Assembly (NCBI GenBank): GCA_041671325.1
Contig: JBAZBR010000006.1
Span: forward strand, 1 to 62,130
Reading direction: 5' to 3'
DNA: 62,130 nt
From: Patescibacteria group bacterium
GTDB lineage: Bacteria; Patescibacteriota; Patescibacteriia; PEXW01
Positions 1 through 62,130 of the stretch are shown here, in pieces. The notes beneath the pieces were generated by a model that did not search any database, was not told where the DNA came from, and was given only the letters and a program-made list of their open reading frames with translations. Position numbers and translations under genes: made by a program. Positions within the stretch are counted from its first letter, which is position 1; every line of letters starts with the position of its first letter.

Positions 1-1313
1 AAATCATCCCAATCGCTGTGGAAAACCACCTCACCCTTTTTGGAATTTTGCGCCAGCCAGGTGGCGGAATTTTTGTAGTGCACGGCATTGATGCCTGAAT
101 TTAAATTTTCATAATTGGCTTTTTGGTCACGCCAAACCACAAAGGGCGCACTAATAACCAAGTAGGTTAATATGGCCGCACTAATCAATTTATGCTCACG
201 AAATTGGTTTTTCAAAAAATCTTTGAATTTATGCCAGCCTTCTCTGCCAATGGCCTCGTGGATCATGGTTGCGGCAGCGAGCGCTAAAAATGGCACGGCA
301 TATTCAACATACCTCCGGGATTTTAAGGTAAAGACGGAAAAAAATATGGCTAGTAATAACATAGTCCGACCTTTGGCTGTGGTCCGCCGGACATTGTTTA
401 AATAAAAAACCAAAGCCACCAAGAACGGCGCTACCACCACAATGTTATTGCCGATAAAATTAGTCAGGCCATAAGGGTACCACTCTCCGCCCACGCCGAT
501 AACGTTGCGGTAATTAACCAAACCAATTTGAATGGCCTGTTCCCAGATAAAATTAAAGGTGTTTGGGAAAAAGGGATTAGCAACCAAGCCCACGCTTACG
601 CCAGCCATTGCACATAAAAAAATCTGCAATGGTGAGTATTGCCTGATACCAGACCAAGTCCACCACTGGGGTTTATTTAGGTGCTTTAATATACCTGGCC
701 TAGTTTCATATTTCAGGACATCAAAAACTAAATTGGCTAACAATAATATGCCCGCTGCAGCAATTAAAACCAAGAACCCGCCATAAAGCAAAACAAAAAA
801 CCAGGCAATCAAGAAAGTGGCCATTTTCTTTTTGGAAAACATCAGCCAAATACCGATGATTAAAGTGGCTAATGACAAACTAGGTGCTTTGGCTAAGCTG
901 ATGCGGAAAGTAAAAGGCGTGGCCGCCAACAAAACCAGAGCCCAAACCCAAACGTGCCGCAAGCCTTGTTTCATTAAAAACCAGGCTGCGACTGTAATTA
1001 GTACCGCAGCAAAAAACACGGTTGCCAATTTAATGCCCGCCAAAGGATCCATAATTTTTACGAATGGAATTAGGGCCACGTGGTAAAGCCAGTGCTGGTC
1101 GATGTAATGCTGGCCTAGGGTGGTAAAAGGCAGCCAAGGAAATTGCCGGACTGCGCCCTGTTCGGCCGTCAAAACCCCCATGCGCGCGTGGTAAAAAGAA
1201 TCTGGATCGGCAAAAACCGCATTTTTTTGGAGGATAAAAAACACCGCAAAAGAGATTAAAAAAATTCCCAGAAGCATTAATAATTTTTCGTTTTGCTTGA
1301 TTAAGCCCGACAT
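1..1313 (-). CDS. Integral membrane protein, GT-C-like glycosyltransferase (partial, runs off window start)
   Basis: Not in the ORF track. My translation from ATG 1313 reads MSGLIKQNEKLLMLLGIFLISFAVFFILQKNAVFADPDSFYHARMG...QFPWLPFTTLGQHYIDQHWLYH...: a TM helix, then an acidic D-P-D-x-x-Y-H loop, then many hydrophobic segments. Confidence 0.65.
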   Translation of the reverse strand, partial: MSGLIKQNEKLLMLLGIFLISFAVFFILQKNAVFADPDSFYHARMGVLTAEQGAVRQFPWLPFTTLGQHYIDQHWLYHVALIPFVKIMDPLAGIKLATVFFAAVLITVAAWFLMKQGLRHVWVWALVLLAATPFTFRISLAKAPSLSLATLIIGIWLMFSKKKMATFLIAWFFVLLYGGFLVLIAAAGILLLANLVFDVLKYETRPGILKHLNKPQWWTWSGIRQYSPLQIFLCAMAGVSVGLVANPFFPNTFNFIWEQAIQIGLVNYRNVIGVGGEWYPYGLTNFIGNNIVVVAPFLVALVFYLNNVRRTTAKGRTMLLLAIFFSVFTLKSRRYVEYAVPFLALAAATMIHEAIGREGWHKFKDFLKNQFREHKLISAAILTYLVISAPFVVWRDQKANYENLNSGINAVHYKNSATWLAQNSKKGEVVFHSDWDD

Positions 1314-1338
1314 AAATGAAGTATACCCTAAAGAATAT

Positions 1339-1384
1339 CAAAAAGCCCTCCCCGCCAAGCATGGGGGTGAGGAGGACAAACAGA
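1339..1384 (-). terminator. Intrinsic terminator, copy 1 of a 46-bp direct repeat
   Basis: Minus-strand hairpin GUCCUCCUC...GGGGAGGGC followed by UUUUU, 4 nt after the stop at 1389; 43/46 identical to 3082..3127. Confidence 0.7.
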
Positions 1385-1388
1385 TGGC

Positions 1389-2978
1389 TTAGTTACAAGT
1401 TTGAACCGCTTTTATTGCGCTTTCTTTATTTATTGTTTTTAGTAGGTACAAATCATTTACTTTAGGATTTTCAAATTTCCAATAATACTCATTCAAAAGC
1501 GTGTTAATTTCCGGTAAATAATCTTTTGCTTTTAGGTTAAACATCGCATACTCTGGATTAAAACCGATTACTTTTGGCTTTTGGGTTAAGATTTGATTTA
1601 CAAATTCATTTTTACACTCAAGACAAGCGGCATGTAGGGGGAAAAAATAGGAATAGCGAGTTGCATGTTTTGCTTGAATAAAAAGTTCATCATAATGGAT
1701 ATATGGCCCCAGCCAGACATAATCATTCTTATCCGTTAATTGATTTATGACACAGGCTAAATGCGGTTTTATGGTTGTATCAAATAGCCCAATCCTCATA
1801 GAAAGTATAAAAGAGTAAAAACCAAAAATACTAAAAAACACAATGAAAATCCCAAAAGTTAAAAAGGTTTCCAAAACTTGCATCTTGTTGATTAATCTTT
1901 TAGTCTGAAAAGTCCAATCGGCCAGGATAGTAAAACAAATTATTGAAAGCAAGAGCACGCCCGCTGAAGTGTGGTGGGCGCCATAACCATTGCTGATAAC
2001 ATGCTCTAGCGAAAACAGTCGAGTCGTTAAAAAAATAAACGCACCAATCAGCAAAAACGCCAAGGCTTTTTGATTTTTTCGAATGCCGAAAACAACCGCA
2101 CTAAAAATTGAAGAAATGCTGGCAATAGCAAGCACTGTCCTTATTGATAATTCCGTTATCAATTGCCATAACAACCTTCCGGCATTTTTAAAACCTACAA
2201 AAAACCAGCCGAATATGGTTTTTGGGTAATTAACGAAAGGCGAGTAATATTGCTTGTTAAAAGTATAGGTCGCAAAAACAAAATCTTCTAAAGTGCCGGT
2301 CACAAACAAATAAATTAATAATAATAAATAAGGCGTTAAACAAATGGCTAAAAACTTGACTATTTGCTTAATTCTTTTGGCTTTTTCCATTTTCTTAACA
2401 AATGACCAAAGACCAAAAATAAACATGAATAAGCCAAATGGAATGTAAGCGTAAGACGATAAGACGCATGCACCAAGAAAAAACGAAAATAACCAGATGT
2501 CTTTGGGATGAATTTTTGTATTTTCGGGTAACCAAAGGGTTATTAACAGGATTATTAAAGAGCAACTACTGATTGCCACAAAAGTTTCGTTTAGAAGGGT
2601 TTGACCTCCCACATAAGGCAAAACCAGCAACAAAAAACCCCCGACAATCCAGCTAATTTTGTTATCAAATAAGCGTGAAAGCTGTCTTTTTGCCCAAAGT
2701 GCCCAAAAAACAAGAACGGTGTTAAATAACAAAGGTAGAACAAGCATGTTCCCCCAACTCAACAGTAGGAGAAAAGCTGAAAAAAAATATGGGAACGGCG
2801 GATGTTGAGTAAAGTATTGAGAATACAAAACTGAGCCGTGCAAAATTTCTCTTGCCCCAATAATATTTTCGATTTGGTTATGATCAAAAAAACCAGTGCT
2901 TACATTTATAGCCCCAATTGTGCAAAAAATTATTATCGCCAACAAATTTTTACGACTTGTTAGTTTAACCGTAAACAT
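1389..2978 (-). CDS. GT-C/PMT-like integral membrane glycosyltransferase
   Basis: 529 aa, about 12 hydrophobic segments; N-terminal loop DHNQIENIIGAREILHGSVLYSQYFTQHPP resembles the G-x-x-LY-x-D-x-x-D-x-KPP motif; soluble C-terminal tail; visibly more AT-rich than neighbours. Confidence 0.65.
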   Translation of the reverse strand: MFTVKLTSRKNLLAIIIFCTIGAINVSTGFFDHNQIENIIGAREILHGSVLYSQYFTQHPPFPYFFSAFLLLLSWGNMLVLPLLFNTVLVFWALWAKRQLSRLFDNKISWIVGGFLLLVLPYVGGQTLLNETFVAISSCSLIILLITLWLPENTKIHPKDIWLFSFFLGACVLSSYAYIPFGLFMFIFGLWSFVKKMEKAKRIKQIVKFLAICLTPYLLLLIYLFVTGTLEDFVFATYTFNKQYYSPFVNYPKTIFGWFFVGFKNAGRLLWQLITELSIRTVLAIASISSIFSAVVFGIRKNQKALAFLLIGAFIFLTTRLFSLEHVISNGYGAHHTSAGVLLLSIICFTILADWTFQTKRLINKMQVLETFLTFGIFIVFFSIFGFYSFILSMRIGLFDTTIKPHLACVINQLTDKNDYVWLGPYIHYDELFIQAKHATRYSYFFPLHAACLECKNEFVNQILTQKPKVIGFNPEYAMFNLKAKDYLPEINTLLNEYYWKFENPKVNDLYLLKTINKESAIKAVQTCN

Positions 2979-3081
2979 AAAACCGATGAAAAAAGTGCCC
3001 TGATTAATTTTTAACTAAACTCTAATTTTAAAAAACATGAATATAATAAGTCTACAATATAAAAATCCACCTGACTATAAC

Positions 3082-3127
3082 CAAAAAGCCCTCCCCGCCA
3101 AGCATGGGCGTGGGGAGGGCAAACAGA
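3082..3127 (-). terminator. Intrinsic terminator, copy 2 of the 46-bp direct repeat
   Basis: Perfect 9-bp stem GCCCTCCCC/GGGGAGGGC with U-tract on the minus strand, just after the pgi/pmi stop. Confidence 0.75.
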
Positions 3128-3145
3128 ATAAAAAAATCCTCAAGC

Positions 3146-4207
3146 TTATGTTCCGAGTTTTTGCTTAAAGTAATTTACCCACCTTATAGCTGCGGGATTG
3201 ATGTGGTATTGCAAGCCTAAACCCAAAGTCAGGTTGCTGCCAAGTACCACGGCTTCAATGGCCTGTTCTAGCTTGGTTTTTGATTGGAGTGATAATTCCA
3301 AGACTTTAGGGCCATTTTTCTGGATTACTTCCTTGGTTAAGCGCATCCGTTTCTGGATTCTGGGTGAATAAGCTTTGGAATTCAGCATTAAAAACACGGT
3401 ATTCCGGATATTAATCTTGGGGTTAGTCAGGCCTTCCATCAAGTGGTGATTCAATTCGGGAATTGGGAACCAGGTGGCAAAGCTTTTTGCCGTTTCATTG
3501 AATTGGTTGGCAAAAACATGGGCTGCCCCAACCAAATGCTCAGCGCCGACTACCAAAATGGCTTTACCGGATATTTGCCTAGTCAATTTCGCAATTGGAC
3601 TGGTAGTTTTTTCTAAATTGAACCGAGCTCCAACTTTACGGGCAGTTTGGATAGCCGACAAAATTTCCGTCTCAGTGATTTGCAATAAGCCAACCTTTTT
3701 CCATAAGCCCAGCAAACCAAAAATACCATAACCCAAACCAATCCTAGGTTGCTTAGATGGATTCGCTCTGGGATTAAAAATATAACTTGGGGTCTTGTTG
3801 GCTCTGGCGATTTTTGCCAAAGGCCCGCCTGCGCAAATGACCAGCATTTTTGCTTTTTTGGCTTTGGCAGACTTAAAAGCGGCCAGGGTTTCTTCGGTTG
3901 TGCCTGAATAACTTGAGAGTGTGACCAGGGTTCTGGAATTGACCCAGGCTGGAAGCTTATAGTCATTAATTATGATTATTGGCGCTTTGAGTTTGTCAGC
4001 GCAAGCGGTTTGGATTATATGCGCACCCAAGGCTGAGCCACCCATGCCGGCATCTACAATACAATCCACTTGGCTGGCCAGGGATTTGATCTTTAACTTT
4101 TGCGTCTCCTTATATGCCTGCTGCGCTTGGTCGGCAAAAAGGTTCACTGATTCAAAAACTTTTGCTTTGTCGAATTTTTGTATTAAGCCTGTGAAGGGCG
4201 ATTTCAT
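3146..4207 (-). CDS. Bifunctional phosphoglucose/phosphomannose isomerase (two SIS domains)
   Basis: AGMGGSALG, SSYSGTTEETL, QPRIGLGY, NQFNETAK and PELNHHLMEG motifs of the archaeal-type PGI/PMI family. Confidence 0.9.
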   Translation of the reverse strand: MKSPFTGLIQKFDKAKVFESVNLFADQAQQAYKETQKLKIKSLASQVDCIVDAGMGGSALGAHIIQTACADKLKAPIIIINDYKLPAWVNSRTLVTLSSYSGTTEETLAAFKSAKAKKAKMLVICAGGPLAKIARANKTPSYIFNPRANPSKQPRIGLGYGIFGLLGLWKKVGLLQITETEILSAIQTARKVGARFNLEKTTSPIAKLTRQISGKAILVVGAEHLVGAAHVFANQFNETAKSFATWFPIPELNHHLMEGLTNPKINIRNTVFLMLNSKAYSPRIQKRMRLTKEVIQKNGPKVLELSLQSKTKLEQAIEAVVLGSNLTLGLGLQYHINPAAIRWVNYFKQKLGT

Positions 4208-4283
4208 GTTCCTACCCTAACTCCATTTAAAAATCCTGGCAAGTATTAATTCTGGCCAAAGATTGGAATTAACTTATTATGCG

Positions 4284-4312
4284 TTGACTAAAACCTTTAT
4301 TTTTAGTATAAT
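4284..4312 (+). promoter_or_regulatory. Sigma70-type promoter of the yebC-ruvC-GT4 operon
   Basis: TTGACT-17 nt-TATAAT. Confidence 0.7.
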
Positions 4313-4348
4313 TATTACACTTTAAAAATCTAAGATGGGATTTTAACG

Positions 4349-5074
4349 ATGTCTGGACATTCCAAATGGTCAACGATTAAAAGGCAAAAAGGCATTACTG
4401 ATGCTAAGCGCTCAGCAGTATTTACTAAGCTCGGCAAGGCCATTTCAGTCGCGGCCAGATTGGGCGGCCCTGATACCGAAACGAATTTCCGTCTGCGATT
4501 GGCTATTGAAAAAGCCAGGGAAGCGAACATGCCTAATGAGAATGTTGACCGAGCGATTAAAAAAGGCGCGGGCGCGGGCGAAGGCCAACAAATCGAGGAA
4601 GTCACGTATGAAGGTTTTGGCCCTCATGGCACTACCCTACTTATCCAAACCGTAACTGATAATCGCAACCGGACAGTGGGTGAAATCCGTTCAATCCTAA
4701 GCAAGCTTAATGGCAGCTTGGGCAGCGCCAATAGCGTGGCTTGGCAATTTGAAAATTTGGGCGTTATCAGGATTCCTTCAGACCAATTGGCTAAAATAGA
4801 CAAAGAAACTTTTAGCTTAGACTTGATTGAGGCCGGGGCCCAAGATGTCCAGGATTCAGCCGAGGGCTTGACGATCTTGGTTCCAGCTAACGGCTTTGCC
4901 GCTATGCAAAAATTCATTGCAGCTAAGAACATTACGCCTCTATCAGCTGATTTGGAATTCGTGGCCAAACAACCAATTAAATTAAGTGAAAAAGATTCGG
5001 AAAAATTAAAAACCTTGATTGAGGCTATTGATGAGCATGAAGATGTAACGGCGATTTGGACCAATGCCGATTAA
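4349..5074 (+). CDS. yebC: YebC/PmpR family protein
   Basis: MSGHSKWSTIKRQKG, YEGFGPHG, TDNRNRT, LGSANSVAWQF motifs; next to ruvC. Confidence 0.97.
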   Translation: MSGHSKWSTIKRQKGITDAKRSAVFTKLGKAISVAARLGGPDTETNFRLRLAIEKAREANMPNENVDRAIKKGAGAGEGQQIEEVTYEGFGPHGTTLLIQTVTDNRNRTVGEIRSILSKLNGSLGSANSVAWQFENLGVIRIPSDQLAKIDKETFSLDLIEAGAQDVQDSAEGLTILVPANGFAAMQKFIAAKNITPLSADLEFVAKQPIKLSEKDSEKLKTLIEAIDEHEDVTAIWTNAD

Positions 5075-5552
5075 ACCAAAAATCGTTTTGGGCATTGACC
5101 CGGGCTTTGGCCGGGTCGGTTGGGGGGTTATTGAATATGCTAAAAACAAGCTGCGGGTTAAAGGTTACGGAGTGCTTGAGACTCCGGCTAAAACCGAATT
5201 TGCCCTGAGGCTTAAATATATTTTTTTAGAGGTTTCCAATTTAATAAAAAAATACCAGCCAGACTTGGCCGGGGTGGAAAGGCTATTCTTCTCCAAAAAT
5301 ATCAAGACGGCCATGCAAGTCAGCGAAGCCCGGGGTGTAATCCTCTTGGCCTTGGCTGAACAAAAAATAAAAGTCCATGAATGCACGCCCCAAGCTGTCA
5401 AGCAAACCTTGGTTTCCTACGGCCGGGCTGAAAAATTACAAATCCAACGTATGGTAAAAACCTTGTTAAAATTACCTGTCATTCCCAAACCCGACGACGC
5501 GGCGGATGCTTTGGCAATTGCCATAACTGCGGCTTTTTCCGAAAAATTATGA
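5064..5552 (+). CDS. ruvC: Holliday junction resolvase RuvC
   Basis: LGIDPG, ERLFFSKN, GRAEKLQIQRMV and PDDAADALAIA motifs. Confidence 0.97.
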   Translation: MPIKPKIVLGIDPGFGRVGWGVIEYAKNKLRVKGYGVLETPAKTEFALRLKYIFLEVSNLIKKYQPDLAGVERLFFSKNIKTAMQVSEARGVILLALAEQKIKVHECTPQAVKQTLVSYGRAEKLQIQRMVKTLLKLPVIPKPDDAADALAIAITAAFSEKL

Positions 5553-6820
5553 AACGCATCGCCCTTATTAATGTCCATTGCGATCCTTTAGAGCAGCTGG
5601 GCTCGGCCGAAGCAGGCGGCCAAAATGTGTATGTTTTCCATTTAGCCAAAGCCTTGGGTAAACTTGGTTTTCACGTGGATGTTTTTTCCCGGCTTAACTC
5701 CAGACTAAAAAAAGAACGCGTTAGGTTGACCAAGCATGTCCAATTCATCCGCTTGCGAGCCGGGCATAGACATTTTATCCCTAAAAATGAACTCGGACCC
5801 TTACTGCCAGAATTCATCAGTAATTTTTTGGCTTGGCAAAAACAGGAAAAAGCAACTTATTGCATGTTACATTCGCATTATTGGGAAGCCGGCTGGGTCA
5901 CTTTGCAATTGAAATCAATCTTGCGTTTGCCCCAAGCCCACACCTTCCATTCCTTGGGTATCATGCGCTATAACGCGCTTAAAGGTTTTCGCGAACAAAG
6001 CTTGAATACCAAGGAAATCAAGCACCGGATTGCCGTGGAAAAAGAAATCACCCAAAAAGCCGACCGCATAATCAGCACCAGTCCTTATGAGCGGGAATAT
6101 TTGGAAAAGCACTACGCCGCCAATCCTGATCACATCCGGGTAGTGCCTTGCGGCGTGGATTTAATCCGTTTTAAACCGATTGACCGCTTCGTTGCCAGAC
6201 GAAAAATCGGGGCTGAGCCAACGGAAAAAATAATTCTTTATACTGGCCGGATTGAATGGCGCAAAGGCATTGGCACTTTGGTTATCGCAGTTTCCAAATT
6301 ATTCAAACACCACCCGGAATTAAGGAAAAATACCCGACTCTATATTGTCGGCGGCAATTTGGGACGCCGGGCCGAGCCCGAGGTCAGGGATGAAATCCGC
6401 AGGCTTAAAGATGTTTGTCGGGAGCTGGGTATCCGCGACCGGGTGGAGTTCACCGGGGCGGTTCAACAAGAAAAACTGCACTTCTATTATTCAGCCTCAA
6501 ATGTTTGCGTCATTCCCTCCTACTATGAGCCTTTCGGCATGGTGCCATTGGAAGCCATGGCCTGCAAGGTGCCAGTTATCGCCTCAAATACTGGAGGGTT
6601 GCCTTATAGCGTCAGGGATGGCAAATCTGGAATTCTGGTACCCGTCAGAAATCCGGGTTGTATTGCCAACCAGCTTTTCAAAATTCTGCACGACCGGGAA
6701 TTTTCCGAAAAACTTATCCGGGGCGGCCGGGATCTGGTAAAAAACACTTTCTCCTGGAGGATTATTGCCGAGCAAGTCGCCCATGTATACGAACGGGTTT
6801 TAGAAACCCAAAAAAAATAA
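5549..6820 (+). CDS. GT4 glycosyltransferase, MshA/sucrose-phosphate-synthase-like
   Basis: HCDPLEQLGSAEAGGQNVYV, HSHYW, HTFHSLG, GRIEWRKG and PSYYEPFGMVPLEAMAC motifs. Confidence 0.85.
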   Translation: MKRIALINVHCDPLEQLGSAEAGGQNVYVFHLAKALGKLGFHVDVFSRLNSRLKKERVRLTKHVQFIRLRAGHRHFIPKNELGPLLPEFISNFLAWQKQEKATYCMLHSHYWEAGWVTLQLKSILRLPQAHTFHSLGIMRYNALKGFREQSLNTKEIKHRIAVEKEITQKADRIISTSPYEREYLEKHYAANPDHIRVVPCGVDLIRFKPIDRFVARRKIGAEPTEKIILYTGRIEWRKGIGTLVIAVSKLFKHHPELRKNTRLYIVGGNLGRRAEPEVRDEIRRLKDVCRELGIRDRVEFTGAVQQEKLHFYYSASNVCVIPSYYEPFGMVPLEAMACKVPVIASNTGGLPYSVRDGKSGILVPVRNPGCIANQLFKILHDREFSEKLIRGGRDLVKNTFSWRIIAEQVAHVYERVLETQKK

Positions 6821-6915
6821 GACCAATTTATGTTTGGTATTTTTCAATATGAAAAAGCCGCCTGGTATCTAGTATCAGACGGCGTTGTGATATTCATTGA
6901 AAAGACCATTCTTGC

Positions 6916-7443
6916 CTAAATCTTACCAACGCTAACAGCGATACAGTCGCCTTTACGAAAATTCGCGAAGTGTTGGTATCCGCCAATTCCGGTAATTCCG
7001 AAATCATAGTACCTCAAACTAAGCGTAAATTTCCCTATTTTTGAATAAACGCAGGGAATTTCGTTCTCGTACTGAACTCTGTCTTCATCAAGCCGATTAT
7101 GCTTTGTCCGTATCTCGGGGTACCCCGCAATCACTGTTGAATGTTTGCGCATTTCTTTGGGGTACTGCTCAACGAGCGCAAATAGTTGCCTAAGACCGAT
7201 CTTGTACAATTTATTCTCGGCCAATATATTAAACGCTTGATCTACGGCAATTGTCGTATGCACTTTGATTAGTTTAATTCTTATTACATGTTTCCTTTTT
7301 ACTCTTTCAAAATGCCTAGCGATATTGTTAATTAGCTTTGGATCTGGTGATTCTAAAAAAAGCGGCAGATAGCTTTCGAAAGTTCGATTTGCTTCGACCC
7401 TGATCTTTAAAAAAGCCGCCTCTGAAAGAACGTTTAAGCTCAT
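6916..7443 (-). CDS. Hypothetical protein, paralog-like to 7502..8092
   Basis: 175 aa; SD AAGGAG 7 nt before ATG; segment GLRQLFALVEQYPKEMRK matches DLQELLAVGEQYPEEQRT of the neighbour. Confidence 0.6.
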   Translation of the reverse strand: MSLNVLSEAAFLKIRVEANRTFESYLPLFLESPDPKLINNIARHFERVKRKHVIRIKLIKVHTTIAVDQAFNILAENKLYKIGLRQLFALVEQYPKEMRKHSTVIAGYPEIRTKHNRLDEDRVQYENEIPCVYSKIGKFTLSLRYYDFGITGIGGYQHFANFRKGDCIAVSVGKI

Positions 7444-7501
7444 GGCTAATCTCCTTTTTCTGAATATTTAAGCAATAAAGAGTCTGCGAGTTTTAAACTT
7501 C

Positions 7502-8092
7502 CTAGCACTGATATTTAGGAACGGCAGCGAAACCCCATCCAAAGCTGTGCCAGCCATTTTCGGGATAGATCAAAGAAAGATTACGATGACCATGAATCCA
7601 AGTTTCCCCAGTGAGGAACGGGAATTCCTTGTCCCATTCCGAAGCAAGAGCAACAATACCGCAGGTTCTCTGCTCTTCTGGATATTGTTCACCTACAGCG
7701 AGGAGTTCCTGGAGGTCGGCGGGGCGGAGATTGCGCTCTCCTAATTCCTTAAGCACATCTCCTGTGCTCATTGATTTGTCAAAGTGCACCAAGATAATTT
7801 TGATCAACTCGGTGCCGGAACCTGTACACGGGAAATTTTTGTCGTTGATATCCGGATGCTTTGAATAGTATTTACCGGCGGCAATGCCGTCAGCAATCGA
7901 CCGATCGCGGTTAACCGCGACATCCAGAACTTTATCCTTGTCAGTGACAATACTGTCGAAAGGGTTTTTCTCCTTCAAGAATCGCTCCAACTGACTTGGT
8001 AATAGAATACGGTTCTGAAGTTTTTTACTAAGGTCTGCTAACATGCCAAGAACGTTACCCAGCACATCATCGACTTGTCCTTGCTTAACCAT
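7502..8092 (-). CDS. Hypothetical protein (LRPA-x-L-x-ELLA...QYP-x-EQR motif)
   Basis: 196 aa; SD AAGGAG 7 nt before ATG; no recognisable catalytic motif. Confidence 0.65.
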   Translation of the reverse strand: MVKQGQVDDVLGNVLGMLADLSKKLQNRILLPSQLERFLKEKNPFDSIVTDKDKVLDVAVNRDRSIADGIAAGKYYSKHPDINDKNFPCTGSGTELIKIILVHFDKSMSTGDVLKELGERNLRPADLQELLAVGEQYPEEQRTCGIVALASEWDKEFPFLTGETWIHGHRNLSLIYPENGWHSFGWGFAAVPKYQC

Positions 8093-8218
8093 GAGTAATC
8101 TCCTTCTTTTTAATATGTTTTGAAAATGAACCTAGTTTTCAGCAGTAACAAAAAATTATCGTACTTTGCTAAATATTCGTCAAAATACTCCAACATTTTT
8201 TCCAAAATAGTAGAAATA

Positions 8219-8247
8219 TTGACATAATTAACAAGGTGTTCTAGGGT
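8219..8247 (+). promoter_or_regulatory. Sigma70-type promoter of the TrmB-family gene
   Basis: TTGACA-17 nt-TAGGGT; the same -10 variant occurs at 34168. Confidence 0.5.
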
Positions 8248-8258
8248 TAGCTACTGTT

Positions 8259-9029
8259 TTGTTAAATATTTCGGACATTATGGTTATTCAAACTGACCTC
8301 CTAAAACTCGGTTTTAACGCCAGCCGCAGTGCGGTCTACCTGGCTTGTTTAGAGCTCGGCTCTTCCACGGTGGCAGATATAGCCAAAAAATCTGGGATTC
8401 GGCGAACCACGGCCTACCGCATCCTCGAGGAACTAGTCGAAGATGGCTTGGCCGAAGAAGATCTGACTGGCCCAATCAAACGTTTTACTGCCCAGCCTCC
8501 TGGCCAGCTTGTCCAGCTTTTAAACAGCAAGAAAAATCAGGCTGAACAGCTTCTGCCAGAGCTAACCAAACTATTCCACCAGACTTCAGAAAAACCCAAA
8601 GTGCGTTTTTACGCTGGCCTTCGGGGACTAAAGACTATGTTGGAAGACTCCCTGACTTCAAAGGAAAAACTGGTTCGTTCCTTTTCTCCGTTGACGACTG
8701 ACCTGACGGCAACTATGGGCCAAACCTACACTCGGCACTACATTCAGCAGCGAATTAAACTTGGGGTTGAGCGACACGCTCTTCGCCCCTACACCCAAGA
8801 TAAAATCACTTCTAAAGACTGGGAATTCCAAGCTAGTGACCCAAAGCTCAAGCGCCAAGTCCGTTTCTTGCCTGAACGTTTGACTTTCCGAACACCCATT
8901 CAAATTTACGATGATAAAGTAACTATCATGGATTTGGACCAGCAGTTCGGATTTATTATGAAAAATTCCGCCTTGGCAAATTTCCTCAAACAGATTTTCG
9001 ACATGCTCTGGAACGTGGCGGAAAAATGA
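8259..9029 (+). CDS. TrmB family transcriptional regulator (wHTH plus PLD-like domain)
   Basis: LLKLGF...VYLACLELG...IAKKSGIRRTTAYRILEELVEDGL; C-terminal IQIYDDKVTI; ATG at 8280 may be the real start. Confidence 0.88.
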   Translation: MLNISDIMVIQTDLLKLGFNASRSAVYLACLELGSSTVADIAKKSGIRRTTAYRILEELVEDGLAEEDLTGPIKRFTAQPPGQLVQLLNSKKNQAEQLLPELTKLFHQTSEKPKVRFYAGLRGLKTMLEDSLTSKEKLVRSFSPLTTDLTATMGQTYTRHYIQQRIKLGVERHALRPYTQDKITSKDWEFQASDPKLKRQVRFLPERLTFRTPIQIYDDKVTIMDLDQQFGFIMKNSALANFLKQIFDMLWNVAEK

Positions 9030-9054
9030 TATTCATCCAAAACAACAACTTATT

Positions 9055-10173
9055 TTAAGTTTTACTTACCTTTTCCTCCTCTTCCCTGGCTTTTTTTATA
9101 CCTTCAGCTTTCTTTAATATCCTGGCGGCATGTTCAATGCTTTCTGGCCCCAAGCGTCCGCCTTTTTCAAAATACACAGCCTTACGCCTGCCTTGATCAT
9201 CTCTAATCCAACGAAAGCTGGTATTAGCTTGCTTGGGTTCGATCGCTTCATTCCCAGCTTTTAAGGCTTCGGTTTTAGCTCCGCCCACTAACACGGCCTG
9301 CAGCTTTTCGGTTTTTAAAAGCATATCAACGTCATTGCCGCTATCGCCGGCAACCATGCCTTTCTTTACACCTGTCAATTTGCTGACATATTCCACTGCG
9401 CCAGCCTTGGTGATTGGCAAGATATCTAAACAATATTTTTTTCTAGTGGCTTCAGGCGGAAGTTGATTGTTAAAATTAATCTCTTCGGAAATCACCAACT
9501 GTTGCTCAGGAAACCGCTCATTGGCGGCTTTTGAAATTTTTTCTAATTCAGCTTCAGATTCGGCAAAAAAATGGAAGCTAATTTTAAATGGCTGAACGTC
9601 AATTGAAGTATCGTCTGGATTTTGCAAATATGCTATCTCGGCCAAGCGATGAGGCGATTCAATGGTGCCTTGGTAATCCAACTCGGCTTGCGGAAATTCA
9701 GTTTTGAAATCTTTAATCATTTTAGCGGCATTTTGAGCCAAAGCCGGCCGATCAAAATGTTTTTCTTTAATCAACATTTCTTGATAATTCAGGTCTTGGG
9801 CATATTCGCCGTTTTCCTGCAAAACCCAAATTTCCGTGCCCACGGCGCCAATTATCACCGGGAATTTTGGTAATTCCCCGCTTTCAATTCTTTTCATTAC
9901 CCCTTGAAAATGGTTACCGGTAACGGCAACCACCGGGTATTCGCCCTCTTTGGCTTTAGCAAAAAGAGCTTCAGATTCTTGCTGTCGATCTTTACGGTGG
10001 AAGGTATTATCGATGTCCGTAAAGAGCGCGCTAAATTCTTCGCCACGTTCTTCTTGGTTGGCTTTCATCTTCAATAATTCCGAATTTGAATAGACAGCCA
10101 GTAGTTTTTCAGAAAATTCAGTCTCTGGATTCAGCTCGCCTAATTTTTCTGAACTTTCTAATTCTTCGGACAT
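9055..10173 (-). CDS. HAD-IIB phosphatase, sucrose-phosphatase-like
   Basis: Motif I FTDIDNT, motif II VTGN, GAVGTEI, QPFKISF, LDILPITKAGAV and motif IV GDSGND. Confidence 0.8.
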   Translation of the reverse strand: MSEELESSEKLGELNPETEFSEKLLAVYSNSELLKMKANQEERGEEFSALFTDIDNTFHRKDRQQESEALFAKAKEGEYPVVAVTGNHFQGVMKRIESGELPKFPVIIGAVGTEIWVLQENGEYAQDLNYQEMLIKEKHFDRPALAQNAAKMIKDFKTEFPQAELDYQGTIESPHRLAEIAYLQNPDDTSIDVQPFKISFHFFAESEAELEKISKAANERFPEQQLVISEEINFNNQLPPEATRKKYCLDILPITKAGAVEYVSKLTGVKKGMVAGDSGNDVDMLLKTEKLQAVLVGGAKTEALKAGNEAIEPKQANTSFRWIRDDQGRRKAVYFEKGGRLGPESIEHAARILKKAEGIKKAREEEEKVSKT

Positions 10174-10281
10174 AAATTTGGGAAAGCATTGACAAACTTA
10201 ATACTTATTGCTATTATTTACAGCCTATCAAATAATAAACAAAATCAAAAGCAATACACTTTTTTAAAAGAGGAGTCTTTA

Positions 10282-10767
10282 ATGAGAAGGGCAATTTACT
10301 TGCTAGGCCGAGCGATCAAGTTGATCTTGAGAGTAATAGTAATCTCAACTTGCTTTATTGCTTTGTTCGTTGGCTTTTACACGGGGTGGGGACAATTTTC
10401 TCACGAAATTCCCCCACTAATACTGCTACTCCCTTGCTGGATAGTTTTCGCTCTGGTTACGGCTTGGTTCAGTTTGTCTGATGAATTCAATTGGGCCAGA
10501 AGGTCGGTTCCGACTTGGCTAAACCAGATCGTCTGCGATCTGGAATACCAAAATGGCATCGCCATACTTGGCCACTCCTGGTTCAAATGGTGCTGTGGAC
10601 GGCCGATGATAATCATGCTGGTTACGAATCAAAGCGGTCACGAGAATCAAATCCGAATTTGCCCGCGTTGTAAACAGGTCCATAGCCTTGTCTATACGCC
10701 TGGCTACGACGATGGTATTCGGCCATACCCCGGCGCTTGTCATTGGCAAATCTTAGCCAACCATTGA
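10282..10767 (+). CDS. Hypothetical two-TM protein with C-terminal Cys cluster
   Basis: Start moved from 10189 to ATG 10282 (SD GAGGAG; promoter TTGACA-17-TATTAT at 10189..10217); WCCGRPM...CPRC suggests a zinc ribbon. Confidence 0.55.
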   Translation: MRRAIYLLGRAIKLILRVIVISTCFIALFVGFYTGWGQFSHEIPPLILLLPCWIVFALVTAWFSLSDEFNWARRSVPTWLNQIVCDLEYQNGIAILGHSWFKWCCGRPMIIMLVTNQSGHENQIRICPRCKQVHSLVYTPGYDDGIRPYPGACHWQILANH

Positions 10768-10773
10768 TCTTAG

Positions 10774-10806
10774 AAAAGACCTAGCGACATCAAAGCTGGG
10801 TCTTTT
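10774..10806. terminator. Bidirectional intrinsic terminator
   Basis: AAAAGACCTAGC...GCTGGGTCTTTT between convergent genes. Confidence 0.7.
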
Positions 10807-10809
10807 TGC

Positions 10810-12099
10810 TTACAAAATAGTTTCGCTCAAATTTAAATTATTTTTAAAGATTCGATATGCGTACAAATACATGCCAGCTGACCAGGCTTGGCTGGGCATA
10901 CCCAAAGGACGGCCGGTTTTGCCATGGAACCATTCGTTGAATTCCCATTGGGATTCTTTGCCTTTCTTGCACATTTGCGCGAGTTTAATGAGCTCTTGCT
11001 GGGCTTCTTGGAGCTTTCCAATTTTAACCAAAGCCGCCACGTACAAGCCTCCCAGATATGGCCAGGCTCCGCCATTATGATATTGGTCAGGCAAATTTAA
11101 TTTATTCAAGACAAAATAATGCCGCCAATTGCTGTCCCCGGGTTTTTGCGGTGGCCAAGTGGCTTTAATCGGCCAGGGCTTATTAAGTTTATGTTTTTGG
11201 ATGAAATTAATGATTTCTTTATTCTGTTGAGCGCTGCTGATTCCAGTTAAAATCGCTAAAATATTCCCCAAACTATCAAACCACTCGCCAAAACCCAAAA
11301 AGGTTAAGTAAGGCAAGAAAAAAGAATTCCGCTTAAATAATCCCTTGTTTTGGATGAACTGATTGCGGCCATGTTTCAAGACTTGCCGGCGCCTTTCTGA
11401 GGTCTTCATGCCAAAACTGTCTTGGATAATGTTAAAAATATCCCGCTTGGGTGAATACCAAAACCGGTCTTGGATTTTTACGGACAAAACAATGGCTTTT
11501 TTATGCAAAATCTTAGCCTTGGCATGGCTGCCAAACTTTTCTTCCAGAAAAGCTGCCTCTTTCAAAGCCCAGTAATATAAAGTATTAATGGTCAAGCCTT
11601 TGCCGCGAACGCTAAAAATGTCTTCCCAGTCACCCGCCTCATCCATGGTAATGAAGCCGCTTTGGTCTGGACTTTGGTAAGCATAAAAATTCAAAACTTT
11701 TCTGATGGCCTTTAGGCGTTTCTGCAGGAATTTCTTGTCTTGGGTGGCTTTGTAATATTTTACGCAACCGATAACAAACCAAAGCCCGGCATCGGCATAA
11801 GCCCGAAAAGTAGCATCGTTGGTTTGGGTGTCAACATAATTAGGGATACAACCCAAATCTATTTGATGCTTCTCCAAGGTCAAAATGCTATTCTTTAAGG
11901 CCTTCTCGATTTTCGGATCCCGATAGGAAATCGCGCCCAACAAGGTGATCATGCTATCCCTGGCCCAAACCTTTTTATACAATTTGGAACTGGCTGAAGC
12001 TTGGATGCCTGAAGGATGCGAACATTCACGCAAAACCCGTAAGGCTTGTTCGCGAGCCTCGGCAAGCAGGTCGAGATCTTTTTGGTTTAAGCTAATCAT
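10810..12099 (-). CDS. (alpha/alpha)6 glycoside hydrolase, alkaline/neutral invertase (GH100)-like
   Basis: VWARDS, ADAGLWF, EAGDWED, FDSLGNILAILTG, QYHNGGAWP, FNEWFHGKTGRPLG and QAWSAG parallel the GH100/GDE motifs. Confidence 0.7.
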   Translation of the reverse strand: MISLNQKDLDLLAEAREQALRVLRECSHPSGIQASASSKLYKKVWARDSMITLLGAISYRDPKIEKALKNSILTLEKHQIDLGCIPNYVDTQTNDATFRAYADAGLWFVIGCVKYYKATQDKKFLQKRLKAIRKVLNFYAYQSPDQSGFITMDEAGDWEDIFSVRGKGLTINTLYYWALKEAAFLEEKFGSHAKAKILHKKAIVLSVKIQDRFWYSPKRDIFNIIQDSFGMKTSERRRQVLKHGRNQFIQNKGLFKRNSFFLPYLTFLGFGEWFDSLGNILAILTGISSAQQNKEIINFIQKHKLNKPWPIKATWPPQKPGDSNWRHYFVLNKLNLPDQYHNGGAWPYLGGLYVAALVKIGKLQEAQQELIKLAQMCKKGKESQWEFNEWFHGKTGRPLGMPSQAWSAGMYLYAYRIFKNNLNLSETIL

Positions 12100-12154
12100 T
12101 TCTTAATAAATCAATTATACTATAAGCACAAATTTACACTTAATCCTCCTTCCT

Positions 12155-13222
12155 ATGAAACGACTTCGAATTGCCCAGTTAGTCCCTTTTGAAGAAACCG
12201 TGCCCCCGACCAAATACGGCGGCACTGAACTGGTGGCCGCGAATTTATGCGATGGTTTGGTAAAAATGGGCCATGATGTCACTTTATACTCGGTTGGCGG
12301 CTCGCATACCAAGGCTAAATTGGTCAAAATCTTCCCCCAATCCCTGCGCGCAGCCACGGGCACTGACCTGAAAGCCCGGGAGTCTTTGAAATTCATGGGC
12401 GTGGGCAAAGTATTAAACTATGTCATGAAAGGCAAGTTTGATGTCATTCATAACCATATTGGCTGGCGCCTCCTGCCCTTTTTGGATATTATGCCTGCGC
12501 CAGTCGTGACAACCTTGCACGGGCCTTTGGATATTTCCTACCAGCAGTTTGTTTATGGCCACTACAAAACCGCACCGTACGTTTCAATTTCGAACAACCA
12601 ACGCAAACCGATGAAACTAAACTTCACGGCAACGGTGTACAACGGCATTCGGGTGGACAAGTTTACTTATAAAGATAAAAAACAGGATTATCTGGCTTTT
12701 CTTGGTCGCATGAGCCCGGAAAAAGGGCCGGTACAAGCTATTCAGGTTGCCAAAAAAACCAAGAAGAAGTTGATCATGGCCGCCAAAGTGGATGCAGTGG
12801 ATGTGAAATTCTTCAACGAGAAAGTGAAACCCCTAATTGATGGCAAGCAAATCATCTTCCTGGGCGAAGTGGCGCATGAAGGCAAAAATAAATTATTAAG
12901 CAATGCCGCCGGGCTTTTGGCGCTTATCCAGTGGGAAGAGCCCTTTGGCTTGTTTATGGCTGAAGCCAATGCTTGTGGCACCCCCGTCATTGCCATGGCC
13001 CGGGGCGCGGCGCCAGAAGTGATTGCTGACAAAAAAACTGGCTACCTAGTTCACTCAACAGAGGAGGCGGCTCGCATGGTCAGCAAATTGGGCATGATAA
13101 AACCCAAAGACTGTCGTGCCCGAGCCCAAGCCCGTTTCTCGGTAGAAGCCATGGTTAATGGCTACCTAAAGGTCTACCAAAAACTTATAAAAGAATTCAA
13201 ACCTCATAAAAACACATGGTAA
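12155..13222 (+). CDS. GT4 glycosyltransferase, paralog 1
   Basis: LRIAQLVPFEETVPPTKYGGTE, FLGRMSPEKG, WEEPFGLFMAEANACGTPVI. Confidence 0.9.
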   Translation: MKRLRIAQLVPFEETVPPTKYGGTELVAANLCDGLVKMGHDVTLYSVGGSHTKAKLVKIFPQSLRAATGTDLKARESLKFMGVGKVLNYVMKGKFDVIHNHIGWRLLPFLDIMPAPVVTTLHGPLDISYQQFVYGHYKTAPYVSISNNQRKPMKLNFTATVYNGIRVDKFTYKDKKQDYLAFLGRMSPEKGPVQAIQVAKKTKKKLIMAAKVDAVDVKFFNEKVKPLIDGKQIIFLGEVAHEGKNKLLSNAAGLLALIQWEEPFGLFMAEANACGTPVIAMARGAAPEVIADKKTGYLVHSTEEAARMVSKLGMIKPKDCRARAQARFSVEAMVNGYLKVYQKLIKEFKPHKNTW

Positions 13223-13279
13223 TATATGCAAATTTATTCGTAGTTCGTATATTCGTATTTTTTTCGTAATTCGTAACCT

Positions 13280-14260
13280 ATGAACCGCAAGACCTTGTTA
13301 ATCCACGTCAGAAATATCCTAAAAAAACGGGGACTGACGCCCGATGAAGACGTCAAAGACATCCTCAAGCACCACATGCGCTTTTTCCGCACTCGCTGTG
13401 TGGACCAAGAGGGCAATAAGTTTACTTTCAAAATTTATTTGCTTAAACTCGCCCGCACGCGCCGGGACTTCCAAAACGAAATTGCTTTTTACCGCTACGC
13501 GGCCAAGGCTCACTTAGACCAATTCCCGCGCTGGGTGGCGGGCAACCGCAATTCTCAAAATCCCTGGATTATTTACCACTTCATCCCTGGCGAGCTATTC
13601 ACTAATTATTTACGCAAGCACCAGCATAGCCTTTCGAAAAACCTTATCCAAAAGTTAACCCACGCCCTCTTAGCGTATGGCAATTTAAAATTACCTCATA
13701 ATGTAAAAAAACAGCTCCACTTGAAACCCGCAGCCAATAATTATTCGGATCGCTTTCGGGGCTATTTGCAGGGTAACCAAAAAAATACCTTGCTCAAATA
13801 TTTAAGCAATGCCGAACTGGAAGCAGCAGCCAGGATTATTGCTTTTCACCAACTAGGCATGAAGTTGAAATCCCAAACCGCCGTAAGTCATGGGGATTTG
13901 AGCACTAACAACCTATTGATCCACCAACAGGACTTTGCGGTCTTGGATTGGGAACACGTCCAGTTTGCCTCACCAGCTTATGATGCGGCCGAAATCTGGG
14001 TGAAGGAATTTTCCAAGGCACCCTGGCGCAACCACCTGGCTTTAAGGCTGACCAAAAGCCAAGCTAATTCCGAAGCTTTTAGCTGGCTATTCTGCATTGA
14101 AGTTTTATTATTCTGCTTGCGCGACCTATTGCTGCATGACCGGATCTTGCACGAACTTCATTCCCCAAAACGAAAAAGGATAGTCAGAAAATTGCTGAAT
14201 TATTACGTTAAAACTTTTCGCGCTAGCCTGCGTGGCTTTTCTCCGCTTTTAAAAAGTTAG
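13280..14260 (+). CDS. APH/choline-kinase-fold phosphotransferase
   Basis: FKIY...NEI; Brenner motif HGDLSTNN followed by LDWE. Confidence 0.75.
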   Translation: MNRKTLLIHVRNILKKRGLTPDEDVKDILKHHMRFFRTRCVDQEGNKFTFKIYLLKLARTRRDFQNEIAFYRYAAKAHLDQFPRWVAGNRNSQNPWIIYHFIPGELFTNYLRKHQHSLSKNLIQKLTHALLAYGNLKLPHNVKKQLHLKPAANNYSDRFRGYLQGNQKNTLLKYLSNAELEAAARIIAFHQLGMKLKSQTAVSHGDLSTNNLLIHQQDFAVLDWEHVQFASPAYDAAEIWVKEFSKAPWRNHLALRLTKSQANSEAFSWLFCIEVLLFCLRDLLLHDRILHELHSPKRKRIVRKLLNYYVKTFRASLRGFSPLLKS

Positions 14261-14264
14261 TTTT

Positions 14265-15320
14265 ATGAAAAAATTAAGAATCGCCCAAGTCGCGCCTTTG
14301 GCCGAGCGCGTCCCGCCCAAAAAATACGGTGGCACTGAACTGGTCATATACAACCTGATTGAAGGCTTGGTTAAAGAAGGCCACCAGGTTACGCTTTTCG
14401 CTAGGTCGGATTCCAAGACCTCAGCTAAACTCTCGCCGCTTTATCATCCCGACCCTAAAGCCCAAAAACGCTACCAGACTAGAGGCTATATAATTCCTAA
14501 TTACTGGCAAACTTTGGAGTTTGGCCGAGTTTTTGAACACGCCAATCATTTTGATGTCATCCATTTGCATTTGGGCTCGGCTTTTTTCCCCTATACTCGG
14601 CTGATCAAAACGCCTTGCGTTCTGACTTTACACGGCCGGCTGAACACTAAAGAAGCGGCAGTCATCCATAATGCTTATTCGGAAATCCCTTTGGTTTCCA
14701 TTTCCAATAACCAACGCAAACCTTTGACGAATTTAAATTTCATTCGCACGGTTTATAACGGCATTGATTTAAGTAAATTCAAATATGGCACGGGCCACGG
14801 CGGCTATTTGGCTTTTTTGGGGCGCATGAGCCCGGAAAAAGGCCCAGTCCAAGCCATTCAAACAGCCAAGCGGCTTGGCCAAAAACTGATCATGGCCGCC
14901 AAAGTGGATACGGTTGATGAGGAATATTTTACTAAAAAAGTTAAACCTCTGATTGACGGTAAACAAATCATCTTTTTGGGCGAAGTTAATCATCCAAAAA
15001 AGGTTGAATTACTAAAAAATGCTGCTGCACTGCTGGCCCTGATCCAGTGGGAAGAGCCCTTTGGCTTGTTTATGACCGAAGCCATGGCCTGCGGTACGCC
15101 AGTAATTGCCACACGCCGAGGCTCGGTGCCGGAAATCGTTGAACAAGGTAAAACCGGTTTTATGGTGGATAATGTTGCCCAGGCCGTACGAGCAATTAAA
15201 CATTTACCGAAAATTCACCGGCCAGATTGCCGAAAAAGGGTGGAACAATATTTTTCCAAAGATACTATGGTCGCTGGTTATGAGGAAGTGTACTATAAGC
15301 TTATACGCCAGAAAAAATGA
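14265..15320 (+). CDS. GT4 glycosyltransferase, paralog 2
   Basis: LRIAQVAPLAERVPPKKYGGTE, FLGRMSPEKG, WEEPFGLFMTEAMACGTPVI. Confidence 0.9.
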   Translation: MKKLRIAQVAPLAERVPPKKYGGTELVIYNLIEGLVKEGHQVTLFARSDSKTSAKLSPLYHPDPKAQKRYQTRGYIIPNYWQTLEFGRVFEHANHFDVIHLHLGSAFFPYTRLIKTPCVLTLHGRLNTKEAAVIHNAYSEIPLVSISNNQRKPLTNLNFIRTVYNGIDLSKFKYGTGHGGYLAFLGRMSPEKGPVQAIQTAKRLGQKLIMAAKVDTVDEEYFTKKVKPLIDGKQIIFLGEVNHPKKVELLKNAAALLALIQWEEPFGLFMTEAMACGTPVIATRRGSVPEIVEQGKTGFMVDNVAQAVRAIKHLPKIHRPDCRKRVEQYFSKDTMVAGYEEVYYKLIRQKK

Positions 15321-16390
15321 AACCTAAAATCGCCATCTTAGCTTCAAACCTATATCCTATCCCACCCAAAGCCACCAACGCGGCCGAACTGATTGTTTCC
15401 CAAATAACCGAGGGTTTGGTGGCTTTAGGCTACCCAGTGACTCTGTACGCGGCTGGTGATACAAAAACTAAAGCCAGGCTGGTTTCGGTAACGAAAAAAG
15501 CTTCAATTTCGGATCCAAAGATTGGTATGACTAACCACAAAACCTATGAAACCCTTCTGACTTCCCAGGCTTATGCTGACGCTAACCAATGGGGCGCTAA
15601 AATTCTCTTAAGTAATATAGCCATGGTCAGCGCACCATTCGCCAGGTTTGGTAAATTCCCAAGTGTGGCCCTGCTCCACAGCCCACCGACTTTTACGGAT
15701 TCGCAAATCATGCTGGATAATAATAAATTCCAAAAATACATTTCCATTTCCAATGCCCAAAGAAAAGCAGTCAAACATGCCCATTATGTCGGTACGATTT
15801 ATCATGGCGTTGATACCAATAAATTAAAATTTCACCCCCAGGCTGGCAAGTACCTGGCTTTCCTGGGCCGGATCCGTGATTACAAAGGCGTGGTTGAGGC
15901 TATCCAAGTTTCAAAAGCCACTAAAATGCCTTTGAAAATTGCTGGCCCAATTGGCGACCAAAAATATTTCGACAAATTCGTCAAACCCAACCTGAGCAAA
16001 AACATTAAATTTGTTGGCGAAATAAATCATGCTCAAAAAAGCGAATTTTTAGGTAACGCCCTAGCCACGCTTTTCCCAATTGGCTGGGAAGAACCGTTTG
16101 GCTTGGTCGTCCCGGAATCATTGGCCTGCGGTACGCCAGTCGTGGCCTTCAAGCGCGGTTCGGTACCGGAAATTTTAAAAAACCAGAAGACGGGTTATAT
16201 TGTGACCAATGTCAAACAAATGATTAGCGCGGTTAAAAATATTAATAAAATCTCCCGTGTGGTTTGCCGTAAAGAAGCAGAAAAAAGATTTTCCGTAAAC
16301 AGGATGGTTTTGGATTATGCCAAACTTTTAACTCGCCTGACCCGCCCGGCATCGCCTTCGGCTTCAGCCGTTGGCGGACGGGGTAAATAA
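15317..16390 (+). CDS. GT4 glycosyltransferase, paralog 3
   Basis: FLGRIRDYKG and WEEPFGLVVPESLACGTPVV; the YGG loop is replaced by TNA; the C-terminal tail is read through a palindrome. Confidence 0.85.
   Translation: MKPKIAILASNLYPIPPKATNAAELIVSQITEGLVALGYPVTLYAAGDTKTKARLVSVTKKASISDPKIGMTNHKTYETLLTSQAYADANQWGAKILLSNIAMVSAPFARFGKFPSVALLHSPPTFTDSQIMLDNNKFQKYISISNAQRKAVKHAHYVGTIYHGVDTNKLKFHPQAGKYLAFLGRIRDYKGVVEAIQVSKATKMPLKIAGPIGDQKYFDKFVKPNLSKNIKFVGEINHAQKSEFLGNALATLFPIGWEEPFGLVVPESLACGTPVVAFKRGSVPEILKNQKTGYIVTNVKQMISAVKNINKISRVVCRKEAEKRFSVNRMVLDYAKLLTRLTRPASPSASAVGGRGK
16341..16378. repeat. GC-rich palindromic element read as the C-terminal tail of GT4 paralog 3
   Basis: CCGCC-CGGC...GCCG-TT-GGCGG nested stem, translated as RPASPSASAVGGR. 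Confidence 0.45.
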
Positions 16391-16393
16391 CTT

Positions 16394-17308
16394 ATGAAAA
16401 AACCTGAACTTAGAATTGACTATATTCATGACCGTGCCGTGATTATCGCCCCGCGGCGCACCAACCGACCGCATGACGTGCCAGAAACTACAATCCCCGT
16501 CCACCCCCTGGAATGCCCTTTTTGTCCGGATAAAATCAAAGGCCTGAAACCAATTTTCCAATCCGGCAACAAAGAAAATAAAATTCAAATTATTAAGAAT
16601 GGTTTTCCAGCCGTGAGTCTGGATAACCCCAAAGCCTATGGCTACCAGGAGGTTATCATTGAAACTCCCAGCCACAACATTGAATTGGGCGAAATGCCAG
16701 TCAAGCATTTGGACAAACTCTTGAATGTTTATCAGCACCGGACGATTTCGGTCGGTAAAATCAAAAACATAGCATATATTTTAATTTTCAAGAATCACGG
16801 GGGTAAAGCTGGCGCTTCTTTAATCCACGCTCACTCCCAAATTTTTGCCACTGGCTTCGTACCCCCGCACATTGTTTTAAAATTAAAAAACGTCCGGGCT
16901 TACAAGATTGAGCACGGCACTTGCTATTATTGCGATACGCTTAAAAAAGAAAGGCTGGGGCCGCGAAAAATCCTGACCAATAAATACGTTACGGCTTTCG
17001 CGCCCTATGCCTCCAATTACCCTTATGAAGCCTGGATCTTGCCCAATCGACACTTGGATAACTTGACCAGGCTGACCAATCCAGAACGCTTGGCTTTTGC
17101 CAGGGCTTTGCAACATATTTTAAGAAAATTAAATTCTATCCGCGTATCATATAACTATTACCTGCACCAGACCCTGACGGAAAAAGACGAACATTTTTAT
17201 TTACGCATCGCGCCCCGTGAACAAACCTGGGGGGGAGTGGAAGTTGGCTCAAGGTTGATTATCAATTCCATGGCACCGGAAGACGCGGCCAAGTTTTACC
17301 GGAGTTAG
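16394..17308 (+). CDS. GalT-like HIT-superfamily nucleotidyltransferase (galactose-1-phosphate uridylyltransferase/ADP-glucose phosphorylase type)
   Basis: RTNRP, CPFCP, YQEVIIETPSH, IFKNHGGKAGASLIHAHSQ (HxHxQ) and PYEAWILP motifs. Confidence 0.85.
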   Translation: MKKPELRIDYIHDRAVIIAPRRTNRPHDVPETTIPVHPLECPFCPDKIKGLKPIFQSGNKENKIQIIKNGFPAVSLDNPKAYGYQEVIIETPSHNIELGEMPVKHLDKLLNVYQHRTISVGKIKNIAYILIFKNHGGKAGASLIHAHSQIFATGFVPPHIVLKLKNVRAYKIEHGTCYYCDTLKKERLGPRKILTNKYVTAFAPYASNYPYEAWILPNRHLDNLTRLTNPERLAFARALQHILRKLNSIRVSYNYYLHQTLTEKDEHFYLRIAPREQTWGGVEVGSRLIINSMAPEDAAKFYRS

Positions 17309-17336
17309 TAGCCTTATCAATACACCAGACAACCTA

Positions 17337-17411
17337 GCCCAGGTCTCCGCGCCTGGGCTTGTTCGAAATATCTACGTTTGGCCCATGTCGCCCGGGCACG
17401 GAGACCCGAGC
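17337..17411. repeat. Inverted repeat doublet, 22-bp arms, 31-nt spacer
   Basis: GCCCAGGTCTCCGCGCCTGGGC and GCCCGGGCACGGAGACCCGAGC are 18/22 reverse-complementary. Confidence 0.6.
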
Positions 17412-17435
17412 TCGATTAATATGCATTAAAAAAAC

Positions 17436-17463
17436 GAGGTGATATGCGAGTGCATACCACCTC
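17436..17463 (-). terminator. Intrinsic terminator of 17497..18396
   Basis: GAGGTG-A-TATGC/GCATA-C-CACCTC stem with an A-run on the plus strand (U-tract on minus). Confidence 0.6.
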
Positions 17464-17496
17464 TAGCGATTCAAGTACAAAATACGATTTTATTTT

Positions 17497-18396
17497 TTAC
17501 CGACAGATGAACAACCCAGCAGAGAGCTGCGAAGAAGCATCAAAGCCCCTCCCGGTGAACTCGTGCTTTGCGACGTTGCAGACAGCAAATCTGATTGAGG
17601 TATCGTCAAACTTCCATTGAATTGCAGACATGTCGTTGCCTGGAGTATAAACGTCTCTCGCTAGCACATCGGGGTAGGCGGTAATAGCGGTTGCAACGTC
17701 ATAACCCCCAGCCAAATGTACAATCTCTGGCAGAGAATTCGCAAATTCTCGGGCGGCGTCAACCGAAAAACCCTGCAAAGAAATTGGCAAGAATATGCCG
17801 GGAACCGGACCCAGTTGCATCTTGGCAACAAGCCGCTCATGGCTTGGGTGCCTAATAACTACTTCGTCGACAAGATCCCCCTTGAGATGGTTTTCAAAAC
17901 TCCGTTGGGGAAATTCTTTACGGAGCGATCTTTCAGCTGTGGACAGAAAAACCATTTCCATAAGAACCCCGTAGTCATCGTTTCCGACCTTGGGTAGAAC
18001 AAGGGGCAGCCAGACGCCCTGAAAAACATTCTTGAACCTCAGGTCGGCCTCGATAAGCCTATAAAGCAAGGCTACTTCCCGTCGAAATTCCTCTACGGAA
18101 CAAAATGTTGTTCCTGAAGGAAATGCCTGAATGAGCCGATCCAAACGATCGCCATAAATGATTAGGGGCTGTTGAAGGTAACAAGCCCGATCAGCATCGC
18201 AGATTGGCGACTTAATGTTGCGCGGAATACACCTGCCGTTGCGGTCAAAAATGGCTCGGGTTTTGTCATTAATAGTGATCTCTTTTTCGTCGTTTAACAC
18301 GGCTCTAACAATATCGCTGCCGCCTGCTTTCTTTATGAAAGCGGCGATTTGGCCGCCAGTAAACTGGGCGGCATCCTCAAGCGGGTTGCTTAACAT
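17497..18396 (-). CDS. Hypothetical protein
   Basis: 299 aa; SD AAGGAG; own promoter TTGACA (18587..18582)-17-TAAATT; no recognised domain. Confidence 0.65.
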   Translation of the reverse strand: MLSNPLEDAAQFTGGQIAAFIKKAGGSDIVRAVLNDEKEITINDKTRAIFDRNGRCIPRNIKSPICDADRACYLQQPLIIYGDRLDRLIQAFPSGTTFCSVEEFRREVALLYRLIEADLRFKNVFQGVWLPLVLPKVGNDDYGVLMEMVFLSTAERSLRKEFPQRSFENHLKGDLVDEVVIRHPSHERLVAKMQLGPVPGIFLPISLQGFSVDAAREFANSLPEIVHLAGGYDVATAITAYPDVLARDVYTPGNDMSAIQWKFDDTSIRFAVCNVAKHEFTGRGFDASSQLSAGLFICR

Positions 18397-18611
18397 GGAC
18401 TTCTCCTTTCAGCCTAAATTTGGCCGATTGGCATTGTTACCACTATTCCCGTGGTCGAGGAGCTTTTCTCGTTGACTGTCGTACTTTGAGAAGAGCTTAC
18501 AAAACACTATTAATAGCGCCTTAAAAGCTCTTCTCAAAAAATTATCAAAGAACAAGGAAATTTAACAAAATTTGTTAAAAATGTCAAGGCTTTATATGAT
18601 GATAACAGCGT

Positions 18612-20462
18612 ATGCCAAAATTAGATAACAATTTGTGGATTGAGGGCGGTTATTATGTTGACTTTGACCAGCTCAACCAGTTTCGGATATTAGGACCCAA
18701 TAACCACCTGTATTGCGGCTTGATTGATATTCCCCGGCACCGGATTGCTATTGATAAAGTTGAAGCCACCGCAGACCAAAAATGCGTGGTGACTGGCCGA
18801 TTCTTGAGCAAGTCTATCAATCTTTATTACCCGACCATGGGCGACATGCGGACCATGCGGGGCTTGGTGGTCGACCAACAAACCGGTACTTTAAAATCAT
18901 TTTTGGAATTAAGGCGCACCGAGCACAGCGAATCCGTACCCATGTGGATCCATAAAAGCATTGGCTCCGAAGGCAAGGCTATTGTCTTTCGCAGGTCTTA
19001 CGGTGAAAAGTGGTATGGCATAACCTTTACTTTTGCCAAGAACGTTTCCATGCATACGCTGGAAAGGCCGTTTGGCGGCTTCCGCTTGGAAGTTAAAACC
19101 AAAACCCAAATCCCTTTCACTATCACTGCCACCACTAATGATTTTCCAGAAGTTACCTATCATTGCTCGGTCCTACCTGCCGAAGCTATTAACTGGAAAG
19201 TCTTTGGCAAAGAGGCTAAAACTATAAGAAAGTTCTGGGACCGTTCTAAAGTTGAAGCTGACCATTTGATAACTTGGGGCAAAACTTCAGGCGACAGGTT
19301 TGGCACGGTCTTCCCTCGGGATTGGATGGAATCAGTCTTGCTAGGCGCTGGCGATATTCCTTCTGAAACAATCGACGCCATGATCTACCGGTGCTTGGCG
19401 AACGTCGACAGTCATGGCAGGATGTGGCATGAAGACGCAGTCGGTGAATTCCGTTACAAGCACCAGCTTTCCGGCCGGGACATCTTTGACCGAAAAATGA
19501 TTGATATTGAGCCATTGACGCTGTTGGCCTTACGTTATGCTTCGCCGTATTTTTGGACTAATAAGGAGGCCATTAAAAAAATCCGCTTAGTTGCCAATTT
19601 CGTGGCTTCGCGGGCCAGGAAAAAACTTTTCATTGCTTTCAAGCTTAAGCCCAAAAAGTACCAGACTAAAGAAGAGCCTTACTACTTAGTCGGCAATTGG
19701 CGGGACAGTACTTGGGCGTACAAGAAAATCCATCCGCATATCGCGCCTTTTGACGTGAATGCCGTGCTTTACCCCCAGGCCCTGGCTTTAATGCAAGCGC
19801 TTTACCAAAAATTAGATTTAAATATTCCGGATTTGAAAAAAATGCTGCAACGCTGGGAAAAGAAACTGGGTGACTTCGCTTTCCAAAATCCGGATAAATT
19901 AACCGCTTTTGCCCTGGCCGTTTATGGTTTCCCCTCCAACGTCCCGGCCACCAGCACAAAAACCAAGCACCAACTTTTAAAGGTCAACCATTTGGATGAA
20001 TGCTTCCTTTACGCCCTGGCTTGGGGTACGGAAACCGAGTTGATAAGTTTTTGTAAGCGGTTGTTGTCAAAAAATTATTTTTATACTGGATCCGGACCCA
20101 TGTTAATTGCCGCCAACAACGACCTGGGTTACACCACCCAGGAATACCACGGCTTGGTAATTTGGACCCAGCAGGTGGGCTTTACGGTCATGGGCTTAGT
20201 CAAACACTATGAACATAAAAAAACAGACTGGAAAACCTCAACCATCCAGCTGCTCAGAGAAACCTCCTTAAAAATCTGTAAAGACATGATAAAAACTTTC
20301 GACAAACTAGGCTCTATCCCCGAACTCCATTATGATGATCATGACATGCCGCGCTTATTCACTGACCAGCAAGCGGTGGGCGAAAGGATGAGCAAGGTTC
20401 AACTCTGGTCGGCCATTGGCGCCAGAAGAATTTTCCGGGAATACTATAAGCTCTTAAAATAA
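18612..20462 (+). CDS. Glycogen-debranching-enzyme-like (amylo-alpha-1,6-glucosidase/MGH1-like) glycoside hydrolase
   Basis: GTVFPRD, GNWRDS, DVNAVLY, YHGLVIW, IPELH and QLWSA align with the TxFGRD, GWKDS, YHNGSVW, LPELF and QAW motifs of (alpha/alpha)6 glucosidases. Confidence 0.65.
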   Translation: MPKLDNNLWIEGGYYVDFDQLNQFRILGPNNHLYCGLIDIPRHRIAIDKVEATADQKCVVTGRFLSKSINLYYPTMGDMRTMRGLVVDQQTGTLKSFLELRRTEHSESVPMWIHKSIGSEGKAIVFRRSYGEKWYGITFTFAKNVSMHTLERPFGGFRLEVKTKTQIPFTITATTNDFPEVTYHCSVLPAEAINWKVFGKEAKTIRKFWDRSKVEADHLITWGKTSGDRFGTVFPRDWMESVLLGAGDIPSETIDAMIYRCLANVDSHGRMWHEDAVGEFRYKHQLSGRDIFDRKMIDIEPLTLLALRYASPYFWTNKEAIKKIRLVANFVASRARKKLFIAFKLKPKKYQTKEEPYYLVGNWRDSTWAYKKIHPHIAPFDVNAVLYPQALALMQALYQKLDLNIPDLKKMLQRWEKKLGDFAFQNPDKLTAFALAVYGFPSNVPATSTKTKHQLLKVNHLDECFLYALAWGTETELISFCKRLLSKNYFYTGSGPMLIAANNDLGYTTQEYHGLVIWTQQVGFTVMGLVKHYEHKKTDWKTSTIQLLRETSLKICKDMIKTFDKLGSIPELHYDDHDMPRLFTDQQAVGERMSKVQLWSAIGARRIFREYYKLLK

Positions 20463-20518
20463 GCTGAAAACTTCACAAAAACTGATTTATTTAATACACT
20501 AGCCCTTCAGCATTAAAT

Positions 20519-23071
20519 ATGCCAATCCCTTATCTTAAAAAAATTACCTATCGGGATCGGATGAACAGGCTCGCTAACAGCCCAGAGCAGCGAGAAAAAA
20601 AGCCGTGGAACAAAAAAAGGGTCTGGAAAACTCTCGGGTTTGTCGCGGTTTTTGGTTTTTTAGCCTGCATAATTATTGTTATCGGAGCCTTTGCTTGGAT
20701 TTCCAGGGACTTGCCCGACCCTAACAAAATTAAAGACCGGGCTGTGGCCCAAAGCACTAAAATTTTTGCCCGGGATGGCGCCACGCTCCTTTATGATGTG
20801 CATGGTGATATCAAAAGGACCTTGATTAAGCTCAGCGACATTCCTTTAACCGCCCAGCAAGCCACGATCAGCCTGGAAGACCAGGAATTTTATAAGCATG
20901 GCGGCATAAGCTTAAAGGGCTTAATTCGTTCGGTTCTTGTTGATATTTTCAGCGGCAGCAAATCCCAAGGCGGTTCAACCATAACCCAACAATTCGTCAA
21001 GAATTCCATCTTGACTACAGAGAAAAAATTCACCCGAAAAATCAAAGAGATAGTCTTGGCTTATGAAATTGAAAAAAAATTCAAGAAAGACGAAATTCTC
21101 CAATTGTATTTCAATGAAATCCCTTATGGCTCGAATATTTACGGCATTGAGGCGGCAAGCCAAACCTTTTTTGACAAGCCGGCAAAAGAGTTGTCCTTGT
21201 CCGAAGGGGCTTTATTAGCCGCCATTACTCAAAGACCGACCTATCTTTCACCTTACGGCAACCATACTGATGCCCTGATTGCTCGCCAACAATACGGCCT
21301 TAAGCAAATGTACGAACAGGGCTACATAACCAAGACCGAATTGGACGGGGCATTGGCCGTGGACATTTTAAAAAGGATAAAGCCAAAACGCGAACAGATG
21401 CGCGCCCCGCATTTTGTCATGATGGTCAAGGAACAACTGGCCGACCGCTATGGTGAAGCGGTTTTGGAAAAAGGCGGCTTAAAGGTTGTCACGACTTTGG
21501 ATTGGGACAAGCAAGAGGTTGCGGAAAAGACGATAACGGACTTGGTCGCAAAAAATGAAAAAAAATATAACGCGGAAAACGCCGCTATGGTGGCGATTGA
21601 TCCCAAGACCGGGCAAGTGCTTTCTTTAGTCGGTTCCCGGGATTATTTTGACACCGCCCATGATGGCAATGTAAATGTGGCAATTCGCGAAAGAAATCCC
21701 GGCTCATCCTTTAAGCCGGTAGTTTATGCTACTGCCTTTAACCAGGGCTATAGTCCAGACACCATGATCTTTGACTTGATCACTAATTTTGGCGGCAGCC
21801 CGGCTTACATTCCCAAAGATTATGACGGCGGCGAACGTGGCCCCGTGACTATGCGCAAGGCCCTAGCCGGCTCCTTGAATATTCCCGCGGTAAAAACTTT
21901 ATATTTAGCTGGCATACCTAATGTCATTGATATGGCCAGAAAGCTTGGTTACACCACTCTCACCGAACCAGATCGCTATGGCTTGGCCCTTGCTTTGGGC
22001 GCGGGCGGCGCAAAATTAATCGAACATACCAATGCTTTCGCGACTTTTGCGGCAAATGGCACGCACCGGCCCATTGCCACCATCATGAAGGTTGAGGACA
22101 AAAACGGAAAAATTTTAGAGCAGTTTAAAGACCAGCCCGAGGAAGTAATTTCCAAAGACGTGGTGGCGAGCTTGTTAAGCGTGCTGACTGATAATGAGGC
22201 TCGGAGTTTTATTTTTGGCTCGCGCAGCCCCCTGGTTTTACCCGACCGCACAGTCTTTGCTAAAACCGGCACCACTAATGACTGGCGCGATGGTTGGGCT
22301 ATTGGGGGCACACCTTCTTTGGTGGCTGGGTTTTGGGCAGGCAATAACGACTATTCGCCCATGGCCAAAGGTGCAGACGGGGTTTTTGTAGCTGCCCCAG
22401 GCTGGAACCAATATTTAAAACAAGTTTTAAAAGGCACAAAAAGGGAAGGTTACCCAAAACCGCCCGAAAATAAAGCCGATAAACCGGTTTTACAAGGCAA
22501 ACTCACCGCCGATACCCCAGTGGTGATTGATCGGGTGACGGGTAAAAAAATTCCCGATGCCTGCAAGGCAACTTACCCTACGGCCTTTGTGGCTGAAGTC
22601 TTAGTTAAAGAAGTCCACGAAATTTTGCAGTATGTCCAGAAAGAGAACCCCAATGGTCCAGCCCCAGAAAACCCCTCGGCTGACCCCCAATACACCCGGT
22701 GGGAAACGCCTGTCCAAAAATGGGCTAAGTCAAAAGGCTACACGGCCACCAGCCCGGATTTGGGCGATTGCAATTTAAGAGACCCGGGCGCCATGCCGAC
22801 CGTCAGTATTGTTTCGCCAACCTTAAACCAGACAGTTAATGCCACGCCCATGGCGGTGAGTGCCGCCACCAACGGTCCCCGGCCCATTAATAAAATTATT
22901 TATTCGGTTGATGACAAGGTTCTGGGCGAATCAAATATTGGCCCGGGTTATTCGGCCAACTTGGATTTAACTGGCTTTGAAAGTGGCTTCCATACTTTGG
23001 CCGCCCAGGTAATTGATAACGTGGAAAACTCCGGTACTTCCAGCCTGACTTTCAATTACTTAATTCAATAA
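20519..23071 (+). CDS. Class A penicillin-binding protein (transglycosylase-transpeptidase) with C-terminal Ig-like domain
   Basis: TM anchor; EDQEFYKHGG, GGSTITQQFVKN and RKIKE transglycosylase motifs; SSFK, SLN and KTG transpeptidase motifs. Confidence 0.93.
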   Translation: MPIPYLKKITYRDRMNRLANSPEQREKKPWNKKRVWKTLGFVAVFGFLACIIIVIGAFAWISRDLPDPNKIKDRAVAQSTKIFARDGATLLYDVHGDIKRTLIKLSDIPLTAQQATISLEDQEFYKHGGISLKGLIRSVLVDIFSGSKSQGGSTITQQFVKNSILTTEKKFTRKIKEIVLAYEIEKKFKKDEILQLYFNEIPYGSNIYGIEAASQTFFDKPAKELSLSEGALLAAITQRPTYLSPYGNHTDALIARQQYGLKQMYEQGYITKTELDGALAVDILKRIKPKREQMRAPHFVMMVKEQLADRYGEAVLEKGGLKVVTTLDWDKQEVAEKTITDLVAKNEKKYNAENAAMVAIDPKTGQVLSLVGSRDYFDTAHDGNVNVAIRERNPGSSFKPVVYATAFNQGYSPDTMIFDLITNFGGSPAYIPKDYDGGERGPVTMRKALAGSLNIPAVKTLYLAGIPNVIDMARKLGYTTLTEPDRYGLALALGAGGAKLIEHTNAFATFAANGTHRPIATIMKVEDKNGKILEQFKDQPEEVISKDVVASLLSVLTDNEARSFIFGSRSPLVLPDRTVFAKTGTTNDWRDGWAIGGTPSLVAGFWAGNNDYSPMAKGADGVFVAAPGWNQYLKQVLKGTKREGYPKPPENKADKPVLQGKLTADTPVVIDRVTGKKIPDACKATYPTAFVAEVLVKEVHEILQYVQKENPNGPAPENPSADPQYTRWETPVQKWAKSKGYTATSPDLGDCNLRDPGAMPTVSIVSPTLNQTVNATPMAVSAATNGPRPINKIIYSVDDKVLGESNIGPGYSANLDLTGFESGFHTLAAQVIDNVENSGTSSLTFNYLIQ

Positions 23072-23190
23072 GTTCGGGTTGACCCCGTACCGTTTTTCTT
23101 GTAATTACCGAGACCTTAATTATAACTTGCTTAAAAAACATAGCCACGTTATTCTTAATCAAGAAATAATTCTTATTTTTTAAGAGTAAT

Positions 23191-23562
23191 ATGGCCAGCG
23201 AACCATCATCCGAAATTGAACAAGAGCCCACTAAGCCAAACGAAGGAGACAAGGCAATTACTATTGTAGCGCTTATTGATGCAAGTGAAGAAGAGGGTGG
23301 CAAAAATTATTTAATTTTGGATAAACGCCTCTTCGCCTGGAAAAATGGCGTGAATTATCTCAAAGAAGAAAAGGGGCTCTCTGAATCAGAGATTGATTCT
23401 TTTATAGTTGGGTTGCCGGAAGAAACAAGAATTTATAAAAAAGAAACCGTTGGTGGGAATGTTTCACCCGATGTGTGGCTGGAGTCGGTGCTCAATGAAT
23501 ACAAAAGAAACCTCGAGGTTGGATCAGAACCAAATAGTGAACCGGCGCGCAACAGACGATAA
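23191..23562 (+). CDS. Acidic hypothetical protein
   Basis: 123-aa ORF filling the gap after the PBP gene; no motif recognised. Confidence 0.5.
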   Translation: MASEPSSEIEQEPTKPNEGDKAITIVALIDASEEEGGKNYLILDKRLFAWKNGVNYLKEEKGLSESEIDSFIVGLPEETRIYKKETVGGNVSPDVWLESVLNEYKRNLEVGSEPNSEPARNRR

Positions 23563-23668
23563 AACCGCTAAACTATTTAGATTTAGCCAGCGGTTTCTAT
23601 GAGATCCGTGATTTTTTGGCGCCTGGCTGTTGGGTTATCCAACCCTTGCTAATGCGGAGTTGGGCGAA

Positions 23669-23794
23669 ATGGGCAGCCAAGCCTATCCCTCAACAGATCC
23701 GCTTGAGACCTTGGGTAAGGTCTTGGTTGTTGCGGCCTTACTCATTCTTGGTTCATTTGTAATTTACTTCCTCTCAAAAAAACACCCAGATTAA
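23669..23794 (+). CDS. Small single-TM protein, possibly the 3' part of a frameshifted gene starting at 23599
   Basis: MGSQAYPSTDPLETLGKVLVVAALLILGSFVIYFLSKKHPD, 41 aa, ending before the terminator at 23817. Confidence 0.35.
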   Translation: MGSQAYPSTDPLETLGKVLVVAALLILGSFVIYFLSKKHPD

Positions 23795-23816
23795 CCCAGG
23801 CCGTATAGCAACTTAA

Positions 23817-23845
23817 AATAACCCAGGAATTTTTCCTGGGTTATT
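23817..23845. terminator. Bidirectional intrinsic terminator after dnaN
   Basis: Perfect 13-bp stem AATAACCCAGGAA/TTCCTGGGTTATT. Confidence 0.8.
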
Positions 23846-23848
23846 GTT

Positions 23849-24955
23849 TTATTGCCTAATTGGCATAACCAGATAACGGAACTTGGTTGGTAATTTGTCG
23901 TGGTCTTTGGGCTCTAAAAGTCCTGGGCTTTTTTCGTCATTCAAGCGCAAGATCACTTCGTCGGTACCTAAAACATTCAGGCCGTCCAGCAAGAACCGCC
24001 AATTAAAAACAATCTTGCCGTCTTTGCCGTCAACACTTGCGGACATTTTTACGTCGCTGGCACCAACCTGGGCGTTGGCCGCTGATAAAATCAGCTCATT
24101 GGTGGTTTGGTAAGTTAAAGTAAAATCATTTATGCCCGAGCGGCAAAACAGGCCTACCTGCCTAAGAACCTTTGAAAAGCCGTCGTTTTCAAAATTTACC
24201 TGGGTGGAAAACTGGCTCGGAATTATTTGGGTATAATCAGGGAACTGGCCTTCAATCAGCCTGGACACCAACTCCACATCCTCAGCAATAAAGCTTATTT
24301 GGTTGTCGCTGATGGTCAGGGTTATATCCCCGGCTTCTGGCGCAACCCTAAGCCATTCTAATAAGCTGCGGTTTGGGACGATAATTTTTTGTTCTTCTTT
24401 GGTGGTAGTTAATTTGGCTTTTGCCTCGGCTAAACGATAACTATCGGTTGCGGCCAAGGTTAAATCCTGGTCTTTTAAATGAAAAAGTACCCCGTTAATT
24501 TCTGGCCTAGCCTCGTCAGAGGCAACCGCAAAAACTGTTTGGCTTAATAGGGTTTTCAAGGTTTTGGCAGGCAAGCTTAGCCTGGCGCCATCCTGAACTT
24601 TTGGTATAACCGGAAAATCCTCGGCAGGTAAACCCTTTAGGGTGGTTTTTGAATCGGAACTGGAAACCATTAATTCCCCATTAACTAATTCAAAAGTAAC
24701 ATTTCCGGGGGGTAATAAATTCAAATAATCCAGAACAACCCTGGCTTGGACCGTAAATTCTCCTGATCTCTCAACTTTTCCACGGACCTGGGTGGTTATG
24801 GCAATTTCCAGGTTTGTTGTTGCTAAAGACACGCCCTCAGCCTCGGCTTTAATCAAGACGTTTTTTAGAATTGGCAGGGTGGTTGAACGGCCAGCAATAT
24901 GGCTAACCATATTTAAACCCCGAGCTAAATTTTCCTGTGTACAAATGAATTTCAT
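23849..24955 (-). CDS. dnaN: DNA polymerase III beta sliding clamp
   Basis: TTLPILKNVL, ATNLEI, ATDSYRL, RLIEGQFPDYTQIIP and YLVMPIR motifs; downstream of dnaA. Confidence 0.97.
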   Translation of the reverse strand: MKFICTQENLARGLNMVSHIAGRSTTLPILKNVLIKAEAEGVSLATTNLEIAITTQVRGKVERSGEFTVQARVVLDYLNLLPPGNVTFELVNGELMVSSSDSKTTLKGLPAEDFPVIPKVQDGARLSLPAKTLKTLLSQTVFAVASDEARPEINGVLFHLKDQDLTLAATDSYRLAEAKAKLTTTKEEQKIIVPNRSLLEWLRVAPEAGDITLTISDNQISFIAEDVELVSRLIEGQFPDYTQIIPSQFSTQVNFENDGFSKVLRQVGLFCRSGINDFTLTYQTTNELILSAANAQVGASDVKMSASVDGKDGKIVFNWRFLLDGLNVLGTDEVILRLNDEKSPGLLEPKDHDKLPTKFRYLVMPIRQ

Positions 24956-25193
24956 AATTTTATATATTTAAAGAGAAGAGGTAGAAGAAGGTGTTGATAA
25001 GTGGATAAATTGTTGTTTGGGCTGTTTTAGTTTTGGTTTTTGAGATATTTACAATGGTTAGGTTGTGGGTAGTTTTAGTAAGGAAAGAGAATAAGTTTTA
25101 AAAAATTGTTTTGAGATATTTTTTACAAAAACTGTAGACAGTTTAGGTTGTGTTGAATTACTTATTAATAACAACCAGCACACATTCTTTTAA
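24956..25193. other. oriC subregion between dnaA and dnaN (AT-rich tract, DnaA-trio-like run, DnaA boxes)
   Basis: TATATATTTA, then GAG AAG AGG TAG AAG AAG (24973..24990), then TGTTGATAA (24992) and AGTGGATAA (25000), each one mismatch from TGTGGATAA. Confidence 0.75.
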
Positions 25194-26573
25194 CTAGTTA
25201 TAAAGCCTCTGCCGAATTAATTTTATGTTTTGTTGGAGTTTTGGATCCTCTTTAACCTGTTTAGAAATCTTTTCCACAGCATGCATTGCGGTTGAATGGT
25301 CGCGACCCCCAAGCTCCTCGCCAATTGTGGGAAAAGAGGCGCTGATTTCCTCACGCATCAAATACATTATCAACTGCCTGGGCCTGACTAATTCTGAACG
25401 CCGGCTTTGGCCTAAAACCTCAGTAACCTTCACGTCGAAAAACTGGCAAACACAGGCAATTATTTGTTTGGGGGTAACTGCGTGCTGTCTTTTGGTTTGG
25501 GCGGCCTGGCTGACTGAGGCTAAGATTTCTTTAATAGAATCAAGGGTTGGCAGGGTCTTGCTTAAGTTGTGGGTAGCCATAATCCGGTTTAAAGCCCCCT
25601 CTAATTCGCGAATATTATCTTGAACTACATTGGCAATATAATTTAAAGACGCATCATCAAGGCTGCAAGATTTTTCCTTGCATTTTGCCCGCAAAATAGC
25701 AATCCTGGTTTCTAAGTCCGGCTCCTGGATATCCGCAATCATTCCCCACTCGAAACGGGAAAGCAGCCGCGCTTCTAAAGCCGCAATTGCTTTGGGTGGC
25801 CGGTCTGATGAGAGGATTATTTGCTTGTTGGTTTGATGCAGGGCGTTAAAGGTATGAAAGAATTCTTCCTGCGTGCCCTCTTTGCCGGCCAAGAACTGGA
25901 CATCATCAACCAGAAGCACCTCCACCGAGCGCCAGCGATCCCGAAAGGCAGTCATTGAACCTTTAAAAATCGCCTGAATAAATTCATTGGTGAAATATTC
26001 ACTGCTGACGTACAAAACCTTGGCCTTAGGTTCTCTCTTCAGAACCTCGTGGCCAATTGCCTGCATTAAATGGGTTTTGCCTAAACCCGCTCCGCCGTAA
26101 ATAAAAAGCGGGTTATAAATCTCACCGGGTTTTTCTGCACAAGCCATTGCCGCGGCCTGGGCCAATTCATTGCCTTTGCCCACGATAAAGTTATCAAATG
26201 TGTATCTTGGATTAAGGCCGGTGGTCTTGGAAATCCCATTCTTACCAGTGGTCTTTGTTTGGGATTCCTCAAGAATTGTTTCTGCGGGAGCGGCGGAAGG
26301 ATTGATTTTGTTTGTTACGCTCTCAACCCGATATTCAATTTCCAGGACTTCGTTTTCCGTAAGGGTCTTAATGGCTCCCAAAATATAATTATGGTATTTG
26401 TTTTCTAACCAGGCTTTAGTAAAGGCGTTGGGAACGCCAACAACAGCCTTATGGCCTTCGACCTGGCTAATAAAAGTATTTTTAAACCAGGTCGTAAAAT
26501 TGGCCTTGCTTAGTTTTAACTCCAGCTCGCCAAGGGTGGCTTGCCAGAGCTTTTCGTTTGGCAGTTTCAGCAT
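25194..26573 (-). CDS. dnaA: Chromosomal replication initiator DnaA
   Basis: Start moved from 26690 to ATG 26573 (MLKLPNEKLWQ); NPLFIYGGAGLGKTHL, LLVDDVQF, QEEFFHTFN, RELEGAL and GGRDHSTAMHA motifs. Confidence 0.98.
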   Translation of the reverse strand: MLKLPNEKLWQATLGELELKLSKANFTTWFKNTFISQVEGHKAVVGVPNAFTKAWLENKYHNYILGAIKTLTENEVLEIEYRVESVTNKINPSAAPAETILEESQTKTTGKNGISKTTGLNPRYTFDNFIVGKGNELAQAAAMACAEKPGEIYNPLFIYGGAGLGKTHLMQAIGHEVLKREPKAKVLYVSSEYFTNEFIQAIFKGSMTAFRDRWRSVEVLLVDDVQFLAGKEGTQEEFFHTFNALHQTNKQIILSSDRPPKAIAALEARLLSRFEWGMIADIQEPDLETRIAILRAKCKEKSCSLDDASLNYIANVVQDNIRELEGALNRIMATHNLSKTLPTLDSIKEILASVSQAAQTKRQHAVTPKQIIACVCQFFDVKVTEVLGQSRRSELVRPRQLIMYLMREEISASFPTIGEELGGRDHSTAMHAVEKISKQVKEDPKLQQNIKLIRQRLYN

Positions 26574-26768
26574 GGTTGAAGCGCCTATATTAATGGGGGT
26601 TTTTAGATAATACCACACAAAAACCCGCAGAAAAACCCACAAAAGTGCATGGTTAGGGAATAAGCTGTGGATTAAATATGGATAACCCAAGCAGTTTTTT
26701 TAAGCTTTGTTTTTTAGGTTTTAAAGTGCTACACTTTGTCTACTTTTCGAATTTCGTATTTAATATAT
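26574..26768. promoter_or_regulatory. oriC/dnaA upstream subregion with DnaA boxes
   Basis: TGTGGATTA (26666..26674) and TATGGATAA (26677..26685), one mismatch each; lies between divergent dnaA and rpmH. Confidence 0.65.
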
Positions 26769-26906
26769 ATGCCAAAACGCACCTATCAACCGAAAAAACG
26801 CAGGCACGCCAGGGTTCACGGGTTTTTAGCCCGAAAAAGAAAGCCCACCGGCCGCAAGGTTTTAAAAGCCAGACGGCACAAAGGCCGGAAGCGCATAGCC
26901 CTTTAA
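26769..26906 (+). CDS. rpmH: 50S ribosomal protein L34
   Basis: Below the ORF-track cutoff; my translation [45 protein letters not shown]. Confidence 0.95.
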
Positions 26907-26916
26907 TTTATTAAAG

Positions 26917-27270
26917 GTGTTAGCCAAAGAATTTAGGTTACACAAAGAAAAAGACATATTAAAAATTTTGCGCATAGGAAGGCGCAGGCGCAATGAGGTT
27001 CTGCAAATAATATATATCCCAGGCCAAGCAATGAACAGCCGCGCCTGCGTAGTTGTCTCCAAAAAAATCACCAAAAAAGCCCACGAAAGAAATAAAATTC
27101 GCAGGCAGATCCAAGCGCTTTTACCAATATATCTAAGAACAACCGAAAGACCCTTGGACATTATTATCAGGGTCAATTCCAGCGCTGGTCTTAAACAAGA
27201 AAATTTTAACCTCTCCCTAAAAAATTTGTGGCCAAACCATGGACAACCCCGCCCAACGCATAACCATTAA
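26917..27270 (+). CDS. rnpA: Ribonuclease P protein component
   Basis: LAKEFRL, VVVSKKITKKAHERNKIRRQI (RNR motif); canonical position. Confidence 0.92.
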   Translation: MLAKEFRLHKEKDILKILRIGRRRRNEVLQIIYIPGQAMNSRACVVVSKKITKKAHERNKIRRQIQALLPIYLRTTERPLDIIIRVNSSAGLKQENFNLSLKNLWPNHGQPRPTHNH

Positions 27271-27532
27271 AATTCTCCGCTTTTACCAACTCACGCTTTC
27301 CCCTGACCATAGTTGGGTTAGGGCTAGGCGGCTGGTTGGTGCTTGTCGTTTCCAACCAACCTGCTCGGATTATGCAATCCAAGCCATTGAAAGATTTGGC
27401 TTGGCTCGAGGCGGCTGGTTAGCTGTAAAAAGACTGGCGCGATGTAATCCTTTTAATCATGGCGGCTATGATCCGTGCCCAGCTGGACATTCTAATAACC
27501 CGCAAGGGTTTATCTTAGGCAATAAGAATTAG
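27239..27532 (+). CDS. yidD: Membrane protein insertion efficiency factor YidD
   Basis: CRFQPTCSDYAIQAIERFG...RLARCNPFNHGGYDP. Confidence 0.93.
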   Translation: MDNPAQRITIKILRFYQLTLSPDHSWVRARRLVGACRFQPTCSDYAIQAIERFGLARGGWLAVKRLARCNPFNHGGYDPCPAGHSNNPQGFILGNKN

Positions 27533-27535
27533 CAT

Positions 27536-28336
27536 ATGCATATTTTCGTTGTTATTCTTTACGATCCCCTCTTCAATGGCTTGATGTTTTTGCAAAAATA
27601 TGTTCCTGGGCATGATTTGGGCGTTGCTATAATTTTAGTAACCTTAATAATTAAAGGCTTGCTGTTTTGGCCGTCTTTGTCCGCCATTCACAATCAGCAG
27701 AAAATGCAGGAAATTCAGCCTAAATTAAAAGAGCTGCAGGCAAAATATAAAGACAACAAGGAAGAGCTTTCTCGGCAGCTCATGGCTTTTTATAAAGTCC
27801 ATAAAGTCAACCCATTTTCTTCTTGTCTCCCCCTGCTGTTGCAGCTGCCAATTTTAATTGCTTTATACCGGGTGTTCTTCTCCGGAATTAACATTGACGC
27901 CGCTACCCACCTTTTTAACGCTGACCAGCTTTCCCACCTTTACCCATTCTTGCGTTCGTTCTTTGAGCACACCCAGGTCAGCACCACCTTTCTTGGCTTT
28001 TTAAATTTAACAGCTAAACATAATGTTATCCTGGCTTTATTAGCGGGCGCAGCCCAGTTCTGGCAATCCAAGATGATGATGAGCAAAAAACCACCAAAAG
28101 TTCCGGGCATGAAAGAAGACGGCGCTAAAGATGAGCAAATAACCTCGATCATGACCACGCAGATGACCTATTTGCTGCCAGCCATGACCGTAGTGTTTGG
28201 CTACCAGTTCCCAGCCGGCCTCTCGCTTTATTGGGTGTTTTCAACCTTGTTCCAAGTTGCCCAGCAATATTATTATTTAAAATGGCATAAGCCGAAAATG
28301 GCCGCCAAATCTCAAGAAGTTTTGCCAAAACCATAA
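27536..28336 (+). CDS. yidC: YidC/Oxa1 membrane protein insertase (short form)
   Basis: KMQEIQPKLKELQAKYK, NPFSSCLPLLLQLPIL, FPAGLSLYW. Confidence 0.95.
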   Translation: MHIFVVILYDPLFNGLMFLQKYVPGHDLGVAIILVTLIIKGLLFWPSLSAIHNQQKMQEIQPKLKELQAKYKDNKEELSRQLMAFYKVHKVNPFSSCLPLLLQLPILIALYRVFFSGINIDAATHLFNADQLSHLYPFLRSFFEHTQVSTTFLGFLNLTAKHNVILALLAGAAQFWQSKMMMSKKPPKVPGMKEDGAKDEQITSIMTTQMTYLLPAMTVVFGYQFPAGLSLYWVFSTLFQVAQQYYYLKWHKPKMAAKSQEVLPKP

Positions 28337-28339
28337 CCT

Positions 28340-28645
28340 ATGCGCATGTCTTGGGAACAATTAAAAGGCTTGCCTGTGGCAACCGTATCAGGCATTAAAG
28401 TCGGCCAAGTCGCGGGCTTGATTTTTGATCCAGAAAGTCATGAGATAGTTCAGTATGAAGTCAAACAAGGCCTGGGTTTTAGTCACCGAGTATTGTTAGT
28501 TTCAAAAAACCAAGTCATTAGCTTGACTGCTGAAAAAATGCTTATCGAAGATTTAACCGGAACCAAAAAAGTCGAAATTGACGACAAAAGGTCGCCGGCA
28601 ACCAGCCCAACAGTAACCACCCTGGCTTCAACTCGGGAAGACTAG
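28340..28645 (+). CDS. PRC-barrel domain protein
   Basis: LKGLPVATVSGIKVGQVAGLIFDPESHEI pattern. Confidence 0.75.
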   Translation: MRMSWEQLKGLPVATVSGIKVGQVAGLIFDPESHEIVQYEVKQGLGFSHRVLLVSKNQVISLTAEKMLIEDLTGTKKVEIDDKRSPATSPTVTTLASTRED

Positions 28646-28649
28646 CTGA

Positions 28650-29072
28650 TTAGAAAGAAACAATCCGGGAAGCTCCTGTAATTTGAATCTTTACCCACAC
28701 TGGCTGAAATTTTTCGAGCCAAGGTTTTATTTTATCTGCCCACTCAATTATCACCAAGGTTTTATCCAAAGACAGCCAATGTTCTAAATCCAGAGCGGGT
28801 AATTCATAGCGATCCTTTAGTCTATAACAATCAACATGGACTAGGAAATGAAAATCCTTATGGTCGTGGATATGATAAATTTGTTCCAAGACATAGGTCG
28901 GACTGGTTAAAGCCTGCTTGATGCCAAGCAGCTTGCCAATTTCTTTGGTTAAAGTGGTCTTGCCCGCGCCTAAAGGGCCGGTTAGGGCAATCAACCTGGG
29001 CCTAGCATCTAACAGGTGCTCAGCAACAATTTTTAGTTCCAATTGATTTTTGATGCTCCAGGTTTTAGGCAT
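28650..29072 (-). CDS. tsaE: t6A biosynthesis ATPase TsaE
   Basis: GPLGAGKTT, SPTY, HVDCYRL and IEWA motifs. Confidence 0.93.
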   Translation of the reverse strand: MPKTWSIKNQLELKIVAEHLLDARPRLIALTGPLGAGKTTLTKEIGKLLGIKQALTSPTYVLEQIYHIHDHKDFHFLVHVDCYRLKDRYELPALDLEHWLSLDKTLVIIEWADKIKPWLEKFQPVWVKIQITGASRIVSF

Positions 29073-29148
29073 AAGCAGATAAATTCTATCATCTGGTTTG
29101 AATAATCAAAAACCTCCGCCCAAACGAGCGAAGGCCTTTGAAAGAACT

Positions 29149-29835
29149 TCAGTCAGCGAACTGGAAAGAGGCATGTTCAATGCTTATGCCAAGAGGTCGA
29201 AGTTTTTCCCTAAGAAATTCAGACACAAGCTCAAAAAACTGTTTTTGCTGCTGGGGGTTCAACGGGTTGGATAGTTTAGAGAGTTCCCGGCCGCAAGCAT
29301 CGTTAAACTCGTAGAGGTGATATTGGATAACCCGGTCAACTAGGTAGTAAAGGTTGGTTGCCGAACCAACTTCGTACCCCATGGTTTTAGTCAAAAACCC
29401 CCAGAATTTCTCAAAAAGGGTTGCCGACGAAAGCAGAGCCTTCACCCTCACTGAATAAATAATATTCTTGACCTTTGGATTGGCTGAAATCGGCGCTACA
29501 GCCATGGACAAGCGACACTCAACATTCTCTAGGCTGATGATTTTGAGATTCGAGTCCTTGTCCCAGACAACCTTTGTTCGGTCAGCATGGCCCTCTACGT
29601 CACCGGTTTGTCTGTTGATTAGAGCGCTGTTGGAATAGACCATTACGGTGCTTCTCCAAACGTGAAACATCGCGACTGCTGAGATGAGTATGCCAGCAAG
29701 CATAAACGTAAATAGCATGCCTTGGTTGCCGCGGGCCGGCAGGGGTCCGGGTACGGAGTTAAGGAGCAAGATGATACCAAGCACCAAAACTAAGAAAGTC
29801 GCCGTGGATACAATCCGCGCTGTTCCGGCATTCAT
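29149..29835 (-). CDS. Hypothetical membrane-anchored protein
   Basis: Two N-terminal TM segments then a soluble domain; weak SPFH-like ending LGISIEHASF; own promoter TTGACA-17-TAGAGT. Confidence 0.55.
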   Translation of the reverse strand: MNAGTARIVSTATFLVLVLGIILLLNSVPGPLPARGNQGMLFTFMLAGILISAVAMFHVWRSTVMVYSNSALINRQTGDVEGHADRTKVVWDKDSNLKIISLENVECRLSMAVAPISANPKVKNIIYSVRVKALLSSATLFEKFWGFLTKTMGYEVGSATNLYYLVDRVIQYHLYEFNDACGRELSKLSNPLNPQQQKQFFELVSEFLREKLRPLGISIEHASFQFAD

Positions 29836-29996
29836 TATTCCGCCTTTCGTAAAATTGTTAAGGATTCAGTTATCAAAGCACTCTATAACAATAAGGCTTA
29901 CGTGTCAACCCTAAGGTGTTAACTGTAGAAGGGATTGACGCTTTTTTATAAGTATTGTAAATTCATTGACTACCCCCAACAAGTCAATTATTTGTT

Positions 29997-31133
29997 ATGT
30001 CCGATGATAGCTTAAAACAAGCCGTAGAATTACTTAAAAAATCCAAAAATATTTTGGTCTGTTTGCCGCGGATTTTATCAACCGACGCAATTTCCAGCGG
30101 GGTCGCCCTGCATTTGGTCTTAAGCAATTTAGGCAAAACCGTACGAGTGGTGGGCTCTGACCAGGAATTGCCCGAAAGCCATGGCTTTTTGCCAAAAAGC
30201 GGGGAAATCGCCACCAACCTGGCAAATTTGAAAAAATTCGTGATTTCTGTTGACCTGCGCAAAGCCCCAATCTCCGAGCTTTCTTATAATACCAAGGACG
30301 ACAAATTAAACATTTATTTGACTCCCAAAGCTGGTTTTTACCAGTACTCGGATATTTCTACCAGCACCACCCAGCCAGAATTTGATTGCATCATCACTTT
30401 AGATTGCCAAGACCTGGACCATATGGGCGGCCTGTTTGAACAAAATACGGAATTTTTTTATGCCACTCCCGTCATAAATATTGACCACAGTCCGGCTAAC
30501 GAACATTTTGGCCAGGTGAACGTGGTAGATTTAGTGGCGACCTCGGTTTCGGAAATCGTGGCTGATTTAATTAAAATCATCGATCCAAACATTGTCAGCA
30601 GTGATGTGGCCACGGCCTTGTTGGCGGGCATGATTGCCAAGACCAAAAGCTTTCAGACCTCAACCGTTACGCCAAAATCCTTGACTCTGGCTTCAGAATT
30701 AGTGGCAGCCGGTGCCAGGCGGGAAGAAATCATCCGAAATCTTTTCCAAACCAAATCCTTGTCAGTGCTCAAGCTCTGGGGCCGGGCCCTGGCCAGGCTG
30801 CGAGCCACCGAAGACGGTAAATTAGTCTGGGCAGTTTTAAACCGCGCAGATTTTGATCGGGCCGGCGCTACGTCTGCCTCCTTGCCTGGAGTCTTGGATG
30901 AGCTCATGGTTAACACTCCAGACGCCCTGATAACCTCGGTAATATTCGAAGAACCCAAGGGCGGAGTGACGATTTTGGTCCAGACAAACCGATCGGTTAA
31001 TGGCCTTAAAATTTTTGCGGCCTTCCAACCAGAAGGAACCGCCCATTCGCTATCGTGGCATTTGGATACCGGCACGATTATTGATGCCGAAGCGCAGCTG
31101 CGCTTGGGCTTGGAAACGCTGACCAATAAATAA
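29997..31133 (+). CDS. DHH-family phosphoesterase-like protein (NrnA-like, degenerate motifs)
   Basis: STDAISSG, LDC, INIDHS and ALLAGMIAKTKSF; DHH appears as DHS. Confidence 0.75.
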   Translation: MSDDSLKQAVELLKKSKNILVCLPRILSTDAISSGVALHLVLSNLGKTVRVVGSDQELPESHGFLPKSGEIATNLANLKKFVISVDLRKAPISELSYNTKDDKLNIYLTPKAGFYQYSDISTSTTQPEFDCIITLDCQDLDHMGGLFEQNTEFFYATPVINIDHSPANEHFGQVNVVDLVATSVSEIVADLIKIIDPNIVSSDVATALLAGMIAKTKSFQTSTVTPKSLTLASELVAAGARREEIIRNLFQTKSLSVLKLWGRALARLRATEDGKLVWAVLNRADFDRAGATSASLPGVLDELMVNTPDALITSVIFEEPKGGVTILVQTNRSVNGLKIFAAFQPEGTAHSLSWHLDTGTIIDAEAQLRLGLETLTNK

Positions 31134-31183
31134 CAGATAGTCACTTTTAGCTTGAGCCAATTAAAGCTATACTGATTTTAATT

Positions 31184-32857
31184 ATGTCATCACATTTGCA
31201 GGTTGCGCCAGAAGAAGCGCAAGAAAAATTCAAGGAAAAAATGACCGAGATTGGCATTAAAGACCAAGAGCGGTCAGTTCAGCGTCATGCCGAAGAATTA
31301 CAAATCAGTTATATCAACCTGAAAGGCTTTCCAATCGCCCCAGAAGTTTTGGTCCTCATCCCCGAAAACGTTTCTAAAGAATTGAAAATAATCGCAATAT
31401 TCCGTGAAAATGACGAGTTAAGAGTCGCCGCAGTTGATTTGGCCAATGATCAGGTTATTAATTATTTAGAGGTCCTTTCAGTAGACGCCAAAGTTAAAAT
31501 TGTCCCCTATTTGATTTCTGAGCACAGCTTTGATTTGGCTTTTAAGCTGTATGCGGCTGTACCAAAAATAAAAAAATTCGTGGTCGGCGTCCAAATTAGC
31601 TCTGATGATATCAAGAATTTTAAAGACAATTTGAAGACCATCCAAGACATCGACGTGAAGCTAAAAGAAGTTTCTTTAACCCAGGTTATTACCCTGTTAA
31701 TTGCCGGAGCCATAATCGCTCGCTCTTCAGACATCCATATTGAAGCGGAAGAAAAGCAAGTCATGATCCGCTACCGGATTGACGGCGTGCTTCACCAAGT
31801 TGCCCATTTGCCGGTTGAAGACTGGCGCAAGATAATTTCCCGCGTAAAATTATTGGCCCACCTAAAATTAAACATAACCGACAAGCCCCAGGATGGCCGC
31901 TTCACAATTTATCTTGATAAAGAGACTATTGATGTGCGTATTTCCACCCTGCCAACCTCATACGGCGAAAGCGTGGTCATGCGGCTGTTAATGTCCTCCT
32001 TAATTGGCTTGAAAATTGATGATTTGGGCATGCGAGGTAAAGCTTTGGAAACCATTAAAAAACAGGTCCAAAGGCCTAACGGCATGATTCTGACCACTGG
32101 TCCGACTGGTTCTGGTAAAACCACGACCTTATATGCTTTTTTGACCACCCTTAATAAGCCGGAAACCAACATAATTACTTTGGAAAATCCGGTTGAATAC
32201 CATTTGCAAGGCATTAACCAAAGCCAGGTCAGTGATGACCAAGATTATACTTTTGCCAGGGGCTTAAGGTCAATTTTACGCCAAGATCCGGACATTGTAA
32301 TGATTGGCGAAGTCCGCGATGGCGAGACTGCGGAAATTGCCACCAACGCCGCGCTTACCGGCCATCTGGTTTTATCCACCCTTCATACCAATGACGCGGC
32401 CGGGGCTATCCCCCGCATGATAGCCTTAGGCGTTAAATCCTTTTTATTAGCCCCGGCTTTAAATGCGGTAATCGGCCAAAGGTTGGTTCGCCGGATTTGC
32501 CAGGACTGTAAGATTGAAACCAAGGTTGAGGGAGAATTATTGACAAGAGTTAAAGAAACCCTGGCAAAAATTCCAGCCAAGAGCGGGGAAAAGCCAGATT
32601 TGAATAATCTGAAGTTTTACAAAGGCCAGGGTTGTGAAAAATGCCAAGGCATCGGCTACAAAGGCCGAATCGGCATTTATGAAATCTTAACCATGAATCC
32701 TGATATAGAAAAAATAATTCTATCCTCCCAAGTTTCGGAATATGACATCCGGAAAATCGCAGCTGACTATGGCATGCTGACCATGGTGCAAGATGGCTTG
32801 CTCAAAGTTTTGGATGGCATTACGACCGTGGAAGAAGTTTTTGAAGTGATTGAGTAA
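31184..32857 (+). CDS. GspE/PilB family secretion/pilus assembly ATPase
   Basis: SDIHIE, PQDGRF, GPTGSGKTTTLY, LRQDPDIVMIGEVRD, AALTGHLVLSTLHTND and CxxC pairs. Confidence 0.92.
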   Translation: MSSHLQVAPEEAQEKFKEKMTEIGIKDQERSVQRHAEELQISYINLKGFPIAPEVLVLIPENVSKELKIIAIFRENDELRVAAVDLANDQVINYLEVLSVDAKVKIVPYLISEHSFDLAFKLYAAVPKIKKFVVGVQISSDDIKNFKDNLKTIQDIDVKLKEVSLTQVITLLIAGAIIARSSDIHIEAEEKQVMIRYRIDGVLHQVAHLPVEDWRKIISRVKLLAHLKLNITDKPQDGRFTIYLDKETIDVRISTLPTSYGESVVMRLLMSSLIGLKIDDLGMRGKALETIKKQVQRPNGMILTTGPTGSGKTTTLYAFLTTLNKPETNIITLENPVEYHLQGINQSQVSDDQDYTFARGLRSILRQDPDIVMIGEVRDGETAEIATNAALTGHLVLSTLHTNDAAGAIPRMIALGVKSFLLAPALNAVIGQRLVRRICQDCKIETKVEGELLTRVKETLAKIPAKSGEKPDLNNLKFYKGQGCEKCQGIGYKGRIGIYEILTMNPDIEKIILSSQVSEYDIRKIAADYGMLTMVQDGLLKVLDGITTVEEVFEVIE

Positions 32858-32874
32858 AAACAAAAGATTAAAAA

Positions 32875-32902
32875 ACCCTGCAACGCGCCATTATTGCAGG
32901 GT
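32875..32902. terminator. Bidirectional intrinsic terminator
   Basis: ACCCTGCAA/TTGCAGGGT 9-bp stem flanked by A-runs. Confidence 0.7.
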
Positions 32903-32928
32903 AAAAAACAGATCAAGATTTTGGAATA

Positions 32929-33513
32929 TTATCTCCGTCGACGCGAGAGATAACAGATTTTTGCTACCAAACCCGCAACCACATACCAGCCCATTACACC
33001 GATGTTAAATAGCCATTGGCATTTCGGCCAGCGTTCTCTTTCTTGCAAAACACAAAAACACGGGCGGATAAAAACTTTCAGTAGGAAAAGTGAAACCTTT
33101 TTGTTATCCGCAAGCCAATCGGCTACCGGGGGAGACCAGCGTTCATACCAATTCGAAAGCCTCTTACCAAAACCAAACCCCTCCAGCCATGTGCGTCGGT
33201 ACTGACGGAGCGTTTCTAATAAATCGTGGCTACTAATGGAATAAAGCTGGTCTGAACAAGAAAGTAAAACCGCCGTGGTTATGGTACAACCAATGGTATC
33301 AATGAACGAATCATACTTATCAACATAACCTCGCCGCATATTCTTGATTTCCCAAGTAAGGGTTATGGATTCATTTTGTCCAGGAGGCGTAAATGTAATT
33401 CGTTTATTCGGCTTAAGTATAATTTCACTGATAATGCTATCCGGAATGGAATACCGCCTGCTTTCAGAAAGGTGCAATGCTTTTACATGCCAGCCATTTT
33501 CAGGTTTGGACAT
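32929..33513 (-). CDS. Hypothetical protein with C-terminal TM segment
   Basis: ORF-track start is 33546; ATG 33513 preferred (AGAGGG upstream; promoter TTGACA at 33588..33583). Confidence 0.5.
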   Translation of the reverse strand: MSKPENGWHVKALHLSESRRYSIPDSIISEIILKPNKRITFTPPGQNESITLTWEIKNMRRGYVDKYDSFIDTIGCTITTAVLLSCSDQLYSISSHDLLETLRQYRRTWLEGFGFGKRLSNWYERWSPPVADWLADNKKVSLFLLKVFIRPCFCVLQERERWPKCQWLFNIGVMGWYVVAGLVAKICYLSRRRR

Positions 33514-33699
33514 ATTCCCTCTTCTATTAAGATTGTTTGTTATCAAAGTGCAACGGCTTCATCTTAATACAATAAAGCCTGATGTCAAATCAATGTCGCC
33601 TAAAACGAAAATATTAAGATATTGAATAGAATTTATTAATAAAAAAATATCCCCACGCCAACATTGTTGGTATAGGGATTTTAGCAAAGGTTACTTTGC

Positions 33700-33921
33700 T
33701 TAAGAAAGGACCTTTGGGTCAATGTCTATGAAGACGCATAGACTCTTGCCCGTTTGAACCACCTCAATTTGGCCGCAGAACTGGCCATCTTCTAAACGCA
33801 AGGTTGTTGGCGGATTGGTTTGAGGGGTTATCAGGGCCAGCAATTTTTTGCCCATAATCACCTGAGCGGCGAGTGAGGTCTTATTGGGCTGGCCCAGTGA
33901 GGCTGTGGAAATGCTACCCAT
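33700..33921 (-). CDS. Small hypothetical protein
   Basis: 73 aa from ATG 33921; SD GAGGTG; hairpin downstream near 33650..33680. Confidence 0.45.
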   Translation of the reverse strand: MGSISTASLGQPNKTSLAAQVIMGKKLLALITPQTNPPTTLRLEDGQFCGQIEVVQTGKSLCVFIDIDPKVLS

Positions 33922-34039
33922 AATCACCACCTCTTTCTTGGGTTTAAAGCCCTTTATATTGAAAGAAAACGGGAGGTTTAATGAGCGCTTTGGGTAAGCA
34001 GAAGTATTATCCTTTCAAAAAATTTGGTCAAGCCATTGA

Positions 34040-34144
34040 CCCCGCACCACTTTCTATAAAATCACTCCTTAATATTTTAGGATATTTAGTAAAACAATGA
34101 CTTAATTAATAAAATTAAATATTTGCTTAGAAAGTGGTGCGGGG
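34040..34144. mobile_element. MITE-like element copy 1 (105 bp, 17-bp TIRs, TTGA flanks)
   Basis: CCCCGCACCACTTTCTA...TAGAAAGTGGTGCGGGG; TTGA at 34036..34039 and 34145..34148; AT-rich non-coding interior. Confidence 0.75.
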
Positions 34145-34203
34145 TTGACAGAAAAACGTAATCTTGTTAGGGTCTCAAAGGCTAAAATAAAAAGAGGTGC
34201 CCA

Positions 34204-34587
34204 ATGAGCAGAAGAAAGAAAGGTAACCGTAAGGATGCGGACACCCCAGTAAAAAACCTAGTCATGATTTTGAAGCTTTTCCCAAAAAGTGAAAAACGAT
34301 CAAGACTAGTAAGGAATTTTGTAAACCTGTGTTTTAACTACTATTTTTGGTATCAGGTTAACGAAGGCCAGCTTGACGGAATCAATATTCCAGAATCCGG
34401 TAAACGTCGAAAAGAAATCCACGACCAGATAATGGAAATTATCGCCAAACTGTTTTTACAGCCAGACGCCGAAAAAGTTTTTGGTGGACCGGTGCCTGAC
34501 CGCTTTATGGTAAGGCAAATTATCGTTGAACACTGCCAAAAATATGGAAAAAAACGCAAGGCCAAACCCGCAGAGCCGCTTACATGA
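34204..34587 (+). CDS. Hypothetical helical protein, paralog of 34603..35046
   Basis: SD AGAGGT; FVNLCFNY, IHDQIMEIIAKL and PDRFMV match the neighbour. Confidence 0.65.
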   Translation: MSRRKKGNRKDADTPVKNLVMILKLFPKSEKRSRLVRNFVNLCFNYYFWYQVNEGQLDGINIPESGKRRKEIHDQIMEIIAKLFLQPDAEKVFGGPVPDRFMVRQIIVEHCQKYGKKRKAKPAEPLT

Positions 34588-34602
34588 ATAAGCGGTTCTT
34601 TT

Positions 34603-35046
34603 TTATATAGTTAAACGTTGCAACATTTTTTCAACAGTTTTTCGGTCCTGGAGTTTTGCAAGCAACCCATAATTCTTTTTTGGCCAATCCTTAATAACAA
34701 TTAATTTTCTAAGGGTTTCCATTATCTCATTGTGGATAACCGATTTATGACTATCGGGCGATGAACTTGACTTTCTTCGGTAATTTTCCCCACCAGTAGT
34801 ATTTTGTTGGTATTTATAACTCTCAGTTTGATATTGTCGGCACAATTGGACAAACCTATCTCTGGCCCTATCTGTCCCAAATAAAGACAATAATTGCTCC
34901 CATTCATTAGCCAGTTCATTTGCTTCTGTTTCCAAATCAAGCTGCGTGTTTAGAGTATCTGCATGAAGCCTGTTGGTGTGTCGATCGAATTTAGCCTGAT
35001 TGACTATGGGACTTTCTTCAATTGGAAAAGTTATTCTTTCGCCCAT
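34603..35046 (-). CDS. Hypothetical helical protein, paralog of 34204..34587
   Basis: Starts 4 nt after the valS stop; FVQLCRQY, IHNEIMETLRKL and QDRKTV. Confidence 0.65.
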   Translation of the reverse strand: MGERITFPIEESPIVNQAKFDRHTNRLHADTLNTQLDLETEANELANEWEQLLSLFGTDRARDRFVQLCRQYQTESYKYQQNTTGGENYRRKSSSSPDSHKSVIHNEIMETLRKLIVIKDWPKKNYGLLAKLQDRKTVEKMLQRLTI

Positions 35047-35050
35047 AATT

Positions 35051-37648
35051 TTACTTAGTTAATTGTTTAAGTTTGAACTTTGCTTCGGCTAATTTCTTTT
35101 TTTCATTATCCACCACCACAGTCGGGGCATTTTTGGTGAATTGGGAATTTTTCAGTTTATTTTCCTGGGCTTTGATATAGTTTTTAAGATTGCTGACTTC
35201 TTTGTGTAAATGTTCCAAGCTGGCTTCGGGCAATTCCAACCAGAAGTTAACCCCAGCTTCATGGCCATGGGCCTTGCGTTCTAATTTAGCAGTCGGCACT
35301 AAAATTGCTCGAGCTAAAATTTCAATAATACCCTTATCGACCATCAAGGCTTTAGTTGCTGAACCGGTTATGTAAACTGGGACTTTTTCTTGAGGGGTAA
35401 TTTTGTGGACAGCTCGGGAATTGCGGATGGCAATAATTAACTTTTGGATTTTCAGAAATTCCTTGTCTGCCCCAGGCTTAATTTTTTTAGTCTTTGGCCA
35501 ATCGGAAATCATCAACTGGGTTTTTTTATTATGTCTTTGCCACAGGCTTTCGGTAATGAAGGGTGCAAAAGGATGCAGAAGTTTTAAGCAACTTTGGAAA
35601 ACCCCCAACAAGACCTTGGAATTTGGCTGGATTTTTTGGATTTCCACGTACCAATCAGCCAAGTCATGCCAGATAAAATCATATAAAGCTTGGCCCGCAT
35701 CGGAAAATCTAAACTTATTAAGATGTTCGGTCACTTGGTTTACTAAAATTTGTTGTTTGTGGAGTATCCACTGGTCAGCCAACGAACTCCCACCACCCCG
35801 CCCTGCGGGCACCCCTCCTCCACCGCCATTGCGGGGCAGGCGGGCAGGAGGGGAGGTTCTTGCTGGGGCCGAGTTTATTTGTCGGTCAACAAAATTACCA
35901 ATGTTCCATACTTTATTAATAAAGTTTCGATAGCCAGCGATTTTTTCTTCGCTTAACCTGAAGTCTTGGCCAGCCGTGGTGCCCAAGACCAAGCTCAAAC
36001 GGATAGCGTCAGTACCGTATTTTTCAGCCATGGGCAAAGGGTCAATGCCCGTACCTTTGGACTTGGACATTTTCTTGCCATCCTTGTCCAAAACCAGTCC
36101 ATGGATAAACACGGTTTTAAAAGGCACTTCATGAGCGAATTTTAAGGAGAACATGATCATCCTGGCCACCCAGAAGAACAGAATATCCCAAGCAGTTTCC
36201 ATGACAGCCGTGGGGTGGAAGGTTTTTAAATCTTTGGTTTTGTTGGGCCAGCCCAAAGTGGAAAAAGTCCAGAGTCCAGAAGAAAACCAGGTATCCAAAG
36301 TGTCTTGGTCTTGAATAAAATGCGTGCCGCCGCAAGTCTGACATTTATTAGGCGCCAGCGTGGCCGCGACTGGTGCGCAAGTCTTGCCCTTTTTTAAATT
36401 ATCTTGGCAATACCAAACCGGGATCTGGTGGCCCCACCAAAGTTGGCGGGAAATGCACCAGTCGCGGATATTTTTCATCCAGTGGAAATAAATTTTTTCA
36501 AAGCGTTCTGGCACGAACTTGATTTTGTCGGCTTTAACCGCGGCCAAGGCGGGTTTGGCCAAAGGCGCGATTTTCAAAAACCATTGTTTGGAAACCAAGG
36601 GCTGGACAATGGAACCGCATCTATCACAATGCGGCACGCTGGAGGTGTAGGGCTCAATCTTGATTAATAGGTGTTTTGCCTGCAAATCAGCAATGATTCT
36701 GTCCCGAGCCTGGCTGACCAACAGACTAGCGTATTTACCAGCCGATCCAGTCATCCGGTTGTCCTCACCAACTACTTGCTTGATTGGCAGTTTGTGGCGT
36801 TCCCCCATTTCCCAATCAGCCGGATCATGGGCAGGCGTAACTTTCACTACCCCAGTGCCGAATTTGGGATCCACTAACCTGTCGGCAATCACGGGCAAAG
36901 TTAAAGATCCAGATTCGGTTTCAAAAGTGATTTTTTTGCCAACGTATTTTTTATATCTGGGATCTTTAGGATTGACTGCCAAAGCTGTATCCCCGACCTT
37001 GGTCTCCGGCCGAGTGGTAGCCACGCTGAAGGGGCCGTATTTAATATAGTAAAGATGGCCAGGCGTATCTTTGTGCTTCACTTCCAAATCTGACAAAGCG
37101 GTTTGGCAACGGGTGCACCAATTAATCAGTCTTTCGCCGCGGTAGATCAAACCCTCATTAAATAAAGTTATAAAAGCTTTTTGCACGGCCTGAGTTAAAT
37201 TCGGGTCCATGGTAAAGTGTTCGCGCGACCAATCACAAGAAGCGCCCAGGGAACGGATTTGGTCAGTGATGCGCGTGCCGTATTTTTGTTTCCACGCCCA
37301 GACGTGCTTTAAAAAAGTTTCTCGGCCAATTTCGTGTCGGCTAATGCCCTCAGTCTGTAACAACCTTTCCACCAGAATTTGCGTGGCAATGCCGGCATGG
37401 TCAGTGCCTGGCAACCATAAGGTTTTTTCGCCGAGCATGCGGTGATAACGGGTTAAAATATCTTGGATGGTTATCCCAGTGGCATGGCCCAAATGTAATT
37501 CGCCAGTGACATTGGGCGGAGGCATGCTAATGGAGAAAGCTTTTTTTCTGCGGCCTGGGAGTTTGTCAGGATTAAAATAGCCAGACGCTTCCCAGCGCTT
37601 GTAAATCGGCTCTTCAATGCCTAAATGGTTGTATGCTTCGTTACCCAT
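35051..37648 (-). CDS. valS: Valine--tRNA ligase
   Basis: PPPNVTGELHLGHA, DWCISRQLWWGHQIP, GKKMSKSKG and C-terminal coiled coil. Confidence 0.98.
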   Translation of the reverse strand: MGNEAYNHLGIEEPIYKRWEASGYFNPDKLPGRRKKAFSISMPPPNVTGELHLGHATGITIQDILTRYHRMLGEKTLWLPGTDHAGIATQILVERLLQTEGISRHEIGRETFLKHVWAWKQKYGTRITDQIRSLGASCDWSREHFTMDPNLTQAVQKAFITLFNEGLIYRGERLINWCTRCQTALSDLEVKHKDTPGHLYYIKYGPFSVATTRPETKVGDTALAVNPKDPRYKKYVGKKITFETESGSLTLPVIADRLVDPKFGTGVVKVTPAHDPADWEMGERHKLPIKQVVGEDNRMTGSAGKYASLLVSQARDRIIADLQAKHLLIKIEPYTSSVPHCDRCGSIVQPLVSKQWFLKIAPLAKPALAAVKADKIKFVPERFEKIYFHWMKNIRDWCISRQLWWGHQIPVWYCQDNLKKGKTCAPVAATLAPNKCQTCGGTHFIQDQDTLDTWFSSGLWTFSTLGWPNKTKDLKTFHPTAVMETAWDILFFWVARMIMFSLKFAHEVPFKTVFIHGLVLDKDGKKMSKSKGTGIDPLPMAEKYGTDAIRLSLVLGTTAGQDFRLSEEKIAGYRNFINKVWNIGNFVDRQINSAPARTSPPARLPRNGGGGGVPAGRGGGSSLADQWILHKQQILVNQVTEHLNKFRFSDAGQALYDFIWHDLADWYVEIQKIQPNSKVLLGVFQSCLKLLHPFAPFITESLWQRHNKKTQLMISDWPKTKKIKPGADKEFLKIQKLIIAIRNSRAVHKITPQEKVPVYITGSATKALMVDKGIIEILARAILVPTAKLERKAHGHEAGVNFWLELPEASLEHLHKEVSNLKNYIKAQENKLKNSQFTKNAPTVVVDNEKKKLAEAKFKLKQLTK
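35788..35855. repeat. Palindromic element inserted in frame in valS
   Basis: CCACCCCGCCCTGCGGGCACCCCTCCT-[26 nt GC-rich]-AGGAGGGG; far more GC-rich than the rest of the gene. Confidence 0.75.
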
Positions 37649-37797
37649 ATGACGATAGCTGATTTTACTCTCAATACGGTAATTTTACCAGTCTTTAGCG
37701 GATTAAACCAAGTCAACCACTCTATTCCCGTGTTGGATTGACTTTCGTGCTTGTTTTAAATAGGCTATTATCAAGCAAAACCAAAAGGAGAAATAGC

Positions 37798-38007
37798 ATG
37801 GCCTCGGACATACTCGGGTTTCAACCTTATGGTCGGCTTAAGACATTAAGGTTTTACCAAAACGCTTATCAAAACCAGTTAGCCAATGCGCCTCTTACTA
37901 AGAAAGAGAGGAAACATATTGAGCTTTGTTTGGCTGAAGTTAAAAGAGAGTTAAAAGAACTCAATGCGGCTCTGCGTGCAATAAAAAAGAAACAGGTGGA
38001 GGAATGA
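37798..38007 (+). CDS. Small coiled-coil hypothetical protein
   Basis: Start moved from 37738 to ATG 37798 (SD AAAGGAG; promoter TTGACT-17-TAGGCT). Confidence 0.55.
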   Translation: MASDILGFQPYGRLKTLRFYQNAYQNQLANAPLTKKERKHIELCLAEVKRELKELNAALRAIKKKQVEE

Positions 38008-38246
38008 AAATGTTAAAACAGATCTTTCTAGGCATAACCTCGGTAGTTTTTCTAGGACTTGCAGCTGTTCTTCTCTGTTTTTGCGCAGGATTTGGAATAC
38101 CTCTCGTGGGGTTTATTGCTTACAGGCTTATTCAGGGTAACGAAAACTTCCTCAGCCTATTTCTGAGTAGCCTGGGTGTCGCGAGTATATTCTTACTAGC
38201 ACGTTTATCTTTTTATGTGTTTGAAAAAGCTTGTGATGCCACGTAA
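38004..38246 (+). CDS. Small two-TM hypothetical protein
   Basis: 80 aa; ATGA overlap with the previous stop; terminator AAACACCCG/CGGGTGTTT follows. Confidence 0.55.
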   Translation: MKMLKQIFLGITSVVFLGLAAVLLCFCAGFGIPLVGFIAYRLIQGNENFLSLFLSSLGVASIFLLARLSFYVFEKACDAT

Positions 38247-38287
38247 TTTTAAAAACACCCGTGAATTTAGGCGGGTGTTTTCCTTTA

Positions 38288-38410
38288 CCCCCTCTCCCTT
38301 TGGGAGAGGGTATCCCGCCGAATGGCGGGAGGGGTGAGGGTTACTCGGAATTATTAGGAAAATTATTAATCAACCTCACCCTCAATCCCTCTCCTTTATA
38401 GGAGAGGGGG
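38288..38410. repeat. REP-doublet-like palindromic element with a nested hairpin
   Basis: CCCTCTCCC-TTT-GGGAGAGGG...GGGGTGAGGG and inverse CCTCACCCTCAATCCCTCTCC-TTTATA-GGAGAGGG; nested TCCCGCC-GAAT-GGCGGGA at 38313..38330. Confidence 0.75.
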
Positions 38411-38436
38411 AAATTCACAAATCAGGTTTTATTAAT

Positions 38437-39468
38437 TTATCTCCCCAGCTCCCAGACTGGATTGATCTTCAAAGTCTGCCAATGGGATTTTTGGTTATTT
38501 AAAATTTCAAAATAACCAGCCGAGGCAATCATAGCGCCGTTGTCAGTGGTATAAGCTTGGGGCGAGACGAACAATTCAAAGCCATTATGGTGTAAAGTTT
38601 CTTGCAAATCAGTCCTTAATTTTTCATTAGCCGCCACGCCGCCACCCAATAAAACACTTTTAGGTTTTAATTTAAGAGCGGCTTTTAAGGTTTTACCGAC
38701 CAAGACCTCCGCAATTGCGGCTTGGACTGAAGCGGCTAAATTTGCCCGAGCCTGGAAATCCAAACTTGGTTTATCACGTAAATAATACATGACTGAAGTT
38801 TTCAAGCCCGCAAAACTAAATTCAAAATTATCTTCATCCAACATTGGTCGGGGCAAGTCAATTACGGGTTTCCCCTTTTCTGCCAGCTCGGCAATTTCTG
38901 GACCGCCAGGATAAGGTAGTCCAATCAGCTTGGCAGTTTTGTCAAAAGCCTCGCCAGCCGCATCATCCCGAGTTTTGCCAATTAACTTGGTAGATTTCCA
39001 AGAGTGGTTCTTGGGATTTTCTGAAAGCCAAAGCAATTCCGTATGGCCGCCGGAAACCACCAAAGCCAAGGCTGGGAGCGCAGGAATTTTTTCGGCTAAC
39101 CAACAGCTAGCTAAATGCCCGGCAATGTGGTTGACGCCATATAAAGGAATGCCCGTGGCAAAACTTAAAGTCCGGGCGGTTTCCACGCCCACCATCAAAG
39201 CCGTGGCCAAACCCGGTCCAGCCGTGACTGCAATGGCATCAATACCTTTCAAGGCCAAACCGGATTTTTTTAAAGAGCCAATCAAGGTCGGGATGATTGT
39301 AGCCGCATGTTCCCTGGCGGCAACTTCAGGAACCACGCCCCCGGTTTTTTGATGGATCAAGATTTGCGAAGCCGTGACGCAACTTAAAACTGCCAGTTTT
39401 TTCTTTTCGGCTTTGACCACCGCAATTGAAGTGTCATCACAACTGGTTTCAATCCCTAATATAATCAT
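38437..39468 (-). CDS. tsaD: t6A biosynthesis protein TsaD
   Basis: LGIETSCDDT, GGVVPEVAAREH, VNHIAGH, SGGHT, DDAAGEAFDK and TDNGAMIA motifs. Confidence 0.97.
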   Translation of the reverse strand: MIILGIETSCDDTSIAVVKAEKKKLAVLSCVTASQILIHQKTGGVVPEVAAREHAATIIPTLIGSLKKSGLALKGIDAIAVTAGPGLATALMVGVETARTLSFATGIPLYGVNHIAGHLASCWLAEKIPALPALALVVSGGHTELLWLSENPKNHSWKSTKLIGKTRDDAAGEAFDKTAKLIGLPYPGGPEIAELAEKGKPVIDLPRPMLDEDNFEFSFAGLKTSVMYYLRDKPSLDFQARANLAASVQAAIAEVLVGKTLKAALKLKPKSVLLGGGVAANEKLRTDLQETLHHNGFELFVSPQAYTTDNGAMIASAGYFEILNNQKSHWQTLKINPVWELGR

Positions 39469-39607
39469 TTATTTAGCATAATCTATTTAGCAATGAATAT
39501 TTTTGGTCTTCCGCCAGAGGCGGACCCCGCAGTATAGCTGGGCTATGCCTAAAATATCCATATTCTAAGACTAGCATATTTGAAAATTGGCTTAGAAACA
39601 GGGTTGA

Positions 39608-39710
39608 TCCCGCACCACTTTCTAAGCAAATATAAAATAATTAATCAGATTATTATTTTGCTGAATATTCAAAAATTAGATAAATGATTTTTATAGAAAG
39701 TGGTGCGGGA
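39608..39710. mobile_element. MITE-like element copy 2 (103 bp, inverted relative to copy 1)
   Basis: TCCCGCACCACTTTCTA...TAGAAAGTGGTGCGGGA; TTGA at 39604..39607 and 39711..39714. Confidence 0.75.
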
Positions 39711-39790
39711 TTGACAGAATAGGGGTTTATATTTAAGCTTTTGCTATAAAATAAAAAACAGTACTTGAAAAACAACAAGGAGGTTTTTTC

Positions 39791-40312
39791 GTGGTTCAAA
39801 GCTCGTTAAAAAAGCCAAGAATTGTCAGGGTATACCGGGCAATAATCTGGGGCCGACGTTTTGAAGAAGCATCTGAAGCTGGGGTTGAATATTTGTTATT
39901 TCAACGTTCCCGCACAGTCCACTTCCCGAATATGTGGGAATGCCTTGGCGCTACGCCTGAACCAGACGAAAAAGATAAGGCAAAATTCATTTTGCCTAAG
40001 GGCAGTTGGGCCGAAGCCGGCATTAAGATAAGCAAGATCCAAACCGAGGTATTCCGTTTCCAAAGGAAGATTGCAAACTGGCCTGGAAGTCGGTACAACG
40101 GCTATGATTTTTATGAATCGGTTTACTACTTGGTCGATTGTGCCACCATCAGAGGAATTGATTTGTGCCCCCAACACCGTGGTTCTGGTTGGTTCCCCCT
40201 CCCGGCAATTCTTGCTCTAAAACCGGTTTTACGGGAAAGTACTTTTCAAGCGTTCCTGGCTTTAAAAAAAATTGACCTTTCCAAGTACCAAGTCAATTCC
40301 AAACACCACTAA
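39791..40312 (+). CDS. NUDIX-fold protein with degenerate Nudix box
   Basis: YLLFQRS...FPNMWECLG, EAGI and H...GWF frame the fold; the RExxEE core is missing; SD AAGGAGGT before GTG. Confidence 0.55.
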   Translation: MVQSSLKKPRIVRVYRAIIWGRRFEEASEAGVEYLLFQRSRTVHFPNMWECLGATPEPDEKDKAKFILPKGSWAEAGIKISKIQTEVFRFQRKIANWPGSRYNGYDFYESVYYLVDCATIRGIDLCPQHRGSGWFPLPAILALKPVLRESTFQAFLALKKIDLSKYQVNSKHH

Positions 40313-40433
40313 TTAGGATCTTTTAAAAGGCCGTCTGTAATCCCAGCGGCCTTTTTGTCTTGACTTTTTTTAAGGATTTGCTAAAGTGCATAAATAAAAT
40401 CGTTATTTGTTTTTGACCAGCAAGGAGGATTAA

Positions 40434-40583
40434 ATGAGCTTAGAAACCATTGGAGTCATTATCGCGATTGCCGTGATTGTATTGTCGTTAGCAGGGGGTT
40501 GCCGCTGGATAGTAAGACATGGCCAAGGCGGTACCCTTTTAGACAAGGATCCTCGCCAACCCGATCGAAGGTTTCCGCTTTAA
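40434..40583 (+). CDS. Small single-TM protein (49 aa)
   Basis: Not in ORF track; SD AAGGAGG; MSLETIGVIIAIAVIVLSLAGGCRWIVRHGQGGTLLDKDPRQPDRRFPL; terminator near 40600..40635. Confidence 0.55.
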   Translation: MSLETIGVIIAIAVIVLSLAGGCRWIVRHGQGGTLLDKDPRQPDRRFPL

Positions 40584-40670
40584 AAACCTTTTACAAATCC
40601 ACAAAATCCGCTTCAGTCTCTGGGGCGGGTTTTTCTTGACGATAAAAAACCATGGGATTATTATAAAGAT

Positions 40671-40797
40671 GCTCTTTAGCGGGTTCTAACCCCGCCCATC
40701 AAAAGGTCGTCAATGACGACTATCAATGGCGACTGAATGGTGTTCTCGCAGTATAACCCCTGGCCGAATGATTTTTATCGGCCAGGGTGTTTTTTTT
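40671..40797 (+). ncRNA. Candidate small RNA or terminated leader
   Basis: Promoter TTGACG-17-TATTAT (40636..40664); internal hairpins; perfect 10-bp terminator CCCTGGCCGA/TCGGCCAGGG plus T8; no substantial ORF contained. Confidence 0.35.
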
Positions 40798-40891
40798 ATG
40801 CAAAAAATACCTTTTTGCCCAAAAGCAGACGTGCTATAATTTTAACAATATCAAAATAAGCGAGAGATTATCAATATTAATATTAAGTAGT

Positions 40892-41536
40892 ATGAAAAAA
40901 ACAGTTGTTATTATATCTATCGTTATTGCCGTCGGTATTTTGGGCTTTGTCGCTTATAGCCTTTTGACTTCTTCAAAAGTACCCCAAGCATTTATTGATA
41001 AGCACAACGAAAAAGTCGCTTTGGAAAAAGAAGCAACTCAAGCGGCTGATTTGAACAGTTTGCCTGAATGGAGCAATGTTGATAAGCAGATTAGTGAAAA
41101 AAGCTATACTAACGCCTTAAAAACAATCGAAACTGGTTTGAGTCGGAAAAAAGAGGCCGCGGCAAAATTAAATGCCATAGATGGCAAATTGTCAGAATTG
41201 AAATCACTTTCTGAAAAAATTACCGATTCTAAAGTAAAGACAAGCGCTGATAATTTTATTGAGACAGCCAAGAAAGAAAATTCCGCTAAAAGTGCTTATA
41301 ATAACCTTCAGATCCAGATGATTGAAAAGTTAAAAGCGATGGTCGATATTTTAGAAAAAAATCCTAATACTATAAGTACCGCTAATGAAAAAATCATTAA
41401 CACTCTGAGCAATGAAATTAACAGTTTAAAAACTCAGATCAACGAAGCTGAAACCGCGCTCAATACCATTCAAAGTCAGTACAAGGTTGCTGAAACAGAC
41501 TTTTTTAAACTTGCCGGTTTAGAAGTAGAAAAGTAG
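40892..41536 (+). CDS. Membrane-anchored coiled-coil hypothetical protein
   Basis: Start moved from 40787 to ATG 40892 (MKKTVVIISIVIAVGILGF); K/E-rich helical body. Confidence 0.65.
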   Translation: MKKTVVIISIVIAVGILGFVAYSLLTSSKVPQAFIDKHNEKVALEKEATQAADLNSLPEWSNVDKQISEKSYTNALKTIETGLSRKKEAAAKLNAIDGKLSELKSLSEKITDSKVKTSADNFIETAKKENSAKSAYNNLQIQMIEKLKAMVDILEKNPNTISTANEKIINTLSNEINSLKTQINEAETALNTIQSQYKVAETDFFKLAGLEVEK

Positions 41537-41633
41537 TAAATATTTATTAAAGTAATACCGAAGACTTCGCTGTTTTTTCATTTTGGCTATTGACCATAAC
41601 CTAACAATAAGGCAGTATTCATTTTGTATTCAC

Positions 41634-41750
41634 GGCCCTATCGTCTAACGGTTAGGCCCGCCCGCCGAAGCTTCGCTTCAGGCGAAGCGGGCGGGACATT
41701 CGCTTTTTCCCGCCATTTGGCGGGACCGTGCCGTACGGCGGGGCAAGCCG
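41634..41750 (+). pseudogene. Decayed 5' half of tRNA-Glu interrupted by two palindromic inserts
   Basis: First 23 nt identical to the intact tRNA; 39-nt hairpin insert; ACATTCGCTTTT; about 35-nt hairpin insert; CAAGCCG; no T-arm. Confidence 0.75.
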
Positions 41751-41759
41751 CCAAACTAT

Positions 41760-42017
41760 ATGTTTACTGTTTATATTATTAAGAGTTTAAAGGTGAAAAG
41801 ATATTATGTTGGCGTTGCCGAAGATGTAAGTGATCGTATTGCCCAACACAACCAAGGCAAAGTCCGTTCGACAAAGGCTTTTACTCCTTATAAGCTTATT
41901 CATACAGAATCCTTTCAAACTCTTTCACAAGCAAGAGCACAAGAAAGTAAGATTAAACGCTCTGGTCATATCGAGCGCTATCTAAAGAATTTTATGGCCC
42001 TATCGTCTAACGGTTAG
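41760..42017 (+). CDS. Small standalone GIY-YIG nuclease family protein
   Basis: VYII...YYVG...R...HN.G...TK...P..L...E.F.....A...E..IK pattern; last residues MALSSNG-stop are read from the tRNA 5' end. Confidence 0.88.
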   Translation: MFTVYIIKSLKVKRYYVGVAEDVSDRIAQHNQGKVRSTKAFTPYKLIHTESFQTLSQARAQESKIKRSGHIERYLKNFMALSSNG

Positions 42018-42070
42018 GACATCGGCTTTTCAAGCCGGTAATCGGGGTTCGATCCCCCGTGGGGCTACCA
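41996..42070 (+). tRNA. tRNA-Glu (anticodon TTC)
   Basis: 75-nt cloverleaf: acceptor GGCCCTA/TGGGGCT, D-stem GTCT/GGAC, anticodon loop TTTTCAA, T-loop GGTTCGAT, encoded CCA. Confidence 0.92.
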
Positions 42071-42194
42071 GCTCGTTTCGCGTGTCAAGTTGTGCGTGAA
42101 CCGTTTTTACGTTTCCCGCTCCACCCTCCACGCGAATCCTCGCTTCACCCCAACGACGCGTGCTCACTCAGCGTTCCGCGCCACGTCGTCGGGG

Positions 42195-42212
42195 TCCCCC
42201 GTGGGGCTACCA
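42195..42212 (+). repeat. 18-bp duplicate of the tRNA-Glu 3' end (att-like)
   Basis: TCCCCCGTGGGGCTACCA identical to 42053..42070. Confidence 0.85.
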
Positions 42213-42295
42213 CTACCAAACTTTAATTTCTCAAAGATAGTGGTATCCTAAGGGTGCGTGGATATTTACGTACTTATCAACTAATATTATCAAAT

Positions 42296-42934
42296 ATGCG
42301 CAAAAATACGCTTTGCGGGATGATCGCCCTTGCCATGCTTTTATTCCCGTTACATGCCGTACTGGCAGCCTCAAATAGTTTAATTGATCAGGTTACAACC
42401 CCGCTCCATCCAATCCTTCAGCAACTCCACGCGAAGACTTACAATGCCACGGCGCAAGGCAAGACTTATACTGATAAAAAAAATGGCTTTAGCCTAACCT
42501 TGCCGACAGGCTGGAAAAAAATAACCACGCCGGCCAACTCCATCTTCGCCGCGCAACCAACCAACAACATTGACGCGGAATTATTGCTTACCATGACTAA
42601 GTATAAAACCCAAAAACAAGCCAATGCTGCTAACACCAGTATCACTAAAAACCCTAAAAATTTTGGGAAACTTCTACTCAAGGGCTTCCAGGCAGAATTC
42701 CCCACCGGAAACTGTATCCTAAAAACTGCCTTGAAGAAAAATTTGGGCGGCAAAGTTGGCACTCGTGCGAATGTTAATTGTGTCCTGGGGACAACGTCCT
42801 ATACACTGAGCACATTTGCCTTTGTCCACAAACTCACCTATTACGCATTTGTAGACTTGGCTCCAACCAGTCAATTCTCCGGACTCCTCCCGAAGTTTGA
42901 CGCAATCATAGCTAGCATGAAGTTTACGAAGTAA
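42296..42934 (+). CDS. Secreted protein, possibly PsbP/DcrB-like fold
   Basis: Start moved from 42254 to ATG 42296; signal peptide; YTDKKNGFSLTLPTGW and FDAIIASMKF are typical of this fold. Confidence 0.55.
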   Translation: MRKNTLCGMIALAMLLFPLHAVLAASNSLIDQVTTPLHPILQQLHAKTYNATAQGKTYTDKKNGFSLTLPTGWKKITTPANSIFAAQPTNNIDAELLLTMTKYKTQKQANAANTSITKNPKNFGKLLLKGFQAEFPTGNCILKTALKKNLGGKVGTRANVNCVLGTTSYTLSTFAFVHKLTYYAFVDLAPTSQFSGLLPKFDAIIASMKFTK

Positions 42935-42949
42935 ATTATAAGAGGCAGT

Positions 42950-45010
42950 TTACTCGATTAATCCGATAGGTACTTTTCCTAGATCAGCTGAAGAAACTGG
43001 GGTGCTTAATTTTTTAAGAACCTTAATTGCTGTTTTTTCATACATTTCATATTTCTTGCCATCTTTTGGACTAATATACCAATATTTTTTTCCATTTTTT
43101 ACACGCAAAATTTGTCCCTTATACTTTGCAATAACTGCCTGAGAACCGCCTTTCTGACCGGGTTTTGGGATGGCTTTTATCACACTTTCAGGCACAGCGA
43201 CAGACAATTTCATCAAAGCCGAGGTTATTCCGGTGCTGGTAATTTCGAAACGCTTCCCTTTAGTCGGACGCAGGTACCATAGGCGCGCTGCACCCTTTGT
43301 TGGCCGGAGGAGAACACCGGCGTACTTCGCTACAACTTTCTTGTCCACCTTAATCCCCTTGTTCGCATCAGCCTCGCGCAGCTTTATTGGGGTTATATAC
43401 GATTCTCCTACGAAACCAACCGCATCAATAATTCCAGTATTTTCATTTCGGTATAAACGCTTAAGTAGATCGTTGTATGGCATGAGAGGGTACTGCTGCT
43501 TAACCAGACTAATGAGCCCGGTCATGATGGGTGCGGAAAATGAAGTGCCACTCTCGACGTCATAGAAACCACCTAAGGAACTTGAAACGGGAACTGCCGT
43601 GGAGATAACATCTTCACCCGGTGCGTACGCATCAACGCAATTTCCAAAGTTCGACCATTGGGTGAGATAGCCGCTATTGGTAATAGCGCCAACACCGACT
43701 ACTGCGTTCTTTCCTATATCATTGCATACTGGGGATTGTGGAATAACATTCAAATCTTGGCCTATACCCCCTTCGGTGTCACCATTCCCTGCTGCGGCTA
43801 CTACTATGACTCCATGATCATGGGCGTACTTGATAGCTGAATTAAAATCGGTAGTGTAGCCAGTTGTGGTAGTGGTGCTAAGGCTGAGGTTAATAATCGT
43901 TGCGCCATTATTGACTGCATAACGAATCGCTTTCGTGACAGCGGCCGTTGGGCAACCCTTAGCACCGCATACAATAAGCGGCATGATTTTCACTTTCGGA
44001 TTGATACCAGCAATGCCAACGCTATTATCTCGCACTGCGCCAATAATCCCTGCTACCATCGTGCCATGGGAACCACGGGTAGTCATTTCACCTTCATTTG
44101 AAATAAAATCCCAACCGTAAATATCATCAACGTAGCCGTTTTTATCGTCATCTTTCTTATTCCCAATTTTTTCTTTTGGATTTTTCCAAATTACACTGCG
44201 CAAATCCGGGTGGTTCACGTACACTCCATCATCGATAACGGCGACAATTTGCGTTTTAACCACTTTGGATAAAGACCAGGCACGATCTATCCCTACGACC
44301 TTAAGGTATTGCTGTAACGCTGAATACGGATCCGTGGTGAACGGTTGCCATACTTCAACAGTTGGCCCTTCTGCTGAAATTGTTTGCCCCGTTGAAGTCA
44401 TAGTGAAATCTAACCTCACGGCCCCAGAAGTAGCTCCACTTGGTACCACTGCAGTTAAACCCGTCTTCGTCCATGTACTATCCGTTACTGTTCCTTGCAC
44501 GCCATTGAAAAATACTTTGACTGTGTAATAATATGCTGTTGCAGACCCAAACATGTCCTGTAAATACTTACCTGTAATAGCAAGGTTTGTACCAGCAACA
44601 ACGGCTGTTTTATCGACCGAACTAATTACGGGCTGAATACTATATAACGGCGCGCTAACTGCTGAAGAATCAATGTACAAGTGTAAATAGCCTGGCGCAA
44701 AATACCCATCAGTGTCAGGTGGCACCTGAATTGTAATCGATGTGTCCGTCCATGAAATCATCTCAGAACTTGTAGAATATACGCATGGTAATTCAAAAGT
44801 CGAAATTATAATCTCATTAAAGCAAATGTAATCACCATACGATGCTGATGCTCCAAAGCCACCTCCCGTAATTATTAATTGGGTATTACCGGGACTTATA
44901 ACCGACGTAGATAATCCAGTAACCGTTGCCGCTCTTGCGCCATAGCCAACAAGTAAACAGCCACTAAAAATACCTATAAACACCGCAAAGTTTCTAAGGA
45001 ATTTATTCAC
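42950..45010 (-). CDS. Secreted S8 (subtilisin-like) serine peptidase with IPT/TIG-like domains and duplicated C-terminal module
   Basis: Triad motifs VAVIDDGV, SHGTMVAG and SGTSFSAP; oxyanion AAAGN; signal peptide. Confidence 0.9.
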   Translation of the reverse strand: MNKFLRNFAVFIGIFSGCLLVGYGARAATVTGLSTSVISPGNTQLIITGGGFGASASYGDYICFNEIIISTFELPCVYSTSSEMISWTDTSITIQVPPDTDGYFAPGYLHLYIDSSAVSAPLYSIQPVISSVDKTAVVAGTNLAITGKYLQDMFGSATAYYYTVKVFFNGVQGTVTDSTWTKTGLTAVVPSGATSGAVRLDFTMTSTGQTISAEGPTVEVWQPFTTDPYSALQQYLKVVGIDRAWSLSKVVKTQIVAVIDDGVYVNHPDLRSVIWKNPKEKIGNKKDDDKNGYVDDIYGWDFISNEGEMTTRGSHGTMVAGIIGAVRDNSVGIAGINPKVKIMPLIVCGAKGCPTAAVTKAIRYAVNNGATIINLSLSTTTTTGYTTDFNSAIKYAHDHGVIVVAAAGNGDTEGGIGQDLNVIPQSPVCNDIGKNAVVGVGAITNSGYLTQWSNFGNCVDAYAPGEDVISTAVPVSSSLGGFYDVESGTSFSAPIMTGLISLVKQQYPLMPYNDLLKRLYRNENTGIIDAVGFVGESYITPIKLREADANKGIKVDKKVVAKYAGVLLRPTKGAARLWYLRPTKGKRFEITSTGITSALMKLSVAVPESVIKAIPKPGQKGGSQAVIAKYKGQILRVKNGKKYWYISPKDGKKYEMYEKTAIKVLKKLSTPVSSADLGKVPIGLIE

Positions 45011-45260
45011 AATATTTGCTTATTTCTTATTCAAAAAAACTTCGTATTCTATTTGTGTATCGTACAAAGTGAATTTGCGCATAGGTATGTGATTAATAAC
45101 ATAGATAACCGTAGTATACAGCCGTTAATCAGTTTAAAAAACCTCGATTAAACCGCTTGATTATATAGTATTGGTTAGTATGCAAACCTCTTTTTAATGT
45201 TTATGTATTTAAGAGTATAATTGATTAATAACATTTAATTCATAACTAATCAGGTAGTTT

Positions 45261-46004
45261 ATGAAAAAAATATCACTTCTCGTTTCAATTTTGGTAATCA
45301 GCGTATTTTTAATGCCAACCGGCCTTTTTGCATATACAAATGTGCAAACCGTTAGCCAATCAGCCCTTTTGCCTTTGGGCAGAGTTTTGGGGGAAAACAT
45401 CGTCAAGCCGACACTAAAAAATATTAGCCTGACTAATGGTGCTTATAAATTTAAGTCCGGCAAAAAAACCATTAGCCTTAAACCCTTCCCAGGTTATTCT
45501 GGGAAAGTTATGGCCCGAGCGATAAATTTTGGCGGCAAGTCAGGTACGGTGTATCTGTTCATTCCGCAAGGTTCATACAGCAAGGCAATTGTAAGTTACT
45601 ATTTACCAAGCAATTATTCTAAACGCCGGGAGATTTATCCATTTAGCAATACCAGCGGATTTAAAGGTTGGAATGCCAGTATAAGCGTGGAGCCTTTAAA
45701 TTATAAAGTTTATTTGGCTCTTGGCACCAAAAAAGTCGGGGCCAGCGCCAGGATTGTGGAAATTACCAGCAAAGGCTTGCTCTGGGTCAATAACCCAACC
45801 GTGGTAGAAACCGAAGGTAAGGGTGCAGTCCTAGTCCAATTTCTAAAACTTTACCCCCTGCAAAACGGCTTGGTGACCATGATCAGCGGTAATACTTCAA
45901 GCTTGAAAGTTTGGAAATATTCCAGCTCAGCCAACCGTTATGACCAGGATAAAAATTTTGATGTCAGCGCCATTAAGGTCGATGGCGAAAAAATATCCTT
46001 ATAA
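45261..46004 (+). CDS. Secreted beta-rich hypothetical protein
   Basis: Signal peptide MKKISLLVSILVISVFLMPTGLFA; Lys/Tyr-rich body. Confidence 0.65.
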   Translation: MKKISLLVSILVISVFLMPTGLFAYTNVQTVSQSALLPLGRVLGENIVKPTLKNISLTNGAYKFKSGKKTISLKPFPGYSGKVMARAINFGGKSGTVYLFIPQGSYSKAIVSYYLPSNYSKRREIYPFSNTSGFKGWNASISVEPLNYKVYLALGTKKVGASARIVEITSKGLLWVNNPTVVETEGKGAVLVQFLKLYPLQNGLVTMISGNTSSLKVWKYSSSANRYDQDKNFDVSAIKVDGEKISL

Positions 46005-46060
46005 CAAATTATTACTAGATACTTGTCATTAGGCCGAAAATCTGTTATATTCTTGTCACC

Positions 46061-55278: not shown

Positions 55279-57132
55279 TTAAGGATAGACTTTAACCAAG
55301 CTAATGCCAGTATAGTAATGTTTCAAAATCCAGTCATAAGTCCGGCCCTGGTCCCGGGCAAGTTTGACTGCGCCATAAGCTGACATGCCTACCATGTGGT
55401 TTCCGCCGCCGCCTTTAATATAATTTGTAGGGTACGGAGGGGTGGTGCAAATACCCAAAGGATCAAATACGGAAACTAAATACGGAAAATAGCTTTGGTC
55501 CCCGCCCCAGACCTCGTGGTAGCTATGGCTCCGGCCATCATTGCATGAAGAGTAAGCGGCCACGATTGCGCCAACGACATTTTTTTCAGTCACGGCACTG
55601 GGATGCGTGGCAACAATGCCGCGGGTGGCATTGACGGCGGCGACCATGTTCGGGACTTTCACTTCATAAGCATAGCCTTTATAAATTTGGTCAGTGGTGG
55701 CATTAATATCATAAAATTCATCAGCGTGCTTGGTTTTTCTTAAGTTATGGAAGAGGGCATAAGATCGGGCCGCAGTCATTAAAGTCTTGATAAACTCCGG
55801 AGAGCCAGTGTTGCCGGTTTCTGCCATGCCAGCCAAATACTGCTCCATGGGTAATTCATTGATTACCCAAAGCAAACCCGTGGCGGGCGTATACCTGATT
55901 TCTAAAATCCCGCGGAAGAGATTGTAAGCCGTATCCCAGTTGGTGATGTCTAAAATCGTATCAGGTTCTTTGCTGACTAACCTAACTGGCAGGGTCGTGG
56001 TTAAGGTTTTGTCATCACTGGTTATGGAGTAAATCCCAGCGTCATATTGAATTTCCACTTGGCTTTGGCCAGCCAAGTCCATTAGGGTTGTGCCTTGGGT
56101 ATCTTGAACCAAAAAGGGTTTTTCAGAGGTAAAGCCGCCAATGTTATTATCTAAACTAAGTAAGCCAACGCGGATAGTTGGTTCGGCGGCTAAAGTCACG
56201 GTGCCATCCTGGATTACTACTGGTTCAGGGATTGAAACCGTTAAATTCAGCAAACCATTCACGGCTCGAGTCAGGCCAGGTACTAAGATTTGGACTTTTT
56301 CTGTAAATTCCCCATACTTGTCCGGCGCTTGCAAGGCAAAACGGAAAATGCCTTTTTTTCCAGGCTTGACTTCGGCAGTAGTCAAACGGCCAATGATTGT
56401 TTGGCCATACCAATTGTTGTGATAAAACAAGCTTTTGACAGTCGGGTCAGCTACGGCCAAAACCACCTCACCCGTGCCGCGGCGTTTCCAGGTTTGGGTG
56501 CCAGTGTTGGTAACCGTCAGTTCCAAGGTTTTAGCTTTGCCTTTTGGCATGATGTAAATTGCTGAAGTTGCCAAGCCCGTATCAACTTGGTACAAACTGG
56601 TTTTAGGCGAATCAACCCTGACTAAGATTTCAAAACTTCCACCGGGCATAAAATCAATGCCTTTGATTGCCAAGGAAAATTTTTCCCGGTATTCCCCGGC
56701 CTTTTTTGGCGCCGAGATTTTGAATTTTACTTTAACGGTTTCTCCAGGTTTAACATCTTTAGCCAAGCCAGTCGGCCGGACAATCGTACCCCAGGATTTG
56801 TCCTTTAAAACCGTACCTCGATTTACATCAAGTTCACCTTTAATAATTTTAACCGCGTTTAAGGCAACCAAATTATTGCCTTTGGCTTTCCAAGTCTTAG
56901 CCCCAGTATTGGTAAATTCAATTGTAAAATTCAAAGCGCCTTTGGGTGCCACTTGCAAATAATCAGAGCTTCGATTACCCACTGAAGCGCGATAAGCAGG
57001 TTTGATAACTTTTTTAGCCGGGGTTTTGGTTGCGGCCAAGGTTGGCAAGCAAAAAACAAAAATACCCACGAGGATTAGCAGATAGAGCGTGGGCTGTTGA
57101 AAAAATTTAAAAATTATTTTTAAATTCTTCAT
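55279..57132 (-). CDS. Secreted SpoIID/LytB-domain protein with two Ig-like (NBR1-type) domains
   Basis: Signal peptide; two FTNTG..TW...VKPGE modules; INELPMEQYLAGMAE, AARSYA, TTDQIYKG and GHMVGMS-like motifs. Confidence 0.85.
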   Translation of the reverse strand: MKNLKIIFKFFQQPTLYLLILVGIFVFCLPTLAATKTPAKKVIKPAYRASVGNRSSDYLQVAPKGALNFTIEFTNTGAKTWKAKGNNLVALNAVKIIKGELDVNRGTVLKDKSWGTIVRPTGLAKDVKPGETVKVKFKISAPKKAGEYREKFSLAIKGIDFMPGGSFEILVRVDSPKTSLYQVDTGLATSAIYIMPKGKAKTLELTVTNTGTQTWKRRGTGEVVLAVADPTVKSLFYHNNWYGQTIIGRLTTAEVKPGKKGIFRFALQAPDKYGEFTEKVQILVPGLTRAVNGLLNLTVSIPEPVVIQDGTVTLAAEPTIRVGLLSLDNNIGGFTSEKPFLVQDTQGTTLMDLAGQSQVEIQYDAGIYSITSDDKTLTTTLPVRLVSKEPDTILDITNWDTAYNLFRGILEIRYTPATGLLWVINELPMEQYLAGMAETGNTGSPEFIKTLMTAARSYALFHNLRKTKHADEFYDINATTDQIYKGYAYEVKVPNMVAAVNATRGIVATHPSAVTEKNVVGAIVAAYSSCNDGRSHSYHEVWGGDQSYFPYLVSVFDPLGICTTPPYPTNYIKGGGGNHMVGMSAYGAVKLARDQGRTYDWILKHYYTGISLVKVYP

Positions 57133-57233
57133 TGATTAATATCATTATAGCAAATTTTTTTGTTTGAGTCAACGATAAATCCGTTTGGTTAAATTGACAA
57201 AATGTATAGGAAGATTTAAGGTGAAAAAACTCT

Positions 57234-57794
57234 TTGAAAATCAAATTCAGCAAAGGAGAATATGTGGGAATAATCCTGCCAACAACCTGGGTCGATACTA
57301 GTGATCAGCCGGTGATATTTTTAGTTGGCCCAATTAAAGGCGCGGATAACTGGCGGAACCAGGCTATCGAATTTTTATTAACCGAAGATCCGGGGATTAT
57401 TATCATCTCACCAGACAAAAACATAAAGTCGGAGTTAAGGCAATATGTTTTGTCTGGCGTAGAGGGCCAGTTTCTTAGACGAAGAGCCTGGGAGTTGCGC
57501 TACTTTTTATTGGCTATTGCTAAAGGCGTAGTCATGGCTTGGTTGCCCGGCGAAACCCGGCATGACTGCAAAAAATCTTATGCGGCCATGACACGCATAG
57601 AACTCGGTGAATTGCTCGGTTTTTACCAACATGACAAGTCTATCCGTTTTTGCATTGGTAGCGATAGAAAGTTCTCGGAGTTGGATACGATCATGTGTGA
57701 TTTTTCGGTATTCGCTCCGGATATATGGTTCTTTTCAAACCTAGCCGGAACTTGCCAAGAGGCTTTGCGCCTTGCTCATTGCAGAAAAAAATGA
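57234..57794 (-). CDS. Nucleoside 2-deoxyribosyltransferase-like protein
   Basis: IFLVGPI.GA.NWR, IISP, WE and TRIELGE fit the NDT-like family; TTG start. Confidence 0.6.
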
Positions 57795-57797
57795 CGA

Positions 57798-58484
57798 TCA
57801 ATCGATCGTCATTTTTGATATTGTTTTTACCCGCTCGGGATAATCGGTTATAAGACAGTTAACGCCACTTTTAAGAACTTTTTTAATGTCCGAATCATTA
57901 TTGACTGTCCAAGGCGCGACAGTCCAATTCTTTTGTTGAGAAGTTTTAATTAGGTGGTTGCTTAAAAATTTGTAATACGGGGCAATGCCAGAGGCGCCAC
58001 AAAAACGCATTATTATTTTTGGTAAAAAAAAGAAAAATGCAATTAGCCAGCATTGGGAAATTTTGTTTTTTGGAACCTTTTTGATTACAGTAGGGTGAAA
58101 AGAAGAAAGAATAAGCCTGGGTTTAATTTGTTCAGGAATTTGGCTGAATAAGTTTTCCAGATTCAGTTTTGGCGACTTAATTTCTAAATTTATCAGCAGG
58201 TCAGTTTTTAATATTTCCCGTAATAGCGAATCAAGTCGGGCATTTTCCTCATTGGCCATTAAGGTTTTATTAATTTCTTGCCAAGCAAGTTTTTCAATAG
58301 GTTTGTTAAGGCCAAAAGGCTTTGCATCATGGGAAATAATAAAAATGCCGTCCAAGGTTTGCCTGACGTCGCATTCAATCCCATCAGCACCACGGCTGAT
58401 AGCTTCACTCAAGCGATTATCAATAGATACTTTCCAGGGAGCATCTATCCATCGGTGAGCAATAATTTTAGTCGAAATATTCAT
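57798..58484 (-). CDS. Glycerophosphodiester phosphodiesterase
   Basis: IIAHR, GIECDV, SHD, NLEIK, SSF, WTVN and LITDYP motifs. Confidence 0.9.
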   Translation of the reverse strand: MNISTKIIAHRWIDAPWKVSIDNRLSEAISRGADGIECDVRQTLDGIFIISHDAKPFGLNKPIEKLAWQEINKTLMANEENARLDSLLREILKTDLLINLEIKSPKLNLENLFSQIPEQIKPRLILSSFHPTVIKKVPKNKISQCWLIAFFFFLPKIIMRFCGASGIAPYYKFLSNHLIKTSQQKNWTVAPWTVNNDSDIKKVLKSGVNCLITDYPERVKTISKMTID

Positions 58485-58581
58485 AAGACTTTCATTATGT
58501 CCATTATGATTGATTTTGATAAATCAAGCTAATTCAGGAGAAACAATTAGAACATCCGCTTTTTTGTGTTAATGTAAGTAT

Positions 58582-60018
58582 ATGTCCTTAACCCGCAAAC
58601 TGGCTTTAAATTCCGCAGTCCAGATTATTGGTAAAGTTTTAAGCACTATTTTAGGCTTGATTGTCATCGGCCTAATCACGCGGGCCTTGGGTCCGGCAAA
58701 ATTTGGTCACTACACCACGGCCTTGGCCTTTTTGCAAATTTTTGGGGTCTTGGTGGACATGGGCTTGTATATTGTCTTGATCAAAAAAATTTCCGAAGAT
58801 GAAGCGCATGCTGACCAATGGGCGAGCACAGCTTTTACCTTGAGATTGTATACAGCCTTAATATTTTTAGCTTTAGCGCCCTTGATAGGTTTATTGACTG
58901 GTTATCCTGGGGACGTCAAAACTGCCATCGCCATCGCAACTCTGTCGACTTTTGCCGTGACTGTAAACCAAGTCTTGGTTGGGATTTTCCAAAAATCCAT
59001 GCGCATGGACAAAGTGGCAATTGCGGAATTAGCCGGCCGCTTAGTTTTATTAGTGGCAACCGTCTGGGTGGCGAAAATTCACCCAACTGTGCCTTGGGTC
59101 ATGTGGACAGTGGCGGCTGGCGCCTTGACTAACATGCTCTTAAGTTTTGTTTTCAGCCGGGCCTTTGTTAAAATCCGCTTGAAAATCGACGAGGAAAAAG
59201 CCAAAATTATTTTTAAGGAAGGCTGGCCAATTGCTTTGTCAATCGCTTTTAACCTGGTTTATTTTAAAGCCGATACGATTATCCTGTCAGTAGTCAGGCC
59301 GGCTAGTGAGGTTGGGCTTTATGGTTCGGCTTATAAAGTCTTGGAAGTCTTGACCACCTTCCCAGCCATGTTTGCAGGCTTAATCACTCCCATCCTGGCC
59401 GCGGCTTATGCGGCAAAAGACATGCTTAGGTTTCAAATGATAATCCAAAAGGTTTTTGACAACTTGTTGTTATTAGCCATGCCTTTGGCTTTAGGTACGG
59501 GCTTTGTGGCTTACCAAGTCATGCGTTTGGTCGGCGGGCCTGAGTATACTCCGGCCGCGCCAGCCTTGACCATTTTAATGGTTGCCACGGCCTGCATATT
59601 TTTCGGGAATTTATTTGCCAATGCCGTGGTCACGGTGAATGTCCAAAGAAAAATGCTGATTGGCTATGGGGCCGTGGCTATTGCTTCCTTAGTTGGCTAT
59701 CTTTTGACCATCCCCCGTTTTGGCATGATGGGCGCGGCTTATATGACCCTGGCCAGCGAATTGGCAATTACGGTCACGGCCGCTTATCTGGTTTTCCACA
59801 CTGCCAAAGCTAGGCTTAATTACGGCAGGCTACTAAAAAATATCTTTGCTTGCATACCCATGCTGGTCATTCTTGGCTTGACTCCAGATTTAAACCTGAT
59901 TTGGCGATTAATAATTGCCGTGATAGGCTATGCCATCGGGCTTAGCTTAATGCGGATTTTCCCCAAGCAAATAATGAAAGAAATTTTTTCAAGAACGCCT
60001 TATGCGAATCGTAATTGA
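58582..60018 (+). CDS. Wzx-type polysaccharide/oligosaccharide flippase
   Basis: About 14 TM segments; RALGPAKFG, DMGL, YFKADTIIL, VGLYGSAYK and PRFGMMGAA. Confidence 0.9.
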   Translation: MSLTRKLALNSAVQIIGKVLSTILGLIVIGLITRALGPAKFGHYTTALAFLQIFGVLVDMGLYIVLIKKISEDEAHADQWASTAFTLRLYTALIFLALAPLIGLLTGYPGDVKTAIAIATLSTFAVTVNQVLVGIFQKSMRMDKVAIAELAGRLVLLVATVWVAKIHPTVPWVMWTVAAGALTNMLLSFVFSRAFVKIRLKIDEEKAKIIFKEGWPIALSIAFNLVYFKADTIILSVVRPASEVGLYGSAYKVLEVLTTFPAMFAGLITPILAAAYAAKDMLRFQMIIQKVFDNLLLLAMPLALGTGFVAYQVMRLVGGPEYTPAAPALTILMVATACIFFGNLFANAVVTVNVQRKMLIGYGAVAIASLVGYLLTIPRFGMMGAAYMTLASELAITVTAAYLVFHTAKARLNYGRLLKNIFACIPMLVILGLTPDLNLIWRLIIAVIGYAIGLSLMRIFPKQIMKEIFSRTPYANRN

Positions 60019-61069
60019 TACCCAAGCGACGGCGGGCCAGGCCACGGGTTTTGGCCGCTACGTCGAACAAATATTAAAAGCTTTAAAGAAAATAGCACCG
60101 GCTGATGTAAAAATTTCGGAAATCAGGGTTATTAAAAATAATTTACGTACCCCTGCCAGGATTTTATGGGACCAGGTCGGCCTGCCAATAACCGCAACTT
60201 TCAAGCGGCCGGATATTTTATTCGTGCCGGCCTTTAGCGCGCCGGTCTTATGGCCGGGTAAAATGGTGGTGGCTTGCCATGACTTGATCGGCCGGCTTTT
60301 TCCGGAAAATTTTTCCAAAAGCGCAAAATTTTATTGGCATGACCTCTTGCCTAAGGCTTTGAAATACGCTGACCAGGTGATTACTATTTCTAATTCCAGC
60401 AAAAAAGACATTGTCAGGCTGCTGGGCATCCCTGAATCAAAAGTTTCCGTAACCCCACTGGCTGCTGACCCAAAATTCAAGCTTTGCAAAGATGAAAAGG
60501 AAAAAATCAGGGTAAAAAGGCAGTATAATTTGCCGCGGCCGTTTTTTTTGGCAGTCGGTACCATCGAGCCCAGGAAAAATTTACCATTTTTAGTCGAAGC
60601 TTTCGCCCGTTCAAAAAGGCAAGATCATGACTTGGTAATAGTCGGCAAAAAAGGCTGGGATACCCAAAGCTTAGAAAGAACCATTCAGCAACTGCATCTT
60701 ATTGATAGGGTTAAAATTTTGGAGTATGTGACTGAACCAGATTTGGTCGTCCTTTATTCTCTGGCTACCGCGCTTTTATTTCCCTCTTTATATGAAGGCT
60801 TTGGACTGCCAATTTTGGAAGCTATGGCTTGCGGTTTACCAGTTATTGCCAGTACCGCCTCTTCAATTCCAGAAGTAGCTGGCGAAGCGGCCTTGTATGC
60901 AGACCCAAAAGATATGGAAGCCTGGCAGTCGCAAATCTCCAGAATAATTATTGATGCGAGCTTACGCAATAATTTAAATACTAAAGGCCTGGCCAGGGCA
61001 AAAGAATTTACTTGGGAAAATACGGCCTTAAGAACTTTGGAAATATTTTATAAAGTTTCCAAGCAATGA
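60002..61069 (+). CDS. GT4 glycosyltransferase
   Basis: GTIEPRKN and FPSLYEGFGLPILEAMACG motifs. Confidence 0.92.
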   Translation: MRIVIDTQATAGQATGFGRYVEQILKALKKIAPADVKISEIRVIKNNLRTPARILWDQVGLPITATFKRPDILFVPAFSAPVLWPGKMVVACHDLIGRLFPENFSKSAKFYWHDLLPKALKYADQVITISNSSKKDIVRLLGIPESKVSVTPLAADPKFKLCKDEKEKIRVKRQYNLPRPFFLAVGTIEPRKNLPFLVEAFARSKRQDHDLVIVGKKGWDTQSLERTIQQLHLIDRVKILEYVTEPDLVVLYSLATALLFPSLYEGFGLPILEAMACGLPVIASTASSIPEVAGEAALYADPKDMEAWQSQISRIIIDASLRNNLNTKGLARAKEFTWENTALRTLEIFYKVSKQ

Positions 61070-62130
61070 CGCAAGCTTTAAAAATCAGCAACCAAGGTAA
61101 AATTTTCATACTTATTGCTTGCTTTTTAGCGGCTATCCCTTTGGCTTTTGCGGCGAGCCGCGCACCGCTTCTGGCTTTGGTTGCTGTTTTAGGAATCGCC
61201 GGCTACTTATTGTTTGCCCTTAAGCCTTTTTGGGGCATGGTAGCTATGGTTTCCCTTTTGCCTTTTGAAAGAATCGGAGCAGTTGATTATGCGGGCATCA
61301 CTATTCGGCCTAGCCAGGTTATTGCCGTCATATTGATTATTACTTGGTTGACCCAAAAAGCCTTTAAAGGCAAACTGGAATGGCAAAAGCAACCAATCTT
61401 GTGGCCGATATTGTTTTTTTTAGGGGTCAATGCCATTGGCCTAACTCATGCGGAAAATCTCCAAAGATCCGTAATGGTTTTTGCTTTTACTGCTTTTACT
61501 TTATTGATTGGCTTATTGATTCCGCAAATCATTAAAACCGAAGCCCAGGTAAAAATTGTTTATTTGACCCTGGCTATAACCACCTTGCTGGTTTCCTGTT
61601 TTGGCTTGTTTCAGTTTTTAGGGGATTTGGCTGGCCTGCCTACCTCGATTACGGGTTTAAGGGATTTATACACCAAGGATATTTTAGGTTTCCCCCGGGT
61701 TCAATCTACGGCGCTGGAACCTTTGTATTTTGCAAATTTCTTGATTCTGCCAATTTCCTTATTTGTCGCCGCCTTATTTGGGAAGATCAAAACTAGCGGG
61801 CTTTTAGGTTTACCTTTATTGATTATTTCTGGCATTGCTTTTATCTTAACCGTGGCTCGCGGCGGTTACTTTGGCTTAATTGCCAGCTTAGCTTTAATAT
61901 TCATTTTTTCCTGGCGCCAAATCTTAAAACCTGGGAAAATATTAGCCCTGCTGGCAACCGGTTTAGTTGTAGGTTTTTTTGCCGTGCAATTTTTAGGCGG
62001 TGGCACAGATGCCTTTAGCACCCAAAAATTCACCCAGCATTTACAAAACCTTTTTTCCGGCGCCTCCTATGAAGAACGGGTAGCCACCATTGATACGTCT
62101 AAGCAGGCTTTTCAAAAACAACCTTGGGTT
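61066..62130 (+). CDS. O-antigen ligase/polymerase-like membrane protein (partial, runs off window end)
   Basis: Not in ORF track; MTQALKISNQGKIF...; multi-TM with RVQSTALEPLYFANF, TVARGGYFG and ER motifs. Confidence 0.8.
   Translation, partial: MTQALKISNQGKIFILIACFLAAIPLAFAASRAPLLALVAVLGIAGYLLFALKPFWGMVAMVSLLPFERIGAVDYAGITIRPSQVIAVILIITWLTQKAFKGKLEWQKQPILWPILFFLGVNAIGLTHAENLQRSVMVFAFTAFTLLIGLLIPQIIKTEAQVKIVYLTLAITTLLVSCFGLFQFLGDLAGLPTSITGLRDLYTKDILGFPRVQSTALEPLYFANFLILPISLFVAALFGKIKTSGLLGLPLLIISGIAFILTVARGGYFGLIASLALIFIFSWRQILKPGKILALLATGLVVGFFAVQFLGGGTDAFSTQKFTQHLQNLFSGASYEERVATIDTSKQAFQKQPWV

What the first reader, a model, noticed from the sequence alone, without database searches (positions are those of the whole stretch)
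3146..20462. Large sugar-conjugate synthesis and breakdown cluster in a CPR-like genome
Seen within 17 kb: PGI/PMI, an MshA/SPS-like GT4, an SPP-like HAD, a GH100-like hydrolase, three more GT4s, an APH-fold kinase, a GalT-like transferase, a GDE/MGH1-like hydrolase and TrmB. Established: SPS plus SPP plus invertase form the sucrose cycle; the related MfpsA/MfppA pair makes mannosylfructose; PGI/PMI yields both F6P and M6P. Inference: a build-and-recycle pathway for a compatible solute or storage glycoside, unexpected in a lineage thought to be biosynthetically minimal. The product may not be a known one.
Basis: partly seen in the sequence, partly recalled or inferred. Interest (0 to 1): 0.7.

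Follow-up and report, generated by a model that had tools for sequence, protein, structure and literature searches.

The report
Sucrose-oligosaccharide gene cluster in Patescibacteria
A tiny-genome (Patescibacteria/CPR) bacterium carries a conserved set of cytoplasmic enzymes that most closely match the cyanobacterial system for making sucrose and glucosyl-sucrose sugars. It adds a kinase, a nucleotidyl-transferase and a previously unclassified glycosidase-like protein family that appear to belong to the same pathway.

Summary
The gene list is real. The 616-aa "GDE/MGH1-like" protein (h616) has no sequence-family hit and is supported by predicted fold only (GH63-like).

The key refinement concerns the glycosyltransferases:
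- The 423-aa GT4 is 39% identical to Thermosynechococcus Tll1590, a characterised sucrose-phosphate synthase, and keeps its catalytic and phosphate-binding residues.
- The three small GT4s are paralogues (38-50% identical) of Tll1591, glucosylsucrose synthase.

The SPS-like/GSS-like pair is adjacent in 6 other Patescibacteria and 12 cyanobacterial loci. The 616-aa family sits beside GSS-family genes in 18 of 27 informative metagenomic loci, in varied gene orders, often with the GalT-like and APH genes.

All cluster enzymes lack membrane segments. PGI, TrmB and four small ORFs are not conserved parts.

Best reading: a cytoplasmic build-and-recycle pathway for sucrose and alpha-1,2-glucosyl-sucrose-type oligosaccharides. 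The two (alpha/alpha)6 enzymes would do the breakdown, and the kinase plus GalT-like pair would re-activate released sugar. Chemistry is inferred, not shown.

Verdict: a new variant of a known kind, of moderate to high interest.

The parts
5549..6820 (+). Tll1590-type sucrose-phosphate-synthase-like GT4 (423 aa). Its start overlaps the RuvC stop by 4 bp.
   Evidence: Best solved relative is 6kih (TeSPS): 296 bits, 39% identity over 414 aa. TeSPS residues are kept: H158->H134, E331->E327, E339->E335, R178->R160, R249->R234, R253->R238, R105->K79. Its NCBIfam score pattern (MshA 305, glgA_Coryne 159, SPS_N 146 bits) matches that of TeSPS itself (288/154/145).
9055..10173 (-). S6PP-family HAD-IIB phosphatase (372 aa), the candidate sucrose-6-phosphate phosphatase.
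   Evidence: PF05116 at 71 bits against a cutoff of 20.3. The DxDxT motif (D53-I-D55-N-T57) and GDSGND motif can be read directly from the translation. An orthologue at 42% identity ends an SPS-GSS-GSS-HAD operon in L011. It scores below all NCBIfam SPP cutoffs.
10810..12099 (-). GH100/GDE_C-like (alpha/alpha)6 glycosidase (429 aa), a candidate sucrose or alpha-glucoside hydrolase.
   Evidence: PF12899 1e-28 and PF06202 3e-22. Anabaena InvA (5goo) matches at 8e-18. The InvA Glu414 equivalent (FNE389WFHG) and the YHNGGxWP motif are kept. The acid lies in GDW-E-D160, one residue off in the alignment. It is adjacent to the HAD in L001, L006 and L007.
12155..13222 (+). Glucosylsucrose-synthase (Tll1591) paralogue 1 (355 aa), first gene of the + strand operon.
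   Evidence: 45% identical to TeGSS over its full length. Y18, R179, K184, W254 and E256 equivalents are kept. It is the paralogue type found next to the SPS-like gene in other Patescibacteria, at 52-57% identity.
13280..14260 (+). APH-fold small-molecule kinase (326 aa); substrate unknown.
   Evidence: PF01636 1e-16. K51, the H204-G-D206-x4-N211 motif and D223-W-E are intact. The AF2 model has pLDDT 89; Foldseek finds only generic APH-fold kinases at TM about 0.55-0.6. The gene lies inside the GSS operon in L001, L006, L087, L092, L093, L114 and L119. In L086 it is fused to a GlgA-like GT.
14265..15320 (+). Glucosylsucrose-synthase paralogue 2 (351 aa), the closest of the three to TeGSS.
   Evidence: 7fg9/8x3q at 322 bits, E 3e-95, 50% identity. 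Y18, Y70, R117, T119, R179, K184 and E256 equivalents are kept; W10 is replaced by Ala.
15317..16390 (+). Glucosylsucrose-synthase paralogue 3 (357 aa), divergent on the acceptor side.
   Evidence: 38% identical to TeGSS. Donor-side R179, K184, W254 and E256 equivalents are kept, but Tyr18 is replaced by Thr and the GG motif is lost.
16394..17308 (+). Class-I GalT / ADP-glucose-phosphorylase-like nucleotidyltransferase (304 aa).
   Evidence: Best solved relative is 1z84 (At5g18200): 144 bits over the full length. E. coli GalT gives 72 bits. The H145-A-H147-S-Q149-I-F (HXHXQ) and C41-P-F-C44 motifs are present (motif definition from bioRxiv 10.64898/2026.09.13.751320). PF01087 scores 58.6 against a cutoff of 22.1.
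18612..20462 (+). 616-aa member (h616) of an unannotated Patescibacteria family with a GH63-like fold, the candidate alpha-1,2-glucosidase.
   Evidence: No Pfam, NCBIfam or PDB sequence hit. 270 homologues were found, all unnamed. AF2 pLDDT 88; Foldseek best match is GH63 YgjK at 4e-11, then processing alpha-glucosidase I. The GNW-R-D365-S motif and E571 are invariant. E571 aligns with the GH100 base Glu in a weak hhalign match. It neighbours GSS-family GT4s in 18 of 27 informative loci.
3146..4207 (-). PGI/PMI-family SIS isomerase (353 aa). A plausible F6P supplier; cluster membership not shown.
   Evidence: PF10432 8e-27; NF006425 223 bits, below its cutoff. It lies near the cluster only in the window and in L001.
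8259..9029 (+). TrmB-type HTH regulator (256 aa); not a conserved part of the cluster.
   Evidence: PF01978 3.6e-13. No counterpart in L001/L007, where an EamA transporter gene occupies the position.

Best explanation
This is a cytoplasmic pathway that makes and recycles sucrose-type oligosaccharides. It is the Patescibacteria counterpart of the cyanobacterial Tll1590/Tll1591 (SPS/GSS) system.

Proposed steps:
1. Fructose-6-phosphate, interconvertible with G6P through the nearby PGI, is glucosylated by the Tll1590-type GT4.
2. The S6PP-family HAD removes the phosphate to give sucrose.
3. The three diverged GSS paralogues add further alpha-linked hexoses, alpha-1,2-glucose in the characterised enzyme. 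The result is short non-reducing oligosaccharides that serve as compatible solute and/or carbon store.
4. For breakdown, the GH63-fold 616-aa enzyme (h616) trims the alpha-1,2-linked glucoses, and the GH100-like enzyme cleaves the remaining alpha-glucoside (sucrose).
5. The APH-fold kinase and the GalT/ADP-Glc-phosphorylase-like enzyme, encoded inside the GSS operon, turn released or scavenged hexose back into a nucleotide-sugar donor (hexose -> hexose-1-P -> NDP-hexose).

Shown here: homology, residue conservation, absence of membrane segments and gene linkage.

Inferred: every substrate, the roles of the kinase and the GalT-like enzyme, and the physiological purpose.
For: Homology to characterised enzymes:
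- GT4_423 is the closest relative of biochemically characterised TeSPS (296 bits, 39% identity). It keeps the catalytic His/Glu and the residues that bind the S6P phosphate (residues from PMC7264703).
- All three small GT4s are full-length homologues of TeGSS at 38-50% identity. The next solved relative scores only 92 bits. TeGSS makes glucosylsucrose from UDP-Glc and sucrose, and its gene lies next to the TeSPS gene (PMC9909042).

Gene linkage:
- SPS-like and GSS-like genes are adjacent in 6 further Patescibacteria loci and 12 cyanobacterial loci. L011 reads SPS-GSS-GSS-S6PP-HAD.
- The whole cluster is syntenic in L001/L007, L006 and L008.
- h616 follows the GalT-like gene directly in L008 and L087. 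It is linked to GSS genes in 18 of 27 loci with at least 4 kb of upstream sequence, in different orders: L114 SPS-GSS-GSS-APH-h616-GalT-ROK; L139, L133 and L147 SPS/MshA-like-h616-GSS.

Enzyme features:
- h616 has a GH63-like fold. By general knowledge, eukaryotic GH63 processing glucosidase I cleaves alpha-1,2-glucose.
- InvA-type GH100 enzymes are specific for the alpha-1,2 bond of sucrose (PMC6995568), and the base Glu is conserved here.
- There is a precedent for an APH-like anomeric kinase working with a GalT: NahK/GalT2 in the GNB/LNB pathway.
- None of the cluster enzymes has a TM- or signal-peptide-like segment, apart from a marginal 2-window hydrophobic stretch at residues 266-267 of the APH kinase. 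There is no polyprenyl-phosphate transferase or flippase in the cluster.
Against: - No enzyme was assayed, and 38-50% identity in GT4 does not fix donor or acceptor.
- TeGSS Trp10, which stacks on fructose, is not kept in any paralogue. Tyr18 is lost in one, and the acceptor-ring residues differ among the three.
- GT4_423 scores higher against the MshA model than against the canonical SPS model, and is below both cutoffs. TeSPS shows the same pattern.
- The HAD is below every NCBIfam SPP cutoff, and its only solved relative is NtdB.
- The GH100-like family is only about 8e-18 from true invertases. In other phyla it sits beside trehalose or alpha-glucan genes, and alone in L003.
- The HAD and GH100 genes are missing from the locus in L092 and L152.
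- The kinase has no specific structural neighbour.
- Much of the synteny lies next to oriC (dnaA/dnaN/PBP), so part of the conservation may be inherited gene order rather than functional coupling.
- No GalU, GlgC or PGM gene is seen in the window.
Confidence: 0.55

Rival explanations
1. The architecture is the same, but the chemistry differs. The MshA/SPS-like GT4 glycosylates a different phosphorylated acceptor, such as inositol-phosphate, mannosylfructose-type, or a glycerate or other sugar phosphate. The GSS paralogues then extend that product. The end product would be a glycoside not yet described.
For: - The best NCBIfam model is MshA (305 bits) rather than canonical SPS (146 bits).
- K79 replaces TeSPS Arg105.
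- The acceptor-side residues of all three GSS paralogues differ from TeGSS.
- In L139 the phosphatase is an unrelated NT5C-type HAD.
- Patescibacteria carry 3-5 GSS paralogues per locus, against one in cyanobacteria.
- A bifunctional PGI/PMI could also supply M6P.
Against: - TeSPS itself gives the same MshA-over-SPS score pattern.
- The closest characterised enzymes for four of the genes belong to one known sucrose-based pathway.
- The phosphatase is of the S6PP family.
- A GH100-like enzyme is adjacent.
Confidence: 0.2
2. The GT4 / APH / GalT / 616-aa (h616) module is an alpha-glucan (glycogen-like or maltose-1-phosphate-type) storage pathway rather than a sucrose-based one. The kinase would act like a maltokinase.
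For: - L086 has a GlgA-like (GT5+GT1)-APH fusion next to GH57, h616 and a ROK kinase.
- GlgM (6tvp) is among the solved relatives of the GT4s.
- GH100-like relatives sit near TreS-Mak and GlgB in L161.
Against: - No GlgE, GlgB, GlgC or GH13 gene is in the window cluster.
- The GT4s are far closer to TeGSS (239-322 bits) than to GlgM (46 bits).
- The kinase is not specifically similar to maltokinase.
Confidence: 0.08
3. The glycosyltransferases build a surface glycan or glycosylate proteins. The hydrolases are unrelated neighbours.
For: - The small GT4s give weak NCBIfam hits to Agl16 and EPS glycosyltransferases.
- PBP1a lies immediately downstream.
- In L159 a GH100-like relative borders a Bac_transf/GT4 cluster.
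Against: - There is no initiating phosphoglycosyl transferase, flippase, polymerase or membrane segment in the cluster.
- The Agl16 scores (63-83 bits, cutoff 575) are far below the TeGSS match.
- The window's flippase/GT4 pair lies 38 kb away.
- Linkage to a phosphatase and to glycosidases recurs.
Confidence: 0.07
4. There is no functional unit. Carbohydrate genes have simply been kept together by inherited oriC-proximal synteny in one lineage.
For: - YebC, RuvC, PBP1a, dnaN and dnaA are interleaved with or flank the cluster, and their order is conserved too.
- The promoter and terminator scans are at background level.
Against: - Linkage of SPS-like, GSS-like, h616, GalT-like and APH genes persists after rearrangement and outside the oriC context: L086, L114, L139, L133, L147 and the cyanobacterial loci.
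- Gene spacing within the + strand operon is tight or overlapping: -4 to +57 bp.
Confidence: 0.05

Closest known systems
Tll1590 (TeSPS) / Tll1591 (TeGSS) sucrose and glucosylsucrose system of Thermosynechococcus elongatus, and the sucroglucans of Nostoc/Anabaena (PMC7264703, PMC9909042, PMC4390843)
   Same: - GT4_423 is 39% identical to TeSPS and keeps its functional residues.
- The three small GT4s are 38-50% identical to TeGSS and keep the donor-side residues.
- The SPS-like and GSS-like genes are linked, as tll1590 and tll1591 are.
   Different: - There are three (elsewhere up to five) diverged GSS paralogues instead of one.
- TeGSS Trp10 is not conserved.
- The operon also encodes an APH-fold kinase, a GalT-like enzyme and the 616-aa GH63-fold protein (h616). 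None of these was found near GSS in any of the 50-odd cyanobacterial loci surveyed.
- The host is a non-photosynthetic, reduced-genome bacterium.
Classical sucrose cycle: SPS + SPP + alkaline/neutral invertase (GH100)
   Same: A GT4 phospho-sugar glucosyltransferase, an S6PP-family HAD with intact DxDxT and GDSGND motifs, and a GH100-Pfam (alpha/alpha)6 hydrolase with the catalytic Glu conserved.
   Different: - The GT4 is far below the canonical SPS model cutoff (146 against 576 bits).
- The HAD is below the SPP equivalog cutoffs and is 372 aa long, with extra N-terminal and cap sequence.
- The hydrolase belongs to a roughly 420-aa sister family only distantly related to InvA (8e-18). Elsewhere that family neighbours trehalose genes.
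GH63 glucosidases (E. coli YgjK; eukaryotic processing alpha-glucosidase I; mannosylglycerate/glucosylglycerate hydrolases)
   Same: - The predicted architecture is an N-terminal beta-sandwich plus an (alpha/alpha)6 barrel, and the top Foldseek hits are GH63.
- Candidate acid (W-R-D365) and base (E571) motifs sit where this clan has them.
   Different: - There is no detectable sequence-model membership: no Pfam GH63, Trehalase or GDE_C hit.
- TM is only about 0.5 and identity 10%.
- The family forms its own group of about 213 clusters at 50% identity, none with a glycosidase Pfam domain in the ten sampled.
Leloir-like salvage in the bifidobacterial GNB/LNB pathway (NahK, an APH-like anomeric kinase, + GalT2 + GalE), and the Arabidopsis At5g18200 ADP-glucose phosphorylase
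   Same: - An APH-fold kinase and a GalT-family HIT enzyme are encoded in one sugar operon.
- The HXHXQ and Zn CxxC motifs are intact.
- The closest solved relative is At5g18200.
   Different: - The kinase shows no specific similarity to NahK.
- The GalT-like enzyme is class I, not class II.
- There is no GalE or phosphorylase in the cluster.
- The direction and nucleotide specificity are unknown.
MshA (mycothiol GlcNAc-inositol-phosphate synthase)
   Same: It gives the highest NCBIfam score (305 bits) and 235 bits to the C. glutamicum MshA structure. It has the same GT4 phospho-acceptor architecture.
   Different: - The score is below the equivalog cutoff (462.5).
- The protein is closer to TeSPS than to MshA.
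- No other mycothiol genes are present, and the context is sugar metabolism.

Membership tests
Tll1590-type sucrose-phosphate synthase (GT4) | Full-length homology to the characterised enzyme, closer than to any other characterised GT4 | tested here: met
   6kih scores 296 bits (39% identity over 414 aa), against 235 bits for MshA and 108 bits for H. orenii SPS.
Tll1590-type sucrose-phosphate synthase (GT4) | Catalytic His158 and Glu331; UDP-binding Arg249, Arg253 and Glu339; S6P-phosphate-binding Arg105 and Arg178 | tested here: met
   The equivalents are H134, E327, R234, R238, E335, K79 (a conservative change) and R160 (residues from PMC7264703).
Tll1590-type sucrose-phosphate synthase (GT4) | Forms sucrose-6-phosphate from NDP-glucose and fructose-6-phosphate | not testable with these tools
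   Needs an enzyme assay.
Canonical SPS glycosyltransferase domain (TIGR02472) | Score at or above the curated cutoff | tested here: not met
   146.5 bits against a cutoff of 576. TeSPS itself scores 144.9.
MshA (TIGR03449) | Score at or above the equivalog cutoff | tested here: not met
   304.7 bits against a cutoff of 462.5.
Glucosylsucrose synthase (Tll1591/alr1000 type GT4) | Full-length homology to TeGSS, well above other GT4s | tested here: met
   50%, 45% and 38% identity. The scores are 322 bits by phmmer for GT4_351 and 293 and 239 bits by BLASTP for GT4_355 and GT4_357. The next solved relative (BGluT) scores 92 bits.
Glucosylsucrose synthase (Tll1591/alr1000 type GT4) | Donor and catalytic residues Tyr18, Arg179, Lys184, Glu256 | tested here: inconclusive
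   R179, K184 and E256 are kept in all three. Tyr18 is kept in GT4_355 and GT4_351 but is Thr in GT4_357.
Glucosylsucrose synthase (Tll1591/alr1000 type GT4) | Sucrose-contacting Trp10 and the ring of acceptor-cavity residues | tested here: not met
   W10 is replaced by A, E and L. Of the seven ring residues checked, three are kept in GT4_351, one in GT4_355 and two in GT4_357.
Glucosylsucrose synthase (Tll1591/alr1000 type GT4) | Gene linked to an SPS gene | tested here: met
   Adjacent in 6 other Patescibacteria and 12 cyanobacterial loci, and within 5.3 kb in the window.
Sucrose-6F-phosphate phosphohydrolase (S6PP, HAD-IIB) | Pfam PF05116 above the gathering score, with HAD motifs I and IV intact | tested here: met
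   71 bits against a cutoff of 20.3. D53-x-D55-x-T57 and GDSGND are present.
Sucrose-6F-phosphate phosphohydrolase (S6PP, HAD-IIB) | NCBIfam SPP equivalog or subfamily cutoffs | tested here: not met
   TIGR01485 34 bits against 183.65; TIGR01482 35.5 against 107.15.
GH100 alkaline/neutral invertase | Pfam PF12899 above the gathering score | tested here: met
   100.6 bits against a cutoff of 23.6, but GDE_C also scores 79.3.
GH100 alkaline/neutral invertase | Catalytic Asp188 and Glu414 of InvA | tested here: inconclusive
   The Glu414 equivalent is present and invariant in the family (E389). Asp188 aligns with E159, with the invariant D160 next to it.
GH100 alkaline/neutral invertase | Specific hydrolysis of sucrose | not testable with these tools
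   Relatives neighbour trehalose genes (L160) and alpha-glucan genes (L161), so specificity is open.
GH63 | Sequence-model membership (PF03200 or related) | tested here: not met
   No Pfam or NCBIfam hit, and no PDB sequence hit at E<=1. The same holds for ten distant profile hits.
GH63 | Beta-sandwich N-domain plus (alpha/alpha)6 catalytic barrel | tested here: met
   AF2 pLDDT 88 and pTM 0.90. Foldseek best match is YgjK at E 4e-11 and TMq 0.52, then glucosidase I.
GH63 | Acid/base carboxylate pair at clan positions | tested here: inconclusive
   D365 (GNWRDS) and E571 are invariant. The hhalign match to the GH100-like profile is weak (E 0.059) but places E571 on the base Glu.
Class I GalT / ADP-glucose phosphorylase (HIT superfamily) | HXHXQ-phi-phi motif and a Zn-binding CxxC | tested here: met
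   H145-A-H-S-Q-I-F and C41-P-F-C44 (motif).
Class I GalT / ADP-glucose phosphorylase (HIT superfamily) | NCBIfam galT equivalog cutoff | tested here: not met
   TIGR00209 94.1 bits against 102.1; PRK11720 105 against 448.
APH-fold small-molecule kinase (PF01636) | Pfam above cutoff, with the catalytic HxDxxxxN loop, a DxE/DFG-like Mg site and the ATP-binding Lys | tested here: met
   61.9 bits against a cutoff of 23.2. H204, D206, N211, D223 and K51 are invariant or nearly so.
APH-fold anomeric sugar kinases (NahK, maltokinase) | Specific sequence or structural similarity to NahK or Mak | tested here: not met
   No PDB sequence hit at 0.01. Neither enzyme appears among the top 50 Foldseek hits.
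Bifunctional PGI/PMI | PF10432 above cutoff / NCBIfam equivalog cutoff | tested here: inconclusive
   PF10432 94.5 bits against 24.5 (met). NF006425 222.9 bits against 471 (not met).
TrmB sugar-sensing regulator as part of the cluster | TrmB HTH plus sugar-binding C-domain, conserved next to the regulated genes | tested here: not met
   The HTH is present (PF01978). There is only a 22.9-bit partial match to full-length TrmB, and the gene is absent from the syntenic L001/L007.

The most novel reading that the evidence does not exclude
This reading has three linked parts.

1. The 616-aa protein (h616) founds a new glycoside-hydrolase family. The family would be a dedicated alpha-1,2-glucosidase for glucosylsucrose-type oligosaccharides. 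No enzyme degrading these compounds is known to me or turned up in the papers read here.

2. The co-operonic APH-fold kinase and the ADP-glucose-phosphorylase-like GalT form a two-enzyme route from free hexose to nucleotide sugar: hexose + ATP -> hexose-1-P + ADP -> NDP-hexose + Pi. This route is independent of pyrophosphorylase and phosphoglucomutase, so a reduced-genome bacterium could run a storage-oligosaccharide cycle.

3. The multiple GSS paralogues build a hetero-oligosaccharide not yet described.
Probability: 0.2. Interest if true: 0.75.

Novelty: new variant of a known kind. Interest (0 to 1): 0.6.

Why it matters
- Patescibacteria are regarded as metabolically minimal and dependent on hosts. 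A conserved, multi-gene investment in making and recycling a soluble oligosaccharide would give them an osmoprotectant or private carbon store, which bears on how they survive between hosts.
- Glucosylsucrose synthase was only identified in 2022, in cyanobacteria. This survey shows the SPS-GSS pair is also widespread in CPR lineages. It nominates three uncharacterised partners for direct biochemical testing: a GH63-fold family with no database model, an APH-fold kinase and a GalT-like enzyme.
- It offers a candidate for the unknown enzyme that degrades glucosylsucroses.
- It may point to a new minimal route to nucleotide sugars.

Tried and rejected
Searches that found nothing useful:
- PDB sequence searches found nothing for the 616-aa protein (h616; E<=1) or the kinase (E<=0.01), and only NtdB weakly for the HAD.
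- A Foldseek search with the kinase model gave only generic APH-fold hits, so it did not reveal the substrate.
- hhalign of the h616 family against the GH100-like family was not significant (E 0.059). I use only its motif-level correspondence, and flag it as weak.
- A profile search of 1.84 billion representatives reached distant ~650-850-aa proteins. Ten of them had no glycosidase Pfam domain, so no sequence bridge to a named GH family was obtained.
- PADLOC and PHROGs gave no hits on the four family-less ORFs.
- Rfam found no riboswitch or other RNA in the cluster.
- The promoter and terminator scans were at background level.
- Looking up the contig around the first window gene returned only a 4.5-kb contig, with no extra context.
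- Literature searches found no paper on sucrose or glucosylsucrose synthesis in Patescibacteria in the held library.

Ideas considered and rejected:
- TrmB as the cluster regulator: it is absent from syntenic relatives.
- h299, h175, h196 and the 10189-10767 ORF as cluster parts: they are absent from relatives.
- A horizontally acquired island: GC content is unremarkable.

Not tested: comparison with MfpsA/MfppA (mannosylfructose). No sequences were at hand.

Full report
**What is in the region**

ORF listing and Pfam/NCBIfam scans give this map:

| Coordinates | Strand | Size | Assignment |
|---|---|---|---|
| 3146-4207 | - | 353 aa | PGI/PMI-family SIS isomerase |
| 4349-5074 | + | 241 aa | YebC |
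| 5064-5552 | + | 162 aa | RuvC |
| 5549-6820 | + | 423 aa | GT4 (SPS/MshA-like), overlaps the RuvC stop by 4 bp |
| 6916-7443, 7502-8092 | - | 175, 196 aa | family-less ORFs h175 and h196 |
| 8259-9029 | + | 256 aa | TrmB-type HTH protein |
| 9055-10173 | - | 372 aa | S6PP-family HAD |
| 10174-10809 | | 636 bp | gap with a doubtful ORF |
| 10810-12099 | - | 429 aa | GH100/GDE_C-like hydrolase |
| 12155-13222 | + | 355 aa | GT4 (GSS paralogue 1) |
| 13280-14260 | + | 326 aa | APH-fold kinase |
| 14265-15320 | + | 351 aa | GT4 (GSS paralogue 2) |
| 15317-16390 | + | 357 aa | GT4 (GSS paralogue 3) |
| 16394-17308 | + | 304 aa | GalT-like transferase |
| 17497-18396 | - | 299 aa | family-less ORF h299 |
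| 18612-20462 | + | 616 aa | h616, no family hit |
| 20519-23071 | + | 850 aa | PBP1a |

The five genes from 12155 to 17308 form a tightly packed + strand operon, with spacings of -4 to +57 bp. dnaN and dnaA follow PBP1a. The one item that could not be confirmed by sequence is the 'GDE/MGH1-like' 616-aa protein (h616).

**Refining the glycosyltransferases**

- The 423-aa GT4 is most similar, among solved proteins, to Tll1590 of Thermosynechococcus elongatus: 296 bits, 39% identity over 414 residues. It scores 235 bits to C. glutamicum MshA.
- Tll1590 was shown to make sucrose-6-phosphate from UDP-glucose and F6P (PMC7264703).
- The window protein keeps its catalytic His158 and Glu331, and the UDP-binding Arg249, Arg253 and Glu339. 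It also keeps the two residues that hold the S6P phosphate, as K79 and R160.
- Its NCBIfam profile (MshA 305, glgA_Coryne 159, SPS_N 146 bits, all below cutoff) is the same as that of TeSPS itself (288/154/145). The 'MshA-like' label therefore does not argue against SPS activity.
- The three small GT4s all match PDB 7fg9/8x3q. For GT4_351 the match is 322 bits, E 3e-95. That structure is Tll1591, glucosylsucrose synthase. It transfers glucose from UDP-glucose to the 2-OH of the glucose of sucrose and of its own products, and its gene lies next to tll1590 (PMC9909042).
- Identities to TeGSS are 50%, 45% and 38% over the full length. The paralogues are 35-53% identical to each other, and each has its own orthologue in the related contig L001.
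- Donor-side residues (Arg179, Lys184, Trp254, Glu256) are kept in all three. Tyr18 is lost in the third paralogue, Trp10 is lost in all, and the acceptor-cavity ring differs among them. They are GSS-family enzymes, but probably with different acceptor or linkage preferences.

**The other enzymes**

- **HAD.** It passes the Pfam S6PP threshold and has intact DxDxT and GDSGND motifs. It is far from characterised SPPs.
- **GH100-like protein.** It matches Anabaena InvA only at 8e-18. It keeps the YHNGGxWP motif and the catalytic base Glu414 equivalent, and has an invariant W-x-D at the acid position. Its ~420-aa family has more than 1500 members in many phyla. In a Euphemobacter contig it follows OtsA-OtsB-TreT. 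In a Solibacter contig it lies among TreS-Mak and GlgB genes. In one Patescibacteria genome it stands alone. It is best described as a hydrolase of non-reducing alpha-glucosides, with specificity open.
- **GalT-like protein.** It aligns end to end with Arabidopsis At5g18200, an ADP-glucose phosphorylase (144 bits), better than with E. coli GalT (72 bits). It has the HXHXQ and CxxC motifs.
- **Kinase.** It has all the catalytic motifs of the APH fold. It has no close solved relative by sequence. By predicted structure it has only generic ones: aminoglycoside, methylthioribose, choline and amicoumacin kinases.
- **The 616-aa protein (h616).** It belongs to a family of at least 270 unnamed, Pfam-less proteins, almost all labelled Patescibacteria. 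Its AlphaFold model (pLDDT 88, pTM 0.90) is a beta-sandwich followed by a helical barrel. Foldseek ranks GH63 enzymes first (YgjK at 4e-11, then processing alpha-glucosidase I), followed by GH94, GH65 and GH116. The invariant GNW-R-D365-S motif and E571 are candidate acid and base. A full-database profile search found about 213 clusters and no bridge to a named GH family.

None of the cluster enzymes has a membrane- or signal-peptide-like segment, apart from a marginal 2-window hydrophobic stretch at residues 266-267 of the APH kinase.

**Do the genes belong together?**

A scan of 185,579 species genomes with a GSS alignment returned 80 loci. tblastn with the window proteins showed:
- The complete cluster occurs in three close Patescibacteria genomes: L006, L007 (the same region as L001) and L008, at 56-86% identity.
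- An SPS-like gene lies directly beside a GSS-like gene in six further Patescibacteria loci. These are from Moranbacteria/Moraniibacteriota, Saccharibacteria, Gottesmanbacteria, Portnoybacteria and one unclassified MAG. They include L011 (SPS-GSS-GSS-S6PP-HAD) and L022 (SPS plus three GSS).
- The same adjacency occurs in twelve cyanobacterial loci.

A metagenome scan with the h616 alignment returned 69 loci. Among 27 non-duplicate loci with a full-length h616 and at least 4 kb of upstream sequence:
- 18 contain at least one GSS-family GT4.
- 8 contain a GalT-like gene.
- At least 5 contain a detectable APH gene. This is an undercount, because the kinase diverges too fast for tblastn.

The gene orders differ between loci:

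| Locus | Order |
|---|---|
| L087 | GSS-GSS-APH-GSS-GSS-GalT-h616 |
| L114 | SPS-GSS-GSS-APH-h616-GalT-ROK kinase |
| L086 | GSS-(GlgA-like+APH fusion)-GSS-GH57-h616-ROK |
| L139, L133, L147 (partly L134) | SPS/MshA-like GT4-h616-GSS; h616 only 31-32% identical; L139 adds an unrelated NT5C-type HAD |

Linkage that survives rearrangement argues for function rather than inherited order.

There are counter-observations:
- An h616 subclade at 33-38% identity has no GSS neighbours.
- The HAD and GH100-like genes are missing from the locus in L092 and L152.
- TrmB, h175, h196 and h299 are absent from relatives.
- PGI is nearby only in close relatives.
- Much of the conserved neighbourhood is oriC-proximal housekeeping.

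**Most likely mechanism**

1. F6P plus NDP-glucose gives sucrose-6-P (GT4_423).
2. The HAD converts this to sucrose.
3. The GSS paralogues build alpha-1,2-glucosyl-sucrose-type oligosaccharides. Such sucroglucans are reversible salt-stress solutes in Anabaena (PMC4390843).
4. Degradation would run through h616, given its GH63-like fold. GH63 members act on alpha-1,2/1,3-glucosides; this is general knowledge, not tested here.
5. The GH100-like enzyme would then cleave the remaining alpha-glucoside.
6. The kinase and the GalT-like enzyme most plausibly re-activate hexose to NDP-hexose. A precedent is NahK/GalT2 in the GNB/LNB pathway.
7. In loci that also carry a ROK kinase, that enzyme would supply hexose-6-P.

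I put about 0.55 on this overall picture and about 0.4 on the product being sucrose/glucosylsucrose exactly.

The main rival (0.2) keeps the architecture but changes the acceptor. Minor rivals are:
- an alpha-glucan or maltose-1-P-type pathway (0.08);
- surface glycosylation (0.07), disfavoured by the lack of any membrane or lipid-carrier component;
- mere synteny (0.05).

**Novelty**

- The SPS/GSS pair is known from cyanobacteria. Its presence across Patescibacteria was not found in the held literature.
- Two other things appear new: the expansion to 3-5 GSS paralogues, and the recurrent association with an APH kinase, a GalT/ADP-Glc-phosphorylase-like enzyme and an unclassified GH63-fold family.
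- I rate it a new variant of a known kind, with interest 0.6. It is a well-supported and directly testable lead, not a categorical surprise.

Noticed in passing
window 23849-26690 and L005/L087: The window is next to the replication origin region: dnaN (23849-24955, -), a DnaA-like ORF (25194-26690, -), then YidD/YidC/TsaE. The order h616-PBP1a-dnaN-dnaA is kept in a genome whose h616 is only 49% identical.
   Followed up: partly
window 17309-18611; L001 1649-3925: The slot between the GalT-like gene and h616 is variable. The window has a family-less 299-aa ORF on the opposite strand, followed by a strong 12-bp-stem terminator-like hairpin at 17436-17463. L001 has AbiEii/AbiEi plus a Bro-N protein in that slot, and L008 and L087 have nothing. 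No PADLOC or PHROG hit for the 299-aa ORF.
   Followed up: partly
window 6916-7443 and 7502-8092: Two adjacent family-less ORFs are weak paralogues (31% over 52 aa, sharing an ..EQYPxExR.. stretch). They are absent from the syntenic relatives.
   Followed up: partly
window 10174-10809: A 636-bp gap lies between the HAD and GH100-like genes, which are 10 bp apart in L001. It carries an 11/12 sigma-70-like site at 10189-10217 and a 192-aa ORF with a hydrophobic segment. It may be an insertion or a small membrane-protein gene.
   Followed up: no
window 4349-6820; L001, L092, L152: YebC-RuvC-SPS-like are arranged like one operon, with the RuvC stop overlapping the SPS start by 4 bp and an 11/12 promoter-like site at 4284-4312. 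The order is kept in related contigs. This is an odd pairing of recombination genes with a sugar enzyme.
   Followed up: partly
L086 1997-4462: An 821-aa fusion of a GlgA-like glycosyltransferase (GT5 + GT1 domains) with an APH kinase domain. It sits between two GSS-like genes and next to GH57, h616 and a ROK kinase.
   Followed up: partly
L160 2794-8275; L161 1-8242: Relatives of the GH100-like protein lie directly after OtsA-OtsB-DUF5752-TreT in a Euphemobacter contig. In a Solibacter contig they lie among TreS-Mak, GlgB and alpha-amylase genes. This suggests the ~420-aa subfamily acts on trehalose-like or other non-reducing alpha-glucosides.
   Followed up: partly
P0313-P0355 (profile hits of the h616 family): The h616 profile reaches ~650-850-aa (one 976-aa) proteins at E 1e-18 to 1e-8 that also lack any Pfam domain. 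One of them carries PF10645 (Carb_bind). This looks like a larger un-modelled glycosidase-like superfamily.
   Followed up: partly
window 58582-61069: A Polysacc_synt flippase-like gene is followed by another GT4. This is a separate, membrane-linked glycan module 38 kb from the cluster.
   Followed up: no
window 1389-2978: A 529-aa protein with several hydrophobic segments and no family hit in Pfam, NCBIfam, PADLOC or PHROGs lies next to PGI.
   Followed up: partly

What the first reader, a model, noticed from the sequence alone, without database searches (positions are those of the whole stretch)
34036..39716. Miniature inverted-repeat element that sits in the -35 box of promoters
Seen: two 103-105-bp non-coding elements with perfect 17-bp TIRs and related AT-rich interiors, in opposite orientations. 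Both are flanked on each side by TTGA on the plus strand, so TTGA behaves as a 4-bp target duplication and not as part of one end. In both, the right TTGA continues as TTGACAGAA with a -10-like hexamer 17 nt later (TAGGGT 34168; TAAGCT 39734) ahead of an SD-led orphan. The terminal base pair covaries (C/G versus T/A). Both lie in divergent intergenic regions. No transposase is in the window. Inference: a non-autonomous element that targets sigma70 -35 hexamers and rebuilds them, staying neutral or retuning divergent promoters; the inverted pair could also flip the 5.5-kb valS-tsaD segment.
Basis: partly seen in the sequence, partly recalled or inferred. Interest (0 to 1): 0.72.

Follow-up and report, generated by a model that had tools for sequence, protein, structure and literature searches.

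The report
Small transposon lodged in promoter -35 boxes
Two copies of a roughly 105-bp non-coding mobile element sit exactly inside the TTGACA "-35" box of two promoters in an uncultured Patescibacteria (CPR) genome, and because insertion duplicates TTGA the promoter is rebuilt, a pattern repeated at about a dozen other promoters in related metagenomic genomes.

Summary
El1 (34040-34144) and El2 (39608-39710) are inverted copies of one element with perfect 17-bp terminal inverted repeats, each flanked by a direct TTGA. An orthologous contig (L143) has the El1 site empty, with a single TTGA in the same TTGACAGAA-N14-TAGGGT promoter. That shows a 4-bp target duplication inside a conserved -35 hexamer.

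Scans found about 25 distinct copies, all in CPR-type contigs:
- 11 have clean TTGA/TTGA flanks, and the TTGA strand is independent of the interior orientation.
- 12 of 14 copies with TTGA(C) on one side have TANNNT 16-18 nt after the hexamer. Among intergenic TTGA sites the rate is 12% (P about 6e-9 when computed on the first 13).
- A third copy lies just outside the window, at the typA promoter.

No transposase was found in the window or in any held locus, so the partner and the IS family remain unknown. Whether the element actively targets promoters or simply prefers TTGAC and survives there is unresolved. No inversion of the valS-tsaD segment was seen.

Seven of the 17 arm positions covary. 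The El2 site is occupied in relatives down to 80% TsaD identity, with arms still perfectly paired.

I rate it a new variant of a known kind (MITE), with no precedent in the papers I searched for this target choice or this phylum.

The parts
34036..34039 (+). Left copy of the 4-bp target duplication (TTGA) of El1
   Evidence: the orthologous empty site in L143 has a single TTGA.
34040..34144 (+). El1, a 105-bp non-coding element. The 17-bp arms are 34040-34056 and 34128-34144. The A end (..CTATAAAA) is on the left and the B end (AAGCAAATA) on the right.
   Evidence: As single-stranded DNA it folds at -21.6 kcal/mol, z -6.7.
34145..34173 (+). Rebuilt promoter: TTGACA (34145-50; its first 4 bases are the right copy of the duplication), a 17-nt spacer, then TAGGGT (34168-73)
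   Evidence: Both hexamers are conserved in L143 while the spacer differs.
34204..34587 (+). 127-aa gene served by that promoter; no Pfam family; 122-aa orthologue in L143
34003..34031 (-). Divergent promoter TTGACC-17-AATACT for the 76-aa gene 33700-33930(-). Its -35 box is 5 bp from the other -35 box in the empty-site relative and 113 bp away here.
39604..39607 (+). Left copy of the target duplication (TTGA) of El2
39608..39710 (+). El2, a 103-bp copy in the opposite interior orientation to El1. The arms are 39608-39624 and 39694-39710, with terminal pair T/A.
   Evidence: An identical copy is present in Logan contig L141.
39711..39739 (+). Rebuilt promoter: TTGACA (39711-16), a 17-nt spacer, then TAAGCT (39734-39)
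   Evidence: The TTGACA next to the element is kept in the orthologous spacers of L142 and L143.
39791..40312 (+). 173-aa diverged NUDIX-family gene served by that promoter
38437..39468 (-). tsaD, the divergent neighbour of El2. Its own promoter region lies between the gene and the element.
50672..50700 (-). Unoccupied site of the same type: GGGG-TTGACAGAA, with TAAGTT 17 nt after the hexamer. It is one of at least 11 unoccupied promoter-like TTGAC sites in the window.

Best explanation
El1 and El2 are copies of a non-autonomous cut-and-paste transposon (a MITE) that circulates in Patescibacteria/CPR genomes.

Shown:
- It is about 100-107 bp long, with 17-bp terminal inverted repeats and an AT-rich interior that has a small central hairpin. 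It has no coding capacity in the window copies.
- Insertion duplicates 4 bp of target.
- The preferred target is TTGA within TTGAC(A), which is the sigma-70-type -35 hexamer.
- After insertion the downstream copy of TTGA, joined to the original CA, restores TTGACA at the native 17-nt distance from the -10 box. The core promoter survives and only the upstream DNA is pushed about 109 bp away.

Inferred:
- A transposase supplied in trans (not found) binds the 17-bp ends and makes a 4-bp staggered cut at TTGA.
- Copies accumulate in -35 boxes for two reasons. The transposase prefers that sequence. In these compact genomes, insertions there are among the few that break nothing.
- The two arms of each copy are kept complementary, either by transposase recognition of each sub-family's ends or by hairpin-templated correction.
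For: - Anatomy and copy number.
- Empty site with one TTGA in the same promoter, ahead of the orthologous gene.
- 25 metagenome loci plus 3 contigs of a Kerfeldbacteria MAG carry copies. They give 23 distinct copies, plus the L151 copy and the degenerate L142 copy.
- 11 copies have clean TTGA/TTGA flanks. Other 4-bp duplications (TAAA/TAAA, TTTA/TTTA) show that the repeat comes from the target and is not part of the element.
- The TTGA strand is independent of interior orientation, 7 to 6.
- Downstream genes of different copies are unrelated.
- TANNNT lies 16-18 nt after the hexamer in 11 of 13 copies, against 5.4% of all TTGA sites and 12% of intergenic TTGA sites (P = 8e-13 and 6e-9). C follows TTGA in 11 of 13, against 21%. 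A 14th copy in the same genome gives TTGACG-16-TACTCT ahead of typA.
- Independent hits in one spacer: El1 sits at the rightward -35 box, a solo arm abuts the leftward -35 box in L154/L155, and L143 has neither.
- No long-range arm pairs in any held locus and no Pfam transposase in 40 window ORFs.
Against: - No transposase with matching ends was found, so the chemistry (DDE staggered cut) is inferred only from the inverted repeats plus the target duplication.
- The two window -10 hexamers match TATAAT at only 3 of 6 positions and were not called by the generic promoter scan. No transcription data exist.
- About 7 copies lack a clean duplication (L133, L130, L125, L126, L122, L128, L143). Three of these have one extra base between the arm and TTGAC.
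- The El2 site is filled in every relative down to 80% TsaD identity. The arms there are still perfectly paired and differ at two positions on both sides. A neutral relic would not be expected to look like that.
- The L136 sub-family uses TTTA/TAAA and sits inside genes.
- Enrichment over intergenic TTGAC, about 39% of which look like promoters, is weaker than over all TTGA (my estimate P about 3e-4).
Confidence: 0.72

Rival explanations
1. Active promoter homing. The transposase recognises promoters as such, for example through RNA polymerase holoenzyme, a sigma-region-4-like DNA-binding domain, or the DNA geometry of promoters. On this reading the TTGAC sequence preference alone does not explain the pattern.
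For: Copies are enriched at sites with a correctly spaced -10 box even relative to intergenic TTGA and, by my estimate, relative to intergenic TTGAC (11 of 12 against 39%). The same spacer or the same -35 box has been hit more than once in related lineages.
Against: At least 26 promoter-like TTGAC-17-TANNNT sites in the same loci are unoccupied, 11 of them in the window. Two TTGA copies have no -10 partner. A sub-family inserts at TTTAC inside pilin genes, which fits a short sequence preference. The 'intergenic' background came from a crude ORF mask.
Confidence: 0.15
2. A host-selected regulatory module. On this reading the palindrome is kept because it does something at promoters. It might be a binding platform just upstream of the -35 box, a cruciform or insulator between divergent promoters, or a site that places genes under one regulator.
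For: At the El2 locus the element persists across genomes with 80-86% TsaD identity. The interior has diverged almost to noise, yet the arms stay perfectly paired with changes on both sides. Across copies, 7 of 17 arm positions covary. Many copies sit between divergent genes.
Against: Orientation is random relative to the promoter and the served genes are unrelated. Most promoters lack the element. One orthologue has lost half an arm without loss of the locus (L142). The covariation can equally come from sub-family inheritance or from hairpin-templated correction of quasi-palindromes. No candidate binding protein was identified.
Confidence: 0.1
3. Mobile, but not by a staggered DDE cut. The candidates are a single-strand HUH transposase of the IS200/IS605 type, which inserts 3' of a tetranucleotide (TTAC or TTGAT by recall), or a site-specific recombinase with a TTGA core. 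Under either, the second TTGA would belong to the element.
For: The whole element folds into one long hairpin as single-stranded DNA. Arm complementarity is maintained. The target is a fixed tetranucleotide that resembles the ISDra2 target TTGAT, which I cite from memory only.
Against: HUH elements insert in one orientation relative to the target strand, whereas here orientation is 7 to 6. The flanking repeats change together (TAAA/TAAA, TTTA/TTTA, TCA(T)/TCA(T)), as expected for a duplication. IS200/IS605 ends are subterminal hairpins without inverted terminal repeats.
Confidence: 0.08

Closest known systems
Prokaryotic MITEs in general (class II non-autonomous elements; reviews PMC10969869 and PMC11602168)
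   Same: Small size (about 100 bp), terminal inverted repeats, target-site duplication, multiple copies, mostly intergenic, no coding capacity, and presence/absence differences between relatives.
   Different: The target is the first four bases of the -35 hexamer, and the duplication restores the promoter. The host is the candidate phyla radiation. Neither review mentions such a target or Patescibacteria.
Correia elements (CREE/NEMIS) of Neisseria
   Same: About 100-150-bp inverted-repeat elements that sit just upstream of genes and affect promoters; they can lie between divergent genes.
   Different: Correia elements carry their own promoter parts and an IHF site (PMC10969869) and, by recall, duplicate TA. 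Here the promoter lies wholly in the flank and pre-exists (empty site). The duplication is TTGA, and there is no sequence similarity.
Insertion sequences that create hybrid promoters through an outward -35 box in their end (for example IS1, IS2, IS257, ISEcp1; review PMC9330008; the element names are from recall)
   Same: A mobile element end lies directly next to a -35 hexamer.
   Different: In those cases the -35 box belongs to the element and pairs with a fortuitous -10 box. Here the -35 box belongs to the target and is regenerated by the duplication.
Safe-haven or site-specific transposons (Tn7 at attTn7; IS elements that target REP sequences, e.g. ISPpu9, PMC12288879; Ty3 at Pol III start sites, by recall)
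   Same: The choice of insertion site minimises damage to the host.
   Different: Those use dedicated target-selection proteins or bridge RNAs and different sites. Here only a short sequence preference is shown, and the site is a promoter element itself.
IS1380, IS5 and IS701 families (4-bp duplications; IS1380 ends begin CC; from memory of ISfinder tables)
   Same: A 4-bp duplication, and ends that begin CC/TC.
   Different: No transposase was found and no end-sequence comparison was possible, so this is a lead only.

Membership tests
MITE (non-autonomous class II transposon) | Short (under about 600 bp) with no transposase gene | tested here: met
   The elements are 103-105 bp. No ORF of 40 aa or more lies within them except a 48-aa TTG ORF that overlaps El2.
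MITE (non-autonomous class II transposon) | Terminal inverted repeats | tested here: met
   Perfect 17-bp arms in both window copies and in 16 of 23 distinct copies.
MITE (non-autonomous class II transposon) | Target-site duplication, verified against an empty site | tested here: met
   The window has TTGA on each side of El1. The L143 orthologue has one TTGA and no element.
MITE (non-autonomous class II transposon) | Several copies at unrelated loci | tested here: met
   Three copies lie in this contig. About 25 distinct copies were found overall, with unrelated neighbouring genes.
MITE (non-autonomous class II transposon) | A cognate autonomous element with the same ends | tested here: inconclusive
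   No arm pairs 0.5-3 kb apart occur in any held locus. No Pfam transposase was found in 40 window ORFs. Whole genomes could not be scanned for distant arm pairs.
Correia / CREE | TA duplication, 26-bp ends, internal IHF site and element-borne promoter parts | tested here: not met
   The duplication is TTGA and the ends are 17 bp with a different sequence. Both promoter hexamers lie outside the element.
REP/BIME with RAYT | 20-40-bp imperfect palindromes with a GTAG head, no duplication, usually downstream of genes | tested here: not met
   The unit is about 105 bp with a 4-bp duplication and lies upstream of genes. There is no GTAG head.
IS200/IS605-derived palindromic elements (PATE) | Insertion 3' of a fixed tetra- or pentanucleotide, in one orientation, without duplication or terminal inverted repeats | tested here: not met
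   Orientation is 7 to 6 relative to the TTGA strand. The flanking repeats vary together. Perfect terminal repeats are present.
Integron attC site | Core sites RYYYAAC ... GTTRRRY at the ends of an imperfect palindrome | tested here: not met
   The ends read CCCCGCACC...GGTGCGGGG. The right junction GTTGACA or ATTGACA does not fit GTTRRRY.
IS1380 / IS5 / IS701 (as source family) | Family-specific DDE transposase and matching end sequences | not testable with these tools
   Only the 4-bp duplication and the CC start of the ends agree with recalled family tables. No transposase or reference ends were available.
Known RNA family (Rfam) | A match at the gathering score | tested here: not met
   The only matches are sub-threshold hits to generic miRNA hairpin models, 28-35 bits against 89-200 required.

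The most novel reading that the evidence does not exclude
The element homes to promoters as such. Its unknown transposase would read the -35 hexamer much as sigma region 4 does, or would use RNA polymerase-bound DNA. Some copies would then have been taken over by the host as promoter-upstream modules. That would explain why the El2 copy keeps perfectly paired, co-varying arms across genomes that differ by 20% in TsaD, and why a sub-family supplies new leader peptides to pilin genes.
Probability: 0.15. Interest if true: 0.85.

Novelty: new variant of a known kind. Interest (0 to 1): 0.66.

Why it matters
If the reading is right, this is a transposon whose preferred landing site is the -35 box itself, and whose own target duplication repairs that box. 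That would be a compact 'safe haven' strategy not described for bacterial elements in the literature I could search.

- It gives a natural system for asking how promoters tolerate replacement of everything upstream of -35.
- It shows how back-to-back divergent promoters behave when pulled about 110 bp apart.
- It shows that CPR bacteria, whose genomes are small and thought poor in mobile DNA, host an active or recently active MITE family shared between distant lineages.
- The copies also mark real promoters in organisms that cannot be cultured, which helps define their -10 and -35 consensus.

Tried and rejected
- **Genome-collection scan with the 16-mer.** 111 of 114 loci were single chance hits or an unrelated Nostoc repeat. 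Only three contigs of one Kerfeldbacteria MAG were real.
- **Other collections.** Viral contigs gave 0 hits. Plasmid and phage collections gave only AT-rich noise.
- **Rfam.** No family matched.
- **Homologues of the 127-aa protein.** Only the query itself was returned.
- **Closest TsaD and PilB relatives.** P0002 and P0130 have no DNA available.
- **Orientation of the L143 copy relative to El2.** The interiors are too diverged to call it: flipped 12, same 7, null 7.5 +/- 2.4. I therefore could not decide between one old insertion and repeated insertion.
- **G-rich tract upstream of the target (GGGR-TTGA).** Considered as extra specificity and dropped, because unoccupied promoters show it as well.
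- **L087 407-aa ORF between two copies.** Considered as a transposase; it is a FabH-like ketoacyl synthase.
- **attC, REP, Correia and IS200/IS605 readings.** Rejected on defining features (see the membership test).
- **Literature.** Searches for the arm sequence, for MITEs in CPR bacteria and for TTGACA-targeting elements found nothing relevant.
Full report
**Observation.** El1 spans 34040-34144 and El2 spans 39608-39710. Each ends in a perfect 17-bp inverted repeat (C/TCCCGCACCACTTTCTA). The 16-mer core occurs four times in the window and nowhere else, against 0.5 expected. The interiors are AT-rich, related, and in opposite orientation: opposite ends share 30 nt at 93% and 21 nt at 100%. 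Both copies are bracketed by TTGA on the + strand, and both right-hand TTGAs continue as TTGACAGAA. TAGGGT (34168) and TAAGCT (39734) lie 17 nt after the hexamer. El1 lies between a 76-aa gene on the minus strand and a 127-aa gene on the plus strand. El2 lies between tsaD (-) and a 173-aa gene (+).

**Is TTGA a target duplication?** Yes. TsaD homologues led to an orthologous 100-kb contig with 80% TsaD identity and the same gene order (L143). At the El1 position L143 reads ..TGTCAAGGTTC-TTGACAGAA-tgcctagattctgt-TAGGGT.., followed by the orthologue of the 127-aa gene. The window reads ..GGTCAAGCCA-TTGA-[El1]-TTGACAGAA-aaacgtaatcttgt-TAGGGT... L143 has one TTGA and no element, and the window has two TTGAs around the element. 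Both promoter hexamers are conserved while the spacer differs. This is a textbook empty site, and it also serves as a phylogenetic footprint of the promoter.

**Other copies.** The 16-mer scan of genome contigs gave mostly chance hits. Three contigs of the MAG 'Candidatus Kerfeldbacteria bacterium CG08_land_8_20_14_0_20_43_14' carry true paired copies. A paired-arm scan of metagenome contigs gave 25 loci. After dereplication there are 23 distinct copies. A third copy from the window's own contig lies just beyond the window end (L151 15899-15999), and a degenerate copy is present in L142.

The flanks break down as follows:
- Eleven copies have clean TTGA/TTGA flanks (TCAA/TCAA on the other strand).
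- Two have TAAA/TAAA or TTTA/TTTA, and one has TTCA/TTTA.
- Three copies of a sub-family with TCCCC ends have TCA(T) or TGA(T) on both sides.
- About seven have no clean repeat. Two of these have mismatched arms and look like recombinants between copies (L130, L126).

The TTGA strand is independent of interior orientation, 7 to 6. Genes next to different copies are unrelated. The TTGA is therefore target DNA and does not belong to the element, and the copies are independent insertions.

**Association with promoters.** Thirteen distinct copies have TTGA on one side. In 11 of them the next base is C, and six read TTGACA. Eleven have TANNNT 16-18 nt after the hexamer, ten of them at exactly 17: TAGGGT, TAAGCT, TACAAT, TATAAT, TAAGTT twice, TAGTCT, TATTTT, TATACT and TATTAT. 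The background rate is 5.4% for all TTGA in the same loci and 12% for TTGA outside long ORFs, giving P = 8e-13 and 6e-9. The extra copy in L151 adds TTGACG-16-TACTCT ahead of typA/bipA, again in a divergent spacer.

Against intergenic TTGAC, of which about 39% look like promoters, the enrichment is weaker but still present (my estimate about 3e-4). Many promoter-like TTGAC sites are unoccupied. Eleven of these are in the window, including GGGG-TTGACAGAA-17-TAAGTT at 50700-50672 on the minus strand. The generic E. coli-type scan does not call the two window promoters, because their -10 hexamers match TATAAT at only 3 of 6 positions. It does call the divergent TTGACC-17-AATACT promoter at 34031-34003.

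**History of the two window sites.**
- El1 is absent from L143. In relatives with 82% PilB identity (L154/L155), the same spacer carries a solo arm, CCCAGCACCACTTTT. It abuts the -35 box of the leftward promoter with one base between, and the DNA beyond it is rearranged. The spacer has therefore been hit at least twice, at two different -35 boxes.
- The El2 site is occupied in every relative down to 80% TsaD identity. L142 has a copy with half an arm deleted and C/G ends.
- L143 has a full copy whose arms (TCCCGCAGCACTTTCCA) differ from El2 at two positions on both sides and remain perfectly paired. The TTGACA next to the NUDIX-like gene is kept, while the other duplicate has decayed to TTAA or TTGT.
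- In relatives at 66-68% identity the NUDIX-tsaD spacer is 157 or 69 bp and has no element.
- The interiors are too diverged to tell whether the L143 copy is the same insertion or a new one.

**Arms.** Across the 23 copies the repeat is sharply 17 bp long, and 7 of the 17 positions show changes on both sides. Cells that form a standard pair are 98.2%, against 90.9% in shuffles and 43-56% when the partner is slid. This could reflect three things: sub-families with their own ends, hairpin-templated correction of quasi-palindromes, or selection on a DNA hairpin or cruciform. The data do not decide between these. The whole unit folds as single-stranded DNA at -22 to -27 kcal/mol, z -6.7 to -9.2. 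Many copies share a small central hairpin, AAGATATT..AATATCTT.

**What it is not.**
- No Rfam family matches.
- Nothing similar was found in phage, plasmid or viral collections.
- The defining features of Correia elements, REP/BIME, IS200/IS605-type palindromic elements and integron attC sites are not met (see the membership test).
- No transposase was found. There are no distant arm pairs in any held locus and no Pfam transposase in 40 window ORFs.
- The source family is unknown. The 4-bp duplication and the CC start of the ends recall IS1380-type elements, but that is memory and was not tested.

**Host.** The window is part of ENA contig ERZ27249449 k141_712465, 145 kb. The nearest named relative is labelled 'Candidatus Parcubacteria bacterium' (78% PilB). 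The Kerfeldbacteria MAG that carries copies with identical arms has a PilB only 58% identical. The family is therefore either old or moves between CPR lineages.

**Mechanism.** Shown: the element is mobile, it makes a 4-bp duplication, the preferred target is TTGA within TTGAC(A), and the duplication restores the hexamer at the native distance from the -10 box. Inferred: a trans-acting transposase makes a staggered cut, and copies persist because the core promoter is untouched. Unresolved: whether promoters are recognised beyond the short sequence, and whether any copy has acquired a host function.

In the empty-site relative the two divergent -35 boxes are 5 bp apart and form a 9-bp inverted repeat, TTCTGTCAA-N5-TTGACAGAA. 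El1 moves them 113 bp apart, which could uncouple the pair. No expression data exist. The suggested inversion of the 5.5-kb valS-tsaD block has no support, because order and orientation are the same in all relatives examined.

**Literature.** Two recent surveys of prokaryotic MITEs describe elements that carry promoters or IHF sites. Neither mentions insertion into -35 boxes or Patescibacteria (PMC10969869 and PMC11602168). Searches for the arm sequence, for TTGACA-targeting elements and for MITEs in the candidate phyla radiation found nothing relevant.

**Verdict.** It is a MITE, so a known kind of element. Its target choice, the self-repair of the promoter and the host phylum are new as far as I could check.

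Noticed in passing
L136 2416-2519 and 5464-5568 (JGI Ga0210051_1014539): Two copies of a sub-family sit inside the 5' ends of type IV pilin-like genes, exactly after the Phe codon of the prepilin cleavage motif. The target is TTTA in GGC-TTT-ACG. The old start codon is cut off. Each element supplies an in-frame ATG and a 22-codon leader that ends ..KSGAG and is read through the right arm: MMGFRKKVNNQRKRLLVKSGAG|FSMLEILV and MNFNRKNINNQHEKLFLKSGAG|FTLIEVIV. The element appears to rebuild the pilin N-terminus.
   Followed up: partly
L136 2033-2135: A third copy in the same pilus cluster has the duplication TAAA, which overlaps the stop codon of the prepilin peptidase gene. The stop codon is also regenerated.
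   Followed up: partly
window 50420-50665 (-): Downstream of the unoccupied TTGACAGAA-17-TAAGTT promoter lies about 220 nt of non-coding sequence. It folds into a long rod-like hairpin (-86.9 kcal/mol, z -6.7) and ends in a terminator-like stem ahead of a 107-aa gene. No Rfam match was found. It is a candidate small RNA, with a shape like 6S RNA or SRP RNA.
   Followed up: partly
window 41629-42070: The first 24-28 nt of tRNA-Glu (41996-42070) are duplicated at 41629-41656 (93%). The duplicate is followed by a GC-rich hairpin and an 85-aa GIY-YIG ORF (41760-42017) that runs into the intact tRNA. This looks like the footprint of a small mobile endonuclease gene next to the tRNA.
   Followed up: no
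window 1339-1384 and 3082-3127: A 46-bp GC-rich hairpin sequence (CAAAAAGCCCTCCCCGCCAAGCATGGG.GTG.GGAGG.CAAACAGA) occurs twice in direct orientation at 93% identity. The two copies bracket a 529-aa ORF with no Pfam family (1389-2978, minus strand).
   Followed up: no
L143 13525-13593 (reverse strand): The empty-site relative has two back-to-back -35 boxes that form a perfect 9-bp inverted repeat, TTCTGTCAA-GGTTC-TTGACAGAA. This may also be an operator for a dimeric regulator of the divergent small genes.
   Followed up: no
L154 about 3610-3640, and L155: A solo arm, CCCAGCACCACTTTT, abuts the leftward promoter's -35 box in the El1-orthologous spacer, and the sequence beyond it is rearranged. 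This is evidence that copies are truncated and take part in rearrangements.
   Followed up: partly
window 39505-39530: A small hairpin upstream of tsaD (GGGGTCCGCCTCTGGCGGAAGACC on the minus strand) is conserved in L142 and L146 although the surrounding spacer has diverged. It is possibly a 5' leader structure.
   Followed up: no
window 23849-28336: dnaN (23849-24955, -), dnaA (25194-26690, -) and yidC (27536-28336, +) lie together, so the window probably contains the chromosomal replication origin region.
   Followed up: no
window 12155-16390, also 6551 and 60818: Tandem paralogous genes share blocks at 65-82% nucleotide identity. One shared motif (GAAGCCATGGCCTGC..CCAGT.AT.GCC) recurs in the group-1 glycosyltransferase genes at 5549-6820 and 60002-61069. 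This points to a cluster of duplicated glycosyltransferases.
   Followed up: no
L001, L007, L009 and other Nostoc loci: The 16-mer also lies within an unrelated repeat of Nostoc genomes (GACTCGGATTCACCCGCACCACTTTCTAGCT..). It has imperfect partners 180-350 bp away. This is a different repeat family that happens to share the word.
   Followed up: no

What the first reader, a model, noticed from the sequence alone, without database searches (positions are those of the whole stretch)
41634..42070. GIY-YIG nuclease cassette that carries and depends on a tRNA 5' half
Seen: promoter-like region, tRNA-Glu nt 1 to ~43 (decayed), 85-aa GIY-YIG ORF starting 9 nt later, then a complete tRNA-Glu. The ORF runs into the tRNA: its last codons (MALSSNG) and TAG stop come from tRNA nt 1-22. 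Established: integrases usually duplicate tRNA 3' ends, and homing GIY-YIG enzymes usually sit in self-splicing introns; no integrase or intron core is visible here. Inference: a minimal mobile unit (nuclease plus tRNA 5' half) inserts at the anticodon arm, rebuilds the tRNA downstream and leaves the old 5' half to decay. tRNA 5' maturation by RNase P would then cut off the nuclease mRNA's stop codon, coupling nuclease expression to tRNA processing. I know of no characterised system with this layout.
Basis: partly seen in the sequence, partly recalled or inferred. Interest (0 to 1): 0.82.

Follow-up and report, generated by a model that had tools for sequence, protein, structure and literature searches.

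The report
Nuclease gene cassette lodged inside tRNA gene
A tiny nuclease gene sits inside a bacterial tRNA-Glu gene and carries its own spare copy of the tRNA's front end so the tRNA still works; the same layout recurs next to tRNA genes in many bacterial phyla and looks like an undescribed kind of selfish DNA.

Summary
An intact tRNA-Glu(UUC) gene (41996-42070) follows an 85-codon GIY-YIG ORF (41760-42017). The ORF's last 7 codons and TAG stop are tRNA nt 1-22. Next to a conserved promoter lies a dead copy of tRNA nt 1-42, split by two GC-rich hairpin blocks.

In two independent collections, 86 of 124 homologous ORFs abut a same-strand tRNA (under 1 expected; none on the opposite strand). 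Of 88 testable loci, 70 carry a partial tRNA copy on the far side of the ORF.

Relatives of this organism show both occupied and empty tRNA-Glu alleles. In one species pair the cassette has dS 0.10 against 1.0-1.2 in flanking genes, which points to horizontal transfer.

The protein is a bare UPF0213/SLX1-type catalytic domain.

Best reading: a selfish nuclease cassette living in tRNA transcription units and carrying a replacement tRNA end. It parallels the mobile ORFs of fungal mitochondria. Cleavage specificity is untested. So is the RNase P/stop-codon coupling, and the overlap behind it is facultative in the family. Nine literature searches found no description of this layout.

The parts
41590..41618 (+). 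Promoter-like TTGACC (41590-41595), 17-nt spacer, CAGTAT (41613-41618). This is the native tRNA-Glu promoter, now directly upstream of the dead 5' half.
   Evidence: Sequence. The same hexamers and the following 15 nt are conserved in L082, and a TTGAC(C/G) box sits at the same distance before the intact tRNA in the empty alleles L084, L086 and L088. Below the threshold of the generic scan.
41634..41656 (+). Dead tRNA-Glu copy, nt 1-23 (exact).
   Evidence: Direct repeat D1. BLAST E 1e-8 within the window.
41657..41695 (+). GC-rich hairpin insert 1 (39 nt, about 77% GC) at tRNA position 23/24 of the dead copy.
   Evidence: L082 has a related insert at the same position.
41696..41707 (+). Dead copy, nt 24-35 (ACATTCGCTTTT; 2 mismatches to the live tRNA).
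   Evidence: Gapped alignment of the tRNA to the upstream region.
41708..41743 (+). GC-rich double-hairpin insert 2 (36 nt, 75% GC) inside the anticodon (position 35/36) of the dead copy.
   Evidence: Double hairpins at this same position occur in L002, L007, L008, L020, L065, L077 and L082.
41744..41750 (+). Dead copy, nt 36-42 (CAAGCCG). This is the end of the old 5' half; the ATG follows 9 nt later.
41760..42017 (+). GIY-YIG nuclease ORF, 85 aa, UPF0213/SLX1-like catalytic domain only. Codons 79-85 and the TAG stop are tRNA nt 1-22.
   Evidence: Pfam PF01541 at E 8e-13. Y5, Y16, G18, R26, H30, N31 and E62 are invariant or nearly invariant in 48 homologs. AlphaFold model pLDDT 90.5. Best structural matches are 1ZG2, SLX1 and 1YWL.
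41996..42070 (+). Intact tRNA-Glu(UUC) with encoded CCA. It is the only tRNA in the window.
   Evidence: ARAGORN. Rfam RF00005 at 60.8 bits. 74-75/75 identical to the tRNA-Glu of relatives L082, L084, L086 and L088.
42077..42107 (+). Terminator-like hairpin plus T-run directly after the tRNA.
   Evidence: A homologous hairpin plus T-run follows the tRNA in L084, L082 and L002.
42071..42194 (+). 124-nt GC-rich non-coding insert ('Y') between the live tRNA 3' end and the old 3' end copy. It has no ORF.
   Evidence: Y-like inserts are present in L084 (whose 5' side is empty), L002 and L082.
42195..42212 (+). Exact copy of tRNA nt 58-75 (TCCCCCGTGGGGCTACCA). It may extend to nt 47-52 (TCGGGG, 42189-42194) with the T-loop deleted.
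   Evidence: Direct repeat D3. BLAST E 7e-6.

Best explanation
The locus is a tRNA-Glu gene occupied by a minimal selfish cassette. The cassette is a stand-alone GIY-YIG (UPF0213/SLX1-type) nuclease gene fused to a replacement copy of the tRNA's 5' part.

Layout: native promoter, then the old tRNA nt 1-42 (dead, broken up by GC hairpins), then the nuclease ORF, then a complete tRNA. Because the cassette brings a new 5' part, no splicing is needed; the duplication does the job an intron ribozyme would otherwise do.

Inferred expression: promoter, dead half, ORF and tRNA are transcribed as one RNA. RNase P releases the tRNA and thereby sets the 3' end of the nuclease mRNA. In this locus that cut removes the last 7 codons and the stop codon.

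Inferred spread: the cassette moves between genomes by recombination that uses the highly conserved tRNA sequence on both sides of the ORF as portable homology arms. This is most likely triggered by a break the nuclease makes in unoccupied tRNA genes.

The GC hairpins inserted into the dead copy are part of the cassette's anatomy. My preferred reading is that they break up the direct repeat. Recombination between the two tRNA copies then cannot delete the ORF without wrecking the tRNA.

The same tRNA carries a second, ORF-less insertion with a duplicated 3' end, left by an earlier and independent event.
For: Shown:
1. Anatomy of the locus.
2. The promoter is conserved in front of the dead half in the window and L082, and sits directly in front of the tRNA in the empty alleles L084, L086 and L088. 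Occupied and empty alleles therefore exist around a 74-75/75 identical tRNA.
3. Family-wide association. 51 of 77 genome loci and 35 of 47 independent metagenome loci have a same-strand tRNA pressed against the ORF, against about 0.4 expected and none on the opposite strand.
4. 52 of 66 downstream-tRNA loci carry a partial 5' tRNA copy just before the ATG. 18 of 22 upstream-tRNA loci carry a partial 3' copy just after the stop. Scores exceed the reverse-complement, shuffled and displaced controls.
5. Mobility. The L012 and L018 cassettes are 97% identical over 373 nt, with sharp edges at old tRNA nt 1 and about 10 nt past the tRNA 3' end. ORF dS is 0.10 against 1.0-1.2 in the flanking genes. 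Tandem or nested relics occur in L022, L038, L054 and L055.
6. The ORF is a real gene. The catalytic residues Y5, Y16, R26, H30, N31 and E62 are conserved. The model has pLDDT 90.5. dN/dS is 0.16 in the L012/L018 pair.
7. ORF lineages track tRNA type.
8. GC hairpins are 5.0 per kb in the 100 nt before the ATG against about 0.3 per kb elsewhere. They cluster at tRNA positions 9-13, 20-25 and 33-38 of the dead copy.

Precedents: T4 SegB, a GIY-YIG homing enzyme that recognises the tRNA TpsiC motif (PMC2330249). Fungal mitochondrial mobile ORFs that carry a duplicate of the host gene's end (PMC3630166).
Against: - No cleavage data exist. The protein is only the 85-aa catalytic domain. It lacks the DNA-binding domains that give I-TevI and the Seg enzymes their specificity, and it is closer to structure-selective SLX1 than to I-TevI.
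- The occupied allele keeps an intact tRNA, so a purely intra-tRNA target would also be cut in the carrier. How self-cleavage is avoided or tolerated is unexplained.
- The window and L082 cassettes look vertically inherited since their common ancestor. They share hairpin positions, and the ORFs are only 58% identical where TsaD is 80%. Long-term retention could mean a benefit to the host.
- About 30% of homolog loci show no adjacent tRNA.
- Co-transcription, RNase P processing and any effect on nuclease level are inferred, not shown. A weak promoter-like site inside the ORF at 41924-41953 could drive the tRNA on its own.
- The role of the hairpins is conjecture. Similar hairpins occur in other intergenic spots of the window.
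Confidence: 0.62

Rival explanations
1. Domesticated host nuclease. The small UPF0213-type nuclease does a cellular job, such as DNA repair or clearing transcription-replication or R-loop problems at heavily transcribed tRNA genes. It is simply expressed from tRNA operons. The tRNA half-copies are by-products of old rearrangements.
For: The ORF is kept intact with its catalytic residues over long divergence: window versus L082, with TsaD 80% and the ORF 58% identical. The family is very large, with 3789 clusters at E<1e-3. Relatives such as BH0048 and EF2693 are ordinary chromosomal proteins. The ORF is always co-oriented with the tRNA.
Against: Close relatives lack the gene at the same tRNA (L084, L086, L088). 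The ORF is attached to at least a dozen different tRNA species, each with a matching half-copy. The cassette in L012/L018 is about ten-fold younger than its flanks. Tandem relics mark repeated invasions.
Confidence: 0.15
2. The GC-rich palindromic hairpins are the primary mobile entity, comparable to mitochondrial GC clusters or double-hairpin elements. The SLX1-like nuclease is their structure-specific enzyme. tRNA genes are hit because their DNA can extrude cloverleaf or cruciform structures. The ORF-plus-half-tRNA arrangement is then a consequence of breaks at stem-loop junctions.
For: The hairpins are stereotyped: 6-bp stems with 3-nt loops, often in pairs. Near-identical units recur in unrelated cassettes. 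CCTGCCTGCGCAGGCAGG occurs in Glu and Gln cassettes. The L002 and L082 double hairpins are 29/30 identical. Hairpins are enriched 15-fold at the cassette. Insert positions and ORF junctions coincide with tRNA stem/loop boundaries. The nuclease is structurally nearest to SLX1, which cuts branched DNA. Similar hairpins occur elsewhere in the window.
Against: No target-site duplication or other transposition signature is seen at hairpin borders. Some cassettes have no hairpins (L033, L038). Nothing links the protein to hairpin DNA experimentally.
Confidence: 0.13
3. Remnant of an integrase-mediated island (att-site duplication), or of a tandem tRNA gene duplication that decayed, with the GIY-YIG ORF as a passenger.
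For: Integrative elements do duplicate tRNA ends. The 3' 18-nt repeat at 42195-42212 looks like a classical attR. In relative L086 a large serine recombinase gene abuts the tRNA-Glu 3' end.
Against: The duplication flanking the ORF is of the 5' part. Only 339 nt lie between the repeats, and they hold one gene. No integrase lies within about 12 kb. The same one-gene content recurs in over 80 independent loci.
Confidence: 0.05
4. Assembly artefact: a chimeric join at a repeated tRNA.
For: Metagenome assemblies do break at the repeat; L001 ends at the ORF stop.
Against: The same arrangement appears in independent samples and assemblers (L082 and L083) and in more than 80 other loci, including the isolate genome of Pararhodonellum marinum, L071.
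Confidence: 0.01

Closest known systems
Mobile ORF elements (mORFs) of fungal mitochondria with duplicated host-gene ends (Allomyces atp6; Glomus atp6, atp9, cox2, nad3; PMC3630166)
   Same: An endonuclease ORF (GIY-YIG in atp9) is inserted in an essential gene. The element carries its own copy of the interrupted gene's end, so the gene stays functional. The native end is left behind as a decaying fragment. ORF and host gene are co-transcribed, and horizontal transfer is inferred from discordant divergence. The upstream-tRNA class (tRNA, ORF, old 3' end) has exactly this order; the window's class is its mirror image.
   Different: Here the host gene is a bacterial tRNA, not a mitochondrial protein gene. 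The nuclease is a bare 85-aa UPF0213/SLX1-type domain. The ORF ends are set by tRNA processing sites rather than by in-frame fusion to a protein. GC hairpins are inserted into the dead copy.
Phage T4 SegB and other free-standing GIY-YIG homing endonucleases (PMC2330249)
   Same: A GIY-YIG gene stands free among tRNA genes. SegB recognises a site containing the conserved tRNA TpsiC motif and drives its own inheritance, along with neighbouring tRNA genes, by break repair.
   Different: SegB is a larger protein with DNA-binding modules. It lies between complete tRNA genes of a phage, does not interrupt a tRNA and carries no half-copy. The window's protein lacks any DNA-binding domain and matched no PHROG family.
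UPF0213 proteins (BH0048, PDB 1ZG2; EF2693, 1YWL) and the SLX1 nuclease domain
   Same: These are the best sequence and structure matches. They share the catalytic motif set and, for UPF0213, the same size.
   Different: No tRNA association or mobility has been reported for them, to my knowledge. SLX1 has a RING/zinc-finger domain and an SLX4 partner, both absent here.
tRNA-targeting integrative elements (phage or ICE integrases)
   Same: They insert in a tRNA gene and carry a replacement for the displaced tRNA end, which leaves a direct repeat.
   Different: They use a recombinase, duplicate the 3' end and are kilobases long. Here there is no recombinase, the 5' part is duplicated, and the content is one 85-codon gene.
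Group I introns in bacterial tRNA genes, with or without homing endonuclease ORFs (PMC3984707)
   Same: A selfish element interrupts a tRNA near the anticodon arm without killing it.
   Different: No ribozyme is present, so neutrality comes from duplication rather than splicing. In L048 both solutions coexist on one tRNA.
Mitochondrial GC clusters / double-hairpin elements (PMC4478555) and the tRNA punctuation model of mitochondrial transcripts (the latter from my own knowledge)
   Same: Short GC-rich double hairpins invade AT-rich non-essential DNA. mRNA ends are defined by excision of flanking tRNAs. In the upstream-tRNA class a CCA-less tRNA end is followed by the ATG after 0-4 nt.
   Different: The setting is bacterial chromosomes. 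No evidence yet shows that the hairpins move on their own or that the mRNAs are leaderless.

Membership tests
GIY-YIG nuclease superfamily (Pfam PF01541) | GIY and YIG motifs plus a conserved Arg, His/Asn and catalytic Glu | tested here: met
   PF01541 at E 8e-13, 48.9 bits against a cut-off of 22.6. Y5, Y16, G18, R26, H30, N31 and E62 are invariant or nearly invariant in 48 homologs.
GIY-YIG nuclease superfamily (Pfam PF01541) | beta-beta-alpha-beta-alpha core fold | tested here: met
   AlphaFold model with pLDDT 90.5: E2-9, E15-20, H23-31, E44-52, H55-67, H71-82. Foldseek matches 1ZG2, SLX1, 1YWL, I-TevI and UvrC.
UPF0213 / SLX1-like clade | Closest sequence and structure relatives are UPF0213 proteins and SLX1 nuclease domains | tested here: met
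   Profile against PDB sequences: 1ZG2 3e-16, 1YWL 4e-14, SLX1 4e-9. Foldseek top hits are the same.
SLX1 structure-specific endonuclease proper | C-terminal RING/zinc-finger domain and an SLX4 partner | tested here: not met
   The protein is 85 aa, catalytic domain only.
GIY-YIG homing endonucleases (I-TevI, SegA-G) | Catalytic domain joined to sequence-specific DNA-binding modules (NUMOD, IENR1, HTH) | tested here: not met
   Only the GIY-YIG domain is found. No PHROG or NCBIfam match. I-TevI ranks only 12th in the fold search.
GIY-YIG homing endonucleases (I-TevI, SegA-G) | Presence/absence polymorphism at a fixed site, and discordant (horizontal) inheritance | tested here: met
   Occupied L082/L083 against empty L084, L086 and L088. 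L012/L018 cassette dS 0.10 against flanks 1.0-1.2.
GIY-YIG homing endonucleases (I-TevI, SegA-G) | Site-specific cleavage of the allele that lacks the gene | not testable with these tools
   Needs purified protein and DNA substrates.
Mobile ORF elements with duplicated host-gene end (fungal mitochondria) | Endonuclease ORF inside a host gene, flanked by a functional (carried) copy and a residual (native) copy of the same gene segment | tested here: met
   Window: dead nt 1-42, then the ORF, then the intact tRNA. Family: 52/66 and 18/22 loci.
Mobile ORF elements with duplicated host-gene end (fungal mitochondria) | The ORF's endonuclease demonstrably drives mobility | not testable with these tools
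   Reported as shown biochemically for Allomyces according to PMC3630166. Untested here.
Integrase-borne tRNA-targeting islands | Tyrosine or serine recombinase gene within the element | tested here: not met
   No recombinase among ORFs within about 12 kb. Only 339 nt lie between the 5' repeats.
Integrase-borne tRNA-targeting islands | Direct repeat of the tRNA 3' end | tested here: inconclusive
   The 18-nt 3' repeat at 42195-42212 fits this feature, but it encloses only 124 nt with no gene. The repeat that flanks the ORF is of the 5' part.
Group I intron in tRNA | Ribozyme core (P3-P9) detectable by covariance model | tested here: not met
   Rfam at gathering and at E<=10 gives only the tRNA in 41400-42400. 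The same search does detect a group I intron in L048.

The most novel reading that the evidence does not exclude
Small UPF0213/SLX1-type GIY-YIG genes wedged into tRNA genes form a widespread, undescribed class of bacterial mobile element. They occur in Patescibacteria, Ignavibacteria, Bacteroidota, Chloroflexota, Omnitrophota and others.

Under this reading the element:
- targets tRNA genes through their structure rather than their sequence;
- stays harmless by carrying a replacement tRNA end instead of a ribozyme;
- uses the conserved tRNA itself as universal homology arms for cross-species homing;
- borrows tRNA processing (RNase P and RNase Z) to make its mRNA ends, leaderless or stop-less;
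- plants GC double hairpins in the dead tRNA copy so that the host cannot delete it by recombination without destroying an essential tRNA.
Probability: 0.35. Interest if true: 0.9.

Novelty: new variant of a known kind. Interest (0 to 1): 0.8.

Why it matters
If this is right, tRNA genes across many bacterial phyla host a minimal selfish element. These phyla include the ultra-small Patescibacteria, where each tRNA gene is typically single-copy (general knowledge of these genomes, not tested here).

Several consequences follow:
- The element solves the problem of interrupting an essential gene by duplication rather than splicing. That strategy was so far documented for protein genes of fungal mitochondria.
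- It would explain many of the orphan 'GIY-YIG family protein' annotations.
- It would explain many of the unexplained tRNA gene fragments that confuse tRNA annotation.
- It offers a natural case of nuclease expression tied to tRNA maturation.
- It points to a catalytic-domain-only nuclease that may read DNA structure at tRNA genes.
- It supplies a testable model for how conserved RNA genes serve as landing pads for horizontal transfer.

Tried and rejected
- The search for homologous proteins with the ORF returned only itself, because of the word-index limit. With the downstream neighbour it found one distant hit on a 739-nt contig. Relatives were reached instead through the exhaustive HMMER search and through TsaD.
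An 8-sequence alignment worked.
- NCBIfam and PHROGs gave no family for the ORF.
- Rfam at E<=10 found nothing credible in the hairpin leader or in the 3' insert, so the leader is not a known RNA family.
- dN/dS between the window and L082 ORFs is not computable because dS is saturated.
- The contig of the closest TsaD relative (P0154, 89%) has no DNA available.
- I considered that the dead half plus hairpins still folds as a tRNA-like unit. I rejected this because the anticodon-stem strands of the dead copy no longer pair, and the T arm and 3' acceptor strand are absent.
- I considered fold-back (palindromic) repair as the source of the hairpins. I rejected this because the inserts are not inverted copies of the adjacent tRNA sequence.
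- I looked for target-site duplications at hairpin borders and found none.
- Nine literature searches found no paper describing GIY-YIG cassettes in bacterial tRNA genes. Subscription literature was not searched.
Full report
WHAT IS IN THE SEQUENCE

ARAGORN finds a single tRNA in the 62-kb window: tRNA-Glu(UUC) at 41996-42070, with an encoded CCA. Rfam agrees at 60.8 bits and reports nothing else at gathering threshold.

An 85-codon ORF runs from 41760 to 42017. It matches Pfam GIY-YIG at E 8e-13. Its last codons, ATG GCC CTA TCG TCT AAC GGT TAG, are tRNA nt 1-22.

Upstream, tRNA nt 1-23 recur exactly at 41634-41656 (BLAST E 1e-8 within the window). A gapped alignment shows the upstream copy goes further than that:
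- nt 1-23
- a 39-nt GC-rich hairpin (41657-41695)
- nt 24-35 with two mismatches (41696-41707)
- a 36-nt double hairpin (41708-41743)
- nt 36-42 (41744-41750)
- 9 nt
- the ATG

The leader folds better than shuffles (z -3.6).

A TTGACC-17-CAGTAT promoter-like site sits at 41590-41618.

That insert begins with a terminator-like hairpin and a T-run.

No integrase, transposase or intron core lies nearby. The neighbours are ValRS, TsaD, an S8 peptidase, VanW-like, RuvB and M17 peptidase genes. The window holds no second GIY-YIG copy.

THE PROTEIN

An exhaustive HMMER search finds 3789 clusters at E<1e-3.

In an alignment of 48 homologs, Y5, S9, R26, H30, N31, E62 and K66 are invariant. Y16, G18, G33, S37, T38 and P43 are nearly so. 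This is the GIY-YIG catalytic set.

AlphaFold gives pLDDT 90.5 with the expected beta-beta-alpha-beta-alpha core. The last three residues, which are tRNA-encoded, are disordered.

Structure and profile searches place the protein with UPF0213 proteins (1ZG2, 1YWL) and the SLX1 nuclease domain. It does not group with I-TevI. It is a bare catalytic domain with no DNA-binding module, and neither NCBIfam nor PHROGs has a family for it.

FAMILY-WIDE tRNA ASSOCIATION

The first clue was that many homologs end in peptides that are translated tRNA 5' ends (ALSSNG, APSSNG, PSSSLV, G-x-I-V, GEVA). Many also begin with translated T arms (GFESR, GSNP, GSSP).

I fetched 80 loci from species-representative genomes and 80 from metagenome contigs (52 non-redundant and new).

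Among 77 evaluable genome loci, 51 have a same-strand tRNA pressed against the ORF. In 37 the tRNA starts between -60 and +30 nt of the stop. In 16 it ends within 60 nt before the ATG. Two loci have both. About 0.4 are expected from tRNA density in the same loci, and none lies on the opposite strand.

The metagenome set replicates this: 35 of 47, again none on the opposite strand.

Hosts are mostly Patescibacteria, but also include Ignavibacteria, Bacteroidota/Cyclobacteriaceae, Chloroflexota, Omnitrophota and Neomarinimicrobiota. The partner tRNAs include Glu, Ser, Gln, Tyr, Met, Cys, Arg, Pro, Leu, Ala, Asp, His, Gly and Trp. ORF lineages cluster by tRNA type and by side.

HALF-COPIES ARE THE RULE

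When the tRNA is downstream ('class D', as in the window), a partial copy of its 5' part lies just before the ATG in 52 of 66 loci. These scores exceed the maximum of all reverse-complement, shuffled-tRNA and displaced-region controls.

When the tRNA is upstream ('class U'), a partial copy of its 3' part follows the stop in 18 of 22 loci.

The dead 5' copy ends mostly at nt 20-29 or nt 40-49, and the ATG typically follows within 0-15 nt.

So the ORF is in effect inserted in the middle of a tRNA gene, with one side of the tRNA duplicated so that a complete gene remains. L002 shows the same double layout as the window, with a 5' piece upstream and a 3' piece downstream.

L048 is a class D cassette in front of a tRNA that also carries a group I intron. 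This shows the two ways of being harmless side by side on one gene.

OCCUPIED AND EMPTY ALLELES NEAR THE WINDOW'S ORGANISM

Using TsaD, which lies 2.5 kb away, I found relatives.
- L082/L083 (TsaD 80% identical, two samples) have the same locus occupied. They show the same promoter hexamers, a dead half with hairpins at 13/14, 23/24 and 35/36, and an ORF 58% identical to the window's that also ends in MALSSNG inside the tRNA.
- L084 (67%) has the promoter directly in front of the tRNA, so its 5' side is empty. It still carries a Y-like 3' insert with a 3' copy.
- L088 (66%) is empty on both sides.
- L086 is empty at the 5' side and has a large serine recombinase gene abutting the tRNA 3' end.

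The tRNA is 74-75/75 identical in all of them. The 5' cassette and the 3' insert are therefore separate events, and the 3' insert is the more widely shared.

MOBILITY

L012 and L018 carry tRNA-Gln cassettes that are 97% identical over 373 nt. The edges are sharp: one at nt 1 of the old tRNA copy, the other about 10 nt past the tRNA 3' end. Outside these edges the sequences diverge.

Within the ORF, dS is 0.10 and dN/dS is 0.16. Two flanking genes have dS of 0.99 and 1.18. The cassette is therefore roughly ten times younger than the split of its hosts. That indicates horizontal transfer, or conversion, bounded by tRNA sequence.

L054/L055 share a 97.6%-identical module of tRNA-Gly, tRNA-Leu, ORF and 3' copy in otherwise unalignable flanks. 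L022, L038, L054 and L055 hold tandem or nested relics, as expected from repeated invasion of one site.

THE HAIRPINS

The dead copies carry 39 inserts of 10 nt or more in class D. Their median length is 31 nt and their GC content is 65%, against 43% for the loci as a whole.

They are stereotyped. Units have 6-bp stems and 3-nt loops, such as TCCGCC-NNN-GGCGGA, and often come in pairs. Near-identical units recur in unrelated cassettes:
- CCTGCCTGCGCAGGCAGG in Glu and Gln cassettes
- CCTGCCTGCCGGCAGGCAGG in L027 and L043
- the L002 and L082 double hairpins, 29/30 identical although the two ORFs are clearly diverged

Perfect GC hairpins reach 5.0 per kb in the 100 nt before the ATG, against about 0.3 per kb elsewhere in the loci. 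Insert positions cluster at tRNA nt 9-13, 20-25 and 33-38. I saw no target-site duplications. Similar hairpins occur in two other intergenic spots of the window.

Their role is open. I favour the idea that they break up the direct repeat, so that recombination between the tRNA copies cannot remove the ORF and still leave a working tRNA. They could equally be mRNA 5' stabilisers, protection from the nuclease, or its substrate.

EXPRESSION (INFERRED)

The native promoter is upstream of the dead half, and the ORF is always co-oriented with the tRNA. The simplest reading is one precursor RNA.

In class U, a CCA-less tRNA end is followed by the ATG after 0-4 nt in eight of 17 loci. This would yield a near-leaderless mRNA after 3' processing of the tRNA.

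In class D, RNase P would set the mRNA 3' end. In the window and about half of class D loci the stop codon lies inside the tRNA, so a processed mRNA would lack a stop. In the other half the ORF has its own stop 0-19 nt before the tRNA.

COMPARISON WITH KNOWN SYSTEMS

The closest documented mechanism is the mobile ORF of fungal mitochondria. There an endonuclease ORF inserted in atp6, atp9, cox2 or nad3 brings a copy of the gene's end and leaves the native end as a remnant. Horizontal transfer is inferred there from discordant divergence (PMC3630166).

T4 SegB shows that a GIY-YIG homing enzyme can use a conserved tRNA motif as its target (PMC2330249).

The present case differs in four ways: the host gene is a bacterial tRNA, the enzyme is a catalytic-domain-only UPF0213/SLX1 type, tRNA processing sites serve as mRNA ends, and hairpins are inserted in the dead copy.

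Nine full-text searches found no description of it. A preprint on tRNA gene fragments in prokaryotes does not mention GIY-YIG. Subscription-only literature could not be searched.

VERDICT

That core is a nuclease cassette that carries a tRNA 5' part, rebuilds the tRNA and leaves the old half to decay.

Three things remain unshown: that the nuclease makes the initiating break, how the carrier avoids cutting its own intact tRNA, and whether tRNA processing regulates the nuclease.

I rate it a new variant of a known kind (mobile endonuclease ORF with a duplicated host-gene end), of high interest.

Noticed in passing
window 42071-42212; L084 about 7060-7174 (minus strand); L002 3307-3487; L082 about 5900-6011 (minus strand): The same tRNA-Glu carries a second, ORF-less insertion on its 3' side: a terminator-like hairpin plus T-run, a GC-rich stretch, then a copy of the tRNA 3' end. 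It is present in L084, whose 5' side is empty, so it is independent of the GIY-YIG cassette. In L084, L082 and L002 (not in the window) it holds a 12-nt inverted copy of the T arm whose loop co-varies with the tRNA's own T loop (AATCGGA versus AATCGAA). Its origin is unresolved: a relic of a class U cassette or of an integrase att site.
   Followed up: partly
window 38285-38410 and 39505-39540: Clusters of GC-rich short hairpins of the same style as those in the dead tRNA half lie in two other intergenic regions, either side of tsaD. Examples are TCCCGCCGAATGGCGGGA and TCCGCCAGAGGCGGA; the latter is identical to a unit in the L082 and L008 cassettes. They may be a genome-wide family of small palindromic elements.
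   Followed up: partly
L086 1926-3621: In a relative with an empty 5' site, a large serine recombinase gene (Resolvase, Recombinase and Zn_ribbon_recom domains) overlaps the 3' end of the same tRNA-Glu on the opposite strand. This suggests an integrative element using this tRNA as its attachment site.
   Followed up: no
L048 2215-2935: A class D GIY-YIG cassette (dead tRNA nt 1 to about 27 with a hairpin insert, then the ORF) sits directly in front of a tRNA that also contains a group I intron in its anticodon loop (Rfam RF00028, 90 bits).
   Followed up: partly
L015, L016, L032, L051, L054, L055, L079, L080 (tRNA end to ATG): In the mirror-image class the ORF's ATG follows a CCA-less tRNA 3' end after only 0-4 nt. 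This implies a leaderless or near-leaderless mRNA made by tRNA 3' processing, as in mitochondrial tRNA punctuation.
   Followed up: partly
L022 2850-3575; L038 1423-2066; L054 667-1371; L055 2911-3409: Several loci hold two or more partial tRNA copies, and in places a second degenerate ORF-sized gap. These look like tandem or nested relics of repeated insertions at one tRNA.
   Followed up: partly
L024 and L050 (Hadesarchaea MAGs): Two archaeal contigs encode close homologs of the nuclease with no tRNA detected nearby. Either the family also exists outside the tRNA context, or these contigs are mis-binned.
   Followed up: no
window 41924-41953: A weak sigma-70-like site (TTCACA-18-TAAGAT) lies inside the 3' part of the ORF, 43 nt before the tRNA. 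It could give the tRNA a promoter of its own, independent of read-through from 41590.
   Followed up: no
L001 (3641 nt): An independent short-read assembly of the same organism ends exactly at the ORF's stop codon, inside the repeated tRNA segment. Cassettes of this kind may often be lost at contig ends, so their frequency in metagenome assemblies is probably underestimated.
   Followed up: no
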